Shown here: positions 1 to 64,000 of the stretch, in pieces | Position numbering within the stretch: position 1 is the stretch's first letter | Layout: every line of letters starts with the position of its first letter | Virus record (IMG/VR): IMGVR_UViG_3300023184_000042 | Location: 68,304 to 132,303 of that record | Length of the DNA: 64,000 nucleotides | Origin: a virus | Reading direction: 5' to 3' (one strand) | Translations under genes and position numbers: made by a program | The notes under the pieces: generated by a model | What the model was told of the DNA's origin: nothing | Databases searched by the model: none | The model's input: the letters and a program-made list of their open reading frames with translations, nothing else

Positions 1-1142
1 ATGATATAGTTAAGCAAATAGTTGATCAACAAAAACCAGCAGAAGGAGGCAGAGTATTTTCTAGATTTGATCCTACAACAGATATAGTTGAAAATCAAAA
101 AGTATTTTTAACGACAGGATTGTTTTCAAATACCACATACGGAGTTTCAGTTAATGCAGCAACAATGTCTGTAATGTTTACTGGGTCAATTCAAAGCGCA
201 GCATCTAAACAATATTATTACGAAGCTTGGAATAAGAATTTTAATATTTCAGAAGATGCTGAACCACAATTTTCAGTAGCTTATGGTCATAGAAAAGGTT
301 CAGGTTCATCAGCTGCGGGTACTGCAAACGACTCACCGAATAGAGCAGTATATTCACAATATAGGCTATTAACACTAAACCCTGAAGATACTCAATTTAC
401 ATTAAAAGACGGAACTTCGACAGATTCTATATATGCTATTAACTTTCAAAGAGCTAGAATTTTAGAAAAAGTAGATCCAGGTAACTGGCAGTTAACTTTA
501 GGGCAACTTTCAGGTTCGTCAGTAGCAAATAATGTGCATACCGGTTCAAATGTTAAACTAGCAAATAGTCCTGGTTTCGTTTCATTAATTGACGATTCTG
601 GAGATACTGAACAAGACAATGTAACGACAGTAGGAAGAGTAGTTAATGTAGTTTCAGGCTCTATATTAAATGGAATTTATAATCCTTCATCACCTGTTTA
701 TTATGGTTTAATGTACCCAGATATGGGTATTATTATTTTAGACGGAAATAAATTAAATACAAATCTTTCATTTAATACCGTTACTGGATCTAATATAGCT
801 GGTGATAATGCATGGAAATTGTATACTTCTATTTCAGGAGCATTTAGTGCAGATCCACTTAATTATTCATTTCAATCAAGAAATTCTGTAGTTAGAACAT
901 CAGCGCATTATTTTGTAAGAGTAAAAAATACGGAATATAATTTTTCTAATAATCCTACTTTTGTTACTGGTTCTGAAGGAGCTTTTATGCAACCAACTTT
1001 TTTAGGAGACCCGACAGTGTATATCACTACGGTAGGTATGTATAATGATCGACAAGAACTGCTAGCAGTAGGAAAATTATCTAAACCAATTCAAAAATCA
1101 TTCTCAAAAGAATCTTTGATAAAAGTTAGATTAGATTTCTAA
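1..1142 (+). CDS. Virion structural protein (baseplate/tail-associated), 5'-truncated by window edge
   Basis: Frame is open from nt 3 (DIVKQIVDQQKP...), so the gene starts before the window. C-terminal YITTVGMYNDRQELLAVGKLSKPIQK is paralogous to the C-terminus of the next ORF. Confidence 0.6.
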   Translation, partial: DIVKQIVDQQKPAEGGRVFSRFDPTTDIVENQKVFLTTGLFSNTTYGVSVNAATMSVMFTGSIQSAASKQYYYEAWNKNFNISEDAEPQFSVAYGHRKGSGSSAAGTANDSPNRAVYSQYRLLTLNPEDTQFTLKDGTSTDSIYAINFQRARILEKVDPGNWQLTLGQLSGSSVANNVHTGSNVKLANSPGFVSLIDDSGDTEQDNVTTVGRVVNVVSGSILNGIYNPSSPVYYGLMYPDMGIIILDGNKLNTNLSFNTVTGSNIAGDNAWKLYTSISGAFSADPLNYSFQSRNSVVRTSAHYFVRVKNTEYNFSNNPTFVTGSEGAFMQPTFLGDPTVYITTVGMYNDRQELLAVGKLSKPIQKSFSKESLIKVRLDF

Positions 1143-1166
1143 AAATTTATAAAATATACCATTAAG

Positions 1167-1198
1167 TAGACTCTTTGATATTTATATTAAAGAGTCTA
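1167..1198 (+). promoter_or_regulatory. Late-promoter motif GATATTTAT (1177-1185) in the loop of a hairpin
   Basis: TAGACTCTTT (1167-1176) and AAAGAGTCTA (1189-1198) form a perfect 10-bp stem; ATG at 1210. Confidence 0.7.
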
Positions 1199-1209
1199 TT
1201 TTACTATAT

Positions 1210-2976
1210 ATGGGAAAACCAGGAGTATTTAAAAAAATAAATGATCAAGATAAAACGATCACACCATTCAAGGTTCACAGATCTTGGAGTTATGAAACTA
1301 CAGCATCTTTAGAACAAGACAGTATACGAAGATTAGTAGCTATTAAACCTAATCATGCAGTTTATGACGGAGGAAAAGTTACATTAGATTCATGGCAAAC
1401 TCAAGCAGAATCAGCATCACTATTAATTAACCGATCTTTAGATTCTGAGGCGTCAATGGTTTGGTATAGCTTAAATCATTTATATTATAAGCGAGCAGGC
1501 CGGCCGTTTGAAACTTTTGGATATTCAGATCCAGCAGCTATAGAAAGAACTATATTTGACGAAGCTTCTGTAATTTCAATACCTCAAGTAAAATTTGGAG
1601 AAGCAATTCAACCAGGTTCAGTAATATTAAATATACAAAATGCAGTTTCTAAAACAACAATGTCATTAGTAGATGACGGAAAAGGCAATTTAATAGATAC
1701 TGCATTAAGCAGTTCTATATCTAATGAATTGTTATATTTAGGATTTAATGCAATGACTTATTCTCCATTTTGGAATGGAAACCCAACTTCAACTTGGTAT
1801 AATGAATTTCCTGAAGTTGTAGCTCCTGTTCAAAATGACACTACAATTCAAGAATTAGAAGTTATTGGTAAAAATCTTTTAATTGTACCTGCAGATAAAG
1901 GATATAATATAATAGGTAAGGCAACTTCATTTCCATATGGAAACACTGTATTATTCAATCAAAATTCATATATACGAATTCCTAATAATGACACTTTAAA
2001 TTTTAAACGAAGTGAAGATTTTGCTATTGGAATGTGGTTAGGTCATAACAGTATAGCTTCTGCTCCGAAAACTGGCAGTATCTTAACTAAACGAACTACT
2101 ACAAAGAAAAATATAAAAACTGCTAAAGGAATAAATCAATTAGCTGATTATAATTTTCCAATAAGTCAATATCCATATGACATTAGAGTTTTCAGTGGAT
2201 CTACATTAGAATGTAGAACATCTGACGGCTCACAAATAACTTCAATTACTAGTTCATTACCTCCTAATAATCTTAATCATATACTATTACAAAAAACAGG
2301 TTCTAATTTTCAATTGTATGTTAATGGAGCTTTACAAGGATCTAAAACAATGTCTAATGAAAATATTCATAATGAAGCTGATATATTTATAGGTTCGTTA
2401 GGATTAACAAATACAGGAGCTGTAAATCAAGGATATAATGGTTCTTTAGATGAAGTTATAGTATTTAGTAAAGGATTAAATCAAACAGAAATCAGTCAAT
2501 TATGTTATACAGGATCTTTAAATTTAATGACTACTAATACAAATGCAGTTGGTAATGTATTTTACGAACATGGAATGGTAGTAATTTCAGATCCTAGAAC
2601 AAAATATACTTCAGGCTCATTTAAGTTATTTAATGATGCTTTATATAATTACAAAACAGGTCAGCAGCAATCTGGATGTTTAGATCAATTTTATTTTGAA
2701 TATAATTCAACAGTAACTTTATATGAACATGAATATGTATGCAGAGCAAAAGAAGATGAATTTAATTTTACTTCTAACGCTACTATAAGACAAAATAACG
2801 ATGAAAATTCAGAAATTCCTAAAGATTTTGTATCTAACGAACATTTTGCTCCTTATATAACGACAGTAGGATTATATGACAAATATGGTAGATTATTAGC
2901 AATAGGAAAATTAGGAACACCAATTCACAAACGAGATGATGTCGATCTTAACTTAATTGTTAGATTTGATATGTAA
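1210..2976 (+). CDS. Virion structural protein with a LamG/concanavalin A-like domain
   Basis: DFAIGMW...HILLQKTGSNFQLYVNG...YNGSLDEVIVFSKGL is LamG-like; C-terminal PYITTVGLYD..GRLLAIGKL..PI.K is shared with the upstream ORF. Confidence 0.65.
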   Translation: MGKPGVFKKINDQDKTITPFKVHRSWSYETTASLEQDSIRRLVAIKPNHAVYDGGKVTLDSWQTQAESASLLINRSLDSEASMVWYSLNHLYYKRAGRPFETFGYSDPAAIERTIFDEASVISIPQVKFGEAIQPGSVILNIQNAVSKTTMSLVDDGKGNLIDTALSSSISNELLYLGFNAMTYSPFWNGNPTSTWYNEFPEVVAPVQNDTTIQELEVIGKNLLIVPADKGYNIIGKATSFPYGNTVLFNQNSYIRIPNNDTLNFKRSEDFAIGMWLGHNSIASAPKTGSILTKRTTTKKNIKTAKGINQLADYNFPISQYPYDIRVFSGSTLECRTSDGSQITSITSSLPPNNLNHILLQKTGSNFQLYVNGALQGSKTMSNENIHNEADIFIGSLGLTNTGAVNQGYNGSLDEVIVFSKGLNQTEISQLCYTGSLNLMTTNTNAVGNVFYEHGMVVISDPRTKYTSGSFKLFNDALYNYKTGQQQSGCLDQFYFEYNSTVTLYEHEYVCRAKEDEFNFTSNATIRQNNDENSEIPKDFVSNEHFAPYITTVGLYDKYGRLLAIGKLGTPIHKRDDVDLNLIVRFDM

Positions 2977-2990
2977 TAAAAATAAATGTT

Positions 2991-3398
2991 ATGGCAAAAA
3001 GAAGAGCACCTTACAGCGTAAAAGCAGTAGCAGCAAAATATGGATTCAGAAGTGGTTTAGAAATGACTATCGACGAATCTTTAAAATCAAGGGGTGTAGA
3101 CGGAGAATATGAAAAGCATATTATTCAATATACTAAACCTGAAACAAAGCACAAATATCATCCTGACTTTAAATTGCCAAATGGCATTTTTGTTGAAACA
3201 AAGGGTAGATTTTTGACTGCTGATAGAAAGAAGCATTTACTAATCAAAGAACAAAATCCAAATTTAGATATTAGATTTTTATTTCAAAATTCTAAAACTA
3301 AAATATCTAAAGCCTCTAAAACTACATATGCAGATTGGTGCATCAAGTACGGGTTTAAATTTGCAGATAAAGAAATTCCAGATGATTGGTTAGTTTAA
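2991..3398 (+). CDS. T7 endonuclease I-like Holliday junction resolvase
   Basis: FRSGLE...YHPDFKLPNGIFVETKGRFLTADRKKHLLIKEQ..LDIRFLFQ...TTYADWC closely follows T7 gp3 motifs. Confidence 0.9.
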   Translation: MAKRRAPYSVKAVAAKYGFRSGLEMTIDESLKSRGVDGEYEKHIIQYTKPETKHKYHPDFKLPNGIFVETKGRFLTADRKKHLLIKEQNPNLDIRFLFQNSKTKISKASKTTYADWCIKYGFKFADKEIPDDWLV

Positions 3399-3399
3399 T

Positions 3400-3430
3400 T
3401 TTGATTATGCGAAAGATTATTATATATTAG
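3400..3430 (+). promoter_or_regulatory. Bacteroidota-type (-33/-7) early/middle promoter upstream of primase
   Basis: TTTG (3400-3403), 19-nt spacer, TATATTAG (3423-3430). Confidence 0.55.
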
Positions 3431-3432
3431 TC

Positions 3433-4380
3433 TTGATGGTAAATACAAAGTTAATTCATTTAATAGATTCGGTTTTAGGAAAGGGTAAAGTTACTAATAA
3501 AGGTAACCAAGCTCACTCCTGCCCGTTTTGTCACTCTACTAGACGTAAATTAGAAGTGCAGACAGTAACTAATGATAAAGGAGAAAATCCATGGCATTGT
3601 TGGGTTTGCAATAAGTCTGGAAAAAAGATATCTACACTGTTTAAAGCGCTAAATGTAAGCAGAGATAAAATAGCAGAATTATATAAGTTACTTAACACCC
3701 AACCCAAATATAGCTCATCTACAAACTCCGCTTATACAGCATCTACGACGGCCCTAGACCTGCCTAAAGAGTATATTCCATTATATAAACATTCTGAGAC
3801 AACCGAGTACAAAAATGCTATTCATTACTTAAGATCAAAGCGAAAAATAACTTTATCTGAAATAGTAAAATATGGCATAGGTTATTGTGAGTCAGGAGAA
3901 TATGCTAAAAAGATAATCATTCCTTCTTACAACACTGAAGGCAAATTAAATTATTTTGTGGGAAGAGCTTATTATGATGTAGACTTTAAACACAAAAATC
4001 CAGACGTATCTAAAGATTGTGTTGGATTTGAATTGTTTATAAATTGGGCACTTCCTTTAGTTTTAGTAGAAGGCTCGTTTGATGCTATTGCAGTTAGAAG
4101 AAATGCAATACCATTATTTGGAAAGACGATATCAGAAGACTTACGTAAGAAAATTATTGAAAATAAAGTAAGTCAATTGTATATTTGTTTAGATAAAGAT
4201 GCTCAAAAGCAAGCATTGCAGCATGCAGAATATTTCATGAATAATGGAGTTCAAGTTTATTTTGTAGATTTGCAAGAAAAAGATCCTGCTGAAATAGGAT
4301 TTGAAAAAATGTGTAGTTTAATAAAACAAACGCCTCCATTAACCTTTGAAAAATTCATTGAATATAAATTATTCGGATAA
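3433..4380 (+). CDS. DNA primase (Zn finger plus TOPRIM); ATG at 3436 is the likely start
   Basis: CPFC...HCWVC zinc finger; LVEGSFDAI and CLDKDA TOPRIM motifs; KDP near the C-terminus. Confidence 0.88.
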   Translation: MMVNTKLIHLIDSVLGKGKVTNKGNQAHSCPFCHSTRRKLEVQTVTNDKGENPWHCWVCNKSGKKISTLFKALNVSRDKIAELYKLLNTQPKYSSSTNSAYTASTTALDLPKEYIPLYKHSETTEYKNAIHYLRSKRKITLSEIVKYGIGYCESGEYAKKIIIPSYNTEGKLNYFVGRAYYDVDFKHKNPDVSKDCVGFELFINWALPLVLVEGSFDAIAVRRNAIPLFGKTISEDLRKKIIENKVSQLYICLDKDAQKQALQHAEYFMNNGVQVYFVDLQEKDPAEIGFEKMCSLIKQTPPLTFEKFIEYKLFG

Positions 4381-7300
4381 ATGTATATAGAAAATTTAGT
4401 TACCAACATAGATAAGATAGATAAAATATATCACATAGCTGATATTCACATTAGAAATCTTAAACGGCATGAAGAATATCTTACGGTATTTAATAGAACT
4501 GTAGATAAAATTAAAAAAACAATAGGTCCAAATGATATTATCTTTTTAGGAGGAGATATTGTACACGCAAAAACGGATATGACGCCTGAATTAGTTCAAT
4601 CAGTTCAAGAATTTCTTAAGATGTTTGCTGATTTAGCTCCTACAATATTAATTACAGGAAACCACGATTGTAATCTAAATAATAAATCTAGATTAGATGC
4701 TCTTACTCCTATCGTAAATGCACTTAATCATCCTAATTTATATTATTTAAAAGAGTCTGGAGTTTACAAATTAGCTGATAAACATTTTACAGTAATGTCA
4801 GTTTTTGATAAACCTAAAGATTTTATTAAATCAGATGAATTTGAAGGAGATTTTAAAATTGCATTACATCACGGAGCAGTAAATAACGCTTTAACTGATA
4901 TAGGATTTAGATTGGTAAATGATCATGTTGATATTGATACATTTAAAGGGTATGATTTAACACTTTTAGGAGATATTCATAAACCTAATCAGTACTTAAA
5001 CGAAGAAAAAACTATTGCATATCCAGGTTCACTTATTCAACAAAATTATGCAGAAGCTTTAATTCATGGAATGTTAGTTTGGGATACGAATACATCTCAA
5101 GCAGAATTTATGGAAATTGAAAATGATATGTGCTATTATACTTTAGAAGTTAATGATAGTAAATACGATCCAATTCCAAATGAATTGTCAGACAAATTAA
5201 TTAGATTAAGAATCAAGTCTCAAAACACAGAATCTGCAGATTTAAAATCTATAATAGGAAGTATAAAATCTAAATTCAATGTAGAAGAATATACAGTACA
5301 AAAAATTAATGATTTAACTCAAAACAAATCTAGGGTACAAAAAATTAATATTGGAGATGTAAGAGATGTAGAGTATCAAAATACGTTAATTACTAAATAT
5401 TTAGAAAATAAATTTACTTTAGAAGATGATGTGTTAGACGGCGTTCGTCATGTTAATAGAACTGTAAATTCAGGATTGCCTACATTAGAAATAAATCGAA
5501 ATGTATCTTGGATTCCAAAAAGCTTTGAGTTTGCTAATATGTTTAGCTACGGAAAAGGAAACTCTATAGATTTTACTAACATGAAAGGAGTGTATGGATT
5601 ATTTGCTCCAAACGCAGCAGGTAAATCTACGCTATTAGATGCAATTACATATTGTATATTTGACAAATGTGGAAGAACCTCAAAAGCAGTTGCTGTTCTA
5701 AATAATAGATCTGCTTCATTTACATGTAAATTCAATTTTGAATTAGATGGTAAAAATTACTTTATTGAAAAAATAGGAACAAGAGGAAGAGGTAATCACG
5801 TACGAGTTGATGTTAATTTTTACTCCGTGGATGATTTAGGTCAAATAACTTCATTAAATGGAAAAGAAAGAAGTGAAACAAACGATCATATTCGAGGTCT
5901 ATTAGGAACCTATGAAGATTTTGTGCTAACTGCATTGTCAGTACAGAATAACAATTCAGGGTTTATTGATATGGCTCAAAAAGATAGAAAAGATTTGCTA
6001 GCTCAATTTTTGGATATTAATATCTTTGAAGATTTATATAGAATTGCTAACGATGACATTAAAGAAGTTGCTACGTTAGTAAAGGAATATCAGCGTCAAG
6101 ACTTTGGTTCGCAGCTAGCACAAGCAGTTAATGACATTGAGGCATACACAAAAGAGCATAAAGATTATCAAATAGACAAAAGTGAATTAGAAAATAAAAT
6201 AGATACGCTAAATCAAGAAATTCTATCTTTAACTTCTAATTTAGTTCCTGTTGATACTTCAATTACAAACAAAGATAGATTAGATGAATTAAAAGATCAA
6301 GCTATTTTATTTTTAAGTCAATTAGAAAAAAGCGAATCGGATAAGTTAGGTGAATTAAAAGTATATAAAGAATCTTTAGATGAATTGAAAGAAAGTATAA
6401 AAGCGTTTAACATCAATGAAATTCAAGCTCGAATTGATGTTCTTGACGGATTACATACCACTGAAAAGAATTTATATGGTCAGGTAGCAAAACTTAAAGC
6501 TGAAGTCAGTAATAAGTTAGACAAAATGAAAAAACTTGATGATTTAAAATATGATGAGAATTGTTCTTTTTGTATGGATAATGTATTTGTTAAAGATGCT
6601 ATTGCTACAAAAGCTTCAATTGAAGAAGATAAAAAACATGCTCAAACTATAGTAGATAATTTACAAATTATCAAAGATAAAATAACTCAACTAAAACCTT
6701 CTATACAAGAAAAAGAAGATTATAACAAATTAAATCAAGATATTCACAAAAAATCATCTTTGAAATCTTCAATTGAATCTGAATTGCATCAAATTGCAAC
6801 TAAACATCATCAAGGTGTTTCTAAATTAAGAGAAGTTGAAACTAAAATTGCAGAATATTTCAAACAGGAAGAAGTTATCAAAGAAAACATGATTATAAAT
6901 AGTCAGATAGATTCTTTGAATAAAAAAGTAACTGATTTAAAAGATGAATTAAGTATACTTAATGATGATATTTTAACCTGTCATTCAAAATTATTACTAT
7001 CTGACAAATTAAAAGAAAAAGCTGAAGAGTCTATTTCTAAATTAAAAGACTTAGCACAGCAGTATAAATTTTATCAATACTACTTAGAGGCTGTTAATCG
7101 AGATGGAATACCTTACGATTTAATTACTTCAGCAGTTCCATATATTGAGCAAGAAATAAATAATATCTTAAGTCAATTAGTTGAATTTAATTTGATGCTT
7201 GAAATGGATGGTAAAAATATTAATTGTTATATTGTGTATGATGATGATAATTTCTGGCCAATAGAATTAACTTCTGGAATGGAAAAGTTTGTTTCTTCAT

Positions 7301-7545
7301 TAGCAATTAGAACTGCATTGATAAATGTATCTTCATTGCCTAGACCAAACTTCTTAGCTATTGATGAAGGGTTTGGTGTTCTAGATTCAGAAAACTTAAA
7401 TTCAATGTTCAACATGTTTGATTATTTAAAAACTCAATTTTCATTTATGTTAGTAATATCACATATTGATTCAATGAGAGATGTAGTAGACAAATTAATT
7501 GAAATAACAAAAACCAACGGATCTTCAAAGATCTATTACATTTAG
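4381..7545 (+). CDS. Fused SbcD/Mre11 nuclease - SbcC/Rad50 ATPase (T4 gp47-gp46-like)
   Basis: ADIH, GGD, GNHD and LGDIH phosphoesterase motifs; Walker A APNAAGKS; coiled coil with CSFC hook; signature TSGMEK; Walker B IDEGFGVLD; ISH. Confidence 0.92.
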   Translation: MYIENLVTNIDKIDKIYHIADIHIRNLKRHEEYLTVFNRTVDKIKKTIGPNDIIFLGGDIVHAKTDMTPELVQSVQEFLKMFADLAPTILITGNHDCNLNNKSRLDALTPIVNALNHPNLYYLKESGVYKLADKHFTVMSVFDKPKDFIKSDEFEGDFKIALHHGAVNNALTDIGFRLVNDHVDIDTFKGYDLTLLGDIHKPNQYLNEEKTIAYPGSLIQQNYAEALIHGMLVWDTNTSQAEFMEIENDMCYYTLEVNDSKYDPIPNELSDKLIRLRIKSQNTESADLKSIIGSIKSKFNVEEYTVQKINDLTQNKSRVQKINIGDVRDVEYQNTLITKYLENKFTLEDDVLDGVRHVNRTVNSGLPTLEINRNVSWIPKSFEFANMFSYGKGNSIDFTNMKGVYGLFAPNAAGKSTLLDAITYCIFDKCGRTSKAVAVLNNRSASFTCKFNFELDGKNYFIEKIGTRGRGNHVRVDVNFYSVDDLGQITSLNGKERSETNDHIRGLLGTYEDFVLTALSVQNNNSGFIDMAQKDRKDLLAQFLDINIFEDLYRIANDDIKEVATLVKEYQRQDFGSQLAQAVNDIEAYTKEHKDYQIDKSELENKIDTLNQEILSLTSNLVPVDTSITNKDRLDELKDQAILFLSQLEKSESDKLGELKVYKESLDELKESIKAFNINEIQARIDVLDGLHTTEKNLYGQVAKLKAEVSNKLDKMKKLDDLKYDENCSFCMDNVFVKDAIATKASIEEDKKHAQTIVDNLQIIKDKITQLKPSIQEKEDYNKLNQDIHKKSSLKSSIESELHQIATKHHQGVSKLREVETKIAEYFKQEEVIKENMIINSQIDSLNKKVTDLKDELSILNDDILTCHSKLLLSDKLKEKAEESISKLKDLAQQYKFYQYYLEAVNRDGIPYDLITSAVPYIEQEINNILSQLVEFNLMLEMDGKNINCYIVYDDDNFWPIELTSGMEKFVSSLAIRTALINVSSLPRPNFLAIDEGFGVLDSENLNSMFNMFDYLKTQFSFMLVISHIDSMRDVVDKLIEITKTNGSSKIYYI

Positions 7546-7583
7546 ATATTTATTTAAAATAGATATTTAATAAAATGTAATGG
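7533..7583 (+). promoter_or_regulatory. Late motif GATATTTAT (7545-7553) within a long hairpin that covers the ATG at 7580
   Basis: CTATTACATTT (7533-7543) pairs with AAATGTAATGG (7573-7583); inner AGATATTTATT pairs with AATAGATATTT. Confidence 0.6.
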
Positions 7584-10500
7584 CTAAAAAAGAAATATTT
7601 TACCAAGGGTTAGACGCAATTCCAGTTATAATTGAAGATACTTCATTAACTTCTCCTGATTATTTTAGAGTTACAGACCTACCTACACAATTAAATGCAG
7701 GTACTAATGTGTTTAAATTTAAAGGAAATGTATCTTTATTTCCTGAAAATTCTGCTGTCTATATAGAAATATTAGATGCAAATGGATTACCTGTTTATTA
7801 TGAAGTAGGTATTGATTTAGAATCTCAAGAACAGTTAGCAATTGTTACAGTATTTATAAATCAAGATACTACACCAGGAAATGGAAGTATAATAATTTGT
7901 AGTACATTAAATCAATCTGCTGAAGGTCAAATTTTAGACCCATCTGAAATCAATTTAAGATGGCAAGTTCCAATATATATTGATATATCTAAAAGGAATG
8001 ACGGCGAAATAATATTCAGTGAAATTCCAACTGTAACTGTATCTAGTAATTATAGTCAAGTTTCTGAAATTGAATATAGAGATTTAACTTATAACGGTAG
8101 TTTAGCATCATTAAGAAGTAAAGAGCAAACTCAAACCGTAAAAATGCAGTATGGTGTTGGTAACGCAGCTACGTATTATTATAACAATGATACTCCAATG
8201 CTTGTACTTAACAATGACAAAGGCCCGTTTGTATTAAATGAGCCAAATAGAGGATTCGTAACTTCTTCTTTAGCTGCTGTCATTAACGTGTCTTCAAGCT
8301 ACATAGTCAGTTTAACGCCTAGCACAGCGAGTGTTGATGTAATACCACAGCAAGTATCTTCAAGTGTTATTTCATTTACTGGGTCTGCTATATTTGCTCA
8401 ATCATATGCAACTCCTGGAACAGGTAGTCACATAGCTATTTTAAAAGATCCAATGTCATTTGCTATTAATAATAGTAATGACAGATATTATCCTAGCTCT
8501 GCTACAATTAGTAATTTACATGTAACGTATACATTATCTAAAAAAGCTGATAATATATATACATTTGAAAATAAAACTCAAAATACATACAATTCAGTTA
8601 ATGTTAATTTTTCTAAATTAACGCCATTAGTAGGTACAGTAGCCAAGATAAGATCTTATTATAAATCTTCAGGTGTAGGTGAATATATGTTATTAAATGA
8701 AACTGATATCACTCAATATGATACGGAATTCGGATTTAATACAGGTTCATTATCAGCTACATTTGCATTACCAACTACACATAAAGGAGAGAAAATAGAT
8801 TTTAAATTTGAATTTATATCTCCTACAGGATTTGTTTCAAAGCAATATGCTGAAATAAAAAATACTACATTTACAGGAGGAAATAGTTATATTGCCGGCG
8901 ATGATAATTTAATTACAGGCTCTTTATATGTTGCTGGTTCAACAGGATCTGGAGTTCATATTTCTGGAAAAGGTAATGCTGCTATGATTCGCAGCATAGG
9001 GTATGAAGGATTTGCAAAAGCAGTTGCAGGTACAGGAAGAGGTGGATTCGTAATTTATTCAGGTTCAGTTCAGCCTATATTAAACGCTTCTGAAAATTAT
9101 TCAGGAGTAGGAATTGAATTGTTTGCAAATACTTCATCATATTTCAAATACACAACTTCAGGTTCAGGATTGTTAGATATTAGAACAGATAAATTCTTTT
9201 TAGGTAGCACTAATCAATTTATTTCCGGAGCAAATGGTAATATTGAAATTTCATCTTCAAATTTTCATTTAGATGCAAATGGAAATGTTAATATGTCTGG
9301 AGATATCAATGCAGTAAATGGTATATTTGAAAATGTATCTATTATTGGGCAAGTGCCTTCAAGCTCTATTGCATCATCTATAAGTAAACAATGGTTATTA
9401 GAATCATGGGTCACGTCATCTAGCGACAGATTCAATATTCAATTTGCAATTACTTCATCTGGTAAGCCATATAGTTTTACTGCAGGAGGCACATTTAAAA
9501 CTGGAATGTTAACATGGACAGCATCTATAGAATCAGGTTCAAAAAATACTTATATAGGATCTTTAGATTCTTCTAAAGTATATGATCCATTTCCTAAATC
9601 AAGTTATTTGATTGGAGGAAATCCAGATTTAGTAACCCTTGAACCTTATACATCAGCTTCTGTACATGTAAAAAATACATATCCATATTCAGCTTCATTC
9701 ACTTCAATGCTAAATTTTGGATTTACTGGGTCTGCATATAAAGGAGGATATGGGTTTGACTGTAAACCAACACCTCCAACTGGATTTAAAAAATGGGCCG
9801 AAGTTCATGGAACTTATAACTTAAGTTCATATAATGGTATTGGAATGGAAACGACTTCAAGCACCAGCCATAGTATTGTTAATAATCCATTTTATCCAAA
9901 TATAGGTACTGCGGATGGTATAGTATTCCCAACCCCACGCGTTAGTTACATACCAAGCTCTTCTTTATATTCTGAATCCAGTTTGCCGTCTTATTTCAAT
10001 TCCGGTAGTAGAAATGCAGGAAGAATTCAAACAGATGATGCAGTATATGACGGTGCATATACTTTTTGTATAACTAGCGAAATTATAACTTTAGATTCGT
10101 CATTAATAGGATTAGATTCATATGGAAGATTAATTAATGAACCGCTAGGTATTCAATTTGCTGCTAAATATTGTGCGTTAAGCACATATACAAAACTATG
10201 GGGAGGATATGTAAGACCTGGAGGTGACCCTTCCTCCTATTCCACCACCAGTAAAACCAGCGGAGCTAGTTATAGACCTATAGGAGCTACATGGCCTGAA
10301 TATTGGAAGCGAGATATTAGATGTGAATTAATTGGAATTGACCCAGTCGACGCATCTGAAAGTGTAATACTATCACAAACTCAATCTACAACGGGTACCA
10401 TTAATTGGTCTATGTTTAATATACCTTTATCATTAGCTTTAACAACAGAGACTGAAGATGATATTGGGTCTCAAGTTATTTATAATAAATTTAGAATTAA

Positions 10501-11677
10501 ATTATCTTGGAGAAAAGGATGGAGAGCAGATACAGAAGATGACAAAACTTCAGGGCTTATAAGATTTTCTGAAATTAGAGTAATTAATTATCCATCATCT
10601 GAAGGGCTGCATGTACCAACTTTACAATTAGAAGACAGTGCATTTTTATCGGATAAACATTCTACGCAACATTACGGAAATTTTAAGCCATCAGAATTAA
10701 ATGCATATGATTTAGGAAGTGATTTACTTAGTTGGAAAGATATATATACTTCAGGAGTAATTCAAATATCAAATAAGTTTGATCAAATTAAAGTTGGAAA
10801 TAAAGCAGGTTACGGAAATGATGGAGAAAATTCAACATTTATAGGCTTTTATGCGGGAGCTAATTCGTATGCTAATGATAATTCTATATTAATAGGAAAT
10901 GAAGCTGGTAGATATGCTAACAGTTCCGCTTCAGATGTAGTGTATATAGGAAAGGCAGCTGGTAAATACGCTTCTGACACTTCAGCTTCTATTTTTATTG
11001 GAACTGAAGCTGGAAATAATTCTGAATACGGAGCTTCATTTTCTGAGTATAGTGTTGCAATTGGGGAACAGGCAGGTAAATTTGCATTTAATGCACCACA
11101 ATCTATTATGATAGGAAGCTCTGCTGGATTCAGTGCTAGTATGGCAAGTAATTCAGTTATAATAGGAACCAAAGCTGGGTATGCTGCGGATACAGCTCAA
11201 TATTCTATATTATTAGGTTATCGATCTGGTTATGCTATGACTACCGCTAATTCTATTGGATATAATAATATAATCATAGGAAATAATATTTCGCTACCAA
11301 GTTCAACAAATAACTCATTGAATATTGGAGGAGTGTTATTTGGAACTGGATTATATGACGATTCAGCCAATCAGTTTGCCGCTAATCCGCCATTAACAGG
11401 TTCAGTAGCAAATGGTAAAATAGGTATTAATACACGAAATCCAGCATATAATTTAGATGTTTCTGGTTCAGGAAGATTTACAAATACATTAACTGTAACA
11501 GGTTCTTTGTCTGTAAAAGATTTATTGATACTTACACCAAGAACAACTACCCCAACAAGTCCAGCAACAGGCTCTCTTATAATGTCTGCTTCGGGCGCAT
11601 CTGGAATGTCTTTATTTGCATTTACAGGTAACGGCACAGCTGGAGGCGGCTGGGGACGAGTAGTATTGTCTTCTTAA
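7580..11677 (+). CDS. Large tail fibre/baseplate-associated structural protein
   Basis: 1365 aa, Ser/Gly/Thr-rich; C-terminal IGxxAG repeats and a KIGINTRNPAYNLDVSGS fibre motif shared with neighbouring genes. Confidence 0.65.
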   Translation: MAKKEIFYQGLDAIPVIIEDTSLTSPDYFRVTDLPTQLNAGTNVFKFKGNVSLFPENSAVYIEILDANGLPVYYEVGIDLESQEQLAIVTVFINQDTTPGNGSIIICSTLNQSAEGQILDPSEINLRWQVPIYIDISKRNDGEIIFSEIPTVTVSSNYSQVSEIEYRDLTYNGSLASLRSKEQTQTVKMQYGVGNAATYYYNNDTPMLVLNNDKGPFVLNEPNRGFVTSSLAAVINVSSSYIVSLTPSTASVDVIPQQVSSSVISFTGSAIFAQSYATPGTGSHIAILKDPMSFAINNSNDRYYPSSATISNLHVTYTLSKKADNIYTFENKTQNTYNSVNVNFSKLTPLVGTVAKIRSYYKSSGVGEYMLLNETDITQYDTEFGFNTGSLSATFALPTTHKGEKIDFKFEFISPTGFVSKQYAEIKNTTFTGGNSYIAGDDNLITGSLYVAGSTGSGVHISGKGNAAMIRSIGYEGFAKAVAGTGRGGFVIYSGSVQPILNASENYSGVGIELFANTSSYFKYTTSGSGLLDIRTDKFFLGSTNQFISGANGNIEISSSNFHLDANGNVNMSGDINAVNGIFENVSIIGQVPSSSIASSISKQWLLESWVTSSSDRFNIQFAITSSGKPYSFTAGGTFKTGMLTWTASIESGSKNTYIGSLDSSKVYDPFPKSSYLIGGNPDLVTLEPYTSASVHVKNTYPYSASFTSMLNFGFTGSAYKGGYGFDCKPTPPTGFKKWAEVHGTYNLSSYNGIGMETTSSTSHSIVNNPFYPNIGTADGIVFPTPRVSYIPSSSLYSESSLPSYFNSGSRNAGRIQTDDAVYDGAYTFCITSEIITLDSSLIGLDSYGRLINEPLGIQFAAKYCALSTYTKLWGGYVRPGGDPSSYSTTSKTSGASYRPIGATWPEYWKRDIRCELIGIDPVDASESVILSQTQSTTGTINWSMFNIPLSLALTTETEDDIGSQVIYNKFRIKLSWRKGWRADTEDDKTSGLIRFSEIRVINYPSSEGLHVPTLQLEDSAFLSDKHSTQHYGNFKPSELNAYDLGSDLLSWKDIYTSGVIQISNKFDQIKVGNKAGYGNDGENSTFIGFYAGANSYANDNSILIGNEAGRYANSSASDVVYIGKAAGKYASDTSASIFIGTEAGNNSEYGASFSEYSVAIGEQAGKFAFNAPQSIMIGSSAGFSASMASNSVIIGTKAGYAADTAQYSILLGYRSGYAMTTANSIGYNNIIIGNNISLPSSTNNSLNIGGVLFGTGLYDDSANQFAANPPLTGSVANGKIGINTRNPAYNLDVSGSGRFTNTLTVTGSLSVKDLLILTPRTTTPTSPATGSLIMSASGASGMSLFAFTGNGTAGGGWGRVVLSS

Positions 11678-11686
11678 ATCATCAAA

Positions 11687-11727
11687 TGATTTTCCCTTTG
11701 CGATATTTATTACAAAGAGAAAGATCA
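11687..11727 (+). promoter_or_regulatory. Late motif GATATTTAT (11702-11710) in a hairpin loop; 3' arm abuts ATG 11729
   Basis: TGATTTTCCCTTTG pairs imperfectly with CAAAGAGAAAGATCA. Confidence 0.6.
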
Positions 11728-11728
11728 A

Positions 11729-14695
11729 ATGGCAATATCTAATTTAACAGGTCAAAAACCATATCAATCATTTCGGAATTTGATGCAAATATCATCTTCC
11801 GGGCAAGTTTATGATGGTCTAGGAAATTTAGTTACGTCTTTACAATTAACAGCATCTTTTGTATCAGGCTCTTCTAATAGCGGAGGCACTGGAGCAGGAT
11901 TTCCGTTTTCAGGATCTGCAGTAATTACAGGCTCTCTTTTAGTATCAAGTTCACTTACAGTAACAGGATCTTTAAATGTAAGTGGATCAATAACTGCAAA
12001 TTCAGCAATAATAGGAATTGGAACAACTGCAATAACAACTCCTAGTTATGGATTCACTCCAAACATATCGATAGCTATGAATACCGGATCTTCAGGAGCG
12101 GTATTAGGTTTAAGAAATACTTCATCAAGTTTACAACCAGGAGATGCTTTAGGGACTATTCAATTTGCAGGTACAGGAGATACAACAAATATGTATGCTT
12201 CTTCTCAAATTAAAGCAACAGTTACACAAACTCCAAGTACTGGTAATTCAGGAGGAGGTAATATTGCAATACTAACTAGCCAAGCAAGTAGTGGAGCCAT
12301 TCTATTAGAGAGAATGCGAGTTAATTCTAGCGGACAAGTATTAGTAGGACTAACTTCTTCACTAGATACTACTTCTAAACTTATAGTAAGTGGGTCAACT
12401 TCTCTATTAGCTTTACTAGTAGGATCAGGTTCATCAAATAGTACACCAATTTATGGAGCTGCACCAAATGCCGTGATAGGTATGAATACCGGATCTTCAG
12501 GAGCTGTATTAGAGCTAAGAAATACATCCCAAAGTATATCAGCAGGAAGTATTCTAGGTACTATACAATTTACCGCAGCCGGAAGTGGGGGGACATACTC
12601 TTCTACTCAAATTTGTTCAACGGTTACAACTAGTCCTGGTTCAGGTAACTCAGGAGGAGGGAATCTCTCACTTTGGACTACTCCATCTTCGGCAGGAAGC
12701 CTAGCAGAACGTATGAGAATTAATTCCTTAGGTAACGTAGGTATTAACACAACATCCCCAAATGCAAAACTAGATGTAAACGGTAATGCAATCATAACAG
12801 GATCACTAAACGTAACTCAAGGAATAACAGGTTCTTTATTTGGAACAGCATCTTATGCAATTCAAGCATTAAGTGCTTCTTTTGCACAAACAGCTTCTTT
12901 TGCACCTCTATACCTTCCTCTAACCGGAGGAACCATAGACGGTAACTTAACAGTAGCAGGAACAGCTTCAATTTCATACCTAAACGTAACTTTTGAATCA
13001 GCATCAGTGATTTATTCCTCAGGTTCAAATCAATTTGGAGATGCAACTAATGATGTTCAAACATTAAATGGTACAGTAATTGTTTCTGGTTCACAACAAA
13101 TAACTGGATCACTTACAATAGCAGGTTCAATTACATCATCAGGAAATATTGTACCTTCGACAACTGCAACCTATGATTTAGGAACAACTAGTATAAAATT
13201 CAGAGATGGTTGGTTTAGTAGAAATTTACACTCTAGTACAACTTGGACAAATAATATAGCTTTTGAAACAACAGATCTAACTGTATATAATTCAAGTGGA
13301 ACTCAAATTACTGGAAAATGGTTTGGTGCAACAGGAAATCTAGCACTACAATCAGGAAGTGTAACTGCACCAGTAGACGACGGTGTAAACAGACTACAAG
13401 TCTCAGGTTCAGCTAGAATAACAAATGGATTAACATTAACAGGATCTTTAACAGTATCAGGTTCAAATACTACTCAACTTGTAGTAGGAACTAATTCACT
13501 ATTTGTTTCATCAAGTGGCAATATTGGTATAGGAACAACAAATCCAAGCACAACCTTACAAGTTTCATCAGCTACAAATCAAGGTGTTGTTATTGGTACA
13601 ACATCATACCCTAATTGGATGGGTACAGATGGACTTTATGTAGATGGTCAATTTCGTGCAAATGCTTATCTTGTAGGCAGTGGTGGTACTATAAATTGGG
13701 GCGCAAGTCAAGCACGAATCATGGGATATAACCCCTACACAAACTCCGACACCTATCTTTCTTTCTTTACTGGTGGGACTGCTTATGGTGAACGTATGCG
13801 TATTATTGATAATGGTAACGTAGGAATAGGTAAAACAAATCCAAGTACAACCCTAGATGTAAGTGGTAGTGTAAGTGTAACAGGTTCTTTATTAGTATCA
13901 GGTTCAGCCAGAATAACAAATGGATTAACAGTAACAGGATCTTTATTAATATCAAGTTCAGCAGGTATGACTGTTGATGGAATTAATATTGGTAGAGGTA
14001 GTGGATACATAGAAAGTAATACTGCAATAGGTTCTTCTGCATTATATAATAATACTATAGGTACTAATAATTGTGCATTAGGAAGTAGTGCTTTATATAC
14101 TAATACAATAGGAAATAATAATGTTGCAATAGGTTCCGCTGTTTTGAATAGTAATCTAAATGGATCTCAAAATATAGGAATAGGACAAGGAGCTTTACAA
14201 AATAGTTTAGGTAGTAATAATAATTCAATAGGACAAAGCTCATTACCTGAAATTATTTATGGAGAAAACAACATAGCATTTGGAAGATTTGCAGGTAGAT
14301 ATATTGCTGATAAAGCAACACTACTTACATCATCAATTGACAATAGTATCTTATTAGGACATCAAACATCCCCATTAGGACAAGGGCAAACCAACCAAAT
14401 AGTAATTGGATATAATAGTACAGGTCTAGGTTCAAATACAACAGTATTAGGAAATTCATCTACAGTTACTACTGCTATATATGGTAATCTATTATTAGGA
14501 ACAACAACAGATATTGCAAGTTCTAAATTAACAGTATCAAGTACCACACAAGGTGTGTTACTACCAAGAATGACAACAGTACAAGTAAATGCGATTGTTT
14601 CACCAGTACAAGGTTTAACGGTTTTCAATACAGATTTAAACACACTCTGCTTTTACACAACATCATGGCAAAAAGTAACTAGTACAGCAATGTAA
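11729..14695 (+). CDS. Tail fibre-like protein
   Basis: Repeated ITGSL.VSGS, ERMRI...GNVGIG...P...LDV and NxAIGxxAL motifs; C-terminal STTQGVLLPRMTT..GLTVFNTD..LCFY. Confidence 0.75.
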   Translation: MAISNLTGQKPYQSFRNLMQISSSGQVYDGLGNLVTSLQLTASFVSGSSNSGGTGAGFPFSGSAVITGSLLVSSSLTVTGSLNVSGSITANSAIIGIGTTAITTPSYGFTPNISIAMNTGSSGAVLGLRNTSSSLQPGDALGTIQFAGTGDTTNMYASSQIKATVTQTPSTGNSGGGNIAILTSQASSGAILLERMRVNSSGQVLVGLTSSLDTTSKLIVSGSTSLLALLVGSGSSNSTPIYGAAPNAVIGMNTGSSGAVLELRNTSQSISAGSILGTIQFTAAGSGGTYSSTQICSTVTTSPGSGNSGGGNLSLWTTPSSAGSLAERMRINSLGNVGINTTSPNAKLDVNGNAIITGSLNVTQGITGSLFGTASYAIQALSASFAQTASFAPLYLPLTGGTIDGNLTVAGTASISYLNVTFESASVIYSSGSNQFGDATNDVQTLNGTVIVSGSQQITGSLTIAGSITSSGNIVPSTTATYDLGTTSIKFRDGWFSRNLHSSTTWTNNIAFETTDLTVYNSSGTQITGKWFGATGNLALQSGSVTAPVDDGVNRLQVSGSARITNGLTLTGSLTVSGSNTTQLVVGTNSLFVSSSGNIGIGTTNPSTTLQVSSATNQGVVIGTTSYPNWMGTDGLYVDGQFRANAYLVGSGGTINWGASQARIMGYNPYTNSDTYLSFFTGGTAYGERMRIIDNGNVGIGKTNPSTTLDVSGSVSVTGSLLVSGSARITNGLTVTGSLLISSSAGMTVDGINIGRGSGYIESNTAIGSSALYNNTIGTNNCALGSSALYTNTIGNNNVAIGSAVLNSNLNGSQNIGIGQGALQNSLGSNNNSIGQSSLPEIIYGENNIAFGRFAGRYIADKATLLTSSIDNSILLGHQTSPLGQGQTNQIVIGYNSTGLGSNTTVLGNSSTVTTAIYGNLLLGTTTDIASSKLTVSSTTQGVLLPRMTTVQVNAIVSPVQGLTVFNTDLNTLCFYTTSWQKVTSTAM
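12076..12730 (+). repeat. Internal ~135-aa (405-nt) tandem domain duplication in the fibre gene
   Basis: TATGAATACCGGATCTTCAGGAGC is identical at 12076 and 12481; MNTGSSGAVL.LRNTS...GTIQF...GNSGGGN...ERMR occurs twice. Confidence 0.85.
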
Positions 14696-14708
14696 TAAAT
14701 AAAAACAA

Positions 14709-15038
14709 ATGATAAATTACACATGGACCTTTAGTGCTTTTGACTGCACACCAGAAAAAGTAGTAACTTCAATACATTGGAGATACAAAGGAGTAAATGA
14801 AAATAATACTTCTCACGAGATTTACGGAGTAATAGCAGTAGGAGAACCTGACTATGAAAATTTTACAGATTTTGAAAATCTATCTTTTGAACAATCAACA
14901 GGTTGGATTGAAAATATTTACTCACAACCAAACGAAGAACAAGAACTTACCCAATTACAAATAATGCAAAAATGTATTGCAGAACAAATTGAACTAATAG
15001 AGAAGCCTCTATCAATAACGTTACAACCACCATTCTAA
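14709..15038 (+). CDS. Small acidic fibre-associated protein (possible fibre chaperone)
   Basis: Directly follows the fibre gene; VVTSIHWRY...NFTDFENLSFEQ..GW, ending PPF. Confidence 0.5.
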   Translation: MINYTWTFSAFDCTPEKVVTSIHWRYKGVNENNTSHEIYGVIAVGEPDYENFTDFENLSFEQSTGWIENIYSQPNEEQELTQLQIMQKCIAEQIELIEKPLSITLQPPF

Positions 15039-15042
15039 AAAA

Positions 15043-15090
15043 CAATTTGTATATAATGGAACAAGATATATGAGTGCTAGTTTCTTCTAG
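15043..15090 (+). pseudogene. Orphan 3' remnant of a fibre-type gene
   Basis: Intergenic frame reads QFVYNGTRYMSASFF-stop with no start codon; resembles the ends of fibre proteins in this window. Confidence 0.4.
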
Positions 15091-15093
15091 TAT

Positions 15094-15115
15094 TTATCAA
15101 GTTACATATTTATAT
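15094..15115 (+). repeat. 22-bp direct repeat copy 1, containing late motif CATATTTAT
   Basis: TTATCAAGTTACATATTTATAT is identical at 19040-19061. Confidence 0.85.
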
Positions 15116-15128
15116 TAAATAAAATTAA

Positions 15129-15458
15129 ATGATTAGAACTGCATTCAATTGGGACAATGCAACTTTTGCTTGGGATGCAAATCCGTTTGGAGCATTACAA
15201 AGCTCTAATCCATTTAAGTGGGATGACATTGCATTACTTCAAGAGTTAGCTGGTATAATTCAAACGGGAGGGCATATAGATGATGTAAATCATCATTTAA
15301 AAAATAAAAACAAAAAACAACAATTTGTAACTCTTTGGTGTAAAGTGCAAGGCATTGAAACTAAAAGTGCAAAAGAAATAAAAAACTTCAAAGTTAAAAT
15401 TTCTGACGTGGAAATGGTAATTAAAGAAGTATTTAATTCAATTAAAATAGAACTATAA
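15129..15458 (+). CDS. Hypothetical protein (Trp-rich N-terminus)
   Basis: Intact ORF after a late motif; FNWDNATFAWDANPF. Confidence 0.6.
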   Translation: MIRTAFNWDNATFAWDANPFGALQSSNPFKWDDIALLQELAGIIQTGGHIDDVNHHLKNKNKKQQFVTLWCKVQGIETKSAKEIKNFKVKISDVEMVIKEVFNSIKIEL

Positions 15459-16030
15459 TGTATAAACTATTCACTGATAAAACTGAAAATTTTGAATGCA
15501 ACGTCAAATTAGAGGGAGCTTCATTAAAAAACAGTGTAGCTAGAATAATAATAGAATCTGAAGATGTTAATTTATTATTCAATGGCACAATCGATTCTAA
15601 AGGAAAATGTACTATTCCAATTAAAAAACTAAAAGGACTACTTGGAGAAAATACCAAAGGTACATTGAAATTAGAAGTAATAGCAGAAGATACATATTTT
15701 GTACCTTGGACATCTAAATTTTCAGTTGAAGCTGCTCGTAAAGTAACAGTAGAAGTAAAATCACAAAATGCTGATTTAATAGCAGAGTCTGCTCCGAAAG
15801 TTCAAATTTCCAATGTAAGAAATTCAAATCAAAACATACCACTTTCTGTTCAAAATCATGTTGTGCGATTAGTGTCTTTGCTAATAAAAGAAAATATCAA
15901 TTTAGATAATTTACGTTATAAAAAAGACAAACTTAATAACATTGTAGCAACATACCTGCAAAAAAATACAATAAAAGAAGCTCAAAAACCAGAATTGATT
16001 CAAGGAATAATTAATAAGTTACCTAAATAA
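15458..16030 (+). CDS. Hypothetical protein, beta-rich N-terminal domain, possibly virion-associated
   Basis: Coupled by a TAATG overlap; intact ORF. Confidence 0.6.
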   Translation: MYKLFTDKTENFECNVKLEGASLKNSVARIIIESEDVNLLFNGTIDSKGKCTIPIKKLKGLLGENTKGTLKLEVIAEDTYFVPWTSKFSVEAARKVTVEVKSQNADLIAESAPKVQISNVRNSNQNIPLSVQNHVVRLVSLLIKENINLDNLRYKKDKLNNIVATYLQKNTIKEAQKPELIQGIINKLPK

Positions 16031-16051
16031 TAAGTACTTAAATAACTAGTT

Positions 16052-18244
16052 ATGGCATTACCTAATTTAGCAGGGCAGAATATTGAAACAACCTATCAAA
16101 GGATTGTTCATACAGACGGTACTAATTACTACAATGGAGAAGGAACTTTATTAAATATAGGAGGTGGAGGCTCTACTTTTCCATACACCGGTGACGCAGT
16201 TATAACTGGGTCTCTTCTTGTATCAAGTTCACTTACAGTTTCTGGTTCGTTAAATGTATCACAAGGAATAACAGGTTCTTTATTTGGAACTTCATCATGG
16301 GCACAAAACTCAATAAGTTCCTCATATCCTTTAACAGTAACAGGTAGTACTTTAAGGTCTACATATGTAGGAGGCAACTATGCCGCCAACATTACTAACA
16401 GTATCTTTATAGGTAATGCCGCAGGTGCTAATGCAACGCTAGCTTCTAGCTCAGTCTTTTTAGGATTTCAAGCTGGTACAAACGCACCAAGATCTTCTAA
16501 TTCAAACTTTATAGGTTATCAAGCAGGTTATCAAGCAACAAGTGCTAGTAACTCAAACTTCTTAGGTGAAAAGGCCGGTCTAAGTGCCCAATACGCTAAT
16601 AATTCAAATTTTTTAGGAAATAATGCAGGTTGGTTTGCACCTTCTGCTAACAACTCAAACTTCTTTGGTCAAAGTGCAGGTTACAATGCCCAATACGCTA
16701 ATAATTCAAATTTTCTTGGTTCAGGTTCAGGGTATAGTGCGAATTTTGCTAACAACTCAAACTTTTTAGGTCAAAATGCAGGTGCAAACGCAACCAATGC
16801 TTACTATTCAAACTTTTTAGGGTTGAAAGCTGGTGCAGATGCAACTAATGCTTCATATTCAAACTTTTTAGGTCTTCAAGCTGGTTATCAAGCAACAGCT
16901 GTAAATAGTTCAAACTTTATTGGTACAAGTGCTGGTTATCAAGCAGCTAGTGCTAGTTATTCAAATTTCTTTGGATTAGGAGCTGGAACAAGTGCAATAA
17001 GCGCTAGTTATTCAAACTTCTTAGGGTACAATGTTGGTAATGTAGCTACATCAGCCTCATACTCAACTTTAATAGGATACCAAGTAGGGTATGCGACGCT
17101 ATACCAAAATAGTATAGGACCAAATAATATTATAATAGGTACTAATATAACCCTAGCACCACAACAAAAAGATTCTATTAACATAGGAGGAATTATATTT
17201 GCAACTGGCTCTTATTTCTCAAACGCAGTATTCTCCACTCCATTCTCAGGTTCGGTATCAGGAGCTAAAGTAGGTATAGGTACCTCAACTCCACAATATA
17301 CGTTTGACGTGTCCGGTTCCGGAAGATATACAAATGCACTAACTGTATCAGGTTCAATAACATCTACATCTGGATTTATTAAACCAGGAGCTGGTTCTCA
17401 ATACCTATTAGCGGACGGTACCACAACATCAGGAGGTGGAGGAGGTGGAGGATCAACTTTTCCATACACAGGTTCAGCTTTAATAACAGGATCTTTAGGA
17501 ATAACAGGTTCACTATCAACCCTAGGTTTTGATGCTACGATAAACGGAGTAACTGTTGGTAGAGGGCAAGGTAATATAGGAACTAATACAGCAGTAGGTA
17601 ATAGTGCACTTATAGTAAATACAACAGGAAGAAGTAATGTAGCTTTAGGAAAGGATACTTTAAGGCACAACAGTATAGGAGAGAATAATACAGCAGTTGG
17701 ATTTTCTGCTGGATCAGAAATTACTGAAGGATCTAATAACCTACTTATAGGATTTAGTGCCGGAAACAGCATTACTACCGGAACTAAAAATATACTAATA
17801 GGAGATGATAATAGTACTTATCCGGACCTTGGTACAGCATTTAACGGTCAAAATACTCTAAGTATATCCAAAGGTGATACCGCTTTAGGAACAGGACTAC
17901 CCCATATATGGGCACCAGATACCGTTAGCATTGAGTCAAATAGTTCAATGTTTGTAATTACAGTAAAAGCTGCTAACTATAGTTCAATGTTTGTTGAATA
18001 TACTATTGAAGATACAAATGGAAGTTTACGAGCAGGGTATATAAAAGGTGTTTGGAAACGAGACCTTTCTAAAATAAAATGGACAGAAGATACAACAGAC
18101 AGTATTGGGGATACTTCAAAGTACGTATTTGACATTTATGATGCTGGAAGTGAAAATATTGGATTAAGATTAACAAACACTGATGCGTATTACGTTTACT
18201 GTAACGTAACATCAAGATTGTTAGCAAGACCTGAAATCCCTTAA
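16052..18244 (+). CDS. Tail fibre-like protein with 17-aa repeats
   Basis: N-terminus related to 11729 and 19078; tandem NSNFLGxxAGxxAxxA repeats; FPYTGSALITGSL motifs. Confidence 0.75.
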   Translation: MALPNLAGQNIETTYQRIVHTDGTNYYNGEGTLLNIGGGGSTFPYTGDAVITGSLLVSSSLTVSGSLNVSQGITGSLFGTSSWAQNSISSSYPLTVTGSTLRSTYVGGNYAANITNSIFIGNAAGANATLASSSVFLGFQAGTNAPRSSNSNFIGYQAGYQATSASNSNFLGEKAGLSAQYANNSNFLGNNAGWFAPSANNSNFFGQSAGYNAQYANNSNFLGSGSGYSANFANNSNFLGQNAGANATNAYYSNFLGLKAGADATNASYSNFLGLQAGYQATAVNSSNFIGTSAGYQAASASYSNFFGLGAGTSAISASYSNFLGYNVGNVATSASYSTLIGYQVGYATLYQNSIGPNNIIIGTNITLAPQQKDSINIGGIIFATGSYFSNAVFSTPFSGSVSGAKVGIGTSTPQYTFDVSGSGRYTNALTVSGSITSTSGFIKPGAGSQYLLADGTTTSGGGGGGGSTFPYTGSALITGSLGITGSLSTLGFDATINGVTVGRGQGNIGTNTAVGNSALIVNTTGRSNVALGKDTLRHNSIGENNTAVGFSAGSEITEGSNNLLIGFSAGNSITTGTKNILIGDDNSTYPDLGTAFNGQNTLSISKGDTALGTGLPHIWAPDTVSIESNSSMFVITVKAANYSSMFVEYTIEDTNGSLRAGYIKGVWKRDLSKIKWTEDTTDSIGDTSKYVFDIYDAGSENIGLRLTNTDAYYVYCNVTSRLLARPEIP
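16400..17090 (+). repeat. About 13 tandem 51-nt (17-aa) coding repeats, beta-helix-like
   Basis: Recurrent TCAAAYTTYTTAGG, translated S-N-F-(L/I/F)-G-x-x-A-G. Confidence 0.85.
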
Positions 18245-18263
18245 CAATTTAAAAATATAAAAT

Positions 18264-18866
18264 ATGCCAACAAGTCCTAATACACATTGGAAAGCGACTC
18301 CAAATAAAACAGACCACTTAACATCAGGTTTTACAAGTAAAGTAATATACAATTTCCAATTTACAACAGGAGTAGAAGTTCCAGACCACGCGGATGTTTT
18401 TGGTTCTATACAAGGTTATGATATAAACACAAAAGGCGACTTTCATCTTCCAAACAGCTATTTTGCCGGAGATAATGGTCAAGGATTTAGAATAACTATG
18501 TATTTTTTAAAACTAGTAGATGGAAATAATATGTCACTCAATCAATCACTTTGGAATAGGTCAGGGCTGAGTGAAGTTGTAATAGCATCACCAATTGATT
18601 CACCCGGAATAAACTCAAATGGGGGAGAAACATTAGCCAAATACGAATGCTACCTTACTAAATTTACGGTACCAGCAGATGCTACATACATACAAGCTAC
18701 AGGAAATATTATATATTCTGTAAAAGGAGATGGAAGTGGTATAGCTATGACCCCTTTCAACAACTATGTAGCTATAGATGTAAACGGAGGATATGATTTG
18801 TATATAAAAAATGGATGTGCAGATACAATTAGAGTAGTAAGTTTAATGGTAGAAGAAATAAGTTAA
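18264..18866 (+). CDS. Hypothetical protein, probably fibre-associated
   Basis: Intact ORF following the fibre gene; beta-rich composition. Confidence 0.55.
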   Translation: MPTSPNTHWKATPNKTDHLTSGFTSKVIYNFQFTTGVEVPDHADVFGSIQGYDINTKGDFHLPNSYFAGDNGQGFRITMYFLKLVDGNNMSLNQSLWNRSGLSEVVIASPIDSPGINSNGGETLAKYECYLTKFTVPADATYIQATGNIIYSVKGDGSGIAMTPFNNYVAIDVNGGYDLYIKNGCADTIRVVSLMVEEIS

Positions 18867-18868
18867 CA

Positions 18869-19002
18869 ATGGAAACAAAACAGTTATCACAACAAGAGTT
18901 ACAGTTACAATTGGAGGAGCTTTGAAACTTGGTAGATTTACTAATTTTCCTGATAATCCTGTAAATGGAATGTTAATAATGTATGGGGACAGATTACAAT
19001 AA
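18869..19002 (+). pseudogene. Fused remnant: start of a small coiled-coil gene joined out of frame to a fibre-like C-terminus
   Basis: METKQLSQQELQLQLEEL-stop (18869-18925) resembles the start of ORF 42900. A second frame reads IGGALKLGRFTNFPDNPVNGMLIMYGDRLQ-stop, like the PTSPATGSLIM tail of ORF 7580. The junction is at tandem GTTACAGTTACA. Confidence 0.45.
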
Positions 19003-19039
19003 AGTAGTCTAAATGTAAATTACATAAATTCATTAAGAG

Positions 19040-19061
19040 TTATCAAGTTACATATTTATAT
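19040..19061 (+). repeat. 22-bp direct repeat copy 2, containing late motif CATATTTAT
   Basis: Identical to 15094-15115; continues into the palindrome TATTTATATATAAATA. Confidence 0.85.
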
Positions 19062-19077
19062 ATAAAATAAAACTCAA

Positions 19078-20067
19078 ATGGCTATAACGAATTTATCAAC
19101 CCAGCATATATCTGCTTCATATCAATATTTAGCTCAGATATCACCGTCTGGAGACATTTACGATGGTTTAGGTAACCAAATTACTTCATTAAATTTAGCG
19201 AATGCAACATTTAATTCAATAAAAAATGCAGATTCAGCTTCATATGTCAATACATTAAATCAAACATTAATATTATCTGGCTCATTAAGAGTATCAGGCT
19301 CACAAAATTTTGTAGGAACTAAAACACTTTCAGGATCTATTTTTATAACAGGTTCTAAATTTATAGTAGGCGATAATTACATAACAGGTTCACATAACGT
19401 GTCAGGTTCAATAACACTGACAGGGCCTTCTATACAAAATTCAGCTTCATTAGGGTCAACATTAATTTCCGGTTCAATGGAATTTGACGGTTCAACATTT
19501 TATAGAACAGTTGATTCTTCAGGAAGAACTTTAAATGCAAATCATCATTTATTTTATTTACCTACATCGATAGCTCATACAGCATCTATTCAAACAGACG
19601 CATTTTCAGGTTCGTTAAACGTATTCCAAATGCAAGCTAATTCATTGTATGAAGTACAATATAATTTATTTTATACTAAAACAGGAAACGGGGCAGTAAC
19701 TTGGAATATTTTCAGTGTTGATCAAACTATGCAAAATATACACGCTACTATAGATGCTTCGGCAGCTGGAGGAACCAGTCATTATTATGCTACAGATGCA
19801 TTAGCAACTGGGGGCTCTCCGATTACATCGGCAGTAATTAACAAAGTAAATACAGTTAACGCTTCAATTACGCTTCCATCGTTAACGAACGCCACTAATC
19901 ATAAAGCAATTATCAAAGCTTTAATTTGGAGTCATTCAAGTTTACCATCTAAATTAAAACTTCAAATTACTCAAGCAGGAACGAATACAACTATATGGCC
20001 AGGTTCATATTATACAATTAAAAAATTGCCAGTAGCATCAGTAGGAACATTTACGTTATCACCATAA
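19078..20067 (+). CDS. Short fibre-like virion protein
   Basis: N-terminus MAITNLSTQHISASYQYLAQISPSGDIYDGLGNQITSL is paralogous to ORF 11729; SGS/TGS repeats. Confidence 0.65.
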   Translation: MAITNLSTQHISASYQYLAQISPSGDIYDGLGNQITSLNLANATFNSIKNADSASYVNTLNQTLILSGSLRVSGSQNFVGTKTLSGSIFITGSKFIVGDNYITGSHNVSGSITLTGPSIQNSASLGSTLISGSMEFDGSTFYRTVDSSGRTLNANHHLFYLPTSIAHTASIQTDAFSGSLNVFQMQANSLYEVQYNLFYTKTGNGAVTWNIFSVDQTMQNIHATIDASAAGGTSHYYATDALATGGSPITSAVINKVNTVNASITLPSLTNATNHKAIIKALIWSHSSLPSKLKLQITQAGTNTTIWPGSYYTIKKLPVASVGTFTLSP

Positions 20068-20071
20068 AATC

Positions 20072-22807
20072 ATGATAAAAAACATCATAGCAATTTATCC
20101 AGGAAGGTTTCAGCCTTTTGGAAAACATCACGCAGCTGCTTTCAAGTGGTTACAAACTCAATTCGGAGCTCCAAATTGTTACATAGCAACTTCAAACGTC
20201 GTAGACCCCCCAAAGTCGCCTTTTTCTTTCGTAGAAAAGGCAGATATAATAAGCCACTATGGTTTCAATGGCCAAGCAGTACAGACGAAGAATCCGTATA
20301 AAGCGGAGGAGATTTTATCTAACATGAATCCACAAGATACAGCAGTGGTATTTTTAGTAGGTCAAAAAGATATGCAAGACGATCCTAGATTTGCAATGAA
20401 GCCTAGAAAAGACGGAAACCCCTCATATTTTCAACCTTACGATAAAAATAAACAAGCACTACAAGGATTTGATAAACATGGATATTTAGTAGTAGCTCCA
20501 CACGTTTCAATTGCAATACCAGGATTTGGAGAAATGTCAGGAACTACCTTAAGACAAGTGTTAGGAGATAAAAAACCAAGAGCACAAAAAGAAAAAATAT
20601 TCAAAGACATATTTGGATGGTATGATAAAAACACTGCAAATATGATTTTTGATAAACTTGAAGCGCTACAAGAAACTAAAAAATCAGCAATAGCTGAAAT
20701 TATGAAAAAAAAGAATCAGATAACTTCCCGTTCTATTTCTGAAAATCAAACTCCTGTATTTTCAAAACAATGGTGGAATGAATCTTTAGATTTAAATGAA
20801 GCAGTATCTATTGACGAGCTTAAATCTAAATTTAAAAAATTCATAACTGCACTTAAACAAGAAGGCAAAGAAACCAAACAAGCTTTTACTTTACTAGCTC
20901 AAGCAGCTCAAGGTAAAAAGAATTTGTCTGACGCGGAAAAGAAACAAATAGGAGATCAAATGAAAGATGTCCTTAAGACAATTGGCTTAACTGCAATTGC
21001 ATTAATGCCAGGAGGGCTTATAGCAGGATTGTTAATTAAATTCTTAAAAGCAGAACATTACATTACTCCTTCAGCATTTATGACTGAAGCTTCATTGAAA
21101 CCTAATGTATGGAAAGATTTCAATTTAGCTGCGCTAACGCCTGAAGATATGGATACTGTATGGAACATGTATTCAGATACTTATTCCAAAGCAGGATTAG
21201 ATTTTTCAGCAAATAATGCAGGAGAACTTCAATCCAAATACAAAGCAGTTTATTTAGAAGATGTCGACGGAGATTCAATTGCAGATGCTTTTATTATTTA
21301 TAAGCCTACTCAATTTGGAAATAAAATTGCATTGTTAGGTACTAATGATAAGAGAGAAGCAAAGAAAGAAATGCTTACTCAATTATTTAAACTTTTAAAA
21401 ACTCAAGGATGGTTTATAGAAGCTTCTATGAAAATGGAAGAAATTCTAGCTGCTAAATCTGATATTCCAGTAGTAACAGACGAAAAAGTTATTCAAGGGC
21501 TAGTAGGAGATAAAGGTTTAGAAATGATGGAAGACGGTTATTATAAACGTAAATTATCTAAAGTAAACAAAATAATTGTTAAGCGTTTATATGGTAAACC
21601 AAAAACAAGCTCTTTGAAAGAAGGCGCTATGTCAGCAGCACAGCAGAAAAAGCACAATGAAAAAATTGAAAGATTAAAAAGATTTTTAGATAATAATGTA
21701 GGTCGTCCATTTGTATATGACTTCAATGACTTTCCTAAAACAGTAGCTGGAGTTAAGATTCAAGAATCTCTTTTACGAGAAGGAGGAGCTGGAGGTCATA
21801 TGGCACATCCATTTAATATTAATTGGGTTAATACAGGAAAAGATTTAATCAAAGCATTTCAAATGTCAATTGATTATTTGAAAAAAGGTCCTGCTGCAGT
21901 GAAAATTGATGGTGTGAATGCTTCAATTCGATTTGTTGAGTTAGACGGTAAAAAGCAATTTGTAATGGATAGAGGTTCAATGAAACCTTTAGATGTTAAA
22001 GGAATTACCAAAGCAGAGTTAACTGATAGATTTGGAGAAGGTCATGGAATGATTAAAGTAGGAGGAACTGTTTTAGATATTTTTAATGAATCAATTCCTA
22101 AAATTCAAAATGAACTTAAAAAATTAAAATTGTGGGACAATCCAAATATAATGTTCAATATTGAATATGTAGCTGGGTCTACTAATGTTTTAGCTTACGA
22201 TAAAAATTTCCTAGCTATTCATGGTTTATTAGAATTAGAACAAGTAACTCCTAAACGAAGAGGTACTAATGAAATTGAGTATGATAAAGCAGCATTGCAA
22301 GAGCTATTAAATAAATTAGCACCTGCAGCTACTAAAAAAGGATATGAAGTAGTAGGATCTATTCCAACTAAATTAGATAGTAATCCAGATTTAAATTCAG
22401 AACTAAATAAAAAATATACAGTTAATTACAATGCTACTAAAAAAGAAACTAAAACTTTAGGGCAATGGCTAAATGACGCAAAAGTACCTAACACAGAATT
22501 TAAAACAAAAGAAGGAAAAACTATATCTGCATTGTCTAAAGATGTGCTAATTAAAATTTCAGAAGGTACTAATTTAGAAGATTATGTTGCAGATGCAAAA
22601 GATTATCAAACTGTAATAGACGGGTTTGTAATTTATATGGCTACTATGAAGTTAGGAGATGCTGTGTTATCTAAATTATCTTCTCCACTTGGACCAGTGT
22701 CAGATCATGAAGGAATAGTAATTAGAGATGAAAGAATCAGCAATGCGCCTTTTAAAATTACTGGAAAATTTATTTTGGGAGGTTTAGCGAGCTCTTTTAA
22801 AAAATAA
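20072..22807 (+). CDS. Multidomain protein: HIGH-family nucleotidyltransferase, middle domains, and a ligase-like (KxDG) domain
   Basis: YPGRFQPFGKHH...MSGTTLR at the N-terminus; VKIDG, NIEY, HEGIVIR and FKITG at the C-terminus. Confidence 0.65.
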   Translation: MIKNIIAIYPGRFQPFGKHHAAAFKWLQTQFGAPNCYIATSNVVDPPKSPFSFVEKADIISHYGFNGQAVQTKNPYKAEEILSNMNPQDTAVVFLVGQKDMQDDPRFAMKPRKDGNPSYFQPYDKNKQALQGFDKHGYLVVAPHVSIAIPGFGEMSGTTLRQVLGDKKPRAQKEKIFKDIFGWYDKNTANMIFDKLEALQETKKSAIAEIMKKKNQITSRSISENQTPVFSKQWWNESLDLNEAVSIDELKSKFKKFITALKQEGKETKQAFTLLAQAAQGKKNLSDAEKKQIGDQMKDVLKTIGLTAIALMPGGLIAGLLIKFLKAEHYITPSAFMTEASLKPNVWKDFNLAALTPEDMDTVWNMYSDTYSKAGLDFSANNAGELQSKYKAVYLEDVDGDSIADAFIIYKPTQFGNKIALLGTNDKREAKKEMLTQLFKLLKTQGWFIEASMKMEEILAAKSDIPVVTDEKVIQGLVGDKGLEMMEDGYYKRKLSKVNKIIVKRLYGKPKTSSLKEGAMSAAQQKKHNEKIERLKRFLDNNVGRPFVYDFNDFPKTVAGVKIQESLLREGGAGGHMAHPFNINWVNTGKDLIKAFQMSIDYLKKGPAAVKIDGVNASIRFVELDGKKQFVMDRGSMKPLDVKGITKAELTDRFGEGHGMIKVGGTVLDIFNESIPKIQNELKKLKLWDNPNIMFNIEYVAGSTNVLAYDKNFLAIHGLLELEQVTPKRRGTNEIEYDKAALQELLNKLAPAATKKGYEVVGSIPTKLDSNPDLNSELNKKYTVNYNATKKETKTLGQWLNDAKVPNTEFKTKEGKTISALSKDVLIKISEGTNLEDYVADAKDYQTVIDGFVIYMATMKLGDAVLSKLSSPLGPVSDHEGIVIRDERISNAPFKITGKFILGGLASSFKK

Positions 22808-22816
22808 GATATTTAT
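22808..22816 (+). promoter_or_regulatory. Late promoter motif GATATTTAT
   Basis: 17 nt before ATG 22834. Confidence 0.65.
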
Positions 22817-22833
22817 TATTAAAATTAGAAAAT

Positions 22834-23430
22834 ATGTCTACAAAGTTACGTAATATAGATGCTATCAAAAAAATGTTAGATGGCACACATAAGTCTCAGA
22901 ATACAACGACAGTTGGAATGAATACAGGAATTGTTTCTGACGATCAAAAAAGAGAAGTAGGTGAAATATGGAAAGATTCTCAAGGTGTTGAATGGGAACA
23001 AAGGGCTGGATTTAAAATACAAAAAGGTAAAATGGATACCATTCGTGAGTTAATTAATGCTCAAAAAATGCCATCTCATTGTCCTAAATGTAATCAGCCA
23101 ATGACAAAAAAATTAGATAAAAAGTTTTGGAAATTAGATAAACAATGTTTTGATTGTCAAATAGATTTTGAACATAATTTAAAAATTGAAGGCAAATATG
23201 AACAATATGAAAAGGATAGAATTTTAAAAAATGCAGAAGCTTGGTTAGTAGAAGCTGAACAAGAAGCTATGGAAATTATAGAAGCATTTAGAAATCCAGT
23301 TGCATATACAAATGCCGACGGTACTACCGAGGAATGGTCAGGTCAATTAACACCTGAAGAAGTTGCGGATAAAATAGAAACACAATTTAAAGAATTCAAA
23401 GAAGATTTTTTAGAAAAATTAAAAAGCTAA
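22834..23430 (+). CDS. Hypothetical zinc-ribbon protein
   Basis: CPKC...CFDC; REVGEIW...WEQ. Confidence 0.65.
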   Translation: MSTKLRNIDAIKKMLDGTHKSQNTTTVGMNTGIVSDDQKREVGEIWKDSQGVEWEQRAGFKIQKGKMDTIRELINAQKMPSHCPKCNQPMTKKLDKKFWKLDKQCFDCQIDFEHNLKIEGKYEQYEKDRILKNAEAWLVEAEQEAMEIIEAFRNPVAYTNADGTTEEWSGQLTPEEVADKIETQFKEFKEDFLEKLKS

Positions 23431-24041
23431 TGACAGAACAAGCAACTATTGTAGCAGCATTTTTAACAGGTATTGCTGGCCCGTTAATAATAATATTTGT
23501 AAAAAATTATTTAGACAGTAGGAAAAAACCTGACGATATGGTTAAAGAAGCTATAGAAGTTTCTACATTAGTGTCAGCAAAAATTGAACACATAAAAGAA
23601 GAATTTGGAGCTGATCGAGTTTGGGTTTCACAATTTCATAATGGAGGTCATTTTTATCCGACAGGCAAATCAATAGCAAAATTTAGTTTATTTTACGAAA
23701 CAGTTAAACCAGGTATAACATCTATTCAAGGATTTTTTCAAAATATCCCAGTAGCACTTTTTTCAAAATCAGTAAATGAATTGTTAGAAAATGACATTGT
23801 TAGTATTACAGATTTCAAAGATGAGAAAGTAGCTACTTTTGGATTAAAATACATAGCAGAAGATTACGGATGCAAATCAGTATATTTATTTGCAATCAAA
23901 TCAATTGACGGTAAGTTTATAGGTACACTAGGATTGGATTTCACAAAAAGAAAAACAACTTTAAGTATTGAAGATTCTAACCATTTATTAAACTATGCTA
24001 CTTCAATTGGAGGAGTATTAATGAACCATTTACAAAATTAA
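23430..24041 (+). CDS. N-terminal transmembrane plus GAF-like protein; candidate T4 gpT-type holin
   Basis: Hydrophobic residues ~6-25; ADRVWVSQFHNG...GCKSVYLFAIKSIDGKFIGTLGLDF GAF-like pattern. Confidence 0.5.
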   Translation: MTEQATIVAAFLTGIAGPLIIIFVKNYLDSRKKPDDMVKEAIEVSTLVSAKIEHIKEEFGADRVWVSQFHNGGHFYPTGKSIAKFSLFYETVKPGITSIQGFFQNIPVALFSKSVNELLENDIVSITDFKDEKVATFGLKYIAEDYGCKSVYLFAIKSIDGKFIGTLGLDFTKRKTTLSIEDSNHLLNYATSIGGVLMNHLQN

Positions 24042-24046
24042 TAATC

Positions 24047-24964
24047 ATGATAAAATTAAAAAGTCTTTTAAACTTAAAAGAAGAGGAAGATAAAGCAGGA
24101 GAGTCGTTAATATCAACTCAAGATGCTGTTAATGCTTTTTTCAAAAAAAATAAATCTGCATTAGAAAAATTATCTGATGATGATGACTGGGACGCATTTT
24201 ACGATTTAGGATTTGATGCATTTCCAGACATCGATCAAGATGATATTGCTCAAGCTTTAAATAGTGCAATGTTAAATTCTGGCTGGGTAGAAAATGAAGA
24301 CGTTTCTGTAATGCCAACTGAAAAGGATTTAGAATTAGCAGCATTTGGAGATAAAAAACTTCAAAAAGGAATAGACATTGCTGCATATGATAAACTAGCA
24401 AAACTACCTAAAAACCCAGAAAACATTAAAGAGTCTTTAAAAAAAAAAGGTAAGGTAACAGAAATGGCTAACACAGAGTCTACAAAAGTAGATTCGTTTT
24501 TAGGTACTATTAAATCTTCAGTTAAAAGTGCAAGAGTTGTACAACAAGTAACTGATTTTATTAATATCGCAAGATTAGATCCATACGCCTCTTATAAAAG
24601 CCTTTTAAAAGATTTACTTTTATTTTACAAAGGTAATAATGAAGTATATAATATAGTGCAGTCTGGCCTTCAAGAATCTAAAAAAAAAGAAGCACTCTGC
24701 GAAATTGATCAAATAGAAGAAGCAGAGTATAAAGGAAGAAAAGTAAAATTAGGGAAACCTTTTTATACTCCCGGAGGTCCTAGAAAGCGAGCAGTATACG
24801 TCAGAAATGACAAAGGTAATGTCGTTAAAGTAGGGTTCGGAGAGCCTGGAATGAAAATTAAAAAAAATAATCCTGCTCGAAGAAAATCTTTTAGAGCAAG
24901 ACATAATTGTGAAACCCCTGGACCTAGATGGAAAGCTAGATATTGGTCCTGCAGAGCATGGTAA
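24047..24964 (+). CDS. Putative head-packaged protein; acidic N-part and basic C-terminal domain
   Basis: MIKLKSLLNLKE leader; internal IKE/VTE/LQE sites; C-terminal VKVGFG...RRKSFRARHNC...RYWSCRAW. Confidence 0.6.
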   Translation: MIKLKSLLNLKEEEDKAGESLISTQDAVNAFFKKNKSALEKLSDDDDWDAFYDLGFDAFPDIDQDDIAQALNSAMLNSGWVENEDVSVMPTEKDLELAAFGDKKLQKGIDIAAYDKLAKLPKNPENIKESLKKKGKVTEMANTESTKVDSFLGTIKSSVKSARVVQQVTDFINIARLDPYASYKSLLKDLLLFYKGNNEVYNIVQSGLQESKKKEALCEIDQIEEAEYKGRKVKLGKPFYTPGGPRKRAVYVRNDKGNVVKVGFGEPGMKIKKNNPARRKSFRARHNCETPGPRWKARYWSCRAW

Positions 24965-24968
24965 TAAT

Positions 24969-25886
24969 ATGAAAACAAATTTAATTATAGAAGCAGCTAG
25001 ATTACAAAAATTAGCTGGTATAAAATTAGCTGAAGATTTTAAAGATGACGTTGAAGATATTAAAAAAGCGCCATTAGCAACAGCAGTAGATAAAATTAGA
25101 GATTTAATTAAAGATCCGGATTTTATTGATAAAGCAACTTCAGGAGAAAAAGACGGTGCTAACAAAGACGAATCAATTAGTTTTTCAGAAGGAAATCCGT
25201 CATGTTTAGATATGTTACCAAGTCAAGCAGAAATTGGATTTGGTAATAGTTTAGCTGACATTTGCAATGACAAATTTGGAGCAATCGATTCTGCATTTTC
25301 TAATCCTGTTCTAATGCCGTCTAAAGCTGGTAAAATACCAGTATTAACTGCTAGAATTGGAAGTGATATAGTAATATTAGATGGACATCATAGATGGTCA
25401 TTATGTTTTATGATCAATCCAGATGCTAAAATGAAATGCGATATTATGGAAACTCCAACAGGTTTCAAAGCTGCTGATGCTTTAAAAATTATGCAATTAG
25501 CTATTGGCGTTGAAGCTGGCAAAGTAGTTACTAACCCATTTGAAGGTAAAGATTTAATGGCTGTATCTACAAAAGAAGTAATTAAATATGTTACTGAAAA
25601 TATAGGAGAAAAGGAAATAGCTACATTTACAAAATATAAACAGGAATTGAATAGCAAAGAATCAATAGCAAAATATATTGGCGAATCACATAAAAAAATA
25701 GTAGCCAAGAAAGGACCTTTTCCTAGAATTATAATGCCTCAAGCAGGAGATTCAGGAGCTTCACAAGATTCCGTAAATACTGCTTTGGAAAAAGGAGAAA
25801 TCAATTTCAATGACCCATATAAAAAAGAATCTGTCAATAAAAGATTAGACTCCATGCTTAAAGAATCTTTTATAAAAATAAAATAA
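24969..25886 (+). CDS. ParB/Srx-like nuclease-fold protein with a putative capsid-targeting leader
   Basis: Start re-assigned to ATG 24969 (MKTNLIIEAARLQKLAGIKLAE); MLPSQAEI and VILDGHHRW motifs. Confidence 0.7.
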   Translation: MKTNLIIEAARLQKLAGIKLAEDFKDDVEDIKKAPLATAVDKIRDLIKDPDFIDKATSGEKDGANKDESISFSEGNPSCLDMLPSQAEIGFGNSLADICNDKFGAIDSAFSNPVLMPSKAGKIPVLTARIGSDIVILDGHHRWSLCFMINPDAKMKCDIMETPTGFKAADALKIMQLAIGVEAGKVVTNPFEGKDLMAVSTKEVIKYVTENIGEKEIATFTKYKQELNSKESIAKYIGESHKKIVAKKGPFPRIIMPQAGDSGASQDSVNTALEKGEINFNDPYKKESVNKRLDSMLKESFIKIK

Positions 25887-25887
25887 A

Positions 25888-26400
25888 ATGATCAAATTAA
25901 AAGACATATTAAAAGAAGCTGAAGGAGAAGCTCCAAAGTGCCCAGTTGCTACTCAAAATGTAGAAGTAAATTTAGAGCACCGACAAATAGCTATTGAAAA
26001 GTATGGATATGGTCCTTTGAATCCTAATAATCCAAATGTAAAATTTTGGAAAGCAAAACAAGCTTTATGGAAAGAAGATACTATAGAAGGAGCTAAATCT
26101 GCAAGATGTAATTCATGTGCTGCTTTTAATGTAACTTCTAGAATATTAAGCTGTATTGAAAAATCATTAGCTTCAGATGTAGTTCCGGAAGAAGAGCCAG
26201 TTGAGGAAGGAGAAGATATTCAAACTCAAACACCTGCTCCAGATCCGGAATTAGACGACACTGAAGGAGCTGATAAAGACGCTTGGGACACAATAGAAGC
26301 AGGTAAATTAGGATATTGTATGATGCATAAATTCAAATGTGCAGGTTCTAGAACATGTAATGCTTGGGTAACAGGTGGTCCAATTAAAGATAAAAAGTAA
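25888..26400 (+). CDS. Cys-rich (HiPIP-like) protein with a putative capsid-targeting leader
   Basis: MIKLKDILKE; RCNSCAAF...GYCMMHKFKCAGSRTCNAW. Confidence 0.55.
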   Translation: MIKLKDILKEAEGEAPKCPVATQNVEVNLEHRQIAIEKYGYGPLNPNNPNVKFWKAKQALWKEDTIEGAKSARCNSCAAFNVTSRILSCIEKSLASDVVPEEEPVEEGEDIQTQTPAPDPELDDTEGADKDAWDTIEAGKLGYCMMHKFKCAGSRTCNAWVTGGPIKDKK

Positions 26401-26403
26401 ATT

Positions 26404-26643
26404 ATGCCATTACAAAAACCAGTTTTGCAAGCTGCAATATTAGCAGCATTTCAAAAGCAATCAGCGCCATCAGCAAATTTAGCCGCTGCACAAGCACAGC
26501 TAGCTGCTGATTTAGCAACAGCTATTGATGAATACATTAAATCTGCTAAAGTAACTATTCCGCCAGGTCAATTAGTAATAGCCGGGTCTCCTCCAGGTCC
26601 AGGAGCGTGTGTAGCACCTTCTCCGAACGCACTTATATCTTAG
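26404..26643 (+). CDS. Small hypothetical protein (possible baseplate spike-associated)
   Basis: LAADLATAIDEYIKSAKVT followed by a Pro/Gly-rich tail. Confidence 0.5.
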   Translation: MPLQKPVLQAAILAAFQKQSAPSANLAAAQAQLAADLATAIDEYIKSAKVTIPPGQLVIAGSPPGPGACVAPSPNALIS

Positions 26644-26646
26644 TAA

Positions 26647-26685
26647 TTACTGTCTTTTATATTTATATTAAATAAAAGGCAGTAA
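26647..26685 (+). promoter_or_regulatory. Late motif ATATTTAT (26659-26666) at a hairpin apex; stem ends 3 nt before ATG 26689
   Basis: TTACTGTCTTTTAT pairs with ATAAAAGGCAGTAA, 14 bp with one G-U. Confidence 0.7.
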
Positions 26686-26688
26686 ACT

Positions 26689-27048
26689 ATGAACACAACA
26701 TTCAACAAACAAAATATACTGTTAGGTATTGCTATCCTATTAATAGGGTACAATATCTTTACAACTAACAGTATAAAGACAGATGTCAAAGGCTATAAAG
26801 ATAAAATTGAATTGCTACAGACTAAAGTAGATTCGGCTAAGACAGTAAATACTCAAATCGATACTAAAATTGATTCAGTAAAAGAAAATGTAATTTCTAT
26901 TACCAAAGAAATACATCATATAGACAATACAATAACAATCGTAAAAAATCAAACAAATGAAAAAGTTAATAATGCTAGTAAGTTTTCTAATGCTGAGCTT
27001 GAGCAGTTTTTCGCAGCAAGATACAACCAAAGTTTGCATACCAACTAA
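26689..27048 (+). CDS. N-terminal TM plus coiled coil; candidate i-spanin
   Basis: ILLGIAILLIGYNIF then heptad-rich region; overlaps the next gene by 92 nt. Confidence 0.5.
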   Translation: MNTTFNKQNILLGIAILLIGYNIFTTNSIKTDVKGYKDKIELLQTKVDSAKTVNTQIDTKIDSVKENVISITKEIHHIDNTITIVKNQTNEKVNNASKFSNAELEQFFAARYNQSLHTN

Positions 27049-27358
27049 AACTGCTAGATTAATTGCTAAAGATTTAATCAGGTATGACGGGTGTGTGCAA
27101 GAGTTAAAACTTACTCAACAAAAAGTTACTAAGTTAGAAGAAAGAGAAGTGCAAAAAGACACTATTATCAAACTTCTAAACGATAAAGATGATAATAACA
27201 AATACATTATCCATCAACAAGAATTGCAGATTGGGCAGTATGAACATTTAACTGACGATCTTCAATCTGAAATAAAAGGCCAAAGAATGAAAACTTTTCT
27301 ATGGAAAGTGGGTACATTTTTAGGCGTAATTACTTCAGGTTACTTGTTAATTAAATAA
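26957..27358 (+). CDS. Signal peptide, coiled coil and C-terminal TM; candidate spanin partner
   Basis: MKKLIMLVSFLMLSLSSFS|QQ signal peptide; C-terminal FLWKVGTFLGVITSGYLLIK. Confidence 0.5.
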   Translation: MKKLIMLVSFLMLSLSSFSQQDTTKVCIPTKTARLIAKDLIRYDGCVQELKLTQQKVTKLEEREVQKDTIIKLLNDKDDNNKYIIHQQELQIGQYEHLTDDLQSEIKGQRMKTFLWKVGTFLGVITSGYLLIK

Positions 27359-27364
27359 AAATTT

Positions 27365-28957
27365 ATGTCAAATACAAATATGTCCTTAAAGGATATTATT
27401 AAGGAAGAATACAAAAAATGTTTGTTAGATCCTGTTCACTTCATGAAGAAGTACTGTCAGATTCAACATCCACAAAAAGGTAAAATTCCATTTCACTTAT
27501 ATCCATTTCAAGAAAGAGCGTTACGTGATTTAAGAGACCATGATTATAATGTAATTTTAAAATCTAGACAGTTAGGTATTTCAACTTTATCTGCGGGATA
27601 TGCTTTATGGTTAATGACTTTCTTTAACGATAAAAATATTTTAGTTATTGCAACTAAACAAGAGGTTGCTAAAAACTTAGTTTTAAAGGTAAAGGTAATG
27701 TATGAAAATTTACCTTCATGGCTGAAATTACCGGCTACAGAAGATAATAAATTATCATTAAGATTAAATAACGGTTCGCAAATTAAAGCAACGTCATCGT
27801 CAGGGGACTCAGGTCGTTCTGAAGCATTGTCTTTATTAATAATAGATGAGGCAGCATTTATTTCCAATGTAGAAGAAATTTGGATATCAGCACAACAAAC
27901 TCTAGCAACTGGAGGAGGAGCTATTATTTTATCAACGCCTAACGGTACTGGTAATTTCTTTCATCAAACATGGGTAGGGGCTGAAGAAGGAACTAATCAA
28001 TTTAACACAATTAGACTGCATTGGTCTGTGCATCCTGACAGAGATCAAGCTTGGAGAGATAAACAAGATGTTCTTTTAGGATCTAAAGGAGCCGCTCAAG
28101 AATGTGATTGTGACTTTATATCGTCTGGTCAAACTGTAATTGAAGGAGCATTATTGCAATGGTATGAACAAACTTCTGTTCAAGATCCTATAGAAAAACG
28201 TGGTATAGACGGTAATTTATGGATTTGGGAACAGCCTGATTACACAAGAGATTACATTGTAGTAGCTGACGTTGCTCGTGGAGATGGAGGAGATTATTCT
28301 GCATTCCACGTATTAGATGTAGAGTCAATAACTCAAGTAGCAGAATACAAAGGACAAATGAGTACTAAGGATTATGGTAATCTTTTAGTAAATATAGCTA
28401 CAGAATATAATGATGCATTACTAGTAATTGAAAATGCAAATGTGGGCTGGGCTTCAATTCAAGTAGCAATAGATAGGCAATACAAAAATATTTACTATTC
28501 TCCTAAAGATGGTGGTATATCAGATGTCTCCCAACAACTAGCACGATATGTAGATTTAAAAGATACTTCTCAAATGACTCCTGGATTTACAACTTCTTCT
28601 AGAACAAGGCCATTAGTGATATCAAAATTAGATACTTATATGAGAGAGCGAATTCCAGTAATTCGCAGTAAACGACTCATAGCAGAACTTTTTGTATTTA
28701 TTTGGAATGGTTCCAGAGCAGAAGCACAACGAGGGTATAATGACGATTTAACTATGGCATTTTGTATTACACTATGGATTAGAGATACGGCATTGAAACT
28801 TCGTCAACAAGGAATGGAATTGAATAGAAAAACTTTAGAACACTTTGGAAAAGGTGCCGGAGCATATTCAGCAGGATACCGAAGTGATGTAGGATGGTCA
28901 ATGAATACAGGTCACAATGGTCAAGGTCATGATGAAGATTTACGCTGGTTATTATAA
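27365..28957 (+). CDS. gp17: Terminase large subunit (T4 gp17-like)
   Basis: LYPFQ; LKSRQLGIST Walker A; LLIIDEAAF Walker B; STPNG; nuclease ADVARGDGGDYS and NDDL. Confidence 0.96.
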   Translation: MSNTNMSLKDIIKEEYKKCLLDPVHFMKKYCQIQHPQKGKIPFHLYPFQERALRDLRDHDYNVILKSRQLGISTLSAGYALWLMTFFNDKNILVIATKQEVAKNLVLKVKVMYENLPSWLKLPATEDNKLSLRLNNGSQIKATSSSGDSGRSEALSLLIIDEAAFISNVEEIWISAQQTLATGGGAIILSTPNGTGNFFHQTWVGAEEGTNQFNTIRLHWSVHPDRDQAWRDKQDVLLGSKGAAQECDCDFISSGQTVIEGALLQWYEQTSVQDPIEKRGIDGNLWIWEQPDYTRDYIVVADVARGDGGDYSAFHVLDVESITQVAEYKGQMSTKDYGNLLVNIATEYNDALLVIENANVGWASIQVAIDRQYKNIYYSPKDGGISDVSQQLARYVDLKDTSQMTPGFTTSSRTRPLVISKLDTYMRERIPVIRSKRLIAELFVFIWNGSRAEAQRGYNDDLTMAFCITLWIRDTALKLRQQGMELNRKTLEHFGKGAGAYSAGYRSDVGWSMNTGHNGQGHDEDLRWLL

Positions 28958-28962
28958 AGATT

Positions 28963-28971
28963 GATATTTAT
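28963..28971 (+). promoter_or_regulatory. Late promoter motif GATATTTAT
   Basis: 21 nt before the portal ATG. Confidence 0.65.
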
Positions 28972-28992
28972 TTAAAATCACTTAATTAAATT

Positions 28993-30879
28993 ATGGCAGA
29001 AAAAACATTATTTGGTCGTCTTAAACGTCTCTTTAACAACAACGTAATTGTGCGTAAAGTTGGTAAAGATAAACTACGCGTTATTGACAATGACCATTTA
29101 CAGTCAATGGGTAATCCGCACAATTCAAGATATACCGACAGATTTACTCGTTTGCATGGAGTTCGTCCATACTCATCAAATACATACAATCCTAATTACA
29201 ATTACTTTTCTTCAAAGGTAGAGTTGTATACAGATTACGAAACAATGGATCAAGATGCTATTATCAATTCAACACTAGACATTTATGCTGATGAAGCTGT
29301 AATGAAAGATGACTTTGGTGATGTGTTAAGAATTACTAGTAATGACGAAAATACAAAAAAGATACTTCATAACTTATTCTATGACATTTTAAATATTGAA
29401 TTTAATTTATGGCCATGGGTTAGAAATATGTGTAAGTATGGAGATTTCTATTTGAAATTAGACGTAGCTGAAGAAATAGGAGTTATCAATGTAGTTCCTT
29501 TATCAGCATATGAAATTATTCGTGAGGAAGGTATGGACCCTAATAATCCATACGCTGTACAATTCAAGCAGCAAGGAGAAGGAAATATAATATATGAAAA
29601 CTTTGAAATAGCTCATTTTAGATTGTTAACAGATTCAAACTTCTTACCTTATGGTAGGTCAATGATTGAAGGAGGTAGAAAAGTTTGGAAGCAATTAACG
29701 CTAATGGAAGATGCTATGTTAATTCATAGAATCATGAGAGCTCCTGAAAAAAGAATTTTCAAAATAGACGTTGGTAATATTCCGCCTAATGAAGTTGATT
29801 CATACATGCAGAAAATTGTCAATAATATGAAAAAGACTCCATTCGTTGATCAAAACACAGGAGATTATAATCTTAAATTTAATATGCAAAACATGTTAGA
29901 AGATTATTTCTTACCTGTAAGGGGTGGAGCTTCTGGTACTGAAATTGACACTTTAGCTGGAATGGAATTTACAGGTATTGATGATATTGAGTACTTAAGA
30001 AATAAAATGATGGCAGCTTTAAAAGTGCCAAAAGCATTTTTAGGATATGAAGAAGGAGTAGGAGGAAAAGCAACTCTTGCTGCTGAAGATGTTCGATTTG
30101 CAAGAACTATTGAAAGACTTCAAAGAATTGTAATTTCAGAATTGTATAAAATAGCTATTGTACATTTATCTGCACAAGGTTATGAAAACTCAGAGTTAGC
30201 TGACTTTGAATTAACAATGACTTCTCCGTCGACAGTATATGAGCAAGAAAAATTAGTTCTTTATAATACCAAAGTTGATTTAGCTAAATCAATGTTAGAA
30301 GGTAAAATAATTTCCAAAGACTGGATTTTCAGAAATATATTTAATTTTGCAGATGACGAGATTGAAGAAATTGCTCAAGGTATTATTCAAGATCAAAAAG
30401 AAACTTTTAGAATGACTAAAATTTCTGAAGAAGGGGAAGATCCTTTAGATGAATTTAATAAAAAGAAAGAAGATCAAGAATCTGGTGAAGAAGGAGGCGA
30501 AGAAAGTGGTGAAGAAAAAGGTCCTGAGGGTGAAGGAGGCGAAGCTGAAGAAAAAGGAGCTAATCCATTTGGAGAAGGAATTGATGAGGACCTAGAAAAA
30601 AAATATGATAAACGTTCTAAAAATAGAAAAACACCTAAGGTACCTGAAGGAGGATGGCCAGGGGCTGGTAGGCCTAAAGAAGGAATGAAATACAATACTC
30701 ATGAACATCCTAGAGGATATGATCCAATTGGTAGAGTTGCTTGGAAAAACGCAAGAAATGAATCTGTAAATTTAATTAAAAAATACGGATTAGAAAAATT
30801 TGTAAATAAAAAAGCGACTTTATTATCAGAACATACTAGTATAGATGATGAGTCAAGTATTTTGCCAGAAGGAAATTAA
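28993..30879 (+). CDS. gp20: Portal protein (T4 gp20-like) with an acidic/basic C-terminal extension
   Basis: LMEDAMLIHRIMRAPEKRIFKIDVGNIP, MLEDYFLPVRGG..GTEIDTLAG and DIEYL...ALKVPK. Confidence 0.96.
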   Translation: MAEKTLFGRLKRLFNNNVIVRKVGKDKLRVIDNDHLQSMGNPHNSRYTDRFTRLHGVRPYSSNTYNPNYNYFSSKVELYTDYETMDQDAIINSTLDIYADEAVMKDDFGDVLRITSNDENTKKILHNLFYDILNIEFNLWPWVRNMCKYGDFYLKLDVAEEIGVINVVPLSAYEIIREEGMDPNNPYAVQFKQQGEGNIIYENFEIAHFRLLTDSNFLPYGRSMIEGGRKVWKQLTLMEDAMLIHRIMRAPEKRIFKIDVGNIPPNEVDSYMQKIVNNMKKTPFVDQNTGDYNLKFNMQNMLEDYFLPVRGGASGTEIDTLAGMEFTGIDDIEYLRNKMMAALKVPKAFLGYEEGVGGKATLAAEDVRFARTIERLQRIVISELYKIAIVHLSAQGYENSELADFELTMTSPSTVYEQEKLVLYNTKVDLAKSMLEGKIISKDWIFRNIFNFADDEIEEIAQGIIQDQKETFRMTKISEEGEDPLDEFNKKKEDQESGEEGGEESGEEKGPEGEGGEAEEKGANPFGEGIDEDLEKKYDKRSKNRKTPKVPEGGWPGAGRPKEGMKYNTHEHPRGYDPIGRVAWKNARNESVNLIKKYGLEKFVNKKATLLSEHTSIDDESSILPEGN

Positions 30880-30893
30880 AACATTAGAAAGTT

Positions 30894-30902
30894 CATATTT
30901 AT
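30894..30902 (+). promoter_or_regulatory. Late promoter motif CATATTTAT
   Basis: 25 nt before ATG 30928. Confidence 0.65.
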
Positions 30903-30927
30903 TATTAAAAAGAAACACATAGCCTGA

Positions 30928-31773
30928 ATGAAAAATTTAAAGCACTCAAAGTTTAAAAACACCGGCGTACTATTCGAATTACTTGTTCGCCAAGTTGCGT
31001 CCGATACTTTGAACAATAATGATTCAAAGGCGATACCGCTTATCAAGAAGTATTTTGCTAAATCAACAACTTTAGCAAAAGAACTTAACTTGTATCAAAC
31101 TTTAGTTAAAGAGCATTTCACAAAAGAAGAAAAAGCTAATCATTTAATTGAAGCAGTGTTAGTGGCTAAATCGCAAATTAATCAAGCAACGTTGAACAGA
31201 CAAAAATATAACTTGATTAAAGAAATTCGAGATACATATAATATTGAAGATTTTTTCAAATCAAAAGTTAATAACTATAAAACTCTAGCAGCAATTTATA
31301 AATTATTTGAATTTACCATTGCTGATAACCCTACAGAGTCTGTTAATAACAGGTACACTATTATTGAGCATATAACTCGTAAAGAAGTAAAAGTTAAAGC
31401 AGAGTTAAATGAAATGGCTGCGTTTGTTAAACAAGACAAAGATGTTAGATTGTTATCTTATAAAATTTTAGTTGATAAATTCAATGACAAATATTCAAAT
31501 TTGAATGAAGGTCAAAAATCAATTTTAAGAAACTATATTAATACAGTTTCAGACGGTCCAGATTTAAAAGATTTTGTTGTTAAAGAGTCCGCTAAACTGC
31601 AAAAAGACTTAAAGTCGTTAACTTCAAAAGTTGATGATGCTGTCGTAAAAATTAAATTAGCTGAAGTAACTAATTTGCTAAATGAGCTAGCTTCTGTTAA
31701 GACAATTAAAGACAATCATATTTTGAATTTGTTACGTTATCATGAATTAATTAAAGAACTTAAAAAAGTATAA
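30928..31773 (+). CDS. Helical head-morphogenesis protein (prohead core-like)
   Basis: Lies between portal and protease; KHSKFKNTGVLFELL; NLNEGQK motif also present in the scaffold. Confidence 0.55.
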   Translation: MKNLKHSKFKNTGVLFELLVRQVASDTLNNNDSKAIPLIKKYFAKSTTLAKELNLYQTLVKEHFTKEEKANHLIEAVLVAKSQINQATLNRQKYNLIKEIRDTYNIEDFFKSKVNNYKTLAAIYKLFEFTIADNPTESVNNRYTIIEHITRKEVKVKAELNEMAAFVKQDKDVRLLSYKILVDKFNDKYSNLNEGQKSILRNYINTVSDGPDLKDFVVKESAKLQKDLKSLTSKVDDAVVKIKLAEVTNLLNELASVKTIKDNHILNLLRYHELIKELKKV

Positions 31774-31775
31774 CA

Positions 31776-32126
31776 ATGGCAAAATTCGGAGGTAATCCAG
31801 TAAACCCAGTATATGTAAACACAAGCGGTAACAATGTTGCCGGTTATTCTGGAGTATATCATCAAAGTGATGCAAACGGTTCATTTTCTAAAACTATTAG
31901 AGTAACTGGCTCTTTAAACAATCCTTTAACACTAACAGGAAGCTTCGCAAACAATGCAGGGTTTATAGTAATGAACACCGCAAGTTTAAATTTATCAGCA
32001 TCTAATGGTACTCAATATGTTGGAGCAGATTTTCATATGCCAGGGCAAAATCATACTATATATCCAATTCAATTATCATACGTTTCTGCATCTGCAGGAG
32101 GTGATATAACCGTATTATACTATTAA
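31776..32126 (+). CDS. Small virion protein (possible head decoration)
   Basis: Beta-rich, five TGS/SAS/TAS motifs, in the head cluster. Confidence 0.45.
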   Translation: MAKFGGNPVNPVYVNTSGNNVAGYSGVYHQSDANGSFSKTIRVTGSLNNPLTLTGSFANNAGFIVMNTASLNLSASNGTQYVGADFHMPGQNHTIYPIQLSYVSASAGGDITVLYY

Positions 32127-32135
32127 AAATAATTT

Positions 32136-32564
32136 ATGTCATATTCAGATTCATTTAAAAAATTCCTTTTAAAGGAAGCAGCTTTAGATACCGGGGAGCC
32201 TAATAGATATATGTTTTTTAGTAATATTAAACAAATACATAGACAATGTGAAATTTTATTAAAAATGGATCAGGCTCAACTTGAAACTATTTTAGATTCT
32301 GGGCATGACTGGGCTGAAGATCATATGACAGCTGCAACTACTCAAATAGACGATGTGTTTGATTTTTTAATGAATGAAACTAAGTCAGAAGTTACTGAAA
32401 TGTCTGATTCAGGCGGAGCAGGACCTTACAGCACCCCTAACGCTTTTGGAGATTTAGGAAATGACACTATTGAAATGTTAGGATATAAAAAAGTCAAAAA
32501 GAAAAAATCAAATGTAGCGGAATCTACTTTTATGAGGTTGTCGTCTCAATTACATTTAAAATAA
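32136..32564 (+). CDS. Putative head-packaged protein
   Basis: MSYSDSFKKFLLKE leader; MNE/VTE/VAE sites; acidic. Confidence 0.55.
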   Translation: MSYSDSFKKFLLKEAALDTGEPNRYMFFSNIKQIHRQCEILLKMDQAQLETILDSGHDWAEDHMTAATTQIDDVFDFLMNETKSEVTEMSDSGGAGPYSTPNAFGDLGNDTIEMLGYKKVKKKKSNVAESTFMRLSSQLHLK

Positions 32565-32568
32565 TATC

Positions 32569-33180
32569 ATGGAAAATAAAAAATTATTAGTAGACTATAT
32601 CACCTTTGAAGTTTCGCCAGAGAAGATAAACGAGTCTATAGAGAAAAACGGAGGCCGCTTAATGGTTAAAGGTACATTGCAAAGAGCAGACGCTTTAAAT
32701 CAGAATGGACGTAAATATCCTAAAGATATATTAATGCGTGAAGCTAAAAAGTATTCTGATATTAATATCAAAGAAAGAAGAGCGTTAGGAGAATTAGATC
32801 ATCCAGATTCTTCAGTTGTCAATTTAAACAATGTATCTCATAACATTACTGAAATGCATTGGGAAGGCAATGATTTATGTGGAACTGTAGAAGTTTTATC
32901 AACACCTTCAGGAAACATCTTAAAAGAATTATTCAAATGCGGTATTAAATTGGGCATCTCGAGCCGTGGTTTAGGGTCTGTCAAACAGCTTGGAGAATCT
33001 GAAGTTGAAGTGCAAAATGACTTTGAATTAATTGCTTTTGATTTTGTATCTAATCCATCAACTCAAGGAGCGTTTTTAGCGCCAATGCATGAATCTGTTA
33101 ATCACAATCAAACACATCAGTCATCTAAATATGGCAATGTAAATAGATTGATAACTGATATCTTAACTGACACTAAATAA
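32569..33180 (+). CDS. gp21: Prohead protease (T4 gp21-like)
   Basis: NQNGRKYP, ALGELDHP, VSH, GISSRGLGS and DFVSNPS. Confidence 0.95.
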   Translation: MENKKLLVDYITFEVSPEKINESIEKNGGRLMVKGTLQRADALNQNGRKYPKDILMREAKKYSDINIKERRALGELDHPDSSVVNLNNVSHNITEMHWEGNDLCGTVEVLSTPSGNILKELFKCGIKLGISSRGLGSVKQLGESEVEVQNDFELIAFDFVSNPSTQGAFLAPMHESVNHNQTHQSSKYGNVNRLITDILTDTK

Positions 33181-33569
33181 TGAAAGCTGAATTGAAAAGA
33201 CTTATAGAGTCAGAAGTTAGAAAAGCTTTAACTGAATCTATTACAGAACCTTCAGAGCAAATTTTAAAAGGAGCTGTAGATGTATTTAGACAACAAACAG
33301 GTATTAATCCTGCTACTCCTACTTTAACTAAAAAAGGTAATAATGTTGTTGTTTATTCTACTTCTTTAGAAAAAGAAATTAGAACAAATATAATGAAGGC
33401 AATGTTTAATTCTTTAGCTCTAGAAGTTGTAGTAACTCCATTACCAAATATAATAGGAGGATATACATTTTTATTCAGATTTAAGTTTGTTCATCCATTT
33501 GGTAAACAAGAAACTTTAGAGTCTGGAACAGTATTATTTAAAAATAATAAATTCTCAGCACAATTTTAA
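33180..33569 (+). CDS. Putative head-packaged protein
   Basis: MKAELKRLIESEVRKALTESITE leader. Confidence 0.55.
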   Translation: MKAELKRLIESEVRKALTESITEPSEQILKGAVDVFRQQTGINPATPTLTKKGNNVVVYSTSLEKEIRTNIMKAMFNSLALEVVVTPLPNIIGGYTFLFRFKFVHPFGKQETLESGTVLFKNNKFSAQF

Positions 33570-33570
33570 T

Positions 33571-34314
33571 ATGCCATATTCAGTAAGAAAAGAAGATGGA
33601 AAATATGCTGTATATAAAAAAGACTCTGGCAAATTAGTTGGCAGAACAAAAGGAACAAAAGAAGCATTACGAAAATATCTAGCAGCGTTACATTTAAACG
33701 CCGAAAACATAAATAACGAATCTATGAGTAAGAATCCTATTAAACTTGCATCACTTATTAAACTTAAGGAAAATAAGTCTGCGACCGATGGAATGTCATC
33801 GAAACAGAAAAAAGCTTTTTTAGAAGCAGTATATAAATTTGCAGAACATTCTAAATCTATTTACAGAACTCACAATTTAAGAGAGACCTCTAAATATTTA
33901 GGAGAAATGATCAACGCTGCAAATCATTTAACTTTATCAGAGACTGAAGAATGGTTTGATCATCAGACTGTAGGACGTCATATGAAGCATTTAGGGGAGG
34001 CTCACAAAATATTTGAAAAGACTGCTCAAGAAATGTCAACGCTTCAACAACGTCTAGAAGCTTGTTATGAAGACATAGGATCTACATTGAACAAATATTA
34101 TGATGTAGGTGGTATGGTAAACGAAGCTTCAGCAGTAGCAGGAGCAGGTCAAGATTATCAAAAGTTCTTTACAAAAGCAATGAAGAAATTTAAAATTCAA
34201 GAGCCTTCAGATTTAGAAGACGATAAATCAAAGAAAAAATTCTTTAATTGGATTGACGCTAATTATCAAGCACCTGAAGAGCCTAAAGAAGATAACGAAG
34301 AAAAAGAAGAGTAA
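33571..34314 (+). CDS. Head-cluster protein (putative internal/core protein)
   Basis: Basic N-terminal domain, then INNE and internal PIKLASLIKLKE tag; coiled coil. Confidence 0.55.
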   Translation: MPYSVRKEDGKYAVYKKDSGKLVGRTKGTKEALRKYLAALHLNAENINNESMSKNPIKLASLIKLKENKSATDGMSSKQKKAFLEAVYKFAEHSKSIYRTHNLRETSKYLGEMINAANHLTLSETEEWFDHQTVGRHMKHLGEAHKIFEKTAQEMSTLQQRLEACYEDIGSTLNKYYDVGGMVNEASAVAGAGQDYQKFFTKAMKKFKIQEPSDLEDDKSKKKFFNWIDANYQAPEEPKEDNEEKEE

Positions 34315-35033
34315 TGAGATTAGCCCCTATAGCACAAAATATTGTAATACGTTCATATATGAGAACGTTGTTAGAAAATATATCAGGCGATGCAGCTGCT
34401 GTGCAAAAACAAGTAGTTTCATTAGCTAATGAACTAAAAGCAGATGGGGAAGATATTACAGATGAAGAAGTTCAAGCTGCAATGCTTAAAGCATTAATTG
34501 ACGCAGATGGTAAATTAGACCAGGTTGATGTTTCAGATATTGAATCAATTAAAACTGAAATTAAAGAATCAAGAAGTTATTTAACCGAAGAGGGAGGCGC
34601 GCTTCATGCTATTGAGTTAGTAGGTACTATTTTAGGAAATGCCGCATTAATACATTTAATGGCAGGTGGATTTAAGAAAGTGGGTATTAATATGGACGAA
34701 TCTAAATTTAAAAAAAATATAGAAAGAGTTATTGGCTGGGTAAAAACAATAACAGGATTTCCAGCTAAAATGATGGAAAAGGCATTTACTTGGATAGCAA
34801 AAAAATTAGGGCTTGGCTTGACAGGTCAAAAAATAGCAGGATTAGCAGGTACGCTAGTTGTAACCGCTGCCTTTTTAGCATTAGCAATTTATTTATTTCC
34901 ATCCATAACTTCAGGGGTTGCTTTAATGTTCGCATTATCAGGCATGATAGGAAAGTCTTTAGAAATTAAAAAAATCCTAGCTGAAATTTGGGAGCATATC
35001 AAAGAACATCAAGCAGAACTTAAAGCTGCTTAA
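34314..35033 (+). CDS. Putative head-packaged membrane-inserting protein
   Basis: MRLAPIAQ...LLE leader; IKE/LTE sites; two to three hydrophobic helices in the C-terminal half. Confidence 0.55.
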   Translation: MRLAPIAQNIVIRSYMRTLLENISGDAAAVQKQVVSLANELKADGEDITDEEVQAAMLKALIDADGKLDQVDVSDIESIKTEIKESRSYLTEEGGALHAIELVGTILGNAALIHLMAGGFKKVGINMDESKFKKNIERVIGWVKTITGFPAKMMEKAFTWIAKKLGLGLTGQKIAGLAGTLVVTAAFLALAIYLFPSITSGVALMFALSGMIGKSLEIKKILAEIWEHIKEHQAELKAA

Positions 35034-35057
35034 ACTTTTTATAAAAAAATAACTCAA

Positions 35058-35211
35058 ATGGGCGTGTTTTTGTAGACACGTCCATATTTATTGTTATAAC
35101 GCACAATACCTTGCTCATATTACTTCTATGCAAGGTGCATGATAGTATTTATTCTATTAAGATTCCTAATAATCTTATTTCCGATTTTTAAAAAAATAAG
35201 AGGACAAACAC
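35058..35211 (+). promoter_or_regulatory. Hairpin plus late motif (35083-35091) plus structured 5' leader of the scaffold-capsid operon
   Basis: Stems ATGGGCGTGTTT/AGACACGTCCAT, ACCTTGC/GCAAGGT and TAAGATT/AATCTTA; alternative TCTTATTT/AAATAAGA next to AGAGGA. Confidence 0.55.
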
Positions 35212-36090
35212 ATGAAAGATTTATTGAAAGAAGCAATTGCTGATGCAAAAGCTGTAAAACAAACTGCCCTTGCTAATGCTAAATTAGCTTTAGAAGAAGC
35301 GTTTACTCCAAGACTTCAATCTATGTTATCTGCGAAATTAGCTGAAGAACTTTCTGAAGAGGAAGAAGAAGTTGAAGACACATATACAGAAGATGAAAAT
35401 TACGAGGATGACACGACTTCAGAAGCTCCAGTAGAAGAAGGCGAAGAAGAAACCACTCCAGAAGACGTTCCAGCTCAAGACGAAATGGAAGAAGGAGAAG
35501 AAGATGATGATTTAGATTTAGAAGAAATCATCAGAGAATTAGAAGGCGAAGATTCAGAAGAAGAAGTAACAGAAGCAGATGATTTTAACGATTATGATGA
35601 CAATGGAGCTATTTCTGATGAAATGTCTGAAGGAGAAGACGAAGAAGATGAAGACATCGACATCAATGAAATTATTCGTTCTTTAAGAGAAGAAGATGAA
35701 GAAGAAGAAATGACTGAAGGTGAAGAAGAAGATTCTGAGGAATTAGAAGAAGCTTATAACGTAATTCGTTTCTTAAAAGGTAAAATCAATGAAGTTAATT
35801 TATTGAATGCTAAACTTCTTTACTCAAACAAATTGTTCCGTAATTTTGCATTGAATGAAGGTCAAAAAATGAAAGTAATTGAAAACTTTGACAGAGCTCA
35901 TAATTTACGTGAAGTGAAATTAGTTTTCTCAACATTAGCTGAAGGATTCAAATCTCCATCAATTAAAAAGTCAATTAAAGAATCATACGCATCGAAGCCA
36001 GTTGCTTCAACTAAACCAGCAAAGCGTATTTTATCTGAAGGAGCTGATTTAGCATCAAGATTCCAAAAATTAGCAGGTTTAAAAAAATAA
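35212..36090 (+). CDS. Prohead scaffolding/core protein (T4 gp22-like role)
   Basis: Extremely acidic with many xxE sites; immediately upstream of the major capsid gene; ends RFQKLAGLKK. Confidence 0.8.
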   Translation: MKDLLKEAIADAKAVKQTALANAKLALEEAFTPRLQSMLSAKLAEELSEEEEEVEDTYTEDENYEDDTTSEAPVEEGEEETTPEDVPAQDEMEEGEEDDDLDLEEIIRELEGEDSEEEVTEADDFNDYDDNGAISDEMSEGEDEEDEDIDINEIIRSLREEDEEEEMTEGEEEDSEELEEAYNVIRFLKGKINEVNLLNAKLLYSNKLFRNFALNEGQKMKVIENFDRAHNLREVKLVFSTLAEGFKSPSIKKSIKESYASKPVASTKPAKRILSEGADLASRFQKLAGLKK

Positions 36091-36118
36091 TTAAAAACAA
36101 CAAAAAACACAAAACAAT

Positions 36119-37792
36119 ATGTCATTAAAATCAATCTTAAACGACAGTAACTCTCAAGTACGTCGTCAAATGGATGAGACCAAAGGCCTAGTAGGTAAAT
36201 GGTCAAAGACTGGTTTATTAGAAGGTATTGATAGCGAATACGACAAACATGGTATGGCTATTATGCTTGAAAACCAAGCTAAACAATTAGTAACTGAAGC
36301 TAACTCGACTGGGCAAAACAGTAACTCTGAGCAATGGTCAGGTGTTGCTTTACCATTAGTAAGAAGAGTATTTGCTGAAATTGCAGCAAAAGATTTCGTT
36401 TCTGTTCAACCAATGAATTTACCATCAGGACTTGTGTTCTATATGGATTTCAAATACGGTACGGCTGCAGGTGGTTTCACAACTACTAACAATGCTGTAG
36501 GTGGTTTATCAACTACGGATTCAGGTTATCAAACTAACTCTGTATTTGGTGTAACTAATACAGTAGGTGACCCAACAGGTGGTTTATATGGTGCAGGTAG
36601 ATTTGGATATGCAATTAATGATGCAAAAGTTAATGCTTATGTTTCTGCGTCTTTAACTCCAGGTGCTACTTCTGCGTCTATCGCTTCTGTAATTCCAGCA
36701 GTAGGTGCAGATGATGATTCATTTAACTATGATACAAAATTCATCAATACTTATTCAGGTTCAACTGCATTCAAAAAAATAACTATTTCTTCTTCATTAT
36801 TAACTAATGCAGATTTAAATGGAGCTAGAGCTTTCGCTATCACAGGATCAGGAATCTCTGCTTACTTCCCACAATTCACAGCAATTAATAACACTGCGTC
36901 TGGAACGACAATTTCATTCATTGTTTCTGGATCTATTCCATTAACAGCTACTGCAGCTCACGTTATTTATCAAACTCAGCCAACTGCTAATGGTAGAGGT
37001 GACTTTGAAGATACGACAGGAAACATGACAGACATCAATATTCCAGAAATCAACGTAGAGTTGAAATCAGAGCCAATTGTTGCTAAAACAAGAAAATTAA
37101 AAGCTATTTGGTCTCCAGAGTTTGCTCAAGATTTAAATGCATACCACTCAATCGATGCTGAAGCTGAATTAACTTCTATGTTATCTGAATATATCTCTCA
37201 AGAGATTGATTTAGAAATTTTAGATATGTTAATCCAAAATGCAGTAACGACTGAAAGATGGTCTGCTCAAGTAGGATTTGAATATGCTTCAGCAACTGAT
37301 CAATTTGCTCAATCTGGTTTCACAGGAACTGCTTATACTCAAGGAACTTGGTTCCAAACTTTAGGAACTAAAATCCAAAAAGTATCTAACAAAATTCACC
37401 AAAAAACCATGAGAGGTGGAGCAAACTTCTTAGTATGTTCTCCAGACGTTGCTACTATATTAGAGTCTATCCCAGGATATGCTGCTGATACAGACGGAAC
37501 TAAAATGCAATTTGCAATGGGAGTTCAAAAAGTAGGTATGTTGAATTCAAGATTTACAGTATACAAAAACCCTTATATGACTGATAACGTAATATTATTA
37601 GGATATAGAGGTGCTCAATTCCTTGAGACTGGTGCTGTATATGCTCCATATATTCCACTTATCATGACTCCATTAGTATACGATCCAACAAACTTTACTC
37701 CACGTAAAGGTGTTATGACTCGTTACGCTAAGAAAATGGTAAGACCAGAATTCTATGGTACTATTAAAGTACACGGATTGCATTTAGTATAA
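36119..37792 (+). CDS. gp23: Major capsid protein (T4 gp23-like)
   Basis: KWSKTGLLEG, MLENQ, LPLVRR, VSVQPMNLPSGLVFY, AKTRKLKAIWSPEFAQDLNAYH, YAPYIPL and FTPRKGVMTRYA. Confidence 0.97.
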   Translation: MSLKSILNDSNSQVRRQMDETKGLVGKWSKTGLLEGIDSEYDKHGMAIMLENQAKQLVTEANSTGQNSNSEQWSGVALPLVRRVFAEIAAKDFVSVQPMNLPSGLVFYMDFKYGTAAGGFTTTNNAVGGLSTTDSGYQTNSVFGVTNTVGDPTGGLYGAGRFGYAINDAKVNAYVSASLTPGATSASIASVIPAVGADDDSFNYDTKFINTYSGSTAFKKITISSSLLTNADLNGARAFAITGSGISAYFPQFTAINNTASGTTISFIVSGSIPLTATAAHVIYQTQPTANGRGDFEDTTGNMTDINIPEINVELKSEPIVAKTRKLKAIWSPEFAQDLNAYHSIDAEAELTSMLSEYISQEIDLEILDMLIQNAVTTERWSAQVGFEYASATDQFAQSGFTGTAYTQGTWFQTLGTKIQKVSNKIHQKTMRGGANFLVCSPDVATILESIPGYAADTDGTKMQFAMGVQKVGMLNSRFTVYKNPYMTDNVILLGYRGAQFLETGAVYAPYIPLIMTPLVYDPTNFTPRKGVMTRYAKKMVRPEFYGTIKVHGLHLV

Positions 37793-37817
37793 TCTAAACG
37801 CATTCTAAATTAAGTTT

Positions 37818-37843
37818 AAAAGGGGTTAGAAATAGCCCCTTTT
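37818..37843 (+). terminator. Rho-independent terminator after the capsid gene
   Basis: AAAAGGGGTTA-GAAA-TAGCCCCTTTT. Confidence 0.85.
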
Positions 37844-37867
37844 CTACTGATTAAAAGGCACTTGTTT

Positions 37868-37876
37868 GATATTTAT
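37868..37876 (+). promoter_or_regulatory. Late promoter motif GATATTTAT
   Basis: 16 nt before ATG 37893. Confidence 0.65.
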
Positions 37877-37892
37877 TATAAATTTAGTTATT

Positions 37893-38540
37893 ATGAAAGA
37901 ACCTAATAGAGTTAGAAAAAATGATATTAAGTACAATATCGTTTTAAATGAAGAACAAAAACAAGCAAAGCAATTAATAATAGACAATCAAATTGTTATT
38001 ATTACGGGCAGAGCAGGGTCAGGAAAATCGTTAGTAGGAGCTCAAGCAGCTCTTGATTTTTTAAATAAAAAACAATGCGATAAAATTTTAGTGACTCGAA
38101 GTGCTATTGAAGTTGGTCGATCGTTAGGATTTCTTCCTGGAGCTTTAGAAGACAAATTCAATCCATATATGGAAGCTCTTATTGAGAATTTGTATAAGTG
38201 TATGGACAAAATTAAAATAGATGATTTTGTAAAAACTGAAAGAGTTCAAGCACTTCCGGTGCAATTTATCAGAGGTAAAACAATAGACGATGTGTTGATT
38301 GTAGAAGAAGCACAGAACCTTACGAAGCCTGAGATGCTTGCCATCTTAACACGCCTTGGAAAGACCGGTAAAATCATTATAAACGGGGATAATGAACAGC
38401 AGGACACAAACGAATCTATTTCAGGTTTAACCTATGCAATAGAGCTCTCTAAAAAGATAGATGGCATTGAATGGATTAAATTAAAAGAGAATCACAGAAG
38501 TGATTTAGTAGGTAAGATACTAGATTATGAATATAATTAA
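37893..38540 (+). CDS. phoH: PhoH-like ATPase
   Basis: GRAGSGKS, LGFLPG, FIRGKT, EEAQN, LTRLG, GDNEQ.D and HRS; start moved to ATG 37893 downstream of the promoter motif. Confidence 0.93.
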   Translation: MKEPNRVRKNDIKYNIVLNEEQKQAKQLIIDNQIVIITGRAGSGKSLVGAQAALDFLNKKQCDKILVTRSAIEVGRSLGFLPGALEDKFNPYMEALIENLYKCMDKIKIDDFVKTERVQALPVQFIRGKTIDDVLIVEEAQNLTKPEMLAILTRLGKTGKIIINGDNEQQDTNESISGLTYAIELSKKIDGIEWIKLKENHRSDLVGKILDYEYN

Positions 38541-38543
38541 ATT

Positions 38544-39110
38544 ATGAAATTAAAAGATATATTAGATACAGTTTTAGAAGATATTGAAAAAGGATGGCAA
38601 AAACAATTTGTACAAGGTCAAGTATATTCTAATCCATTTGCTAATTCATTTAATCAAATAAATGAAGGAGTAGTTAAAACTGTAATTATAATGATAGGAT
38701 TGCCTGGCTCAGGAAAATCTACATTTATTAAAAAACTACCTAGCGCTCCTGTAATTTGCTCTGCAGATAATTATTTTGAATCACCTGATGGTAAATACAA
38801 TTTTGATGCTACTCAATTAGGTAATGCTCACAACCAATGTAGAAACAAAGCTGCATTGGCAATGCATCAACAAAAACCTACTATTGTAATAGATAATACA
38901 AATTTAACAGACAAAGAAAGAGCTCCATATGAACAGCTAGCAGAAGAAAATGGCTATAAAATTTTATATGTAGTATTTGAACCAAATAAACAAAATATTA
39001 AGAAACTAGCACAGCGTAATCTTCATGGCGTAGAAGCAGCTAAACTAGAAGTTATGATGAAAAGATTTCGACCACCTAGTGGCGAAAAAGGAAAAATAAT
39101 CTTTAAATAA
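38544..39110 (+). CDS. P-loop kinase (polynucleotide kinase/AAA_33-like) behind a putative capsid-targeting leader
   Basis: MKLKDILDTVLE...QINE then IGLPGSGKST, CSADNYF, IDNTN and RNLHGV. Confidence 0.8.
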   Translation: MKLKDILDTVLEDIEKGWQKQFVQGQVYSNPFANSFNQINEGVVKTVIIMIGLPGSGKSTFIKKLPSAPVICSADNYFESPDGKYNFDATQLGNAHNQCRNKAALAMHQQKPTIVIDNTNLTDKERAPYEQLAEENGYKILYVVFEPNKQNIKKLAQRNLHGVEAAKLEVMMKRFRPPSGEKGKIIFK

Positions 39111-39124
39111 CTTAATTAATTACT

Positions 39125-39931
39125 ATGTTACTAAAAAACGGGTCATCTGGAGAAGATGTAAAAAAATTACAAGCTAAATTAGGTTTAACTGCAGACGGTG
39201 CATTTGGACCTGGAACAGAAGCTAAAGTAAAAGAATGGCAAACTGCTAATGGTTTAACTGCAGATGGAATTGTAGGGGATGGAACTTGGACAAAAATGTT
39301 TGGAGCCCCAGCTGCTGCAATACCAAATTCAAATTTTAAATTAGATAAATTAAAAGGACACGTGCCTGATTCAGTAATAGCTCAAATTCCTTCAACTGCA
39401 GCTAAATTCGGAATTACTACGTCTTTAAGACTTGCTCATTTCTTAGCTCAATGCGGTCATGAGTCTGGAGGATTCAAAGCAGTTTCTGAAAATGTAAATT
39501 ATTCGGCAGACGGCCTTAAAAAAATATTTGGAAAATACTTTCCTGGCAATCTATCAGACTTATATGCAAGACAACCTGAGAAAATAGCTTCTAGAGTTTA
39601 TGCTTCTAGAATGGGTAATGGAGATGAAGCTTCAAAAGAAGGATTCAAATTCAGAGGAAGAGGCTTTATTCAATTGACAGGTAAATCTAATTACACTAAT
39701 TTTACTAAATTTATTGGAGAAGATTGTGTTGGAAATCCTGATTTAGTAGCTACTAAATATCCATTAGCTTCAGCTGCATTCTTCTTTGACTCAAATAAAC
39801 TATGGGCTATCTGTGATAAAGGTGCGGATGATGCGACAATAACGGCAGTAACTAAAAGAGTGAATGGAGGTACTATTGGATTAGCTGATAGAATCAAGCA
39901 CTTTAAAGAATTTTATAGTTTATTATCTTAA
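39125..39931 (+). CDS. Endolysin: peptidoglycan-binding domain plus GH19 catalytic domain
   Basis: DGAFGPGT..VKEWQ..NGLTADGIVG; LAHFLAQCGHESGGF; RGRGFIQLTGKSNY; VTKRVNGG. Confidence 0.92.
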   Translation: MLLKNGSSGEDVKKLQAKLGLTADGAFGPGTEAKVKEWQTANGLTADGIVGDGTWTKMFGAPAAAIPNSNFKLDKLKGHVPDSVIAQIPSTAAKFGITTSLRLAHFLAQCGHESGGFKAVSENVNYSADGLKKIFGKYFPGNLSDLYARQPEKIASRVYASRMGNGDEASKEGFKFRGRGFIQLTGKSNYTNFTKFIGEDCVGNPDLVATKYPLASAAFFFDSNKLWAICDKGADDATITAVTKRVNGGTIGLADRIKHFKEFYSLLS

Positions 39932-39933
39932 AA

Positions 39934-39942
39934 GATATTTAT
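39934..39942 (+). promoter_or_regulatory. Late promoter motif GATATTTAT
   Basis: 17 nt before ATG 39960. Confidence 0.65.
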
Positions 39943-39959
39943 TAATAAAGTAAAGGAAC

Positions 39960-41114
39960 ATGGCAGTAACAATACCAATTTGGACAGGCTCAAGTACATT
40001 TGTAGCAGGGTCAACTGGATCATTTGGATTTTTTGATACAGATACAACATATCAATCACACGCTGATAAAGTAGCGGCATGGTGTGCTGGTAGATTAGGA
40101 TATCCAATTAACGACGTTGAGCTTCAGCCAGTACATTTTTACGCTTGTTTTGAAGAGGCATCTTTAGAATATTCTAATCAAGTTAATCAATTCTCTATTA
40201 GAGATAACATGTTTCAATTGCAAGGTTCTCCGACAGGAGGTAATTTAACAGGGAAACCAGTAAATACCAATTTAGGAAGATTAATAGGTATTGCAAAAAA
40301 TTACGGTACAGAAGCAGGTTCAGGAGGTTATTTAGCTTACAAATCTGCTTCTATACAAGTAACGACAAATCAACAAGTATATGACTTAAATGATTTTAGT
40401 TTTGAAGTAGCTAGCGACTCGAATAAACACATTGAAATTAAAAAAATATTTCATGACACTCCTCCAGCTATTACAAGATACTTTGACCCGTTTGTAGGAA
40501 CTGGTTTAGGGTCTCAAACAATGTTAGAAAACTTTGGATGGGGTAATTATTCTCCAGGAGTATCATTTTTAATGATGCCTATGTATGCGGATTTATTAAG
40601 ACTTCAAGCAATTGAAATGAATGATATGATTCGTAAATCAGCATTTAGTTTTTCAGTAACAGGAGATAGATTAACTTTGTTTCCAGTACCAACATACGAT
40701 TATACATTATTTATAAATTACATTACAGAAGAAGATCGTTCAGCTTTACAAGTTATAACAGGTTCAAATGTAGTAGGAGATTTTTCAAATGCTCCTTATG
40801 AATTGCATAAATATAATCAAATCAACCCAGCTGGAAAGCAATGGATATTCAAATATACATTGGCTCTAGCAAAAGAAGTTTTAGGTAATATTAGAGGTAA
40901 GTATTCTTCTATTCCAATTCCAGGTTCTGAAACGACTTTAAACGGAGCTGATTTAGTATCTCAAGGCCAAACAGAAAAAGAAGCTTTGATTACTCAATTA
41001 AGAGAAAATCTAGAAGCAGTTTCTAGACAATCTCAATTAGCTAAAATGACTGAAGAAGCAGACAATATACAATCTCAATTAAACAAGGTACCTATGCCTA
41101 TTTATATAGGTTAA
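39960..41114 (+). CDS. Neck/head-tail adaptor (T4 gp13-like)
   Basis: RLGYPINDVEL; WIFKYTLALAKEVLG.IRGKY..IPIPG...LNG; ends PIYIG. Confidence 0.85.
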   Translation: MAVTIPIWTGSSTFVAGSTGSFGFFDTDTTYQSHADKVAAWCAGRLGYPINDVELQPVHFYACFEEASLEYSNQVNQFSIRDNMFQLQGSPTGGNLTGKPVNTNLGRLIGIAKNYGTEAGSGGYLAYKSASIQVTTNQQVYDLNDFSFEVASDSNKHIEIKKIFHDTPPAITRYFDPFVGTGLGSQTMLENFGWGNYSPGVSFLMMPMYADLLRLQAIEMNDMIRKSAFSFSVTGDRLTLFPVPTYDYTLFINYITEEDRSALQVITGSNVVGDFSNAPYELHKYNQINPAGKQWIFKYTLALAKEVLGNIRGKYSSIPIPGSETTLNGADLVSQGQTEKEALITQLRENLEAVSRQSQLAKMTEEADNIQSQLNKVPMPIYIG

Positions 41115-41118
41115 TGAT

Positions 41119-41646
41119 ATGGCATTATTTGGCGGTCAAAGAGACGCTTCTTTAATTAGAAGTTTAAATAGAGAGTTAATTCACAGATGGATAGATACAG
41201 AAGTGTTGTTTTACAAGACACAGTTAAGCTCTATTACTAGCAATATCTATGACGAAACAAATAATAAAGTATATCAACAACCTGTTTTAATTCCATGCAT
41301 CGTAACTTTTGAAGATGAAGTTTGGACTACTGAAGATTATGGTTCTGACGTAAACCAAAATTGTACTTTTTCATTTTTAAAAGATGATTTAATAGATAGC
41401 GACTATCATCCTGAAATTGGAGATATTATTGAATATCGTTCAAGATTTTTTGAAATAGATTCCACAGTAGATAACCAAAATTTTGTAGGTAAAGATCCAG
41501 ACAGCTGGTTTGGAGGCACAGACCATGGATATTCACTTTCTTATATTGTTCAAGCTCATATGACTCGTCAGTCTAAAGTAAATGTAGTACAAACAAGATT
41601 TGGAGTACCTCCAACGGCAAAATCAATATTACCAAGTAATCTATAA
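41119..41646 (+). CDS. Head completion/neck protein (T4 gp14-like)
   Basis: NIYDE...K; PEIGDII..FFEI; position after the gp13-like gene. Confidence 0.7.
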   Translation: MALFGGQRDASLIRSLNRELIHRWIDTEVLFYKTQLSSITSNIYDETNNKVYQQPVLIPCIVTFEDEVWTTEDYGSDVNQNCTFSFLKDDLIDSDYHPEIGDIIEYRSRFFEIDSTVDNQNFVGKDPDSWFGGTDHGYSLSYIVQAHMTRQSKVNVVQTRFGVPPTAKSILPSNL

Positions 41647-42851
41647 TGAGACCAGATAAAATAACTAAAAGTGAAGCAGCGTTTGCATCTGATAAAGAAG
41701 TAAAACGTAATTTAGGATATACTGACATTAAGCGAGATGGCCTAGTTAAAGACATTTCAACTTCATTATATGATGTAGACTATGCAATTAAATGGCATTT
41801 AGAAAATATAATTACTCCTACAATTGTAGAAGAGAATACAGTTATATCAGTGCCAATAATGTTTGCAGCAGGAGAGAAATGGGCTTCTGTACAAAAGCAT
41901 GGATTTCTTCGTGACTCGCAAGGAAAACTTCTTACTCCACTTATAATGATAAGAAGAAATTCGGTTACTAAAAGAGAAGACATTCAAGATTTAAAAGTGT
42001 TAGATACTTCAGACAATAGAATTACTTTTGAAAGAAAATATACTCAAAGAAATAGATATTCTAGATTTGATATATCACAAAGACCAAAAGAAAAAGAATA
42101 TTATTCTATGAGCGTGCCTAAATTTATGCAAGTAGAATATGAAATTTTATGTTGGACTAATAATACTGTACAATTAAATGAAATTGTAGAGCAATTAATA
42201 TGGTTTGATGGCAAAGCCTTTGGCGATGCTCATAAATTTATCACTCATATAGATCCGCCAGCATTTGAAAATATAAATGATACGGGAACTGACAGAGTGG
42301 TTAGAGCTACATTGTCAATGAGAACTAAAGCTCATATATTAAATACTCATGGACCAAATGCACCTTCATTTTATAAACTTAATCCAGTTAATAAAATTAT
42401 TGCTGGAATTGAAATAGATGGAGTCACTGAATCAGTTTCTGCATTAGCAGATACTACACCTAGAGAATCAAGCACTTCGTTATTAAATGGCTTCGGCTCA
42501 AGATCTAGCGGAGGAAGTAGTATAGGCACGGCAGCATTGTCTTATTTAAACATGAACAGGCAATTAACAGGCACTGTTGTAAATTCAACTACTGTAACAT
42601 TTGCTTCAGGATGGGAAGATGCTCCACAAGGAATGTCAGCTACTAGTATAGATAATTTTACATTTTTACATAAACAATCAAATTGGGAACAAGCTGCTTC
42701 ATTTATACCTAGATCTGCAATTGTATCATTTACACAATCAAATGGAATTTCCACGCTTGTAGTAAATACAGCCAATTTAGATTATAGTTTAGTTGCTGGC
42801 GATTATATAATAGGAATTGGAAAATTCCTAGTACAAGACTCCTTAGCATAG
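41646..42851 (+). CDS. Tail terminator/sheath stabiliser (T4 gp15-like) with a C-terminal extra domain
   Basis: VPIMFAAGEKW, PLIMIRR, P.FMQVEYEI; position before the sheath gene. Confidence 0.7.
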   Translation: MRPDKITKSEAAFASDKEVKRNLGYTDIKRDGLVKDISTSLYDVDYAIKWHLENIITPTIVEENTVISVPIMFAAGEKWASVQKHGFLRDSQGKLLTPLIMIRRNSVTKREDIQDLKVLDTSDNRITFERKYTQRNRYSRFDISQRPKEKEYYSMSVPKFMQVEYEILCWTNNTVQLNEIVEQLIWFDGKAFGDAHKFITHIDPPAFENINDTGTDRVVRATLSMRTKAHILNTHGPNAPSFYKLNPVNKIIAGIEIDGVTESVSALADTTPRESSTSLLNGFGSRSSGGSSIGTAALSYLNMNRQLTGTVVNSTTVTFASGWEDAPQGMSATSIDNFTFLHKQSNWEQAASFIPRSAIVSFTQSNGISTLVVNTANLDYSLVAGDYIIGIGKFLVQDSLA

Positions 42852-42868
42852 GTTTCAAATGGTTGCTC

Positions 42869-42877
42869 CATATTTAT
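42869..42877 (+). promoter_or_regulatory. Late promoter motif CATATTTAT
   Basis: 22 nt before ATG 42900. Confidence 0.65.
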
Positions 42878-42899
42878 AATAAATTAAAATAATCAAGTT

Positions 42900-43181
42900 A
42901 TGACAGAACAAACTGCAATCACACTTACAGAGTCAGAGTTAAATGCACTCAAAGAATTGCGTGAACAATACGCTTTATCAACCACTCAATTTGGTCAACT
43001 TAAAATTGAAAAACGTTTAGTAGAAAAAGAGCTAGATAAATTAGCTCGTTTAGAAGAAGAATTTGAAAGACAATATGACGCTATAATAGAGTCTGAAGTT
43101 GCTTTAGTTAAGCAAATTGAAGATACCTATGGACAAGGAAATGTCGACTTAGAGACTGGAATATTCACTCCGGTACAATAA
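42900..43181 (+). CDS. Small coiled-coil protein
   Basis: LTESELNALKEL...YGQGNVDLETGIF. Confidence 0.65.
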   Translation: MTEQTAITLTESELNALKELREQYALSTTQFGQLKIEKRLVEKELDKLARLEEEFERQYDAIIESEVALVKQIEDTYGQGNVDLETGIFTPVQ

Positions 43182-43200
43182 CTGTTTGAGTTTAGATAAT

Positions 43201-43209
43201 CATATTTAT
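43201..43209 (+). promoter_or_regulatory. Late promoter motif CATATTTAT
   Basis: Upstream of the sheath ATG at 43254. Confidence 0.6.
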
Positions 43210-43253
43210 TAATGATAATTAACTTAAATTAAACCTTTAACACATAAAACACA

Positions 43254-45713
43254 ATGGCAGAAAAAATAGTAAGTGCTGGTGTCTTTACCGCTGAAAAGGA
43301 TTTGTCTTTCTTACCTCAAGGAATATCTGAAATAGGAGCTGCATTTGTAGGCCCTACATTGAAAGGACCAGCAATGGTTCCGACGACAGTTTCTTCTTAC
43401 GGTGAGTTTGTTCAAACTTTTGGTGACACCAACCCTAATTTATACTTACCTTACACAGCTAAGGAGTATTTAAACTCTTCAGGACAATTAACAGTTGTTC
43501 GTACTTTACATGACGATGGATATAAAGTAGTAAACCCAATAGCAATAGTTGCTACAGGATCTTTTGGAAAAAGACACATTGCATTCATTCACCCTTCTCA
43601 AGTAGTTAGTGACTCGGGGCCAACCTTTACAATTGCAACGGCTACTGCAATGTTTGAGAAAACAGCATATGATCCGTCAAGAACTTTATCAAATCAATCT
43701 GGTTCAGTTGTAATTAAATTGTCAGGTTCATATGGTATCGATACTGCGTTTAACGTTAATCAAGGATCAGTAGGTTCTTCATTTAGTGCTTCAATTAATG
43801 CAACAGCTGCAAACTATATATCAAAAGTATTTAGTAAAATACCTACTACTAGCACTCAAGCAGGATACTTATATACGATGTTTGATCAAGCAGCATCTTC
43901 TTCGCTAGCGGCAGATCCAGCAGTATCATTTATTTTAGAGTCAGGTTCATATACTTCAAGATCTACATTCCAAAATGCAGAAACTCCTTGGCTTATATCT
44001 CAAACGGTAAATAATACAAATTATAATTTATTCAAATTTCACACTATCAGTGATGGTAGTACTGCAAATTATGAAACTAAAATTACAATTTCTAATATTA
44101 AAGCTGCAGGTACTGTTCCAGGTTCTGTATATGGAGCATTTACAGTAACTGTAAGAGCAGTAGATCAAACTTATTTAAAAGCACTTGGGTCTCCATATGA
44201 CACTCAAGATACTGACGTTCGACCAAACATTTTAGAATCTTTTGACAATGTAAATTTAGATCCTAACTCTCCTAGATATATTGCTAGAGTGATTGGAGAT
44301 AGATATAGAACATTTACCAATGGTAAAGTTGTATTATATGGAGATTATGCAAATAAATCTAAATATGTATATGTTGAAGTAGATTCAAACGTTGCTAAAG
44401 CTTCGCTATCTGAAGAGTTAGTTCCTTTTGGTCACGCTGCATTATATAGTACAATACCTTCTACATACACTGCTCCACAAGCTGCAGCATTAGTTGTATC
44501 TCAATCTATTTCAGGTATTTACAATAAAAGAGTTCATTATGGATTTAATTATGATTTTGGTACTACAGATAATGACAATTATCTAAAACCACTTCCAGAC
44601 AGTGCAGTAGTAGGTAATAATGCTACGTTCTTATTGTCAAACTATTCTCAACATCCTAGTGCAAATTACCCATCAGCTGCTTTAGCTTATTCAGGGTCAA
44701 TTGACTTGACTACTAACACTTCAGCTGATACTCGTAAATTTGTTGTACCTTTTCAAGGTGGATTCAATGGATGTCAACCAAATAGAAGATCATTATCAGG
44801 AGCAGACATTGTAGCTTCTAATACTCAAGGATATGATTTAGCAGGATTGTCTAGTAAAGATTATTCAGTATATACTAATGCTATTGATGCTGTATCTAAC
44901 CCAGATGAATTAGATATTAATATGTTAGTTCTTCCAGGCGTTATTCAAACATTGCACCCTGCAATTATTGACTATGCAGCTAATATGTGTTTAGACAGAG
45001 GAGATACTTTCTTAGTATTTGATTGTGTTGGATTAACAGATAATATTGCGACAGCAGTAGGCGCAGTTCAAACAATTGATAACAATTACGCTGCAACTTA
45101 CTACCCATGGGTGAAAATATTAGACGTAGGTATTAACAAACCAGTTTGGGTTCCTCCGACAGTTGTTATTCCTGGTGTTCTTTCATTCAATGATAAAGTA
45201 GCTGCTGAATGGTATGCTCCAGCAGGTTTAAATAGAGGTGGATTATCAACAGTAATCGACGCTTATACTCGTTTAACTCACGCTGAAAGAGATACATTAT
45301 ATGAAGGAAGAATTAACCCAATTGCAACATTCCCTGCTCAAGGTGTATGTGTATGGGGTCAAAAAACTCTTCAAGCTAAACCATCAGCTCTTGATAGAAT
45401 CAACGTAAGAAGATTGTTAATTGCTGTTAAGAAATTTATTGCGTCTGCAACAAAGTATTTGGTTTTTGAAAACAATACAGCTGCAACTCGTAACCGTTTC
45501 TTAAATATCTGTAATCCATATTTAGAGTCAGTTCAACAAAGACAAGGACTTTATGGATTTAAAGTTATTATGGATGAAACAAATAACACTCCAGACTTAA
45601 TCGATAGAAATATTATGTATGGTCAAATTTATTTACAACCTGCGAAAACCGCAGAATTTATTATAATTGACTTTAACATTTTACCTACCGGTGCTGCATT
45701 TCCAGGAGCATAA
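43254..45713 (+). CDS. gp18: Contractile tail sheath protein (T4 gp18-like)
   Basis: SAGVFTAEKDLS, AFVGPTLKGP, YYPWV, WYAPAGLNRG, INPI..F, WGQKTL, RINVRRL and PAKTAEFI. Confidence 0.96.
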   Translation: MAEKIVSAGVFTAEKDLSFLPQGISEIGAAFVGPTLKGPAMVPTTVSSYGEFVQTFGDTNPNLYLPYTAKEYLNSSGQLTVVRTLHDDGYKVVNPIAIVATGSFGKRHIAFIHPSQVVSDSGPTFTIATATAMFEKTAYDPSRTLSNQSGSVVIKLSGSYGIDTAFNVNQGSVGSSFSASINATAANYISKVFSKIPTTSTQAGYLYTMFDQAASSSLAADPAVSFILESGSYTSRSTFQNAETPWLISQTVNNTNYNLFKFHTISDGSTANYETKITISNIKAAGTVPGSVYGAFTVTVRAVDQTYLKALGSPYDTQDTDVRPNILESFDNVNLDPNSPRYIARVIGDRYRTFTNGKVVLYGDYANKSKYVYVEVDSNVAKASLSEELVPFGHAALYSTIPSTYTAPQAAALVVSQSISGIYNKRVHYGFNYDFGTTDNDNYLKPLPDSAVVGNNATFLLSNYSQHPSANYPSAALAYSGSIDLTTNTSADTRKFVVPFQGGFNGCQPNRRSLSGADIVASNTQGYDLAGLSSKDYSVYTNAIDAVSNPDELDINMLVLPGVIQTLHPAIIDYAANMCLDRGDTFLVFDCVGLTDNIATAVGAVQTIDNNYAATYYPWVKILDVGINKPVWVPPTVVIPGVLSFNDKVAAEWYAPAGLNRGGLSTVIDAYTRLTHAERDTLYEGRINPIATFPAQGVCVWGQKTLQAKPSALDRINVRRLLIAVKKFIASATKYLVFENNTAATRNRFLNICNPYLESVQQRQGLYGFKVIMDETNNTPDLIDRNIMYGQIYLQPAKTAEFIIIDFNILPTGAAFPGA

Positions 45714-45728
45714 TAATTAGTAAAGATC

Positions 45729-45759
45729 AAAGGGGCTATAATATAGTCCCTTTTCTTTT
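45729..45759 (+). terminator. Rho-independent terminator after the sheath gene
   Basis: AAAGGGGCTAT-AAT-ATAGTCCCTTT followed by a T-rich tract. Confidence 0.75.
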
Positions 45760-45775
45760 GTTTTTTCGATACTTA

Positions 45776-45831
45776 CATATTTATATTAAATAAAAGAAAC
45801 GGTTATGTTTTTCCGAAAGGATGATATTTAT
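45776..45831 (+). promoter_or_regulatory. Tandem late motifs CATATTTAT (45776-45784) and GATATTTAT (45823-45831) before the tail tube gene
   Basis: Both are followed by ATTAAA. Confidence 0.65.
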
Positions 45832-45863
45832 ATTAAAAAAGAACTTAAACAAATTATACAAAA

Positions 45864-46352
45864 ATGGCTGAATTATTAGACCCAACGGAAATCATGTTTA
45901 CTGCTTTTGAGCCAAAGGTAGCTAACCGTTTCATCATGTACATTGAAGGTATCCCTGCTTACCTAATAAAAGCATCAAATAGACCTGGAATCACTTTTGG
46001 AGACGTAGTATTAGATCATATCAACGTTGAGAGAAAATTAAAAGGTAAAGGAAGATGGAACGACGTTTCTATCACTCTTTATGATCCTGTAGTTCCTTCT
46101 GCATCTCAAGCAGTAATGGAATGGGTTCGTTTATCTCATGAGTCTGTAACAGGTAGAGATGGATATTCTGACTTTTACAAGAAAGACATTACTTTCAACG
46201 CGTTAGGACCAGTAGGTGATAAAGTTGAAGAATGGACGCTAAAAGGAGCTTATATTGGAGACGCTAACTTTGGTGACTTTGATTGGGCAACAGAAGACGC
46301 TATCAACATTGCATTGACTATCAAATACGATTACGCTATACTTCAATTCTAA
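45864..46352 (+). CDS. gp19: Tail tube protein (T4 gp19-like)
   Basis: EPKVANRF, WNDVSITLYD, YKKDI, VEEWTLKGAY and YDY; follows the sheath gene. Confidence 0.92.
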   Translation: MAELLDPTEIMFTAFEPKVANRFIMYIEGIPAYLIKASNRPGITFGDVVLDHINVERKLKGKGRWNDVSITLYDPVVPSASQAVMEWVRLSHESVTGRDGYSDFYKKDITFNALGPVGDKVEEWTLKGAYIGDANFGDFDWATEDAINIALTIKYDYAILQF

Positions 46353-46373
46353 TTAAAAATTTATTAAAAAAGA

Positions 46374-46405
46374 TTTGGTAGATTGAAAAATTATACTTAT
46401 CTTTA
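46374..46405 (+). promoter_or_regulatory. Bacteroidota-type promoter
   Basis: TTTG (46374-46377), 20-nt spacer, TATCTTTA (46398-46405). Confidence 0.6.
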
Positions 46406-46422
46406 TATATAGAAAATAAATT

Positions 46423-46647
46423 ATGACAAAGACATTATTAAAACAAATAATTAGAGAAGAAGTTCGTAAAGCATTAAATGAAGACCCTCAAACTTCAGTA
46501 ATGCGTTCACATCCTGGCATGGTTGAAGAAATTATTGAAATGCTTAAACACATTGATGTAGATGGAGAAACAATGGAATATATCCTAGACAAAGTGGGAA
46601 TGACCGAGCAAATGCAACATCAATTGACTCCAGGCGGAATTAGATAA
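46423..46647 (+). CDS. Small putative head-packaged protein
   Basis: MTKTLLKQIIREEVRKALNE leader. Confidence 0.6.
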   Translation: MTKTLLKQIIREEVRKALNEDPQTSVMRSHPGMVEEIIEMLKHIDVDGETMEYILDKVGMTEQMQHQLTPGGIR

Positions 46648-46667
46648 TAAAAAATATGAAATAAACT

Positions 46668-46694
46668 AAAGCCTCTAGAAATAGGGGCTTTTTT
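46668..46694 (+). terminator. Rho-independent terminator
   Basis: AAAGCCTCTA-GAAA-TAGGGGCTTT followed by a T run. Confidence 0.85.
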
Positions 46695-46702
46695 ACTGAT
46701 TA

Positions 46703-46711
46703 GATATTTAT
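46703..46711 (+). promoter_or_regulatory. Late promoter motif GATATTTAT
   Basis: 15 nt before ATG 46727. Confidence 0.65.
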
Positions 46712-46726
46712 ATTAAAATATAACTA

Positions 46727-47080
46727 ATGACACCAGATAAATTCAAACAACTTTTAAAGGAATTTGCTCCACAAAGACAACTTCAAGAAGCAGATGTAAT
46801 TCCTGTAGGGCCAGATGGTAATGAAATCACAGATAAAAGAGTCATAGCCAACTTGAACCTAGCAGTAAAGGCAGTAGATGCAAGTCTACGACCTAAGTTA
46901 GTGCAGATACTTCAAGATCCGGATGCAGCAAAAGCATTGAAAAATCCTGCACAAAGAGCAGCGTTGGTAGGGGCAATTGCAATTGCTTTTGGAATGACAG
47001 AGCAAGAATTTTCTCAAATAGTAGGAAAGATAAAAGGAATGTTAAAAACCACAACTGCTCCTGAAAATGATCAAGCTTAA
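46727..47080 (+). CDS. Putative head-packaged protein
   Basis: MTPDKFKQLLKEFAPQRQLQE leader. Confidence 0.55.
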   Translation: MTPDKFKQLLKEFAPQRQLQEADVIPVGPDGNEITDKRVIANLNLAVKAVDASLRPKLVQILQDPDAAKALKNPAQRAALVGAIAIAFGMTEQEFSQIVGKIKGMLKTTTAPENDQA

Positions 47081-47609
47081 ACCTATAGCAGAGCAAGTAC
47101 TCAATGAAGCTGAAGAAACTATTACGTGGGGAGAAGTTTCTAAATTACTAAATGCAATTAAAGGAAAGCAAAACAAAACTGAAGTTGCTGGAGTATTAAA
47201 AACAGCGGGTAAATGGGGTGCTTCACTTCTTCCTGGGTTATCAATTATATCTACAGTATTAGATACTTATGATAATATATCAGATATCAAAGACGTTGCT
47301 AAGTCATTATTGACAATTGGTAAAAATGTATCTAATAACGAAATGAAAAATCCTAAAGGTTCAGATTTTAAAAATTTAACAGGTCCATTTTGGGATGCAC
47401 TTAAATTATCTCCAGAGGTATCAACTTTACTAGATGATAAAGTAGAAGCTATGTTCATCAATCAAGTAATTATACCAGAGTTAGGAAAGCCAGGAAATGA
47501 AAATCAACCAATACCAAACATGGATATTGAATTAGGTAAATGGTTAAACAAATCAGGATTAGAAGACAAAGCTGAAATTCACTTTACAGGTAAATCAGGA
47601 AACCTTTAA
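47067..47609 (+). CDS. Putative head-packaged protein
   Basis: MIKLKPIAEQVLNE leader. Confidence 0.55.
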   Translation: MIKLKPIAEQVLNEAEETITWGEVSKLLNAIKGKQNKTEVAGVLKTAGKWGASLLPGLSIISTVLDTYDNISDIKDVAKSLLTIGKNVSNNEMKNPKGSDFKNLTGPFWDALKLSPEVSTLLDDKVEAMFINQVIIPELGKPGNENQPIPNMDIELGKWLNKSGLEDKAEIHFTGKSGNL

Positions 47610-47634
47610 AAATCCTAAATAAATTCAACAATTA

Positions 47635-47643
47635 CATATTTAT
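47635..47643 (+). promoter_or_regulatory. Late promoter motif CATATTTAT
   Basis: 23 nt before ATG 47667. Confidence 0.65.
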
Positions 47644-47666
47644 ATTAAATAAAACTTATATTAGTT

Positions 47667-48536
47667 ATGGCACAAGTTAATGACAACTACCCGAAGTCGA
47701 ATAACACTGAACTTACTGATGCTCAATTAAAAGATTTAGCATTATCAAATTTAGCTCGGCAAGAAGTAAAAGCTTCTAATTTTCCAACTGAAATAATTTC
47801 ATTGCCATCTAAAGGATTAGTATATCCTGAAGGTAATCCTTTGCGAGAAGGAACTATTGAAATGAAATACATGACAGCGCGAGAAGAAGATATTCTTACT
47901 TCACAAAATTTAATTAAACAAGGAATTGTATTAGATAAACTAATGCAGTCAATGATTGTATCTCCTATTAGATATGAAGATTTAGTAATAGGCGATAAAA
48001 ATGCAATAATGATATCTTCTCGTATTTTAGGATACGGAAAAGATTATCAAGTAGAAGTTGCATGTCCAAATTGCCAAGAAAAAAATAAAATTAATATTGA
48101 TTTAACTCAATTACCTGAAACTAATATTCCAGAAAATGCTGTAATGGTAGCTCCGGGAATATTTGAATTTATATTACCACAATCTAAACGAGTAATACAT
48201 TTTAGATTATTGACAACTGGAGATGATAAAAGAATTAGTAAAGAAATTGAGCTAGCTAAAAAAGCAAGTAAAAACAACCAAGGTATAGACAGAGAATTAA
48301 CAACTAGATTAAAAAATCTAATAGTATCTGTAGATGGAGATGCTGATAGCAGATTAGTTGCTAATTTTGTAGATAATGAATTATTTGCAATAGACTCTAG
48401 AGCTTTAAGAACTTATATTAGAGATATATCTCCAGACATTAAATTTGAACAATATTTCGCTTGTACCGAGTGCGACCACGAAGAGGAGGCGTTGGGATTC
48501 GGTATTGACACCAACTTTTTTTGGCCTAAGTCCTAA
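47667..48536 (+). CDS. Baseplate hub/tail assembly chaperone (T4 gp26-like)
   Basis: ISLPSKGLVY, MTAREEDIL, CPNC and CTEC; ends NFFWP; located between tube and tape measure genes. Confidence 0.75.
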   Translation: MAQVNDNYPKSNNTELTDAQLKDLALSNLARQEVKASNFPTEIISLPSKGLVYPEGNPLREGTIEMKYMTAREEDILTSQNLIKQGIVLDKLMQSMIVSPIRYEDLVIGDKNAIMISSRILGYGKDYQVEVACPNCQEKNKINIDLTQLPETNIPENAVMVAPGIFEFILPQSKRVIHFRLLTTGDDKRISKEIELAKKASKNNQGIDRELTTRLKNLIVSVDGDADSRLVANFVDNELFAIDSRALRTYIRDISPDIKFEQYFACTECDHEEEALGFGIDTNFFWPKS

Positions 48537-48741
48537 AGATAAACCAATATTACACGCTCAGTTATTCGATTTAGTATATCACGGAAAAGGATTTACTTGG
48601 ACGGAAATATATAATATGCCAGTATGGCTTCGAAAATTTTATTATAAAAAGACAGAAGAAGCTATTACAGCAGCAAACAAAGCTACTCCTACTAAAAAAA
48701 TTAATAAGCCTAGAATATCAAGACCGGGAATAGGACCTTAA
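48517..48741 (+). CDS. Probable frameshift-accessed extension of the chaperone (G-GT-like)
   Basis: +1 frame reads FFGLSPKDKP...GFTWTEIYNMPVWLRKFYY with no in-frame ATG before MPVW; overlaps the T7 run at 48516-48522. Confidence 0.65.
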   Translation, partial: FFGLSPKDKPILHAQLFDLVYHGKGFTWTEIYNMPVWLRKFYYKKTEEAITAANKATPTKKINKPRISRPGIGP

Positions 48742-48755
48742 TTGGTTCTATTTTC
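48728..48755 (+). terminator. Possible terminator hairpin
   Basis: GAATAGGACC-TTAATT-GGTTCTATTTTC. Confidence 0.45.
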
Positions 48756-48783
48756 ATGTTCGGTACCAACTAGTTATTAATTA

Positions 48784-48792
48784 GATATTTAT
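48784..48792 (+). promoter_or_regulatory. Late promoter motif GATATTTAT
   Basis: 18 nt before ATG 48811. Confidence 0.65.
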
Positions 48793-48810
48793 TATTAAAA
48801 TAGAATACTC

Positions 48811-49179
48811 ATGAAAATTTCGGAATTTAAAAACCTTATCAGAGAAGAAATTAACAATGTTGCTGGAAAGCAGCAATTGCGAGAAGGCGTAGTTGATAAA
48901 ATTATAGCTGCTATCATCGACAAAGTTGTTAAAGTAAAATATGGTAAATATTTTGATAGCCTGCATAAAGATCCTGAATATATAGAAGCTCTTAAAGGTG
49001 TTAAAACAGCTGCGGATAGAATTAACATGGCAGGAGAAAGAGCTGTAAAAGCAAAGATGCAATGGCAAAAAACATATGATGCATATGCTAAGCAATATGG
49101 AAGAAAGGCAGCTGACAGGATTGTATCTCAAGCTAAGGCAGGTACATATGACCCTTTTAAGATATCTTCTAAAAAATAA
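48811..49179 (+). CDS. Basic putative head-packaged protein
   Basis: MKISEFKNLIREEINNVAGKQQLRE leader. Confidence 0.6.
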   Translation: MKISEFKNLIREEINNVAGKQQLREGVVDKIIAAIIDKVVKVKYGKYFDSLHKDPEYIEALKGVKTAADRINMAGERAVKAKMQWQKTYDAYAKQYGRKAADRIVSQAKAGTYDPFKISSKK

Positions 49180-49187
49180 TTTAACTA

Positions 49188-52100
49188 ATGGCTAAACAAC
49201 AACCTAAATCTAGCGCTCCAAAAACGCCGCCTAAAGCTCCGCCTAAAGCACCGCCAAAGTCACCTCCAGGGTTGCCGAAACCGGATACTAAAGGATATAA
49301 AGACATTGCAGATTTTTCTAAAAAATTTCTAGAAGATCAAAAGCAACAAGCTATTAATTCAGCTGACTTAAATAAATTAGCAGAGGAATTAGCAGGATCA
49401 TGGGGAGATGTTTCAAATGCTATTAAAGCAGTTAGTAAATATTCAAGTAAATTAGGGGATGAATTTAGTGATGTCGAAGATCTAACTAAAACGTTAGTTA
49501 GGAATTTAGAAAATGTTGGCGGAGAGTTGTATGAACAGTTAAATGTTACTGATAAAATAAAAGAACTTCAAGAAAGTCAAAATAAAAAATTAGCTCAATA
49601 TAGCAAAATTAAAGCAGGTACCAACAAGGCACTCAAAGAAAATTTAAGTTCAGAACAAGAATTGTCTAATTTAATTGCTGAAAGAACTAAAGAACAAAAA
49701 GGGTTCGGAGTTTTTGAAGATGAGGCGTTTAAAAATTCAAAAAAGAAAATTGAAGACTCTATTGCATTAAACAACCAATTGATTGAAAATAATAAACTAG
49801 CATATGAAACTCTTCGTGCTGAACAATCAATAAATGCATCTAGAATTATATCACTTAAAGCTATAGAAGATATAGGCCAAGCTCTAGATGTAGCAAATAA
49901 AAAAGCAAAAGAGCAAGGAATAGATATTGAAGCGCTATCTAAAGATATCTCAGCTCCATTTGAAAAAGTTTTAGGATTTTTAGATTCAATGCCAGGAGGT
50001 GGCGTTCTTAAAAACTTCTTAGGAGTAGATAAAAAATTAGAAGGGGTTACGACTGCAATTACTCAATCATTTATTACTGGTTTAGCATCTACAGGTTCAG
50101 TTGGAACAGCCGCATTCGGAGCATTAAGTGCAGGAGCCAGTACATTTATGGCAACGCTAGGACCTTTATTAGTTCCATTATTAGCTATAGCAGCTGTAGT
50201 AGCAGGCTTAAAAAGAGGTTTGGAAATTGATCAAGAAGTTTCTGACTTTGGTAAAGCTATGGGAATGTCTCGTGAAGAAGCAGCTGGAGTTCATGAAGAA
50301 ATGGAATCTATTGCTATTGAAACTAAAGTAATAGGCGCTAACACAAAAGAATTATATGGTGCTTATCAAGAGCTAGCTAAATCAATAGGAGTGACTAAAT
50401 TAGCAAATGCTGATATGGCAGAATCTCAAGTTTTATTAAAAAACCAAATGGGAATGACAGCGGATGAAGCAAGTGAGTTTCAAAAACTTTCAATGATGAC
50501 AGGTAAAACATCAGAGCAAAATTTAGCAATTATTCAAGCAGGAGTTCAAGCTTCGACAGGAGGTTTAATGAATTATAAAGATGCTGCAAAAGATATTGCA
50601 GGATCTTCTAAAAAAATGCAAGCCGGATATCATAATGATATTAAGGCATTGACAAAAGCAGTAGTTCAAGCTAAAAAGTTAGGAATGACTTTGGATGAAA
50701 CTGGCGATATATCTAAAAATTTATTAGATATTGAATCTAGTTTAGAAAATGAAATGAAAGCAAATGTGCTGACAGGTAAACATATGAATATGAATACTGC
50801 TAGACAATTAGCACTTCAAGGAAAATCTGCAGAAGCCGCTGCTGAAGCGGTGAAACAAGCTGGAGATTATAATGACATTATTGCAATGGCTCCATATCAA
50901 TTGGAAGCAACGGCAGCAGCCGCTGGAATGACTGCAGACCAATTATTAAAGTCTGCAGAAACCTCAAAAATGTTTAATGACATAGCTGCTGAAACTGGAG
51001 TTCAATTAGATGAAAATGGTTCTTTAACTGACGAGCAATTGGAAAAAGCCGCGAGTTTAGGAAATGAAGCTGCAAAGAAATTAGTAACTGATAAACAATC
51101 AGCTTCTGCTCAAGAAAAATTAGCAGCGCTAGGAGATAAATTGCTAGCTTTATTTGACGAGCTTATGTCAGGTCCATTAGGTGAAATGATGAGTGTGTTA
51201 GGTGATATGGCAACAAAAGTATTTCCTGTATTAGGGTTTGCATTGGAAAATGCATTTGCTCCATTAAAATGGACTTGGAAATTATTATCTGCAATATGGG
51301 ATATAATTGGAGGTCCTTTAATGGAATCATTTGATGCAATAGGAGAAGCAATTGAAGAAATTAAAAAACCATTTACAGAGTTATTTTCAACATTTAGTAG
51401 TGGCGAAGGAGCTGGATTTATGAAAGTGTTAAAAGATATCGGTTCTATTATTATAGACAATATATTTATGCCTATAAAAATAACTTTAGGATTTATAACA
51501 GGCGCTATAAAAGCAATTGGTCAAGTAGTAAGTCATTTTATAGAAGATCAATTAGGCGGTCTAATGGATATCTTTGGAGGTATTAAAAAAATATTTTCCG
51601 GAGATATTATGGATGGATTAAAACAATTAGGAGGAGGAATTATGGATTTTTTACTAGCTCCCTTTAAAGCAGCTGGCAATTTAATTATAGGACTTTTAAA
51701 CGCTATTATATCCGGAGTAAACGCTATTTCAGTAAAAGTGCCAGATTGGGTACCTGGACTAGGTGGGCAGACTTTTGGATTTGACATTTCAGAAATTCCT
51801 TATTTAGCAAAAGGAGGTACTATTGGCAAAAGCGGAATGGCAGTTGTAGGTGAAAAAGGCCCTGAAATTGCATCGTTACCGGCAGGAGCTACAGTATCGT
51901 CAAATTCAGATTCAGGAGGAATTTTATCTAAATTAGGAGAAGCCGCAAATTCAATGACAGGAGGTGTTTCCGGAGGATTAGGCGAACTTACTAACTCGTT
52001 AATGAATGCATTGATGCCAGGTTCTGAGAGTGGAGGTTCAGCACCGGCGCAAGACAATTCGGAAATGGTTAGTATATTAAAACAAATATTAGCAGCTACT

Positions 52101-52214
52101 TCTCAGCCAGTGTCTGTTAATATAGGAGGTAAAGTAATTGATGAAATTGAAAAACAAACTACCTTAAGAAAAACATATAATACTAAAATGGATAGTGCTC
52201 ACGGAGCATTTTAA
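49188..52214 (+). CDS. Tape measure protein
   Basis: 1008 aa, helical and Ala/Gly-rich, hydrophobic repeats, LAKGG...VVGEKGPE motif; downstream of tube and chaperone genes. Confidence 0.88.
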   Translation: MAKQQPKSSAPKTPPKAPPKAPPKSPPGLPKPDTKGYKDIADFSKKFLEDQKQQAINSADLNKLAEELAGSWGDVSNAIKAVSKYSSKLGDEFSDVEDLTKTLVRNLENVGGELYEQLNVTDKIKELQESQNKKLAQYSKIKAGTNKALKENLSSEQELSNLIAERTKEQKGFGVFEDEAFKNSKKKIEDSIALNNQLIENNKLAYETLRAEQSINASRIISLKAIEDIGQALDVANKKAKEQGIDIEALSKDISAPFEKVLGFLDSMPGGGVLKNFLGVDKKLEGVTTAITQSFITGLASTGSVGTAAFGALSAGASTFMATLGPLLVPLLAIAAVVAGLKRGLEIDQEVSDFGKAMGMSREEAAGVHEEMESIAIETKVIGANTKELYGAYQELAKSIGVTKLANADMAESQVLLKNQMGMTADEASEFQKLSMMTGKTSEQNLAIIQAGVQASTGGLMNYKDAAKDIAGSSKKMQAGYHNDIKALTKAVVQAKKLGMTLDETGDISKNLLDIESSLENEMKANVLTGKHMNMNTARQLALQGKSAEAAAEAVKQAGDYNDIIAMAPYQLEATAAAAGMTADQLLKSAETSKMFNDIAAETGVQLDENGSLTDEQLEKAASLGNEAAKKLVTDKQSASAQEKLAALGDKLLALFDELMSGPLGEMMSVLGDMATKVFPVLGFALENAFAPLKWTWKLLSAIWDIIGGPLMESFDAIGEAIEEIKKPFTELFSTFSSGEGAGFMKVLKDIGSIIIDNIFMPIKITLGFITGAIKAIGQVVSHFIEDQLGGLMDIFGGIKKIFSGDIMDGLKQLGGGIMDFLLAPFKAAGNLIIGLLNAIISGVNAISVKVPDWVPGLGGQTFGFDISEIPYLAKGGTIGKSGMAVVGEKGPEIASLPAGATVSSNSDSGGILSKLGEAANSMTGGVSGGLGELTNSLMNALMPGSESGGSAPAQDNSEMVSILKQILAATSQPVSVNIGGKVIDEIEKQTTLRKTYNTKMDSAHGAF

Positions 52215-52224
52215 TATATAAAAT

Positions 52225-54969
52225 ATGGCATTAGTCGACTTAAAATCTAATTTAGCAAACTTTCGAGCAGATTTCTCTCATGAAAGTAAATTGAAATCAC
52301 CGGGAAATACGCCAGGTTCAATGCCTATAGATATTCAAAAGAAATCTCCTAATAACGTGCCTACTCAAAGATATATCAATGAGATAAAAGTAGATCCTGT
52401 TATTAAGCCAAAGATATCGACAGTAAACCCTATTAAGACTCAATTAAAAGATAAGGTATCTAATATTGTTACTATCACAACTTCAGTAAAAGATAAAAAA
52501 TCAACAATAGCTCCTTTACAAACAGTATTAAATGACAAGACTTCTCAAGTAGATCCTTTAAAGACTGAAGTAAAAATTAAAGCTTCACAAATTGCTCCTT
52601 TAAAGGCTTTGTTAAAAGATAAGATTTCTCAAGTAGCTCCTTTAAAAACTGAAGTAAAAGATAAAACTTCAAACATTGCTACTATTCAAACTTTGTTAAA
52701 AGATAAAAATTCAGCTATTACTACCACAAAAACTGAAGTAAAAGATAAGGAGTCTAAAATTGTAACTATTAATACTGTAATAAAAGCTAAAGAATCTTCT
52801 ATAAAAGCTTCAGCATTTAGTACTCCCGATATATCAAAACAGCATCATGAAGTTAAACCTAAATACAATAAAAATGTATTAGAGATTGGCACATATAAAA
52901 TAGATAATCAATTAGGATCAACAGGCTCGCCTTTTAAATATTTAAAAAGCGGAGCTTTAACAACAAAGAAATTTTCAGATAAAGGATATTCAGACAAAAG
53001 AAGATATGACGATTCAGTTAAGTCCGTAAAAGGGCAACCAGGTAAAAGTCTTTTATATGCAAAAGGAATGGAACAAAATTCTCCTTCTGCAATAGATGCT
53101 GAATACGCTAAATACAATTTGCAAGACGATTCATTCAACCCTACTTACATGAAACAACCTTTCATAGTAAGACCTATAGGAAAAAGATGGGGCTTTAAAA
53201 ACTCTCCAGGTGCATTTGATGATGGATTGATTAGAGGTGGTATGACAACTGCTATTGAACGTTCAGCATTAGATACTGCTAGAATTGCAAAATGGATGGC
53301 ATCTCCTAAAGGTTTATTATGGGTAGTTAAACAGATAGGTTTAGGATTAACCAATCCAAAAGTTGAAGCTATTGGAGGTGCATTAACAAGACAAACAAGA
53401 ATACATTCAGGATTAGCTTCTTTATTATCTGTGCCAACCACTGCATTTGGAATACATTTCACTCGCCATGGAGTACCGTTTTTAAACGCCACATCTAGCT
53501 ATGGAAATGTCATTGACTCATTAAGTTCCAAAGGCAATACTACTTACAGTCGTTTAATTAATTTAAAATCTGAATTATTTGCTAAAGATATACCAGGGAC
53601 TCCAACTCAAAGTAAATTCGTTACAGATTTAATTCAAAAAGTCGGGCCTCTTCGTAAAGCAATAGGATTTACTGGAATGCCAATTGTATCCTTATCAGGA
53701 TTAGCAGGTCCAGGCTCAGTATATGGTATAGGATTAACTACTATTAAAAGACATTATAACAGTAGAAATTTACCTAATGACAAAACTGAAGCTCCAGCAG
53801 AAAACAAAACTTCTTTTATTAATCCTAGCTCTTTAAGTAAACCTTACGCCTCGGATAAAATAGGGTTTTCGGGAACTGCTGAAAGTGGAGGTACTTACGA
53901 ATCGAAATTAAAAAATATTGGTGAGAGTAAGAACTTTGGTAAAACTCAAACACCAGGTGCAAGTTCTAATGGAATTAAACCTAGTATTGAAACTGCTGAT
54001 AATAGAAATTCGTCATACCCAGAGGCAAAAGCTTTTGGAATTAATAATTACGTAACGACTGCATATAACAAAATTAAAAAATCTTCAGACATTGCTGCAA
54101 TACCAAATGATTTTAGAAATGATTTAGAAATTACAAATCAAAAATTTTCTGGAAAGGCTGAAGATACTAAGTACTATGAAAAATATGATATCCAAAATAA
54201 AACATCGGGATATGGGTTAGGCACTCCTGGTAGGGTAGGAAAGGATAGATCAAAACCAAATACATTTATTAAAAAAGGAAATGATTTTTCATTTAAAACT
54301 GCTGATAATAGAAATATATTAACTTCAAATGCTGCATTTGAAGGAGATATGATTACCGGTTTGGATATAGGAGGGGGTGATGATTATCCAACTAATCACA
54401 AAGATTTTATAAAATTTTATTTTGAAGATGCTACTCAAGGTAAAAATATAATGGCATTTCGAGCAACACTTAATGGATTTACAGATTCATTTTCGCCGGG
54501 TTGGGATGCAATTGCTATTATGGGTCGTCCAGATAGTGCTTATTTATATTCATCTTTTGAACGAAGTGTTTCTTTTAATTTTACAGTAGCAGCAACTACT
54601 CGGTCTGAAATGATTCCTATGTGGAGAAAATTAAATTATTTATCTACATACACAATGCCTGATTTAGTAGGAGGTTCAAAACCTTCAGGTCCTATGATGC
54701 GATTTACAATAGGAGATTTATTTCATAGAACTGCTGGATTTATATCTTCATTATCATATACAATTCCGGATGATGCGACATGGGACATTGCTGAAGATTC
54801 AAAAGACCAAGTTGCAAAACAACTTCCTATGATGATGGAAGTATCGATGGCTTTAACAGTAATAGGTGATTATAGACCACAAAAAATGGGAAGAGCATAT
54901 AGTTTATCTCCAAAAGGAGGAGTAGCAGAAGGCCCAGGAAATTGGATTGGCGATGCTGATACAAAATAA
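52225..54969 (+). CDS. Baseplate/tail-tube initiator-like protein with an N-terminal repeat region
   Basis: C-terminal FRATLNGFTDSFSPGW...GRPD..YLYSSFERSVSFNF...PMMRFTIGD; follows the tape measure gene. Confidence 0.65.
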   Translation: MALVDLKSNLANFRADFSHESKLKSPGNTPGSMPIDIQKKSPNNVPTQRYINEIKVDPVIKPKISTVNPIKTQLKDKVSNIVTITTSVKDKKSTIAPLQTVLNDKTSQVDPLKTEVKIKASQIAPLKALLKDKISQVAPLKTEVKDKTSNIATIQTLLKDKNSAITTTKTEVKDKESKIVTINTVIKAKESSIKASAFSTPDISKQHHEVKPKYNKNVLEIGTYKIDNQLGSTGSPFKYLKSGALTTKKFSDKGYSDKRRYDDSVKSVKGQPGKSLLYAKGMEQNSPSAIDAEYAKYNLQDDSFNPTYMKQPFIVRPIGKRWGFKNSPGAFDDGLIRGGMTTAIERSALDTARIAKWMASPKGLLWVVKQIGLGLTNPKVEAIGGALTRQTRIHSGLASLLSVPTTAFGIHFTRHGVPFLNATSSYGNVIDSLSSKGNTTYSRLINLKSELFAKDIPGTPTQSKFVTDLIQKVGPLRKAIGFTGMPIVSLSGLAGPGSVYGIGLTTIKRHYNSRNLPNDKTEAPAENKTSFINPSSLSKPYASDKIGFSGTAESGGTYESKLKNIGESKNFGKTQTPGASSNGIKPSIETADNRNSSYPEAKAFGINNYVTTAYNKIKKSSDIAAIPNDFRNDLEITNQKFSGKAEDTKYYEKYDIQNKTSGYGLGTPGRVGKDRSKPNTFIKKGNDFSFKTADNRNILTSNAAFEGDMITGLDIGGGDDYPTNHKDFIKFYFEDATQGKNIMAFRATLNGFTDSFSPGWDAIAIMGRPDSAYLYSSFERSVSFNFTVAATTRSEMIPMWRKLNYLSTYTMPDLVGGSKPSGPMMRFTIGDLFHRTAGFISSLSYTIPDDATWDIAEDSKDQVAKQLPMMMEVSMALTVIGDYRPQKMGRAYSLSPKGGVAEGPGNWIGDADTK
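52405..52812 (+). repeat. About 10 tandem 42-nt (14-aa) coding repeats
   Basis: KDKxSxIxxxxTx(V/L) units, e.g. KDKISQVAPLKTEV and KDKTSNIATIQTLL. Confidence 0.85.
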
Positions 54970-54980
54970 ATTTAATTATT

Positions 54981-55301
54981 ATGGCAAGATACGACAATTA
55001 TTCATTTAAACAAAAAACAAAACTAGATGAAGACAATAAACGAAGATATTACGATTCGTTGCTAGATCCAACAATTCCATTAAGTTATTCAGACATTTAT
55101 GTTATAACTACAATTGGAGATAGATTAGATTCATTAGCATGGAAGTACTATGCTAACGCAGAATTTTGGTGGATGATAGCAGCTGCTAATCCTGATTTGC
55201 GAAAGGATTCCTTATATTTAGAACCTGGGATTCAATTAAGAATACCTCAAGACTATAATGAAGTGTTAATGTTATATAAAGATCAAAACCAATCTAGATA
55301 A
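54981..55301 (+). CDS. LysM-like baseplate wedge protein (gp53/gpX-like)
   Basis: GDRLDSLAWKYY....WWMIAAANP...PGIQLRIP. Confidence 0.85.
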   Translation: MARYDNYSFKQKTKLDEDNKRRYYDSLLDPTIPLSYSDIYVITTIGDRLDSLAWKYYANAEFWWMIAAANPDLRKDSLYLEPGIQLRIPQDYNEVLMLYKDQNQSR

Positions 55302-57121
55302 TGGCAGATACTATTTTTTATACTGCAGTAGACGGAGGAGTTACAGGAGCATTAAATGCTCGTAAAAACATATACTCAGCTGCAGTAAGAGATTCCGGAG
55401 CTCATGCATGGCTTAATCAAAAAATGGCTTATGCATCTGCAACTGCGTTTCATAAAAAAGCTGGAAGGTCAGCATCACTTCAATTAGTTGTTGGAGGAGG
55501 TATTGGAGGAAAAGGATTATATGAACCAGGTCAATCTTCAGCAGGTACTTTCAATCCAAAGCCACATATTACTTCAGTTAAAATATCTAGTGCAGGAGAT
55601 TTTGGGTCTGTATTAAAATGCGACATATCTTTTACAGTTTACAACTTAAACGATTTAGATGGTAAGCAAGCATTTTTTGATTTAGGAGCTGAAGTAAACG
55701 TAAAATATGGATGGCATAAAGATGGCGGTGCTGGCGGATCGGCCGGCAATTTCAAAGGATTTGTATATAATTTTAGTTTTCAAGTTAATTCTGTAGGTGG
55801 ATTTGATTGTGTATGCAATGCAATGGGAGAAGGAATGGCTATTTTAGGAGCCTCTGCTAATCCTGCTTCAGACGCTAAAGGAAAAGAAATTGCAGATGCT
55901 TTAGGTAACAAAGTACATGGAGATACTGTAATGGGAGCTTTAGAAGTTATAGTTGATGGGTTAGAAGGTCAGGCAGATCAAATTGTTGGGCCTGACGGAG
56001 TAGGAAATGTTAAATTTCCAGATTCATGGGGTACGGGAGCAGGAGAAGATGGCGAAGAAGCTACTCCACATTATTACGTATCTCTAGAAGCGTTTGTTAA
56101 ATTAGCAGTTGAAAAAATACATGATACTTCAGCTAAGCTTAAAGACATATCTATCAAATGTGATGGAACTGTAACAAAAGGAAATGTTCCGGCAGGAGGA
56201 TCTAATATGCTAGTATCAGGAAATCCAAAAGAAATTTTATTGCCAGAGCCTTACGCTTATTATGGAGGTAAAATGAAATTAGGATTTAATACATATCAAG
56301 GAGAATTTGGCGCCGGCGATTTAAGTAAAATCATGATTAGTATAACTCACTTAAATGATATTGTAAGTAAATTAGCAGATGATAAAGGTAACAATGCAAA
56401 ATCTGCAGATACGTCAATTGCAAAATTATTTGCTAAGATATTTGATTCTATTAACATAAATACAGGTACAAGATTTAAATTGTCTATGTCACAGAATCCT
56501 AAAAATCCTATGGAATTTTTAATTGTAGATTCTAATTATATAGACGGCACGATATCGCCATATCCTATAACAGCTGTTACTAGAGATAGTATTTGCAGAA
56601 GCATTTCATTAGTAGCTAAACTACCTTCAGAAATGGCAACAGCAGCTTATGTAGAAAATACATCCACTTCATCTCCTGCAGGCGCTGTAGTAGCTCAAAT
56701 TAATGGAGTTACTGAAAAAGACACTCCTACTAAAGGAGACCCAACAACTTCATATGCAGATGCCAGAATAAAAATAGACGCAACTGGGCCTCCTGATCCT
56801 AAAGATCCAGACGGAATTGGACCTTCACCAAAAAATGTAAATGCGTTAAGAGCTGCAATTAAAAGAATGTATACTTCAGGAGAAACTGCTAATGGCGTCA
56901 AACCTGGAACTGAAGCATTTCCAGTGCCAATTGAATTTTCATGCACTCTAGATGGAGTAAATGGATTTCTATTTGGAAATGCTATTACATGTAATTATCT
57001 TCCAGCAGCTTATAAAAAAGCTAAAATATGTTTTACTGTTACTAAAGTAGATCATAATATTTCAGGAAATGACTGGACGACAACTTTAAACACTGTTTGT
57101 AGAGTGCAACCAACATATTAA
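55301..57121 (+). CDS. Baseplate hub-like protein
   Basis: VNVKYGW, GFVYNFSF and FTVTKVDHNISGNDWTTTL; follows the LysM gene. Confidence 0.6.
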   Translation: MADTIFYTAVDGGVTGALNARKNIYSAAVRDSGAHAWLNQKMAYASATAFHKKAGRSASLQLVVGGGIGGKGLYEPGQSSAGTFNPKPHITSVKISSAGDFGSVLKCDISFTVYNLNDLDGKQAFFDLGAEVNVKYGWHKDGGAGGSAGNFKGFVYNFSFQVNSVGGFDCVCNAMGEGMAILGASANPASDAKGKEIADALGNKVHGDTVMGALEVIVDGLEGQADQIVGPDGVGNVKFPDSWGTGAGEDGEEATPHYYVSLEAFVKLAVEKIHDTSAKLKDISIKCDGTVTKGNVPAGGSNMLVSGNPKEILLPEPYAYYGGKMKLGFNTYQGEFGAGDLSKIMISITHLNDIVSKLADDKGNNAKSADTSIAKLFAKIFDSININTGTRFKLSMSQNPKNPMEFLIVDSNYIDGTISPYPITAVTRDSICRSISLVAKLPSEMATAAYVENTSTSSPAGAVVAQINGVTEKDTPTKGDPTTSYADARIKIDATGPPDPKDPDGIGPSPKNVNALRAAIKRMYTSGETANGVKPGTEAFPVPIEFSCTLDGVNGFLFGNAITCNYLPAAYKKAKICFTVTKVDHNISGNDWTTTLNTVCRVQPTY

Positions 57122-57123
57122 AA

Positions 57124-57762
57124 ATGTATATAAGAAATAAATTATATTATCCAGCTTCTCATATTGTAACTAATCTTCGAACAGATGGGTTAGAATGGAT
57201 GCTTGAAAACGGTACTGAATTCAAAGGATTTTATCATAAATACATAGATGGTACTGTATTGACAGGAGCTGTATTTCATAAATCAGATTCTAAAAAATTA
57301 ATACCTTATATTAATAAATTAGATCAGCCTAATAACTTTGAATATGATTCTATAGTCAAAAAGACAGCTATATTAGCTCCTCATTATATATTTCCAATTC
57401 CTAAATTAGATGATTATAAATCAGGCAAACTAACTAGATATTTTCTTAAAAGAAGAAATTTTTCTAGCTATCAAGATATAATTGAAATTAATAAAGATCA
57501 ATGGCTATCTTGGAAAAAACATTCAGGAGGTATAGATAATAAGTTATATACAGCTACTGAAGTTGATTGGAAATTAACAGGCCCACTTCATGATGATAAA
57601 ACATCACAAAATATTGTTTATGGTGTGTATGATACCAATCAAAGAATTGTGCTTTTAAAAGATCATGAATTTACAGGACTCAAAGATTTCCTAACTGATT
57701 ATGTAGAATTGTCCGTTCATTCCAAAGCAGTCAAAGACGACATTAAGAAATTATTTGGTTAA
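57124..57762 (+). CDS. Hypothetical protein (end of baseplate cluster)
   Basis: Intact ORF; P.PKLDDYKSG...RYF and WKLTGP. Confidence 0.6.
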   Translation: MYIRNKLYYPASHIVTNLRTDGLEWMLENGTEFKGFYHKYIDGTVLTGAVFHKSDSKKLIPYINKLDQPNNFEYDSIVKKTAILAPHYIFPIPKLDDYKSGKLTRYFLKRRNFSSYQDIIEINKDQWLSWKKHSGGIDNKLYTATEVDWKLTGPLHDDKTSQNIVYGVYDTNQRIVLLKDHEFTGLKDFLTDYVELSVHSKAVKDDIKKLFG

Positions 57763-57785
57763 AACAAAAGAATTATATATATTGT
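57754..57785 (+). promoter_or_regulatory. Bacteroidota-type promoter before DNA polymerase
   Basis: TTTG (57754-57757), 20-nt spacer, TATATTGT (57778-57785). Confidence 0.6.
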
Positions 57786-57792
57786 CTAGGTT

Positions 57793-59142
57793 ATGAAAAT
57801 TATAGAAACGAAATTAGAGTTTGAGTCATTCCTAGAAAAATCTAAAGGGTACGATTGGATTGTCGTACCCACTTACTGTAATGGCGAAAGACCAGTTTAT
57901 ACAGACTCTGTTTCAGTTGTGTATGTGTATGTTATCAATTTAGATAAAGAAGTAATGATTGTATTCAATCATACTGAAGGTCTTTCACTTTCTGAAGAAT
58001 TACTAAATGAATTTCCAGAAGATACTAAATTGTTTGTTTATGGCAAAAAGAAGTTTAAAAGATTTCTAGATCGTAAAAATATAATTGATATGAATATGGT
58101 TGAGTACTTTCATAAGAATCAACCTATTGAAGATGATTTTGATACACCTGCTCACGAGTTCTTTACAAGACACTTTGAAAAATTCAATAATCTAAATGCA
58201 ATCATTCCAATTACAAAGCATATTGAAAAGGGGCAATCTATAGCTCAAAGATTTTTAGATGTTTATGATTTCTTTCATGAAGATGTAGCCTTTACCAATT
58301 ACAATGAATTGATTTTAGATTCTCTTGCTCAAATAGAACAAAATGGATTATTCACTCATTACGATCAATACAAAAAACAATTCAAGGAAGCTCCTTTATA
58401 TGAGAACTTTGCATATACTGAATATAACATTTACACTACTACAGGAAGACCTTCAAATAGGTTTGGAGGAATAAATTATGCGGCGTTGAACAAAGACAAT
58501 GGGCAACGTGGTGCATTTTGTTCTAGGTTTGGAGAAAATGGCTTTATGCTTTCTTTTGATTACGATGCATATCACTTAAGACTTCTAGCAGAGTTAGTTG
58601 ATTATAAATTTCCAGAAGGATGTTCAGTGCATGAGTATTTAGGTAAATTTTATTTTCAAAAAGAAACTCTTACTCCGGAAGAATATTCAGAAGCTAAATC
58701 TATTTCATTTAGACAACTTTATGGTGGTATAGGTCAAGAGTATTTGGAAATTCCATTCTTTGAAAAAATACACAGATACACTCAATTAATTTGGAGTCAG
58801 TACAAAGATGAAGGGTATATTGAAACGCCTATGTTTGGAAGAAAATTGTTTAAATCATTCTTTGGTGATATGAATGCAGCAAAGCTTTTAAACTATTTAT
58901 TACAGTCTTATGAAACCGAGAGGAACATGGCCGTAATTCATAACATACTTCTACGTACAAAGGCGTATTCAAGTAAACTAATACTTTATACATACGATAG
59001 CTTCTTATACGATTTCGACAAACGAGACGGCGCTACGCTTGTTAAATTGATTCAAGAAGAATTAGAGCAGGGAGGAAAGTTTCCTGTGAAGTTGGAAATA
59101 GGCCCAGATTATAATAACATGATTGTACCAAAAAGACACTAG
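57793..59142 (+). CDS. Atypical compact family A DNA polymerase
   Basis: TTTGRPSN; motif A FDYDAYHLR; motif B AKSISFRQLYG; NYLLQS; motif C YTYDSFL. Confidence 0.8.
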   Translation: MKIIETKLEFESFLEKSKGYDWIVVPTYCNGERPVYTDSVSVVYVYVINLDKEVMIVFNHTEGLSLSEELLNEFPEDTKLFVYGKKKFKRFLDRKNIIDMNMVEYFHKNQPIEDDFDTPAHEFFTRHFEKFNNLNAIIPITKHIEKGQSIAQRFLDVYDFFHEDVAFTNYNELILDSLAQIEQNGLFTHYDQYKKQFKEAPLYENFAYTEYNIYTTTGRPSNRFGGINYAALNKDNGQRGAFCSRFGENGFMLSFDYDAYHLRLLAELVDYKFPEGCSVHEYLGKFYFQKETLTPEEYSEAKSISFRQLYGGIGQEYLEIPFFEKIHRYTQLIWSQYKDEGYIETPMFGRKLFKSFFGDMNAAKLLNYLLQSYETERNMAVIHNILLRTKAYSSKLILYTYDSFLYDFDKRDGATLVKLIQEELEQGGKFPVKLEIGPDYNNMIVPKRH

Positions 59143-59145
59143 TTA

Positions 59146-59154
59146 TATATTTAT
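59146..59154 (+). promoter_or_regulatory. Late-type motif TATATTTAT
   Basis: Upstream of the 59185-60105 gene group. Confidence 0.45.
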
Positions 59155-59184
59155 ATATGATAATATCGTTTATAAATTACAACA

Positions 59185-59568
59185 TTGGTACAATTAATTT
59201 GTTTATTTTGCTTGGAAGATTCTTTAGATCATACAGTTACTATGATTTCAAAGACTTACGAAGTTGTTTATAAACGAATATTTGTACTTTCCATAGATAG
59301 CAGTGAAGAGCTTATATGCAGTTTCAATGTTGAAAAAGGAAACCATAGAAAACAATTACCAGCAGCAATGTTGGTTCATAGAAAAAAAGAAACTAATACT
59401 TTATACACTATTAATTCTTTGAATGCTTTAATTAGAAAAGAAAATGACGGAATATTAGATAATAAATATTCTGTGGATTGGACTAAATATTCCAATGCTT
59501 TACTAGTAACTTCTAATAATGAACTAAAAGTATTAAATACTAAAGTATATCAAATTATAAATTTATAA
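59185..59568 (+). CDS. Hypothetical protein
   Basis: TTG start; LVHRKKETNTLYTINSLN. Confidence 0.65.
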   Translation: MVQLICLFCLEDSLDHTVTMISKTYEVVYKRIFVLSIDSSEELICSFNVEKGNHRKQLPAAMLVHRKKETNTLYTINSLNALIRKENDGILDNKYSVDWTKYSNALLVTSNNELKVLNTKVYQIINL

Positions 59569-59576
59569 TATTAACT

Positions 59577-59882
59577 ATGACACAATCCGAATTTAAAAAA
59601 TTAATTAGAGAAGAAATTCAAAATACTCTTCAAGAACTATCTCCACTATCAACAAATGGATGGGCCGATGGTAATTATTTACAAGCAGCTGTTGCTCGAC
59701 AACTAAACGCTGCAGGTAGCGCTTTAACCAGAAAACGCGAAGCCAATTTAAAGAAAGACATTACTGATGAAGTTATGTTGAAAAAAGAAATTGATACTAT
59801 ATTAGCTACTTATGGATTTGTTTTATCAAAAGATTTTAATAAAATTTATAAAGCTAGAAACGGAAAAGAATATAACGAATAA
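59577..59882 (+). CDS. Putative head-packaged protein
   Basis: MTQSEFKKLIREEIQNTLQE leader. Confidence 0.6.
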   Translation: MTQSEFKKLIREEIQNTLQELSPLSTNGWADGNYLQAAVARQLNAAGSALTRKREANLKKDITDEVMLKKEIDTILATYGFVLSKDFNKIYKARNGKEYNE

Positions 59883-59883
59883 T

Positions 59884-60105
59884 ATGAAAGCATCTGAATT
59901 CAAAGCTCTTATCAAAGAAGAAATAAAAAAAGCAATGAAAGAATCTGCAATGTCAGACATTGATTTAATGGCAAAAGATGCCATTACATTTAATGCGTTT
60001 GCAGTGGAATTCTTCAAAGAATATCCAAATATTAAACAAGACGAAAAAATGGGATTCATTAAATGGTTAAAAACCGTTTATACAGATGCCAAGAAAAATA
60101 AATAA
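59884..60105 (+). CDS. Putative head-packaged protein
   Basis: Start re-assigned to ATG 59884: MKASEFKALIKEEIKKAMKE. Confidence 0.6.
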   Translation: MKASEFKALIKEEIKKAMKESAMSDIDLMAKDAITFNAFAVEFFKEYPNIKQDEKMGFIKWLKTVYTDAKKNK

Positions 60106-60110
60106 AAATA

Positions 60111-60142
60111 TTAGGTGACTTCATAAGGTTACCATATATTAA
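60111..60142 (+). promoter_or_regulatory. Bacteroidota-type promoter before the SSB gene
   Basis: TTAG (60111-60114), 20-nt spacer, TATATTAA (60135-60142). Confidence 0.45.
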
Positions 60143-60156
60143 GGTTATATTAGAAG

Positions 60157-60246
60157 TTGAGAATGTAGATTGATAATTCTAGACACTCAAAATACATTAC
60201 CAATTACTAATTATTAAATATTCATTAACAATTAAATTTTAAACAC
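60157..60246 (+). promoter_or_regulatory. Putative gene-32-type translational operator
   Basis: Imperfect hairpin at 60157-60190, then a G-free tract of seven in-register heptamers up to the ATG. Confidence 0.55.
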
Positions 60247-61032
60247 ATGGCTATTAACTTAGACGCAATTAAACAGAAGTTGAACTCATTACAAAATGTA
60301 ACTTCTAAACAAAACAATTTATGGAAACCAGAACCAGGAACTCAAGTAGTTCGTATTGTGCCATATCAACACAATAGAGAGAATCCATTTATTGAACTTT
60401 ATTTCCACTATAACTTTGGTGGCAAATCAATTTTATCTCCAATGTCATTTGGTCGCCCTGACCCAATTTTAGAGTTCGGAGAAAAACTTAAATCAACAGG
60501 AAATTCAGACGATTGGAAAGCTGGTAAAAAACTAGAGCCAACAATGCGTTGTTATGTTCCAATTATCGTAAGAGGTAAAGAAGATGAAGGAGTTAAATTC
60601 TGGGGCTTTGGTAAATCAGTTTATCAAGAACTTTTAGGATTTATTGCAGATCCTGATTATGGAGATATCACAGATCCAGTTGCTGGACGTGATGTAGCAG
60701 TTGAATTCAAAGCAGCTGATCAAACAGGAAAATCATTTCCAGAAACTTCTATTCGTGTTAAACCTAACCAAACTCCAGTAACTGATAACAAATCAGTATT
60801 AGAGAAGTTAGCTAATCAACCAAAAGCGACAGACATTTTCAAAGAGTATACTTACGATGAAATGACTAAACTTTTGCATAATTGGTTAGACCCAGAAAAT
60901 GCGGCAGATGAAAATACATCATCAGCGCCAGCTAAAGAGACCAATGCTAATCAAGCATCTATCTCTGAAGCAGCTCCAGTAGCAAAAGTAGACGACGTAG
61001 CTTCAGCATTCGACAACTTATTTAACCAATAA
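60247..61032 (+). CDS. gp32: Single-stranded DNA-binding protein (T4 gp32-like)
   Basis: WKP..G...VRIVP, FWGFGKSVY and DITDPVAGRD; acidic tail DDVASAFDNLF. Confidence 0.85.
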   Translation: MAINLDAIKQKLNSLQNVTSKQNNLWKPEPGTQVVRIVPYQHNRENPFIELYFHYNFGGKSILSPMSFGRPDPILEFGEKLKSTGNSDDWKAGKKLEPTMRCYVPIIVRGKEDEGVKFWGFGKSVYQELLGFIADPDYGDITDPVAGRDVAVEFKAADQTGKSFPETSIRVKPNQTPVTDNKSVLEKLANQPKATDIFKEYTYDEMTKLLHNWLDPENAADENTSSAPAKETNANQASISEAAPVAKVDDVASAFDNLFNQ

Positions 61033-61066
61033 TATTGAGTAACCAAATGGTTTCTCTAGATTAACT

Positions 61067-62233
61067 ATGGCGAAAAAAACAACAAAACCAGTAGACGAAT
61101 CTGAGTTAGAAGATGACTTGGCTTCAGTGTTAGCTGACAACCTTAATAAGAAATTTAAAAGCTCTAATTATAAAGTAGCTTATTTTTTAGAAGGTGATAC
61201 AGACTCTCCGTCAGATGTGAATGAATGGATTTCAACCGGCTCGACAATGTTAGATTTGGCTATTTCAAATAGACCAAATGGAGGATTGCCAGTAGGAAGA
61301 ATAATTGAAATCACAGGTTTAGAAGCTTCAGGTAAATCTTTATTGGCAGCCCACGCTCTAGCAGACACTCAACGAAAAGGAGGATTAGCAGTATATATAG
61401 ATACTGAAAATGCAGTTTCTCGTGAGTTTCTAGAAGCGATAGGCATTAATTTAAAGGATATGTTATATGTTCCTTTAGATACAGTTGAAGACATATTCGA
61501 GTCAATCGAATCAATTACAGAATCTATAAGAAAAAACGCTAAAAATAGATTAGTGACTATTGTAGTGGATTCTGTAGCAGGAGCATCTACCAAGCAGGAG
61601 ATGTCAGCAGATTATGACAAAGATGGATGGGCGACGTCAAAAGCAATCATTCTATCAAAAGCAATGCGTAAAATTACCAATTTTATTGGTAGAGAGCGTA
61701 TTTGTTTAATATTTACAAATCAGTTACGTACTCGATTAGGGGTATCCTTTGGAGACCAATGGACAACTTCAGGAGGGAAAGCAATCGCATTTCACTCTTC
61801 AGTTCGTCTTCGTTTAAAATCAGTAGGGCAAATTAAATTAGCAAAATCTTCAGATGCTCCAGAGGCAGTGTTAGGAATAACAACTCGAGCTCAGGTAGTT
61901 AAAAATCGTATGGGCCCGCCTTTACGATCTGTAGATTATGAAATTTATTTTGACTCTGGAATTGACGATTACGGTTCATGGTTGACAATGTTGAAAAATC
62001 ATAATTTAGTAACTCAAGCAGGTGCATGGTATACTTATACCAACACAGACACGGGTGAAATAATCAAATTTCAATCTAAAGATTTTCAAAAGAAATTAAT
62101 GGATGATCCTGAAATGAAAGAGCAAGTATACAGAACAATTTGTGAAAAGTATATTATTAATTACAAAGCTGGAGAACATTTCGGTGTAGATGACATTGAA
62201 ATTGAAACAGAGTTTGAAGGAGAAGATTCTTAA
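61067..62233 (+). CDS. recA: RecA/UvsX recombinase
   Basis: ISTGS..LD, GRIIEITGLEASGKS, YIDTE, IVVDSVA, FTNQLR, GGKAIAFHSSVR and VKNR. Confidence 0.95.
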   Translation: MAKKTTKPVDESELEDDLASVLADNLNKKFKSSNYKVAYFLEGDTDSPSDVNEWISTGSTMLDLAISNRPNGGLPVGRIIEITGLEASGKSLLAAHALADTQRKGGLAVYIDTENAVSREFLEAIGINLKDMLYVPLDTVEDIFESIESITESIRKNAKNRLVTIVVDSVAGASTKQEMSADYDKDGWATSKAIILSKAMRKITNFIGRERICLIFTNQLRTRLGVSFGDQWTTSGGKAIAFHSSVRLRLKSVGQIKLAKSSDAPEAVLGITTRAQVVKNRMGPPLRSVDYEIYFDSGIDDYGSWLTMLKNHNLVTQAGAWYTYTNTDTGEIIKFQSKDFQKKLMDDPEMKEQVYRTICEKYIINYKAGEHFGVDDIEIETEFEGEDS

Positions 62234-62236
62234 GTT

Positions 62237-63295
62237 ATGATGAAAGGTTACGCTGATTTATTGAAACAAATTCGCGAAGACCACGAAAAACAGAACTCAG
62301 GCTTAGGCAAAGACAGTAAAGTGTTAATTGTCGACGGCCTGAATTCTTTTATTCGTTGTTTTAGTGCGGTGCCATTAGTCAATGACGATGGCGACCATAT
62401 AGGAGGTTATGTAGGATTCATGAGATCTATAGCTGCTGTTATTAGACAATTCAAACCAACTAGGTGTATAATTGTGTTTGACGGTAAAGGAGGCTCTGCA
62501 AGGAGAAAGAAAATGCACTCTGGTTATAAAGAAGGTAGATCAGTGCCAACTCGTTTTAACAGACGAGATGATATCGGAGACATGACTCAAGAACAAGAAT
62601 TACAAAATATGCGTCATCAGATGCATAAATTATCTGAGTACTTACAATGTTTGCCAATGACACTTATTTCCATTGACAATATTGAAGCAGATGATACTAT
62701 TGCTTATTTAGCGACTGAAGTTTTTCGACCTAAAGATAGTGAAGTAATCATAATGTCAGATGATAAAGACTTTATTCAATTAGTAGATGCTAAAACTTCA
62801 GTATGGAGGCCAGTAGAAAAGAAATACTACACTCAACCAGAAGTAGAAGCTAAATTTGGAATACCTTCTCATAACTTTATACATTATAAAGTATTCATGG
62901 GAGATAATTCAGATAACATCAAAGGTATTAATGGAATAGGTATTAAAACATTACAAGCAAAATTTCCAATGCTTTTAACTGACCAAACAGTTACATTGGA
63001 AGAAATTATAGCCTTTGCACAAGCGAACAAAGACGCACACAAAGTCTATAAGACAGTCGTGGACTCAGAGTCCCAGTTAAGACTTAATTGGGCACTTATG
63101 TCATTAGAAGATTTAGATATAGCTGCTAATTACAAAGGTATTATTGCTGACATTGCTCAAAGAGATATACCGCCTATGGACACTTTTAAATTTAAAAAGA
63201 TGTTTATGGAAGACAAAATATATGCCGTAATTCCAAATGTAGATTCCTGGCTAACAAGTAGCTTTGGAACAATTACAGCTTTTGGTCAAAAATAA
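62237..63295 (+). CDS. 5'-3' exonuclease/flap nuclease (T4 RNase H / Pol I N-terminal-like)
   Basis: IVDGLN, VFDG, YKEGR, EADDTI, SDDKDFIQL and GDNSDNIKGINGIGIKT. Confidence 0.93.
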   Translation: MMKGYADLLKQIREDHEKQNSGLGKDSKVLIVDGLNSFIRCFSAVPLVNDDGDHIGGYVGFMRSIAAVIRQFKPTRCIIVFDGKGGSARRKKMHSGYKEGRSVPTRFNRRDDIGDMTQEQELQNMRHQMHKLSEYLQCLPMTLISIDNIEADDTIAYLATEVFRPKDSEVIIMSDDKDFIQLVDAKTSVWRPVEKKYYTQPEVEAKFGIPSHNFIHYKVFMGDNSDNIKGINGIGIKTLQAKFPMLLTDQTVTLEEIIAFAQANKDAHKVYKTVVDSESQLRLNWALMSLEDLDIAANYKGIIADIAQRDIPPMDTFKFKKMFMEDKIYAVIPNVDSWLTSSFGTITAFGQK

Positions 63296-63327
63296 TTTGT
63301 ATGGTTCAAATGAATTTAATATATTTA
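63296..63327 (+). promoter_or_regulatory. Bacteroidota-type promoter before helicase
   Basis: TTTG (63296-63299), 20-nt spacer, TATATTTA (63320-63327). Confidence 0.6.
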
Positions 63328-63334
63328 GGTTAAT

Positions 63335-64000
63335 ATGGCAGACAAATTAAGTAATTTCGGACACGGATTTCAGGTAAAGATTGTATCTTCTTTACTTACA
63401 GATAAAGCATTTTTGCAGCAGGTAGCAGATATTCTATTGCCTGAATTTTTCGAATCAGAAGCTAACCAATGGGTTGTAGAGCAAATAGTAAAATACTTCC
63501 ATGAGTATGGATGTGCTCCTACTTTAGATGTATTTAAAATCAAAACTCAAGAAGTAGACAGAGATGTAGTTAAGACTGCAATAGTAGAAACTCTTAAAGA
63601 TTCATATAGATTTTTAGAATCAGATGATTTAGATTTTGTTAAGGCTGAGACTTTAGACTTTTGTAAGAATCAGTGTATTAAAAGAGCAATTTTAGATTCA
63701 GTAGAACTTTTGAGAAAAGGTGAATACGATTCTATCAAAGCTACTATTGATATGGCAATGAAAGCTGGTGCCGATAAGGCAGTAGGGCATGAATATAATT
63801 CAAGTGTTGAAGCTAGGTATTTAGAAAATGTTAGAGCATGTATTCCAACCCCATGGCCAGTAATTAATGATTTAGCAGATGGAGGTTTTGGTAAAGGAGA
63901 ACTTGTAGTGTTTGTAGCTCCAGCAGGTATTGGTAAATCTTGGGGTCTTATTAATGTAGGAGCTCACGCAGTAAAAAATGGTTTAAATGTAGTTCATTAT
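63335..64000 (+). CDS. gp41: Replicative DnaB/gp41-like helicase, 3'-truncated (absent from the supplied ORF track)
   Basis: Translated by hand: MADKLSNFGHGFQVKI...DFCKNQ...GHEY...IPTPW...GGFGKGELVVFVAPAGIGKSW. Confidence 0.9.
   Translation, partial: MADKLSNFGHGFQVKIVSSLLTDKAFLQQVADILLPEFFESEANQWVVEQIVKYFHEYGCAPTLDVFKIKTQEVDRDVVKTAIVETLKDSYRFLESDDLDFVKAETLDFCKNQCIKRAILDSVELLRKGEYDSIKATIDMAMKAGADKAVGHEYNSSVEARYLENVRACIPTPWPVINDLADGGFGKGELVVFVAPAGIGKSWGLINVGAHAVKNGLNVVHY

Follow-up and report, generated by a model that had tools for sequence, protein, structure and literature searches.

Why do so many otherwise unrelated proteins of this virus begin with related leader peptides? The window, which is the whole 64-kb stretch of DNA analysed here and the final 64 kb of a virus record 132 kb long (G000:C1:68304-132303), had been described in an earlier note as encoding about 14 passengers with portable N-terminal tags that load them into the capsid. 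All 14 of the tag strings listed there were found at the coordinates given, and the tagged proteins are otherwise unrelated to each other by BLASTP. The passenger count, however, was too low. A further 19 tagged genes lie in the upstream half of the record, outside the window, where two tandem arrays account for most of them, so that ~33 of the ~170 ORFs in the whole record, or about a fifth of its proteins, are tagged.

Similarity among the tags is above chance, as indicated by an excess of shared N-terminal 10-mers over internal control windows. Specifically, when the 137 proteins of at least 90 aa from the whole 132,303-b record were compared for a shared 10-mer with a BLOSUM62 score of at least 30, residues 2-24 gave 91 protein pairs involving 36 proteins, as compared with only 7 pairs (14 proteins) in each of two internal control windows. 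Position matrices derived from the tags, with the seeds included among the matches, were also scanned against 167 ORFs. The class A matrix gave 14 matches of at least 10 bits, of which 11 are at residues 1-2, one is at an in-frame Met, one is a true internal copy and one is a weak internal match; all 13 class B matches begin at residues 4-8 or at the alternative start 59884. Unbiased clustering produced a 28-member tag cluster that includes the scaffold protein. The SbcCD-like gene 4381, TerL 27365 and genome ORF 21009 also clustered with tags and are probable false positives.

Beyond this genome, 122 of the 134 matches to the nine-residue class C core in independent contigs lie at an N-terminus. 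For class A, a stop is found within 25 codons upstream of the ten-residue tag in 75 of 81 distinct cases, and 9 of 11 readable class B matches are N-terminal. When prokaryote genomes were searched with the class C DNA pattern, 9 of 12 matching stretches translated to the core, and none of these nine had a tag-like N-terminal context. Ile, Leu, Lys, Asp and Glu codons vary synonymously within the tags, the upstream DNA is not conserved over 30 nt, and an identical tag peptide recurs in phages with major capsid proteins (MCPs) merely 55-60% identical. The tag motif strings were not found in the literature searched.

Within the window the genes concerned are all on the plus strand. Class A tags begin 24047..24964 (residues 1-12, nt 24047-24082; 15.7 bits at residue 2), the C-terminal domain of which is kept in relatives with different N-termini, and 25888..26400 (MIKLKDILKE, residues 1-10; 29.6 bits), the Cys-rich cargo of which is without a family match. 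Class A-like tags occupy residues 1-12 of 38544..39110 (10.2 bits), residues 1-14 of 47067..47609 and, internally, residues 56-67 (nt 33736-33771) of 33571..34314, the orthologue of which in genome G007 begins with the tag. The class C tag, with its RLQKLAG core, spans residues 1-22 (nt 24969-25034) of 24969..25886 and ends in L-A-E; its start is an in-frame ATG within ORF 24909-25886, and homologues begin at the same Met. Class B tags begin 33180..33569 (residues 1-19), 46423..46647 (residues 1-20), 48811..49179 (MKISEFKNLIREEI; 33.8 bits), 59577..59882 (residues 1-20; 33.5 bits) and 59884..60105 (30.3 bits), with the start of the last being an in-frame ATG of ORF 59812-60105 located two bases past the stop of 59577-59882. 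The 46423 orthologue in Flavobacterium phage immuto is without the tag. Weak or family-specific versions are carried by 32136..32564, 34314..35033 and 46727..47080. Gene 32136 lies immediately 5' of the protease gene, in the position of T4 gene 68, and has a family-specific 14-residue N-terminus ending in L-K-E, in place of which its homologue in IMG/VR locus L176 has a class C tag. The hydrophobic product of 34314, a probable membrane protein, has a conserved 21-residue N-terminus ending in L-L-E, and its orthologues retain both this N-terminus and L-x-E. Gene 46727 has a weak class-B-like N-terminus at residues 1-12.

The tags are indeed portable, as orthologous cargo carries differing tag classes in different phages, and the [I/L/M/V]xE ending ascribed earlier to the leaders is borne out by a hydrophobic-x-Glu that is present and conserved at tag-cargo junctions. 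For example, a common core in the 33180 family is preceded by a class A tag in some members and a class B tag in others, with L17 and E19 at least 90% conserved. In the ParB-like family, hydrophobic-x-Glu directly precedes the conserved core in 96 of 118 homologues, the leaders being class A in 44, class C in 6, a C variant in 8, D-like in 6 and other in 32; E22 is at least 90% conserved (46 sequences), and ParB-like fusion proteins retain the hydrophobic-x-Glu internally. AF2 models depict the tag as a separate, lower-confidence helix with a linker, followed by a well-folded domain, as in the 33180 model (helix 2-18, linker 19-25, globular 26-129). The residue that follows the class C core is S, N, G, A or T in 82 of 93 cases and E in 9 more, and the one that follows the class A tag is E, S, A, D or G in 55 of 81. 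In this genome, however, 5 of 13 class A tags are followed by Leu, whereas T4 sites have small residues. Hydrophobic-x-Glu is also common in Lys/Glu/Leu-rich helices, and we count both points against the tags being targeting propeptides.

What, then, do the tags resemble? The scaffold protein (35212..36090, plus strand; 31% Asp+Glu) is encoded immediately 5' of the MCP gene. Its residues 2-7 match class A tags, and its last 16 residues contain the class C core with a hydrophobic-x-Glu site before it. In a sample of 41 scaffolds that was chosen by MCP, blind to tags, 37 carry the class C motif at the C-terminal end and 34 a class-A-like motif at the N-terminal end. Judged by these residues, class A resembles the scaffold N-terminus and class C (RLQKLAG type) is the conserved C-terminal motif of the scaffold. 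Both likenesses are new here and indicate a mechanism that had previously been missed. For 42 of the 54 distinct scaffolds, the last hydrophobic-x-Glu is placed 14-16 residues before the C-terminus, and thus a single cut there would release one and the same peptide from scaffold and from cargo. The division into tag classes is not arbitrary, with A tracking the N-terminus of the scaffold and C its C-terminal motif.

The gp21 homologue placed at 32569 was confirmed: the product of 32569..33180 (plus strand) is a prohead protease of the S77 (T4 gp21) family, with a PF03420 score of 103.9 bits (cut-off 27) and 33% identity to T4 gp21 by BLASTP (E 9e-26). The MCP, of the gp23 family (36119..37792, plus strand), has a probable maturation site after E60 (V-T-E, then A), and L57 and E60 are invariant in 27 sequences; we infer the cleavage specificity of this protease only via the alignment of the MCP to T4 gp23. 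Two sets of tag-bearing IMG/VR records yielded an S77 protease in 21 of 42 and in 20 of 44, including all six that are at least 90% complete, the remaining records being fragments with an estimated completeness of 7-74%. Between the protease and scaffold genes, class A/B tags are found on 25 of 140 ORFs versus 16 of 473 flanking ORFs (odds ratio 6.2, p 5.5e-8). This interval stands out as a hypervariable locus in which tagged genes are over-represented; this is also new here, as is the presence of the protease in every complete tag-bearing genome. Under strict tag matrices only 18% of its ORFs are tagged, which counts against packaging.

Against packaging, tags are not confined to head genes, as indicated by a conserved class-B-like N-terminus on the gene adjoining the baseplate module (genome 56447) and by four tagged genes within the tail module. 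The comparison to morons made earlier is apt in that the tagged genes are accessory insertions, mostly behind a promoter-like motif shared with structural genes. This motif, M2, is ahead of 25 of the 33 tagged genes and is also 5' of the genes for portal, sheath, tube, hub and fibre, a placement that is likewise new here; over the first 54 kb its association with tagged genes has an odds ratio of 4.7 (p 0.005). The copy at 22809..22817 (plus strand) heads the unit 22834-23430-24047-24969-25888, and the copies at 30895, 37869, 46704 (5' of 46727), 48785 (5' of 48811) and 59147 are ahead of tagged genes or their operons. Against packaging, the class B array additionally has M1, a motif that characterises non-structural genes, and M1 (at 46398) is the sole motif ahead of 46423.

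Regarding the cargo itself, one tagged protein (genome ORF 10392) is a candidate for an ART-PolyVal fold. Its residues 195-293 match ART-PolyVal (PF18760) with an E of 0.018 and 16.3 bits, below the cut-off of 31.2, and an Atlas structure search gave a TM of 0.74 to an ART-PolyVal cluster, a value high enough to name the fold by the standard of that search. That search also lists an ART-PolyVal+MuF_C cluster. The ParB-like label previously given to 24969 has modest strength: a Pfam search gave no match at E <=1 and the best Foldseek E is 6e-3, and VIA gave Z 4.6-6.0 for 31 rows of the ParB/Srx superfamily versus Z <=2.8 for unrelated rows. An invariant DGHHR is found in 46 sequences of this family. 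Similarly modest is the kinase label of 38544, which has a P-loop kinase-like domain (AAA_33). The candidate ART-PolyVal-fold and ParB/Srx-like cargo match the types of effectors in polyvalent proteins, the ART-PolyVal, ParB-like and kinase domains of which are thought to be capsid-delivered, as stated in the excerpted text of PMC5512222.

Taken together, the tags are probably prohead-targeting propeptides like the capsid-targeting sequence (CTS) of T4, which act by scaffold mimicry and are removed by the S77 protease. During prohead assembly, an amphipathic N-terminal helix of 10-22 residues would bring an unrelated protein into the scaffolding core, or would dock on whatever the ends of the scaffold bind, with class B being a third interchangeable helix beside the scaffold-like classes A and C. 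The S77 (gp21-type) protease would then cut after the hydrophobic-x-Glu at the end of every tag, and would be expected to cut the scaffold and the N-terminal domain of the capsid protein likewise. The freed cargo, comprising the ART-PolyVal-fold, ParB/Srx-like and P-loop kinase-like proteins and many orphans, would remain in the head, with a part presumably ejected with the DNA; other members, notably those of the head operon, may be disposable core components. We infer binding, cleavage, packaging and injection alike. A literature search for virion proteomes of relatives in the clade found no paper. The portable tags, the xxE ends, the link to an S77 protease and the concentration in the head operon all lend partial support to the cargo-loading interpretation of the earlier note, while its count of 14 does not stand. 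Packaging is also disfavoured by mature cargo that overall is not basic, unlike what is expected for DNA-embedded internal proteins, and a cargo of ~33 species, equal to a fifth of the proteome, would to our knowledge far exceed that of any known phage.

Several other roles for the tags were considered. They could be docking or oligomerisation helices of late accessory proteins that are not packaged, with a shared hub, the prohead-forming membrane or a chaperone as the partner, in which case the likeness to the scaffold ends would be that of a mere generic amphipathic helix. Tagged genes in tail and baseplate neighbourhoods are consistent with this, as is the ease with which Lys/Glu/Leu-rich helices yield hydrophobic-x-Glu. 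We nevertheless find this unlikely, because a specific 7-9-residue class C core is also at the scaffold C-terminus in 37 of 41 modules, none of the nine core-encoding prokaryote stretches has a tag-like context, the junction Glu is conserved even behind another domain acting as leader, and tagged genes are enriched between protease and scaffold. It is rather improbable that the tagged proteins instead serve the prohead core or its assembly in the manner of T4 gp67 and gp68, and are targeted and then degraded with no effector role. Such a fate would suit the tagged genes of the head operon (32136, 33180, 33571, 34314) and the further hydrophobic-x-Glu sites within many tagged proteins, and T4 is described as breaking gp22, gp67 and gp68 into peptides in the portion of PMC9958956 used here. 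Enzyme-like cargo (ART-PolyVal fold, ParB/Srx-like, kinase-like) and tandem arrays of fast-diverging orphans are, however, better suited to effectors than to scaffolding, and the AF2 models have compact folded domains past the linker.

The presence of two ClpP-family genes (genome 25127 and 52348) and AAA genes (9 and 17163), with tagged gene 26423 near the first ClpP gene, would fit a role of the tags as N-terminal degrons, through which a Clp-type machine would remove late proteins at a set time. This is very unlikely, as it leaves unexplained the identity with the scaffold termini, the head-operon enrichment, the internal copies at domain junctions and the conserved junction Glu. Conservation could also reside in the nucleic acid, as a translation-initiation region, a translational operator or a gene-shuffling recombination cassette, and tandem arrays with cassette-like swapping of tags are what recombination at conserved 5' ends should produce. 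Free codon variation in the tags and the unconserved 30 nt upstream largely refute this, and the same peptide is found across phages with MCPs of only 55-60% identity, so that we regard it as exceedingly improbable; the tags could well bring such recombination as a secondary advantage.

Extending scaffold-mimicking propeptides beyond this genome, it is possible, and we suggest it tentatively, that a clade of aquatic T4-like phages (~130-250 kb) uses interchangeable scaffold-copy tags to load dozens of effectors, with the same cut freeing scaffold and cargo peptides. If true, these phages would have taken the polyvalent protein apart into single tagged genes, and scaffold mimicry would also explain how the T4 CTS finds the prohead core, an explanation long sought. 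With its hundreds of tagged genes, its cargo that carries now one and now another of several tag classes, and its tags equalling scaffold ends, the clade is a natural experiment, which makes testable the question of core localisation, by entry through scaffold mimicry and release by one cut. It also represents a large unexplored pool of probable injected effectors (ART-fold, ParB/Srx-like, kinase-like and orphan) in abundant environmental phages, and the short portable peptides could be tried for putting foreign proteins into phage heads.

The closest known counterpart is the T4 CTS, a peptide of ~10 residues; N-terminal peptides are removed by gp21, with Alt cut at ITE-6 (excerpts of PMC9958956 and PMC5694885), and the mechanisms that localise proteins to the core "remain mysterious" in the section consulted of a 2023 review of the T4 head (PMC9958956). 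As in T4 (IPII and IPIII, and the propeptides of IPI, Alt and gp24), a short N-terminal peptide ending in hydrophobic-x-Glu is found on unrelated proteins alongside an S77-family protease, the genes are accessory and hypervariable, and one cargo may have the ADP-ribosyltransferase fold that Alt has. By eye, class B is like the N-terminus of ipII and ipIII, these sequences being too short for a homology test, and residues 6-10 of T4 gp22 match residues 7-11 of ipII/ipIII at 4 of 5 positions. Class B merely resembles the CTS with no sequence homology established. Unlike T4, there are at least three or four interchangeable tag classes rather than one and ~33 tagged genes rather than ~5. Some of these genes form tandem arrays, some tag copies are internal and lie at domain junctions, and one tag class has the very sequence of the C-terminal motif of the scaffold.

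In phiKZ and SPN3US, a gp21-related protease matures numerous proteins inside the head by cutting at x-x-Glu, and paralogues of this type keep identical N-termini (both from the part of PMC5694885 drawn on here). The propeptides on the ejection and inner-body proteins of these giant phages are mostly of 80-160 residues, with no scaffold homologue known, whereas the tags described here are 10-22 residues and copy an identifiable scaffold. The cargo appears to have the same kinds of domains as polyvalent proteins, MuF-fused effectors and the Dar proteins of phage P1 (the DdrB ParB-like domain). There a single giant protein unites the domains, or a head protein carries them as fusions, whereas here they are separate small genes, each with its own tag, and some relatives re-fuse two cargo domains with the tag kept as a linker. 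Finally, the herpesvirus protease and scaffold have one C-terminal capsid-binding tail in common, the HK97 protease is targeted through its C-terminus, and encapsulins have cargo-loading peptides. The likeness, for which we claim no relation by descent, is that cargo would enter an HK97-fold shell via the scaffold's own peptide and be released by a maturation cut; in those systems the peptide is C-terminal and serves one or a few cargos, whereas here the C-terminal motif of the scaffold recurs at the N-termini of many proteins.

Every long ORF in the window lies on the + strand, G+C content is ~32%, and matches to Pfam and PHROGs identify the phage as a distant T4-like myovirus. These matches, all on the + strand, include a large terminase (window 27365), a gp20-type portal (28993), an S77 prohead protease of the T4 gp21 type (32569), a gp23-type capsid protein (36119), sheath (43254), tube (45864) and baseplate hub (47667), with replication genes at either end of the window. 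The 132,303-b IMG/VR record, of which the window is the final 64 kb, is rated 70% complete. By capsid protein, the closest named phage is Microcystis phage Mel-JY01 (60%), followed by Flavobacterium phage immuto (57%), with Rhodothermus phage RM378 at 36%. A single 1054-aa ORF (window 4381-7545) joins a Metallophos (SbcD/gp47-like) N-terminus to an SbcC/gp46-like AAA_23 body, unlike T4 where these parts are encoded by two distinct genes. The 449-aa product of window 57793-59142 has matches to no more than the C-terminal portion of family A DNA polymerase, and the immuto annotation holds two separate family A polymerase genes, which suggests that the polymerase is split. Outside the window there are 17 clustered tRNA genes (genome 40142-42293; locus L127, 142-2293) and two ClpP-family protease genes (genome 25127-25726 and 52348-52983) that are additional to the S77 prohead protease, and AAA+ genes are found at genome 9-1034 and 17163-18344.

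The earlier note had proposed about 14 passengers that begin with related amphipathic leaders ending in hydrophobic-x-Glu, which fall into class A, class B and class C, the last with an RLQKLAG core. All of the tag strings that it listed are present at their places in the window, but the count proved too low, with ~33 of some 170 ORFs carrying a tag genome-wide. The upstream half of the genome contains an unbroken run of seven class A genes (genome 6492-11727) and another of six class B genes (11808-15732), plus other tagged genes at 3072, 4119, 4566, 15737, 26423 and 56447. In an unbiased comparison of the proteins of 90 aa or more, 91 pairs share a similar 10-mer within residues 2-24 vs 7 pairs per internal control window (n=2). 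The N-terminal pairs form one 28-member cluster that includes the scaffold protein and in which a few members are probable false positives, and in matrix scans the motif is nearly confined to residues 1-8. Relatives have only 20-22 such N-terminal pairs, indicating that this genome is an extreme case. The note had also asked whether the motif is equally common at non-virion N-termini, and here the outcome was in favor of the tags, as 0 recognizable replication, repair or nucleotide enzymes carry one. Untagged proteins that reach a family cut-off number 18 in the window and 21 among the 74 upstream untagged proteins scanned. The kinase-like ORF 38544 (AAA_33) is the only tagged protein to do so, with none of the other tagged proteins having a Pfam or PHROGs match that reaches cut-off.

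Related leaders are present in other phages. The immuto tag set is smaller and has four classes, one of which is a fourth leader absent from the window phage genome; immuto ORFs 24569, 25061, 102294, 111675 and 118632 are examples of its tagged genes. For their part, the complete IMG/VR relatives G007 and G025 contain ~4 and ~7 class A genes, respectively. An exact back-translated search of IMG/VR with the ten-residue class A tag returned 98 stretches, and in 75 of 81 distinct cases there is a stop no more than 25 codons upstream. The nine-residue class C core is found in at least 123 stretches and, among the matches listed, is N-terminal in 122/134, C-terminal in 3/134 and elsewhere in 9/134. 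The class B core pattern returned 22 stretches, 11 of them readable, where nine are N-terminal by a stop-and-Met test, one coincides with a Met but has no visible stop upstream, and one is cut by a contig end. A search of 185,579 prokaryote genomes with the class C pattern gave 12 stretches, nine of which translate to the core, and a tag-like N-terminal context is seen in none of these nine (seven are embedded in longer frames, and the other two come after a stop but lack a start codon).

Orthologues of the class B protein encoded by window ORF 33180 have one common core preceded by class B or class A leaders that differ in length, and Leu and Glu in the terminal motif are conserved at 90% or more. 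The ParB/Srx-like family of ORF 24969 has 209 database relatives, and hydrophobic-x-Glu occurs immediately N-terminal to the conserved core in 96 of the 118 listed relatives that have a complete N-terminal region; the 22 misses mostly have the same motif in a form outside the regular expression used. Leaders among the 96 are class A (44), class C (6), C-variant (8), D-like (6) or other (32). Longer relatives have the domain of the upstream gene fused on, and the class C core (or, at a minimum, its junction motif) is kept as an internal linker. A tag is likewise retained internally in genome ORF 10392 and window ORF 33571, and is absent altogether from the immuto orthologue of ORF 46423. The residue that follows the tag is S, N or G in 74/93 class C cases and E, S, A, D or G in 55/81 class A cases. 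In AF2 models of two tagged proteins, a helix of lower confidence (residues 2-16 or 2-18) is followed by a linker of 7 residues, which contains the junction, and by a confident globular domain. In regards to cargo identity, the 24969 model matches only the ParB/Srx superfamily in a structure search, with middling scores, and a fold search with a 33180-family model had no match at E <=0.001. Genome 10392-11360 (locus L125) looks like a fusion ORF: behind its class A tag the N-terminal domain known from window ORF 24047 occurs twice, and a second, internal class A tag then leads into an ART-PolyVal-like domain. The predicted structure of its C-terminal half, right after the internal tag, matches ART-PolyVal clusters (TM 0.74), with a Pfam match below cut-off. 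The 911-aa product of window 20072-22807 has a nucleotidyltransferase-like N-terminus and an immuto counterpart annotated as NadR-like, and homology links its residues 388-512 to the cargo portion of the tagged gene at genome 26423-26968.

The major capsid protein (MCP) can be aligned with T4 gp23, and past a conserved E-N-Q motif its first hydrophobic-x-Glu reads V-T-E|A (residues 58-61). Neither E60 nor L57 varies among 27 sequences, and 42 of 55 distinct capsid proteins have A or S right after E60. Judged from this MCP site, the specificity of the S77 protease (window 32569-33180) would fit the T4 rule. The S77 gene is present in 21/42 class A records and 20/44 class C records from IMG/VR, and in all six tag-bearing records with a completeness of at least 90%. 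The remaining tag-bearing records are fragments estimated to be 7-74% complete, so the misses say little. In many tag-bearing records a tagged gene is located directly 3' of the protease gene. Because that sample had been selected by tag, we re-sampled 80 loci by capsid-protein similarity alone, which yielded 41 non-identical head modules. Strict class A/B tags were present on 25/140 ORFs between protease and scaffold vs 16/473 flanking ORFs (odds ratio 6.2, p 5.5e-8), and many more leaders in this interval are tag-like but below threshold. Directly 3' of the portal gene, window 30928-31773 codes for a 281-aa product that has no family match and shares a conserved N-terminus with its counterparts elsewhere, those of immuto and G025 included. 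This product may act in head assembly and is a candidate tag partner.

The scaffold gene (window 35212-36090) lies upstream of the capsid gene and codes for a protein with 31% Asp+Glu that has ends conserved across the clade and no family match in Pfam or PHROGs. A motif matching class A (residues 2-7) begins 34/41 scaffolds, and the RLQKLAG-type core that defines class C ends 37/41, with the last hydrophobic-x-Glu 14-16 residues from the C-terminus in 42/54 distinct scaffolds. The scaffold thus has a putative cut site followed by the core peptide, whereas cargo has the core peptide followed by the putative cut site, making the two mirror images. A single proteolytic event would then sever the same peptide from scaffold and cargo alike. 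The scaffold also contains two internal acidic repeats, each with a short hydrophobic-rich helix. Class B as a copy of these repeats was considered and dropped, since the class B matrix has no match of at least 10 bits in the scaffold. By eye, we saw no co-variation of the phages' scaffold C-termini with their class C tags, and a complex prediction of MCP with a class C leader (score 0.00) gave no verdict for or against binding. The immuto gene at NC_055915.1 125626-126867, annotated as 'DNA polymerase phi-like protein', is identified as a scaffold gene by position, acidity and both termini of its product.

Intergenic DNA is enriched in two promoter-like motifs, M1 and M2, that probably mark two temporal classes. 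M2 (window 22809, 28964, 30895, 39935, 43202, 45777, 45824, 47636 and others) is located 21-52 nt upstream of structural genes, including portal, sheath, tube, hub, adaptor and fibre-like genes, with the tube gene preceded by two copies. M1, which has a longer conserved core than M2, occurs at window 46398 and in genome 11782-49493; it precedes non-structural genes located between 11.7 and 50 kb, at a distance of 23-51 nt. M2 also precedes tagged genes or operons that contain them; when each gene is assigned to the closest motif upstream of it, M2 accounts for 25 tagged genes and M1 for eight, seven of these eight being the class B array that carries both motifs. For the first 54 kb, M2 is associated with tagged genes at an odds ratio of 4.7 (p 0.005). 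Describing M2 as 'late' rests only on the genes that it precedes, as a gp55-like late sigma factor was not found with PHROGs among candidate ORFs.

Taken together, we consider it fairly likely that the tags form a system like the T4 capsid targeting sequence (CTS) that acts by scaffold mimicry, in which the tagged proteins would be both packaged and cleaved. The alternative that the motif is a DNA-level signal is rejected on codon evidence, as tag codons vary synonymously and upstream DNA has no conservation, indicating that selection acts on the peptide. Less probably, the leader could instead be a docking helix on proteins that are not packaged, its bearers could be disposable core factors, or the tags could be Clp degrons. 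Several observations do count against the CTS-like reading, as some tags are on tail-side genes, Leu follows several class A junctions, both promoter motifs are present at the class B array, and so many cargo species would be without precedent. The literature searched contained neither the tag motif strings nor a virion proteome for this clade.

The CTS-like system that we favor has its closest comparison in T4, where passages of PMC9958956 and PMC5694885 describe the CTS and the stripping of N-terminal peptides by gp21 from internal proteins, Alt, gp23 and gp24. Part of PMC5694885 also describes long propeptides in giant phages, and part of PMC5512222 describes polyvalent proteins in which ART, kinase and ParB-like domains are delivered via the capsid. 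How T4 proteins are targeted to the scaffolding core is called unexplained in a passage of PMC9958956. Read by eye, residues 6-10 of the T4 scaffold protein gp22 match residues 7-11 of the leader shared by ipII and ipIII at 4/5 positions.
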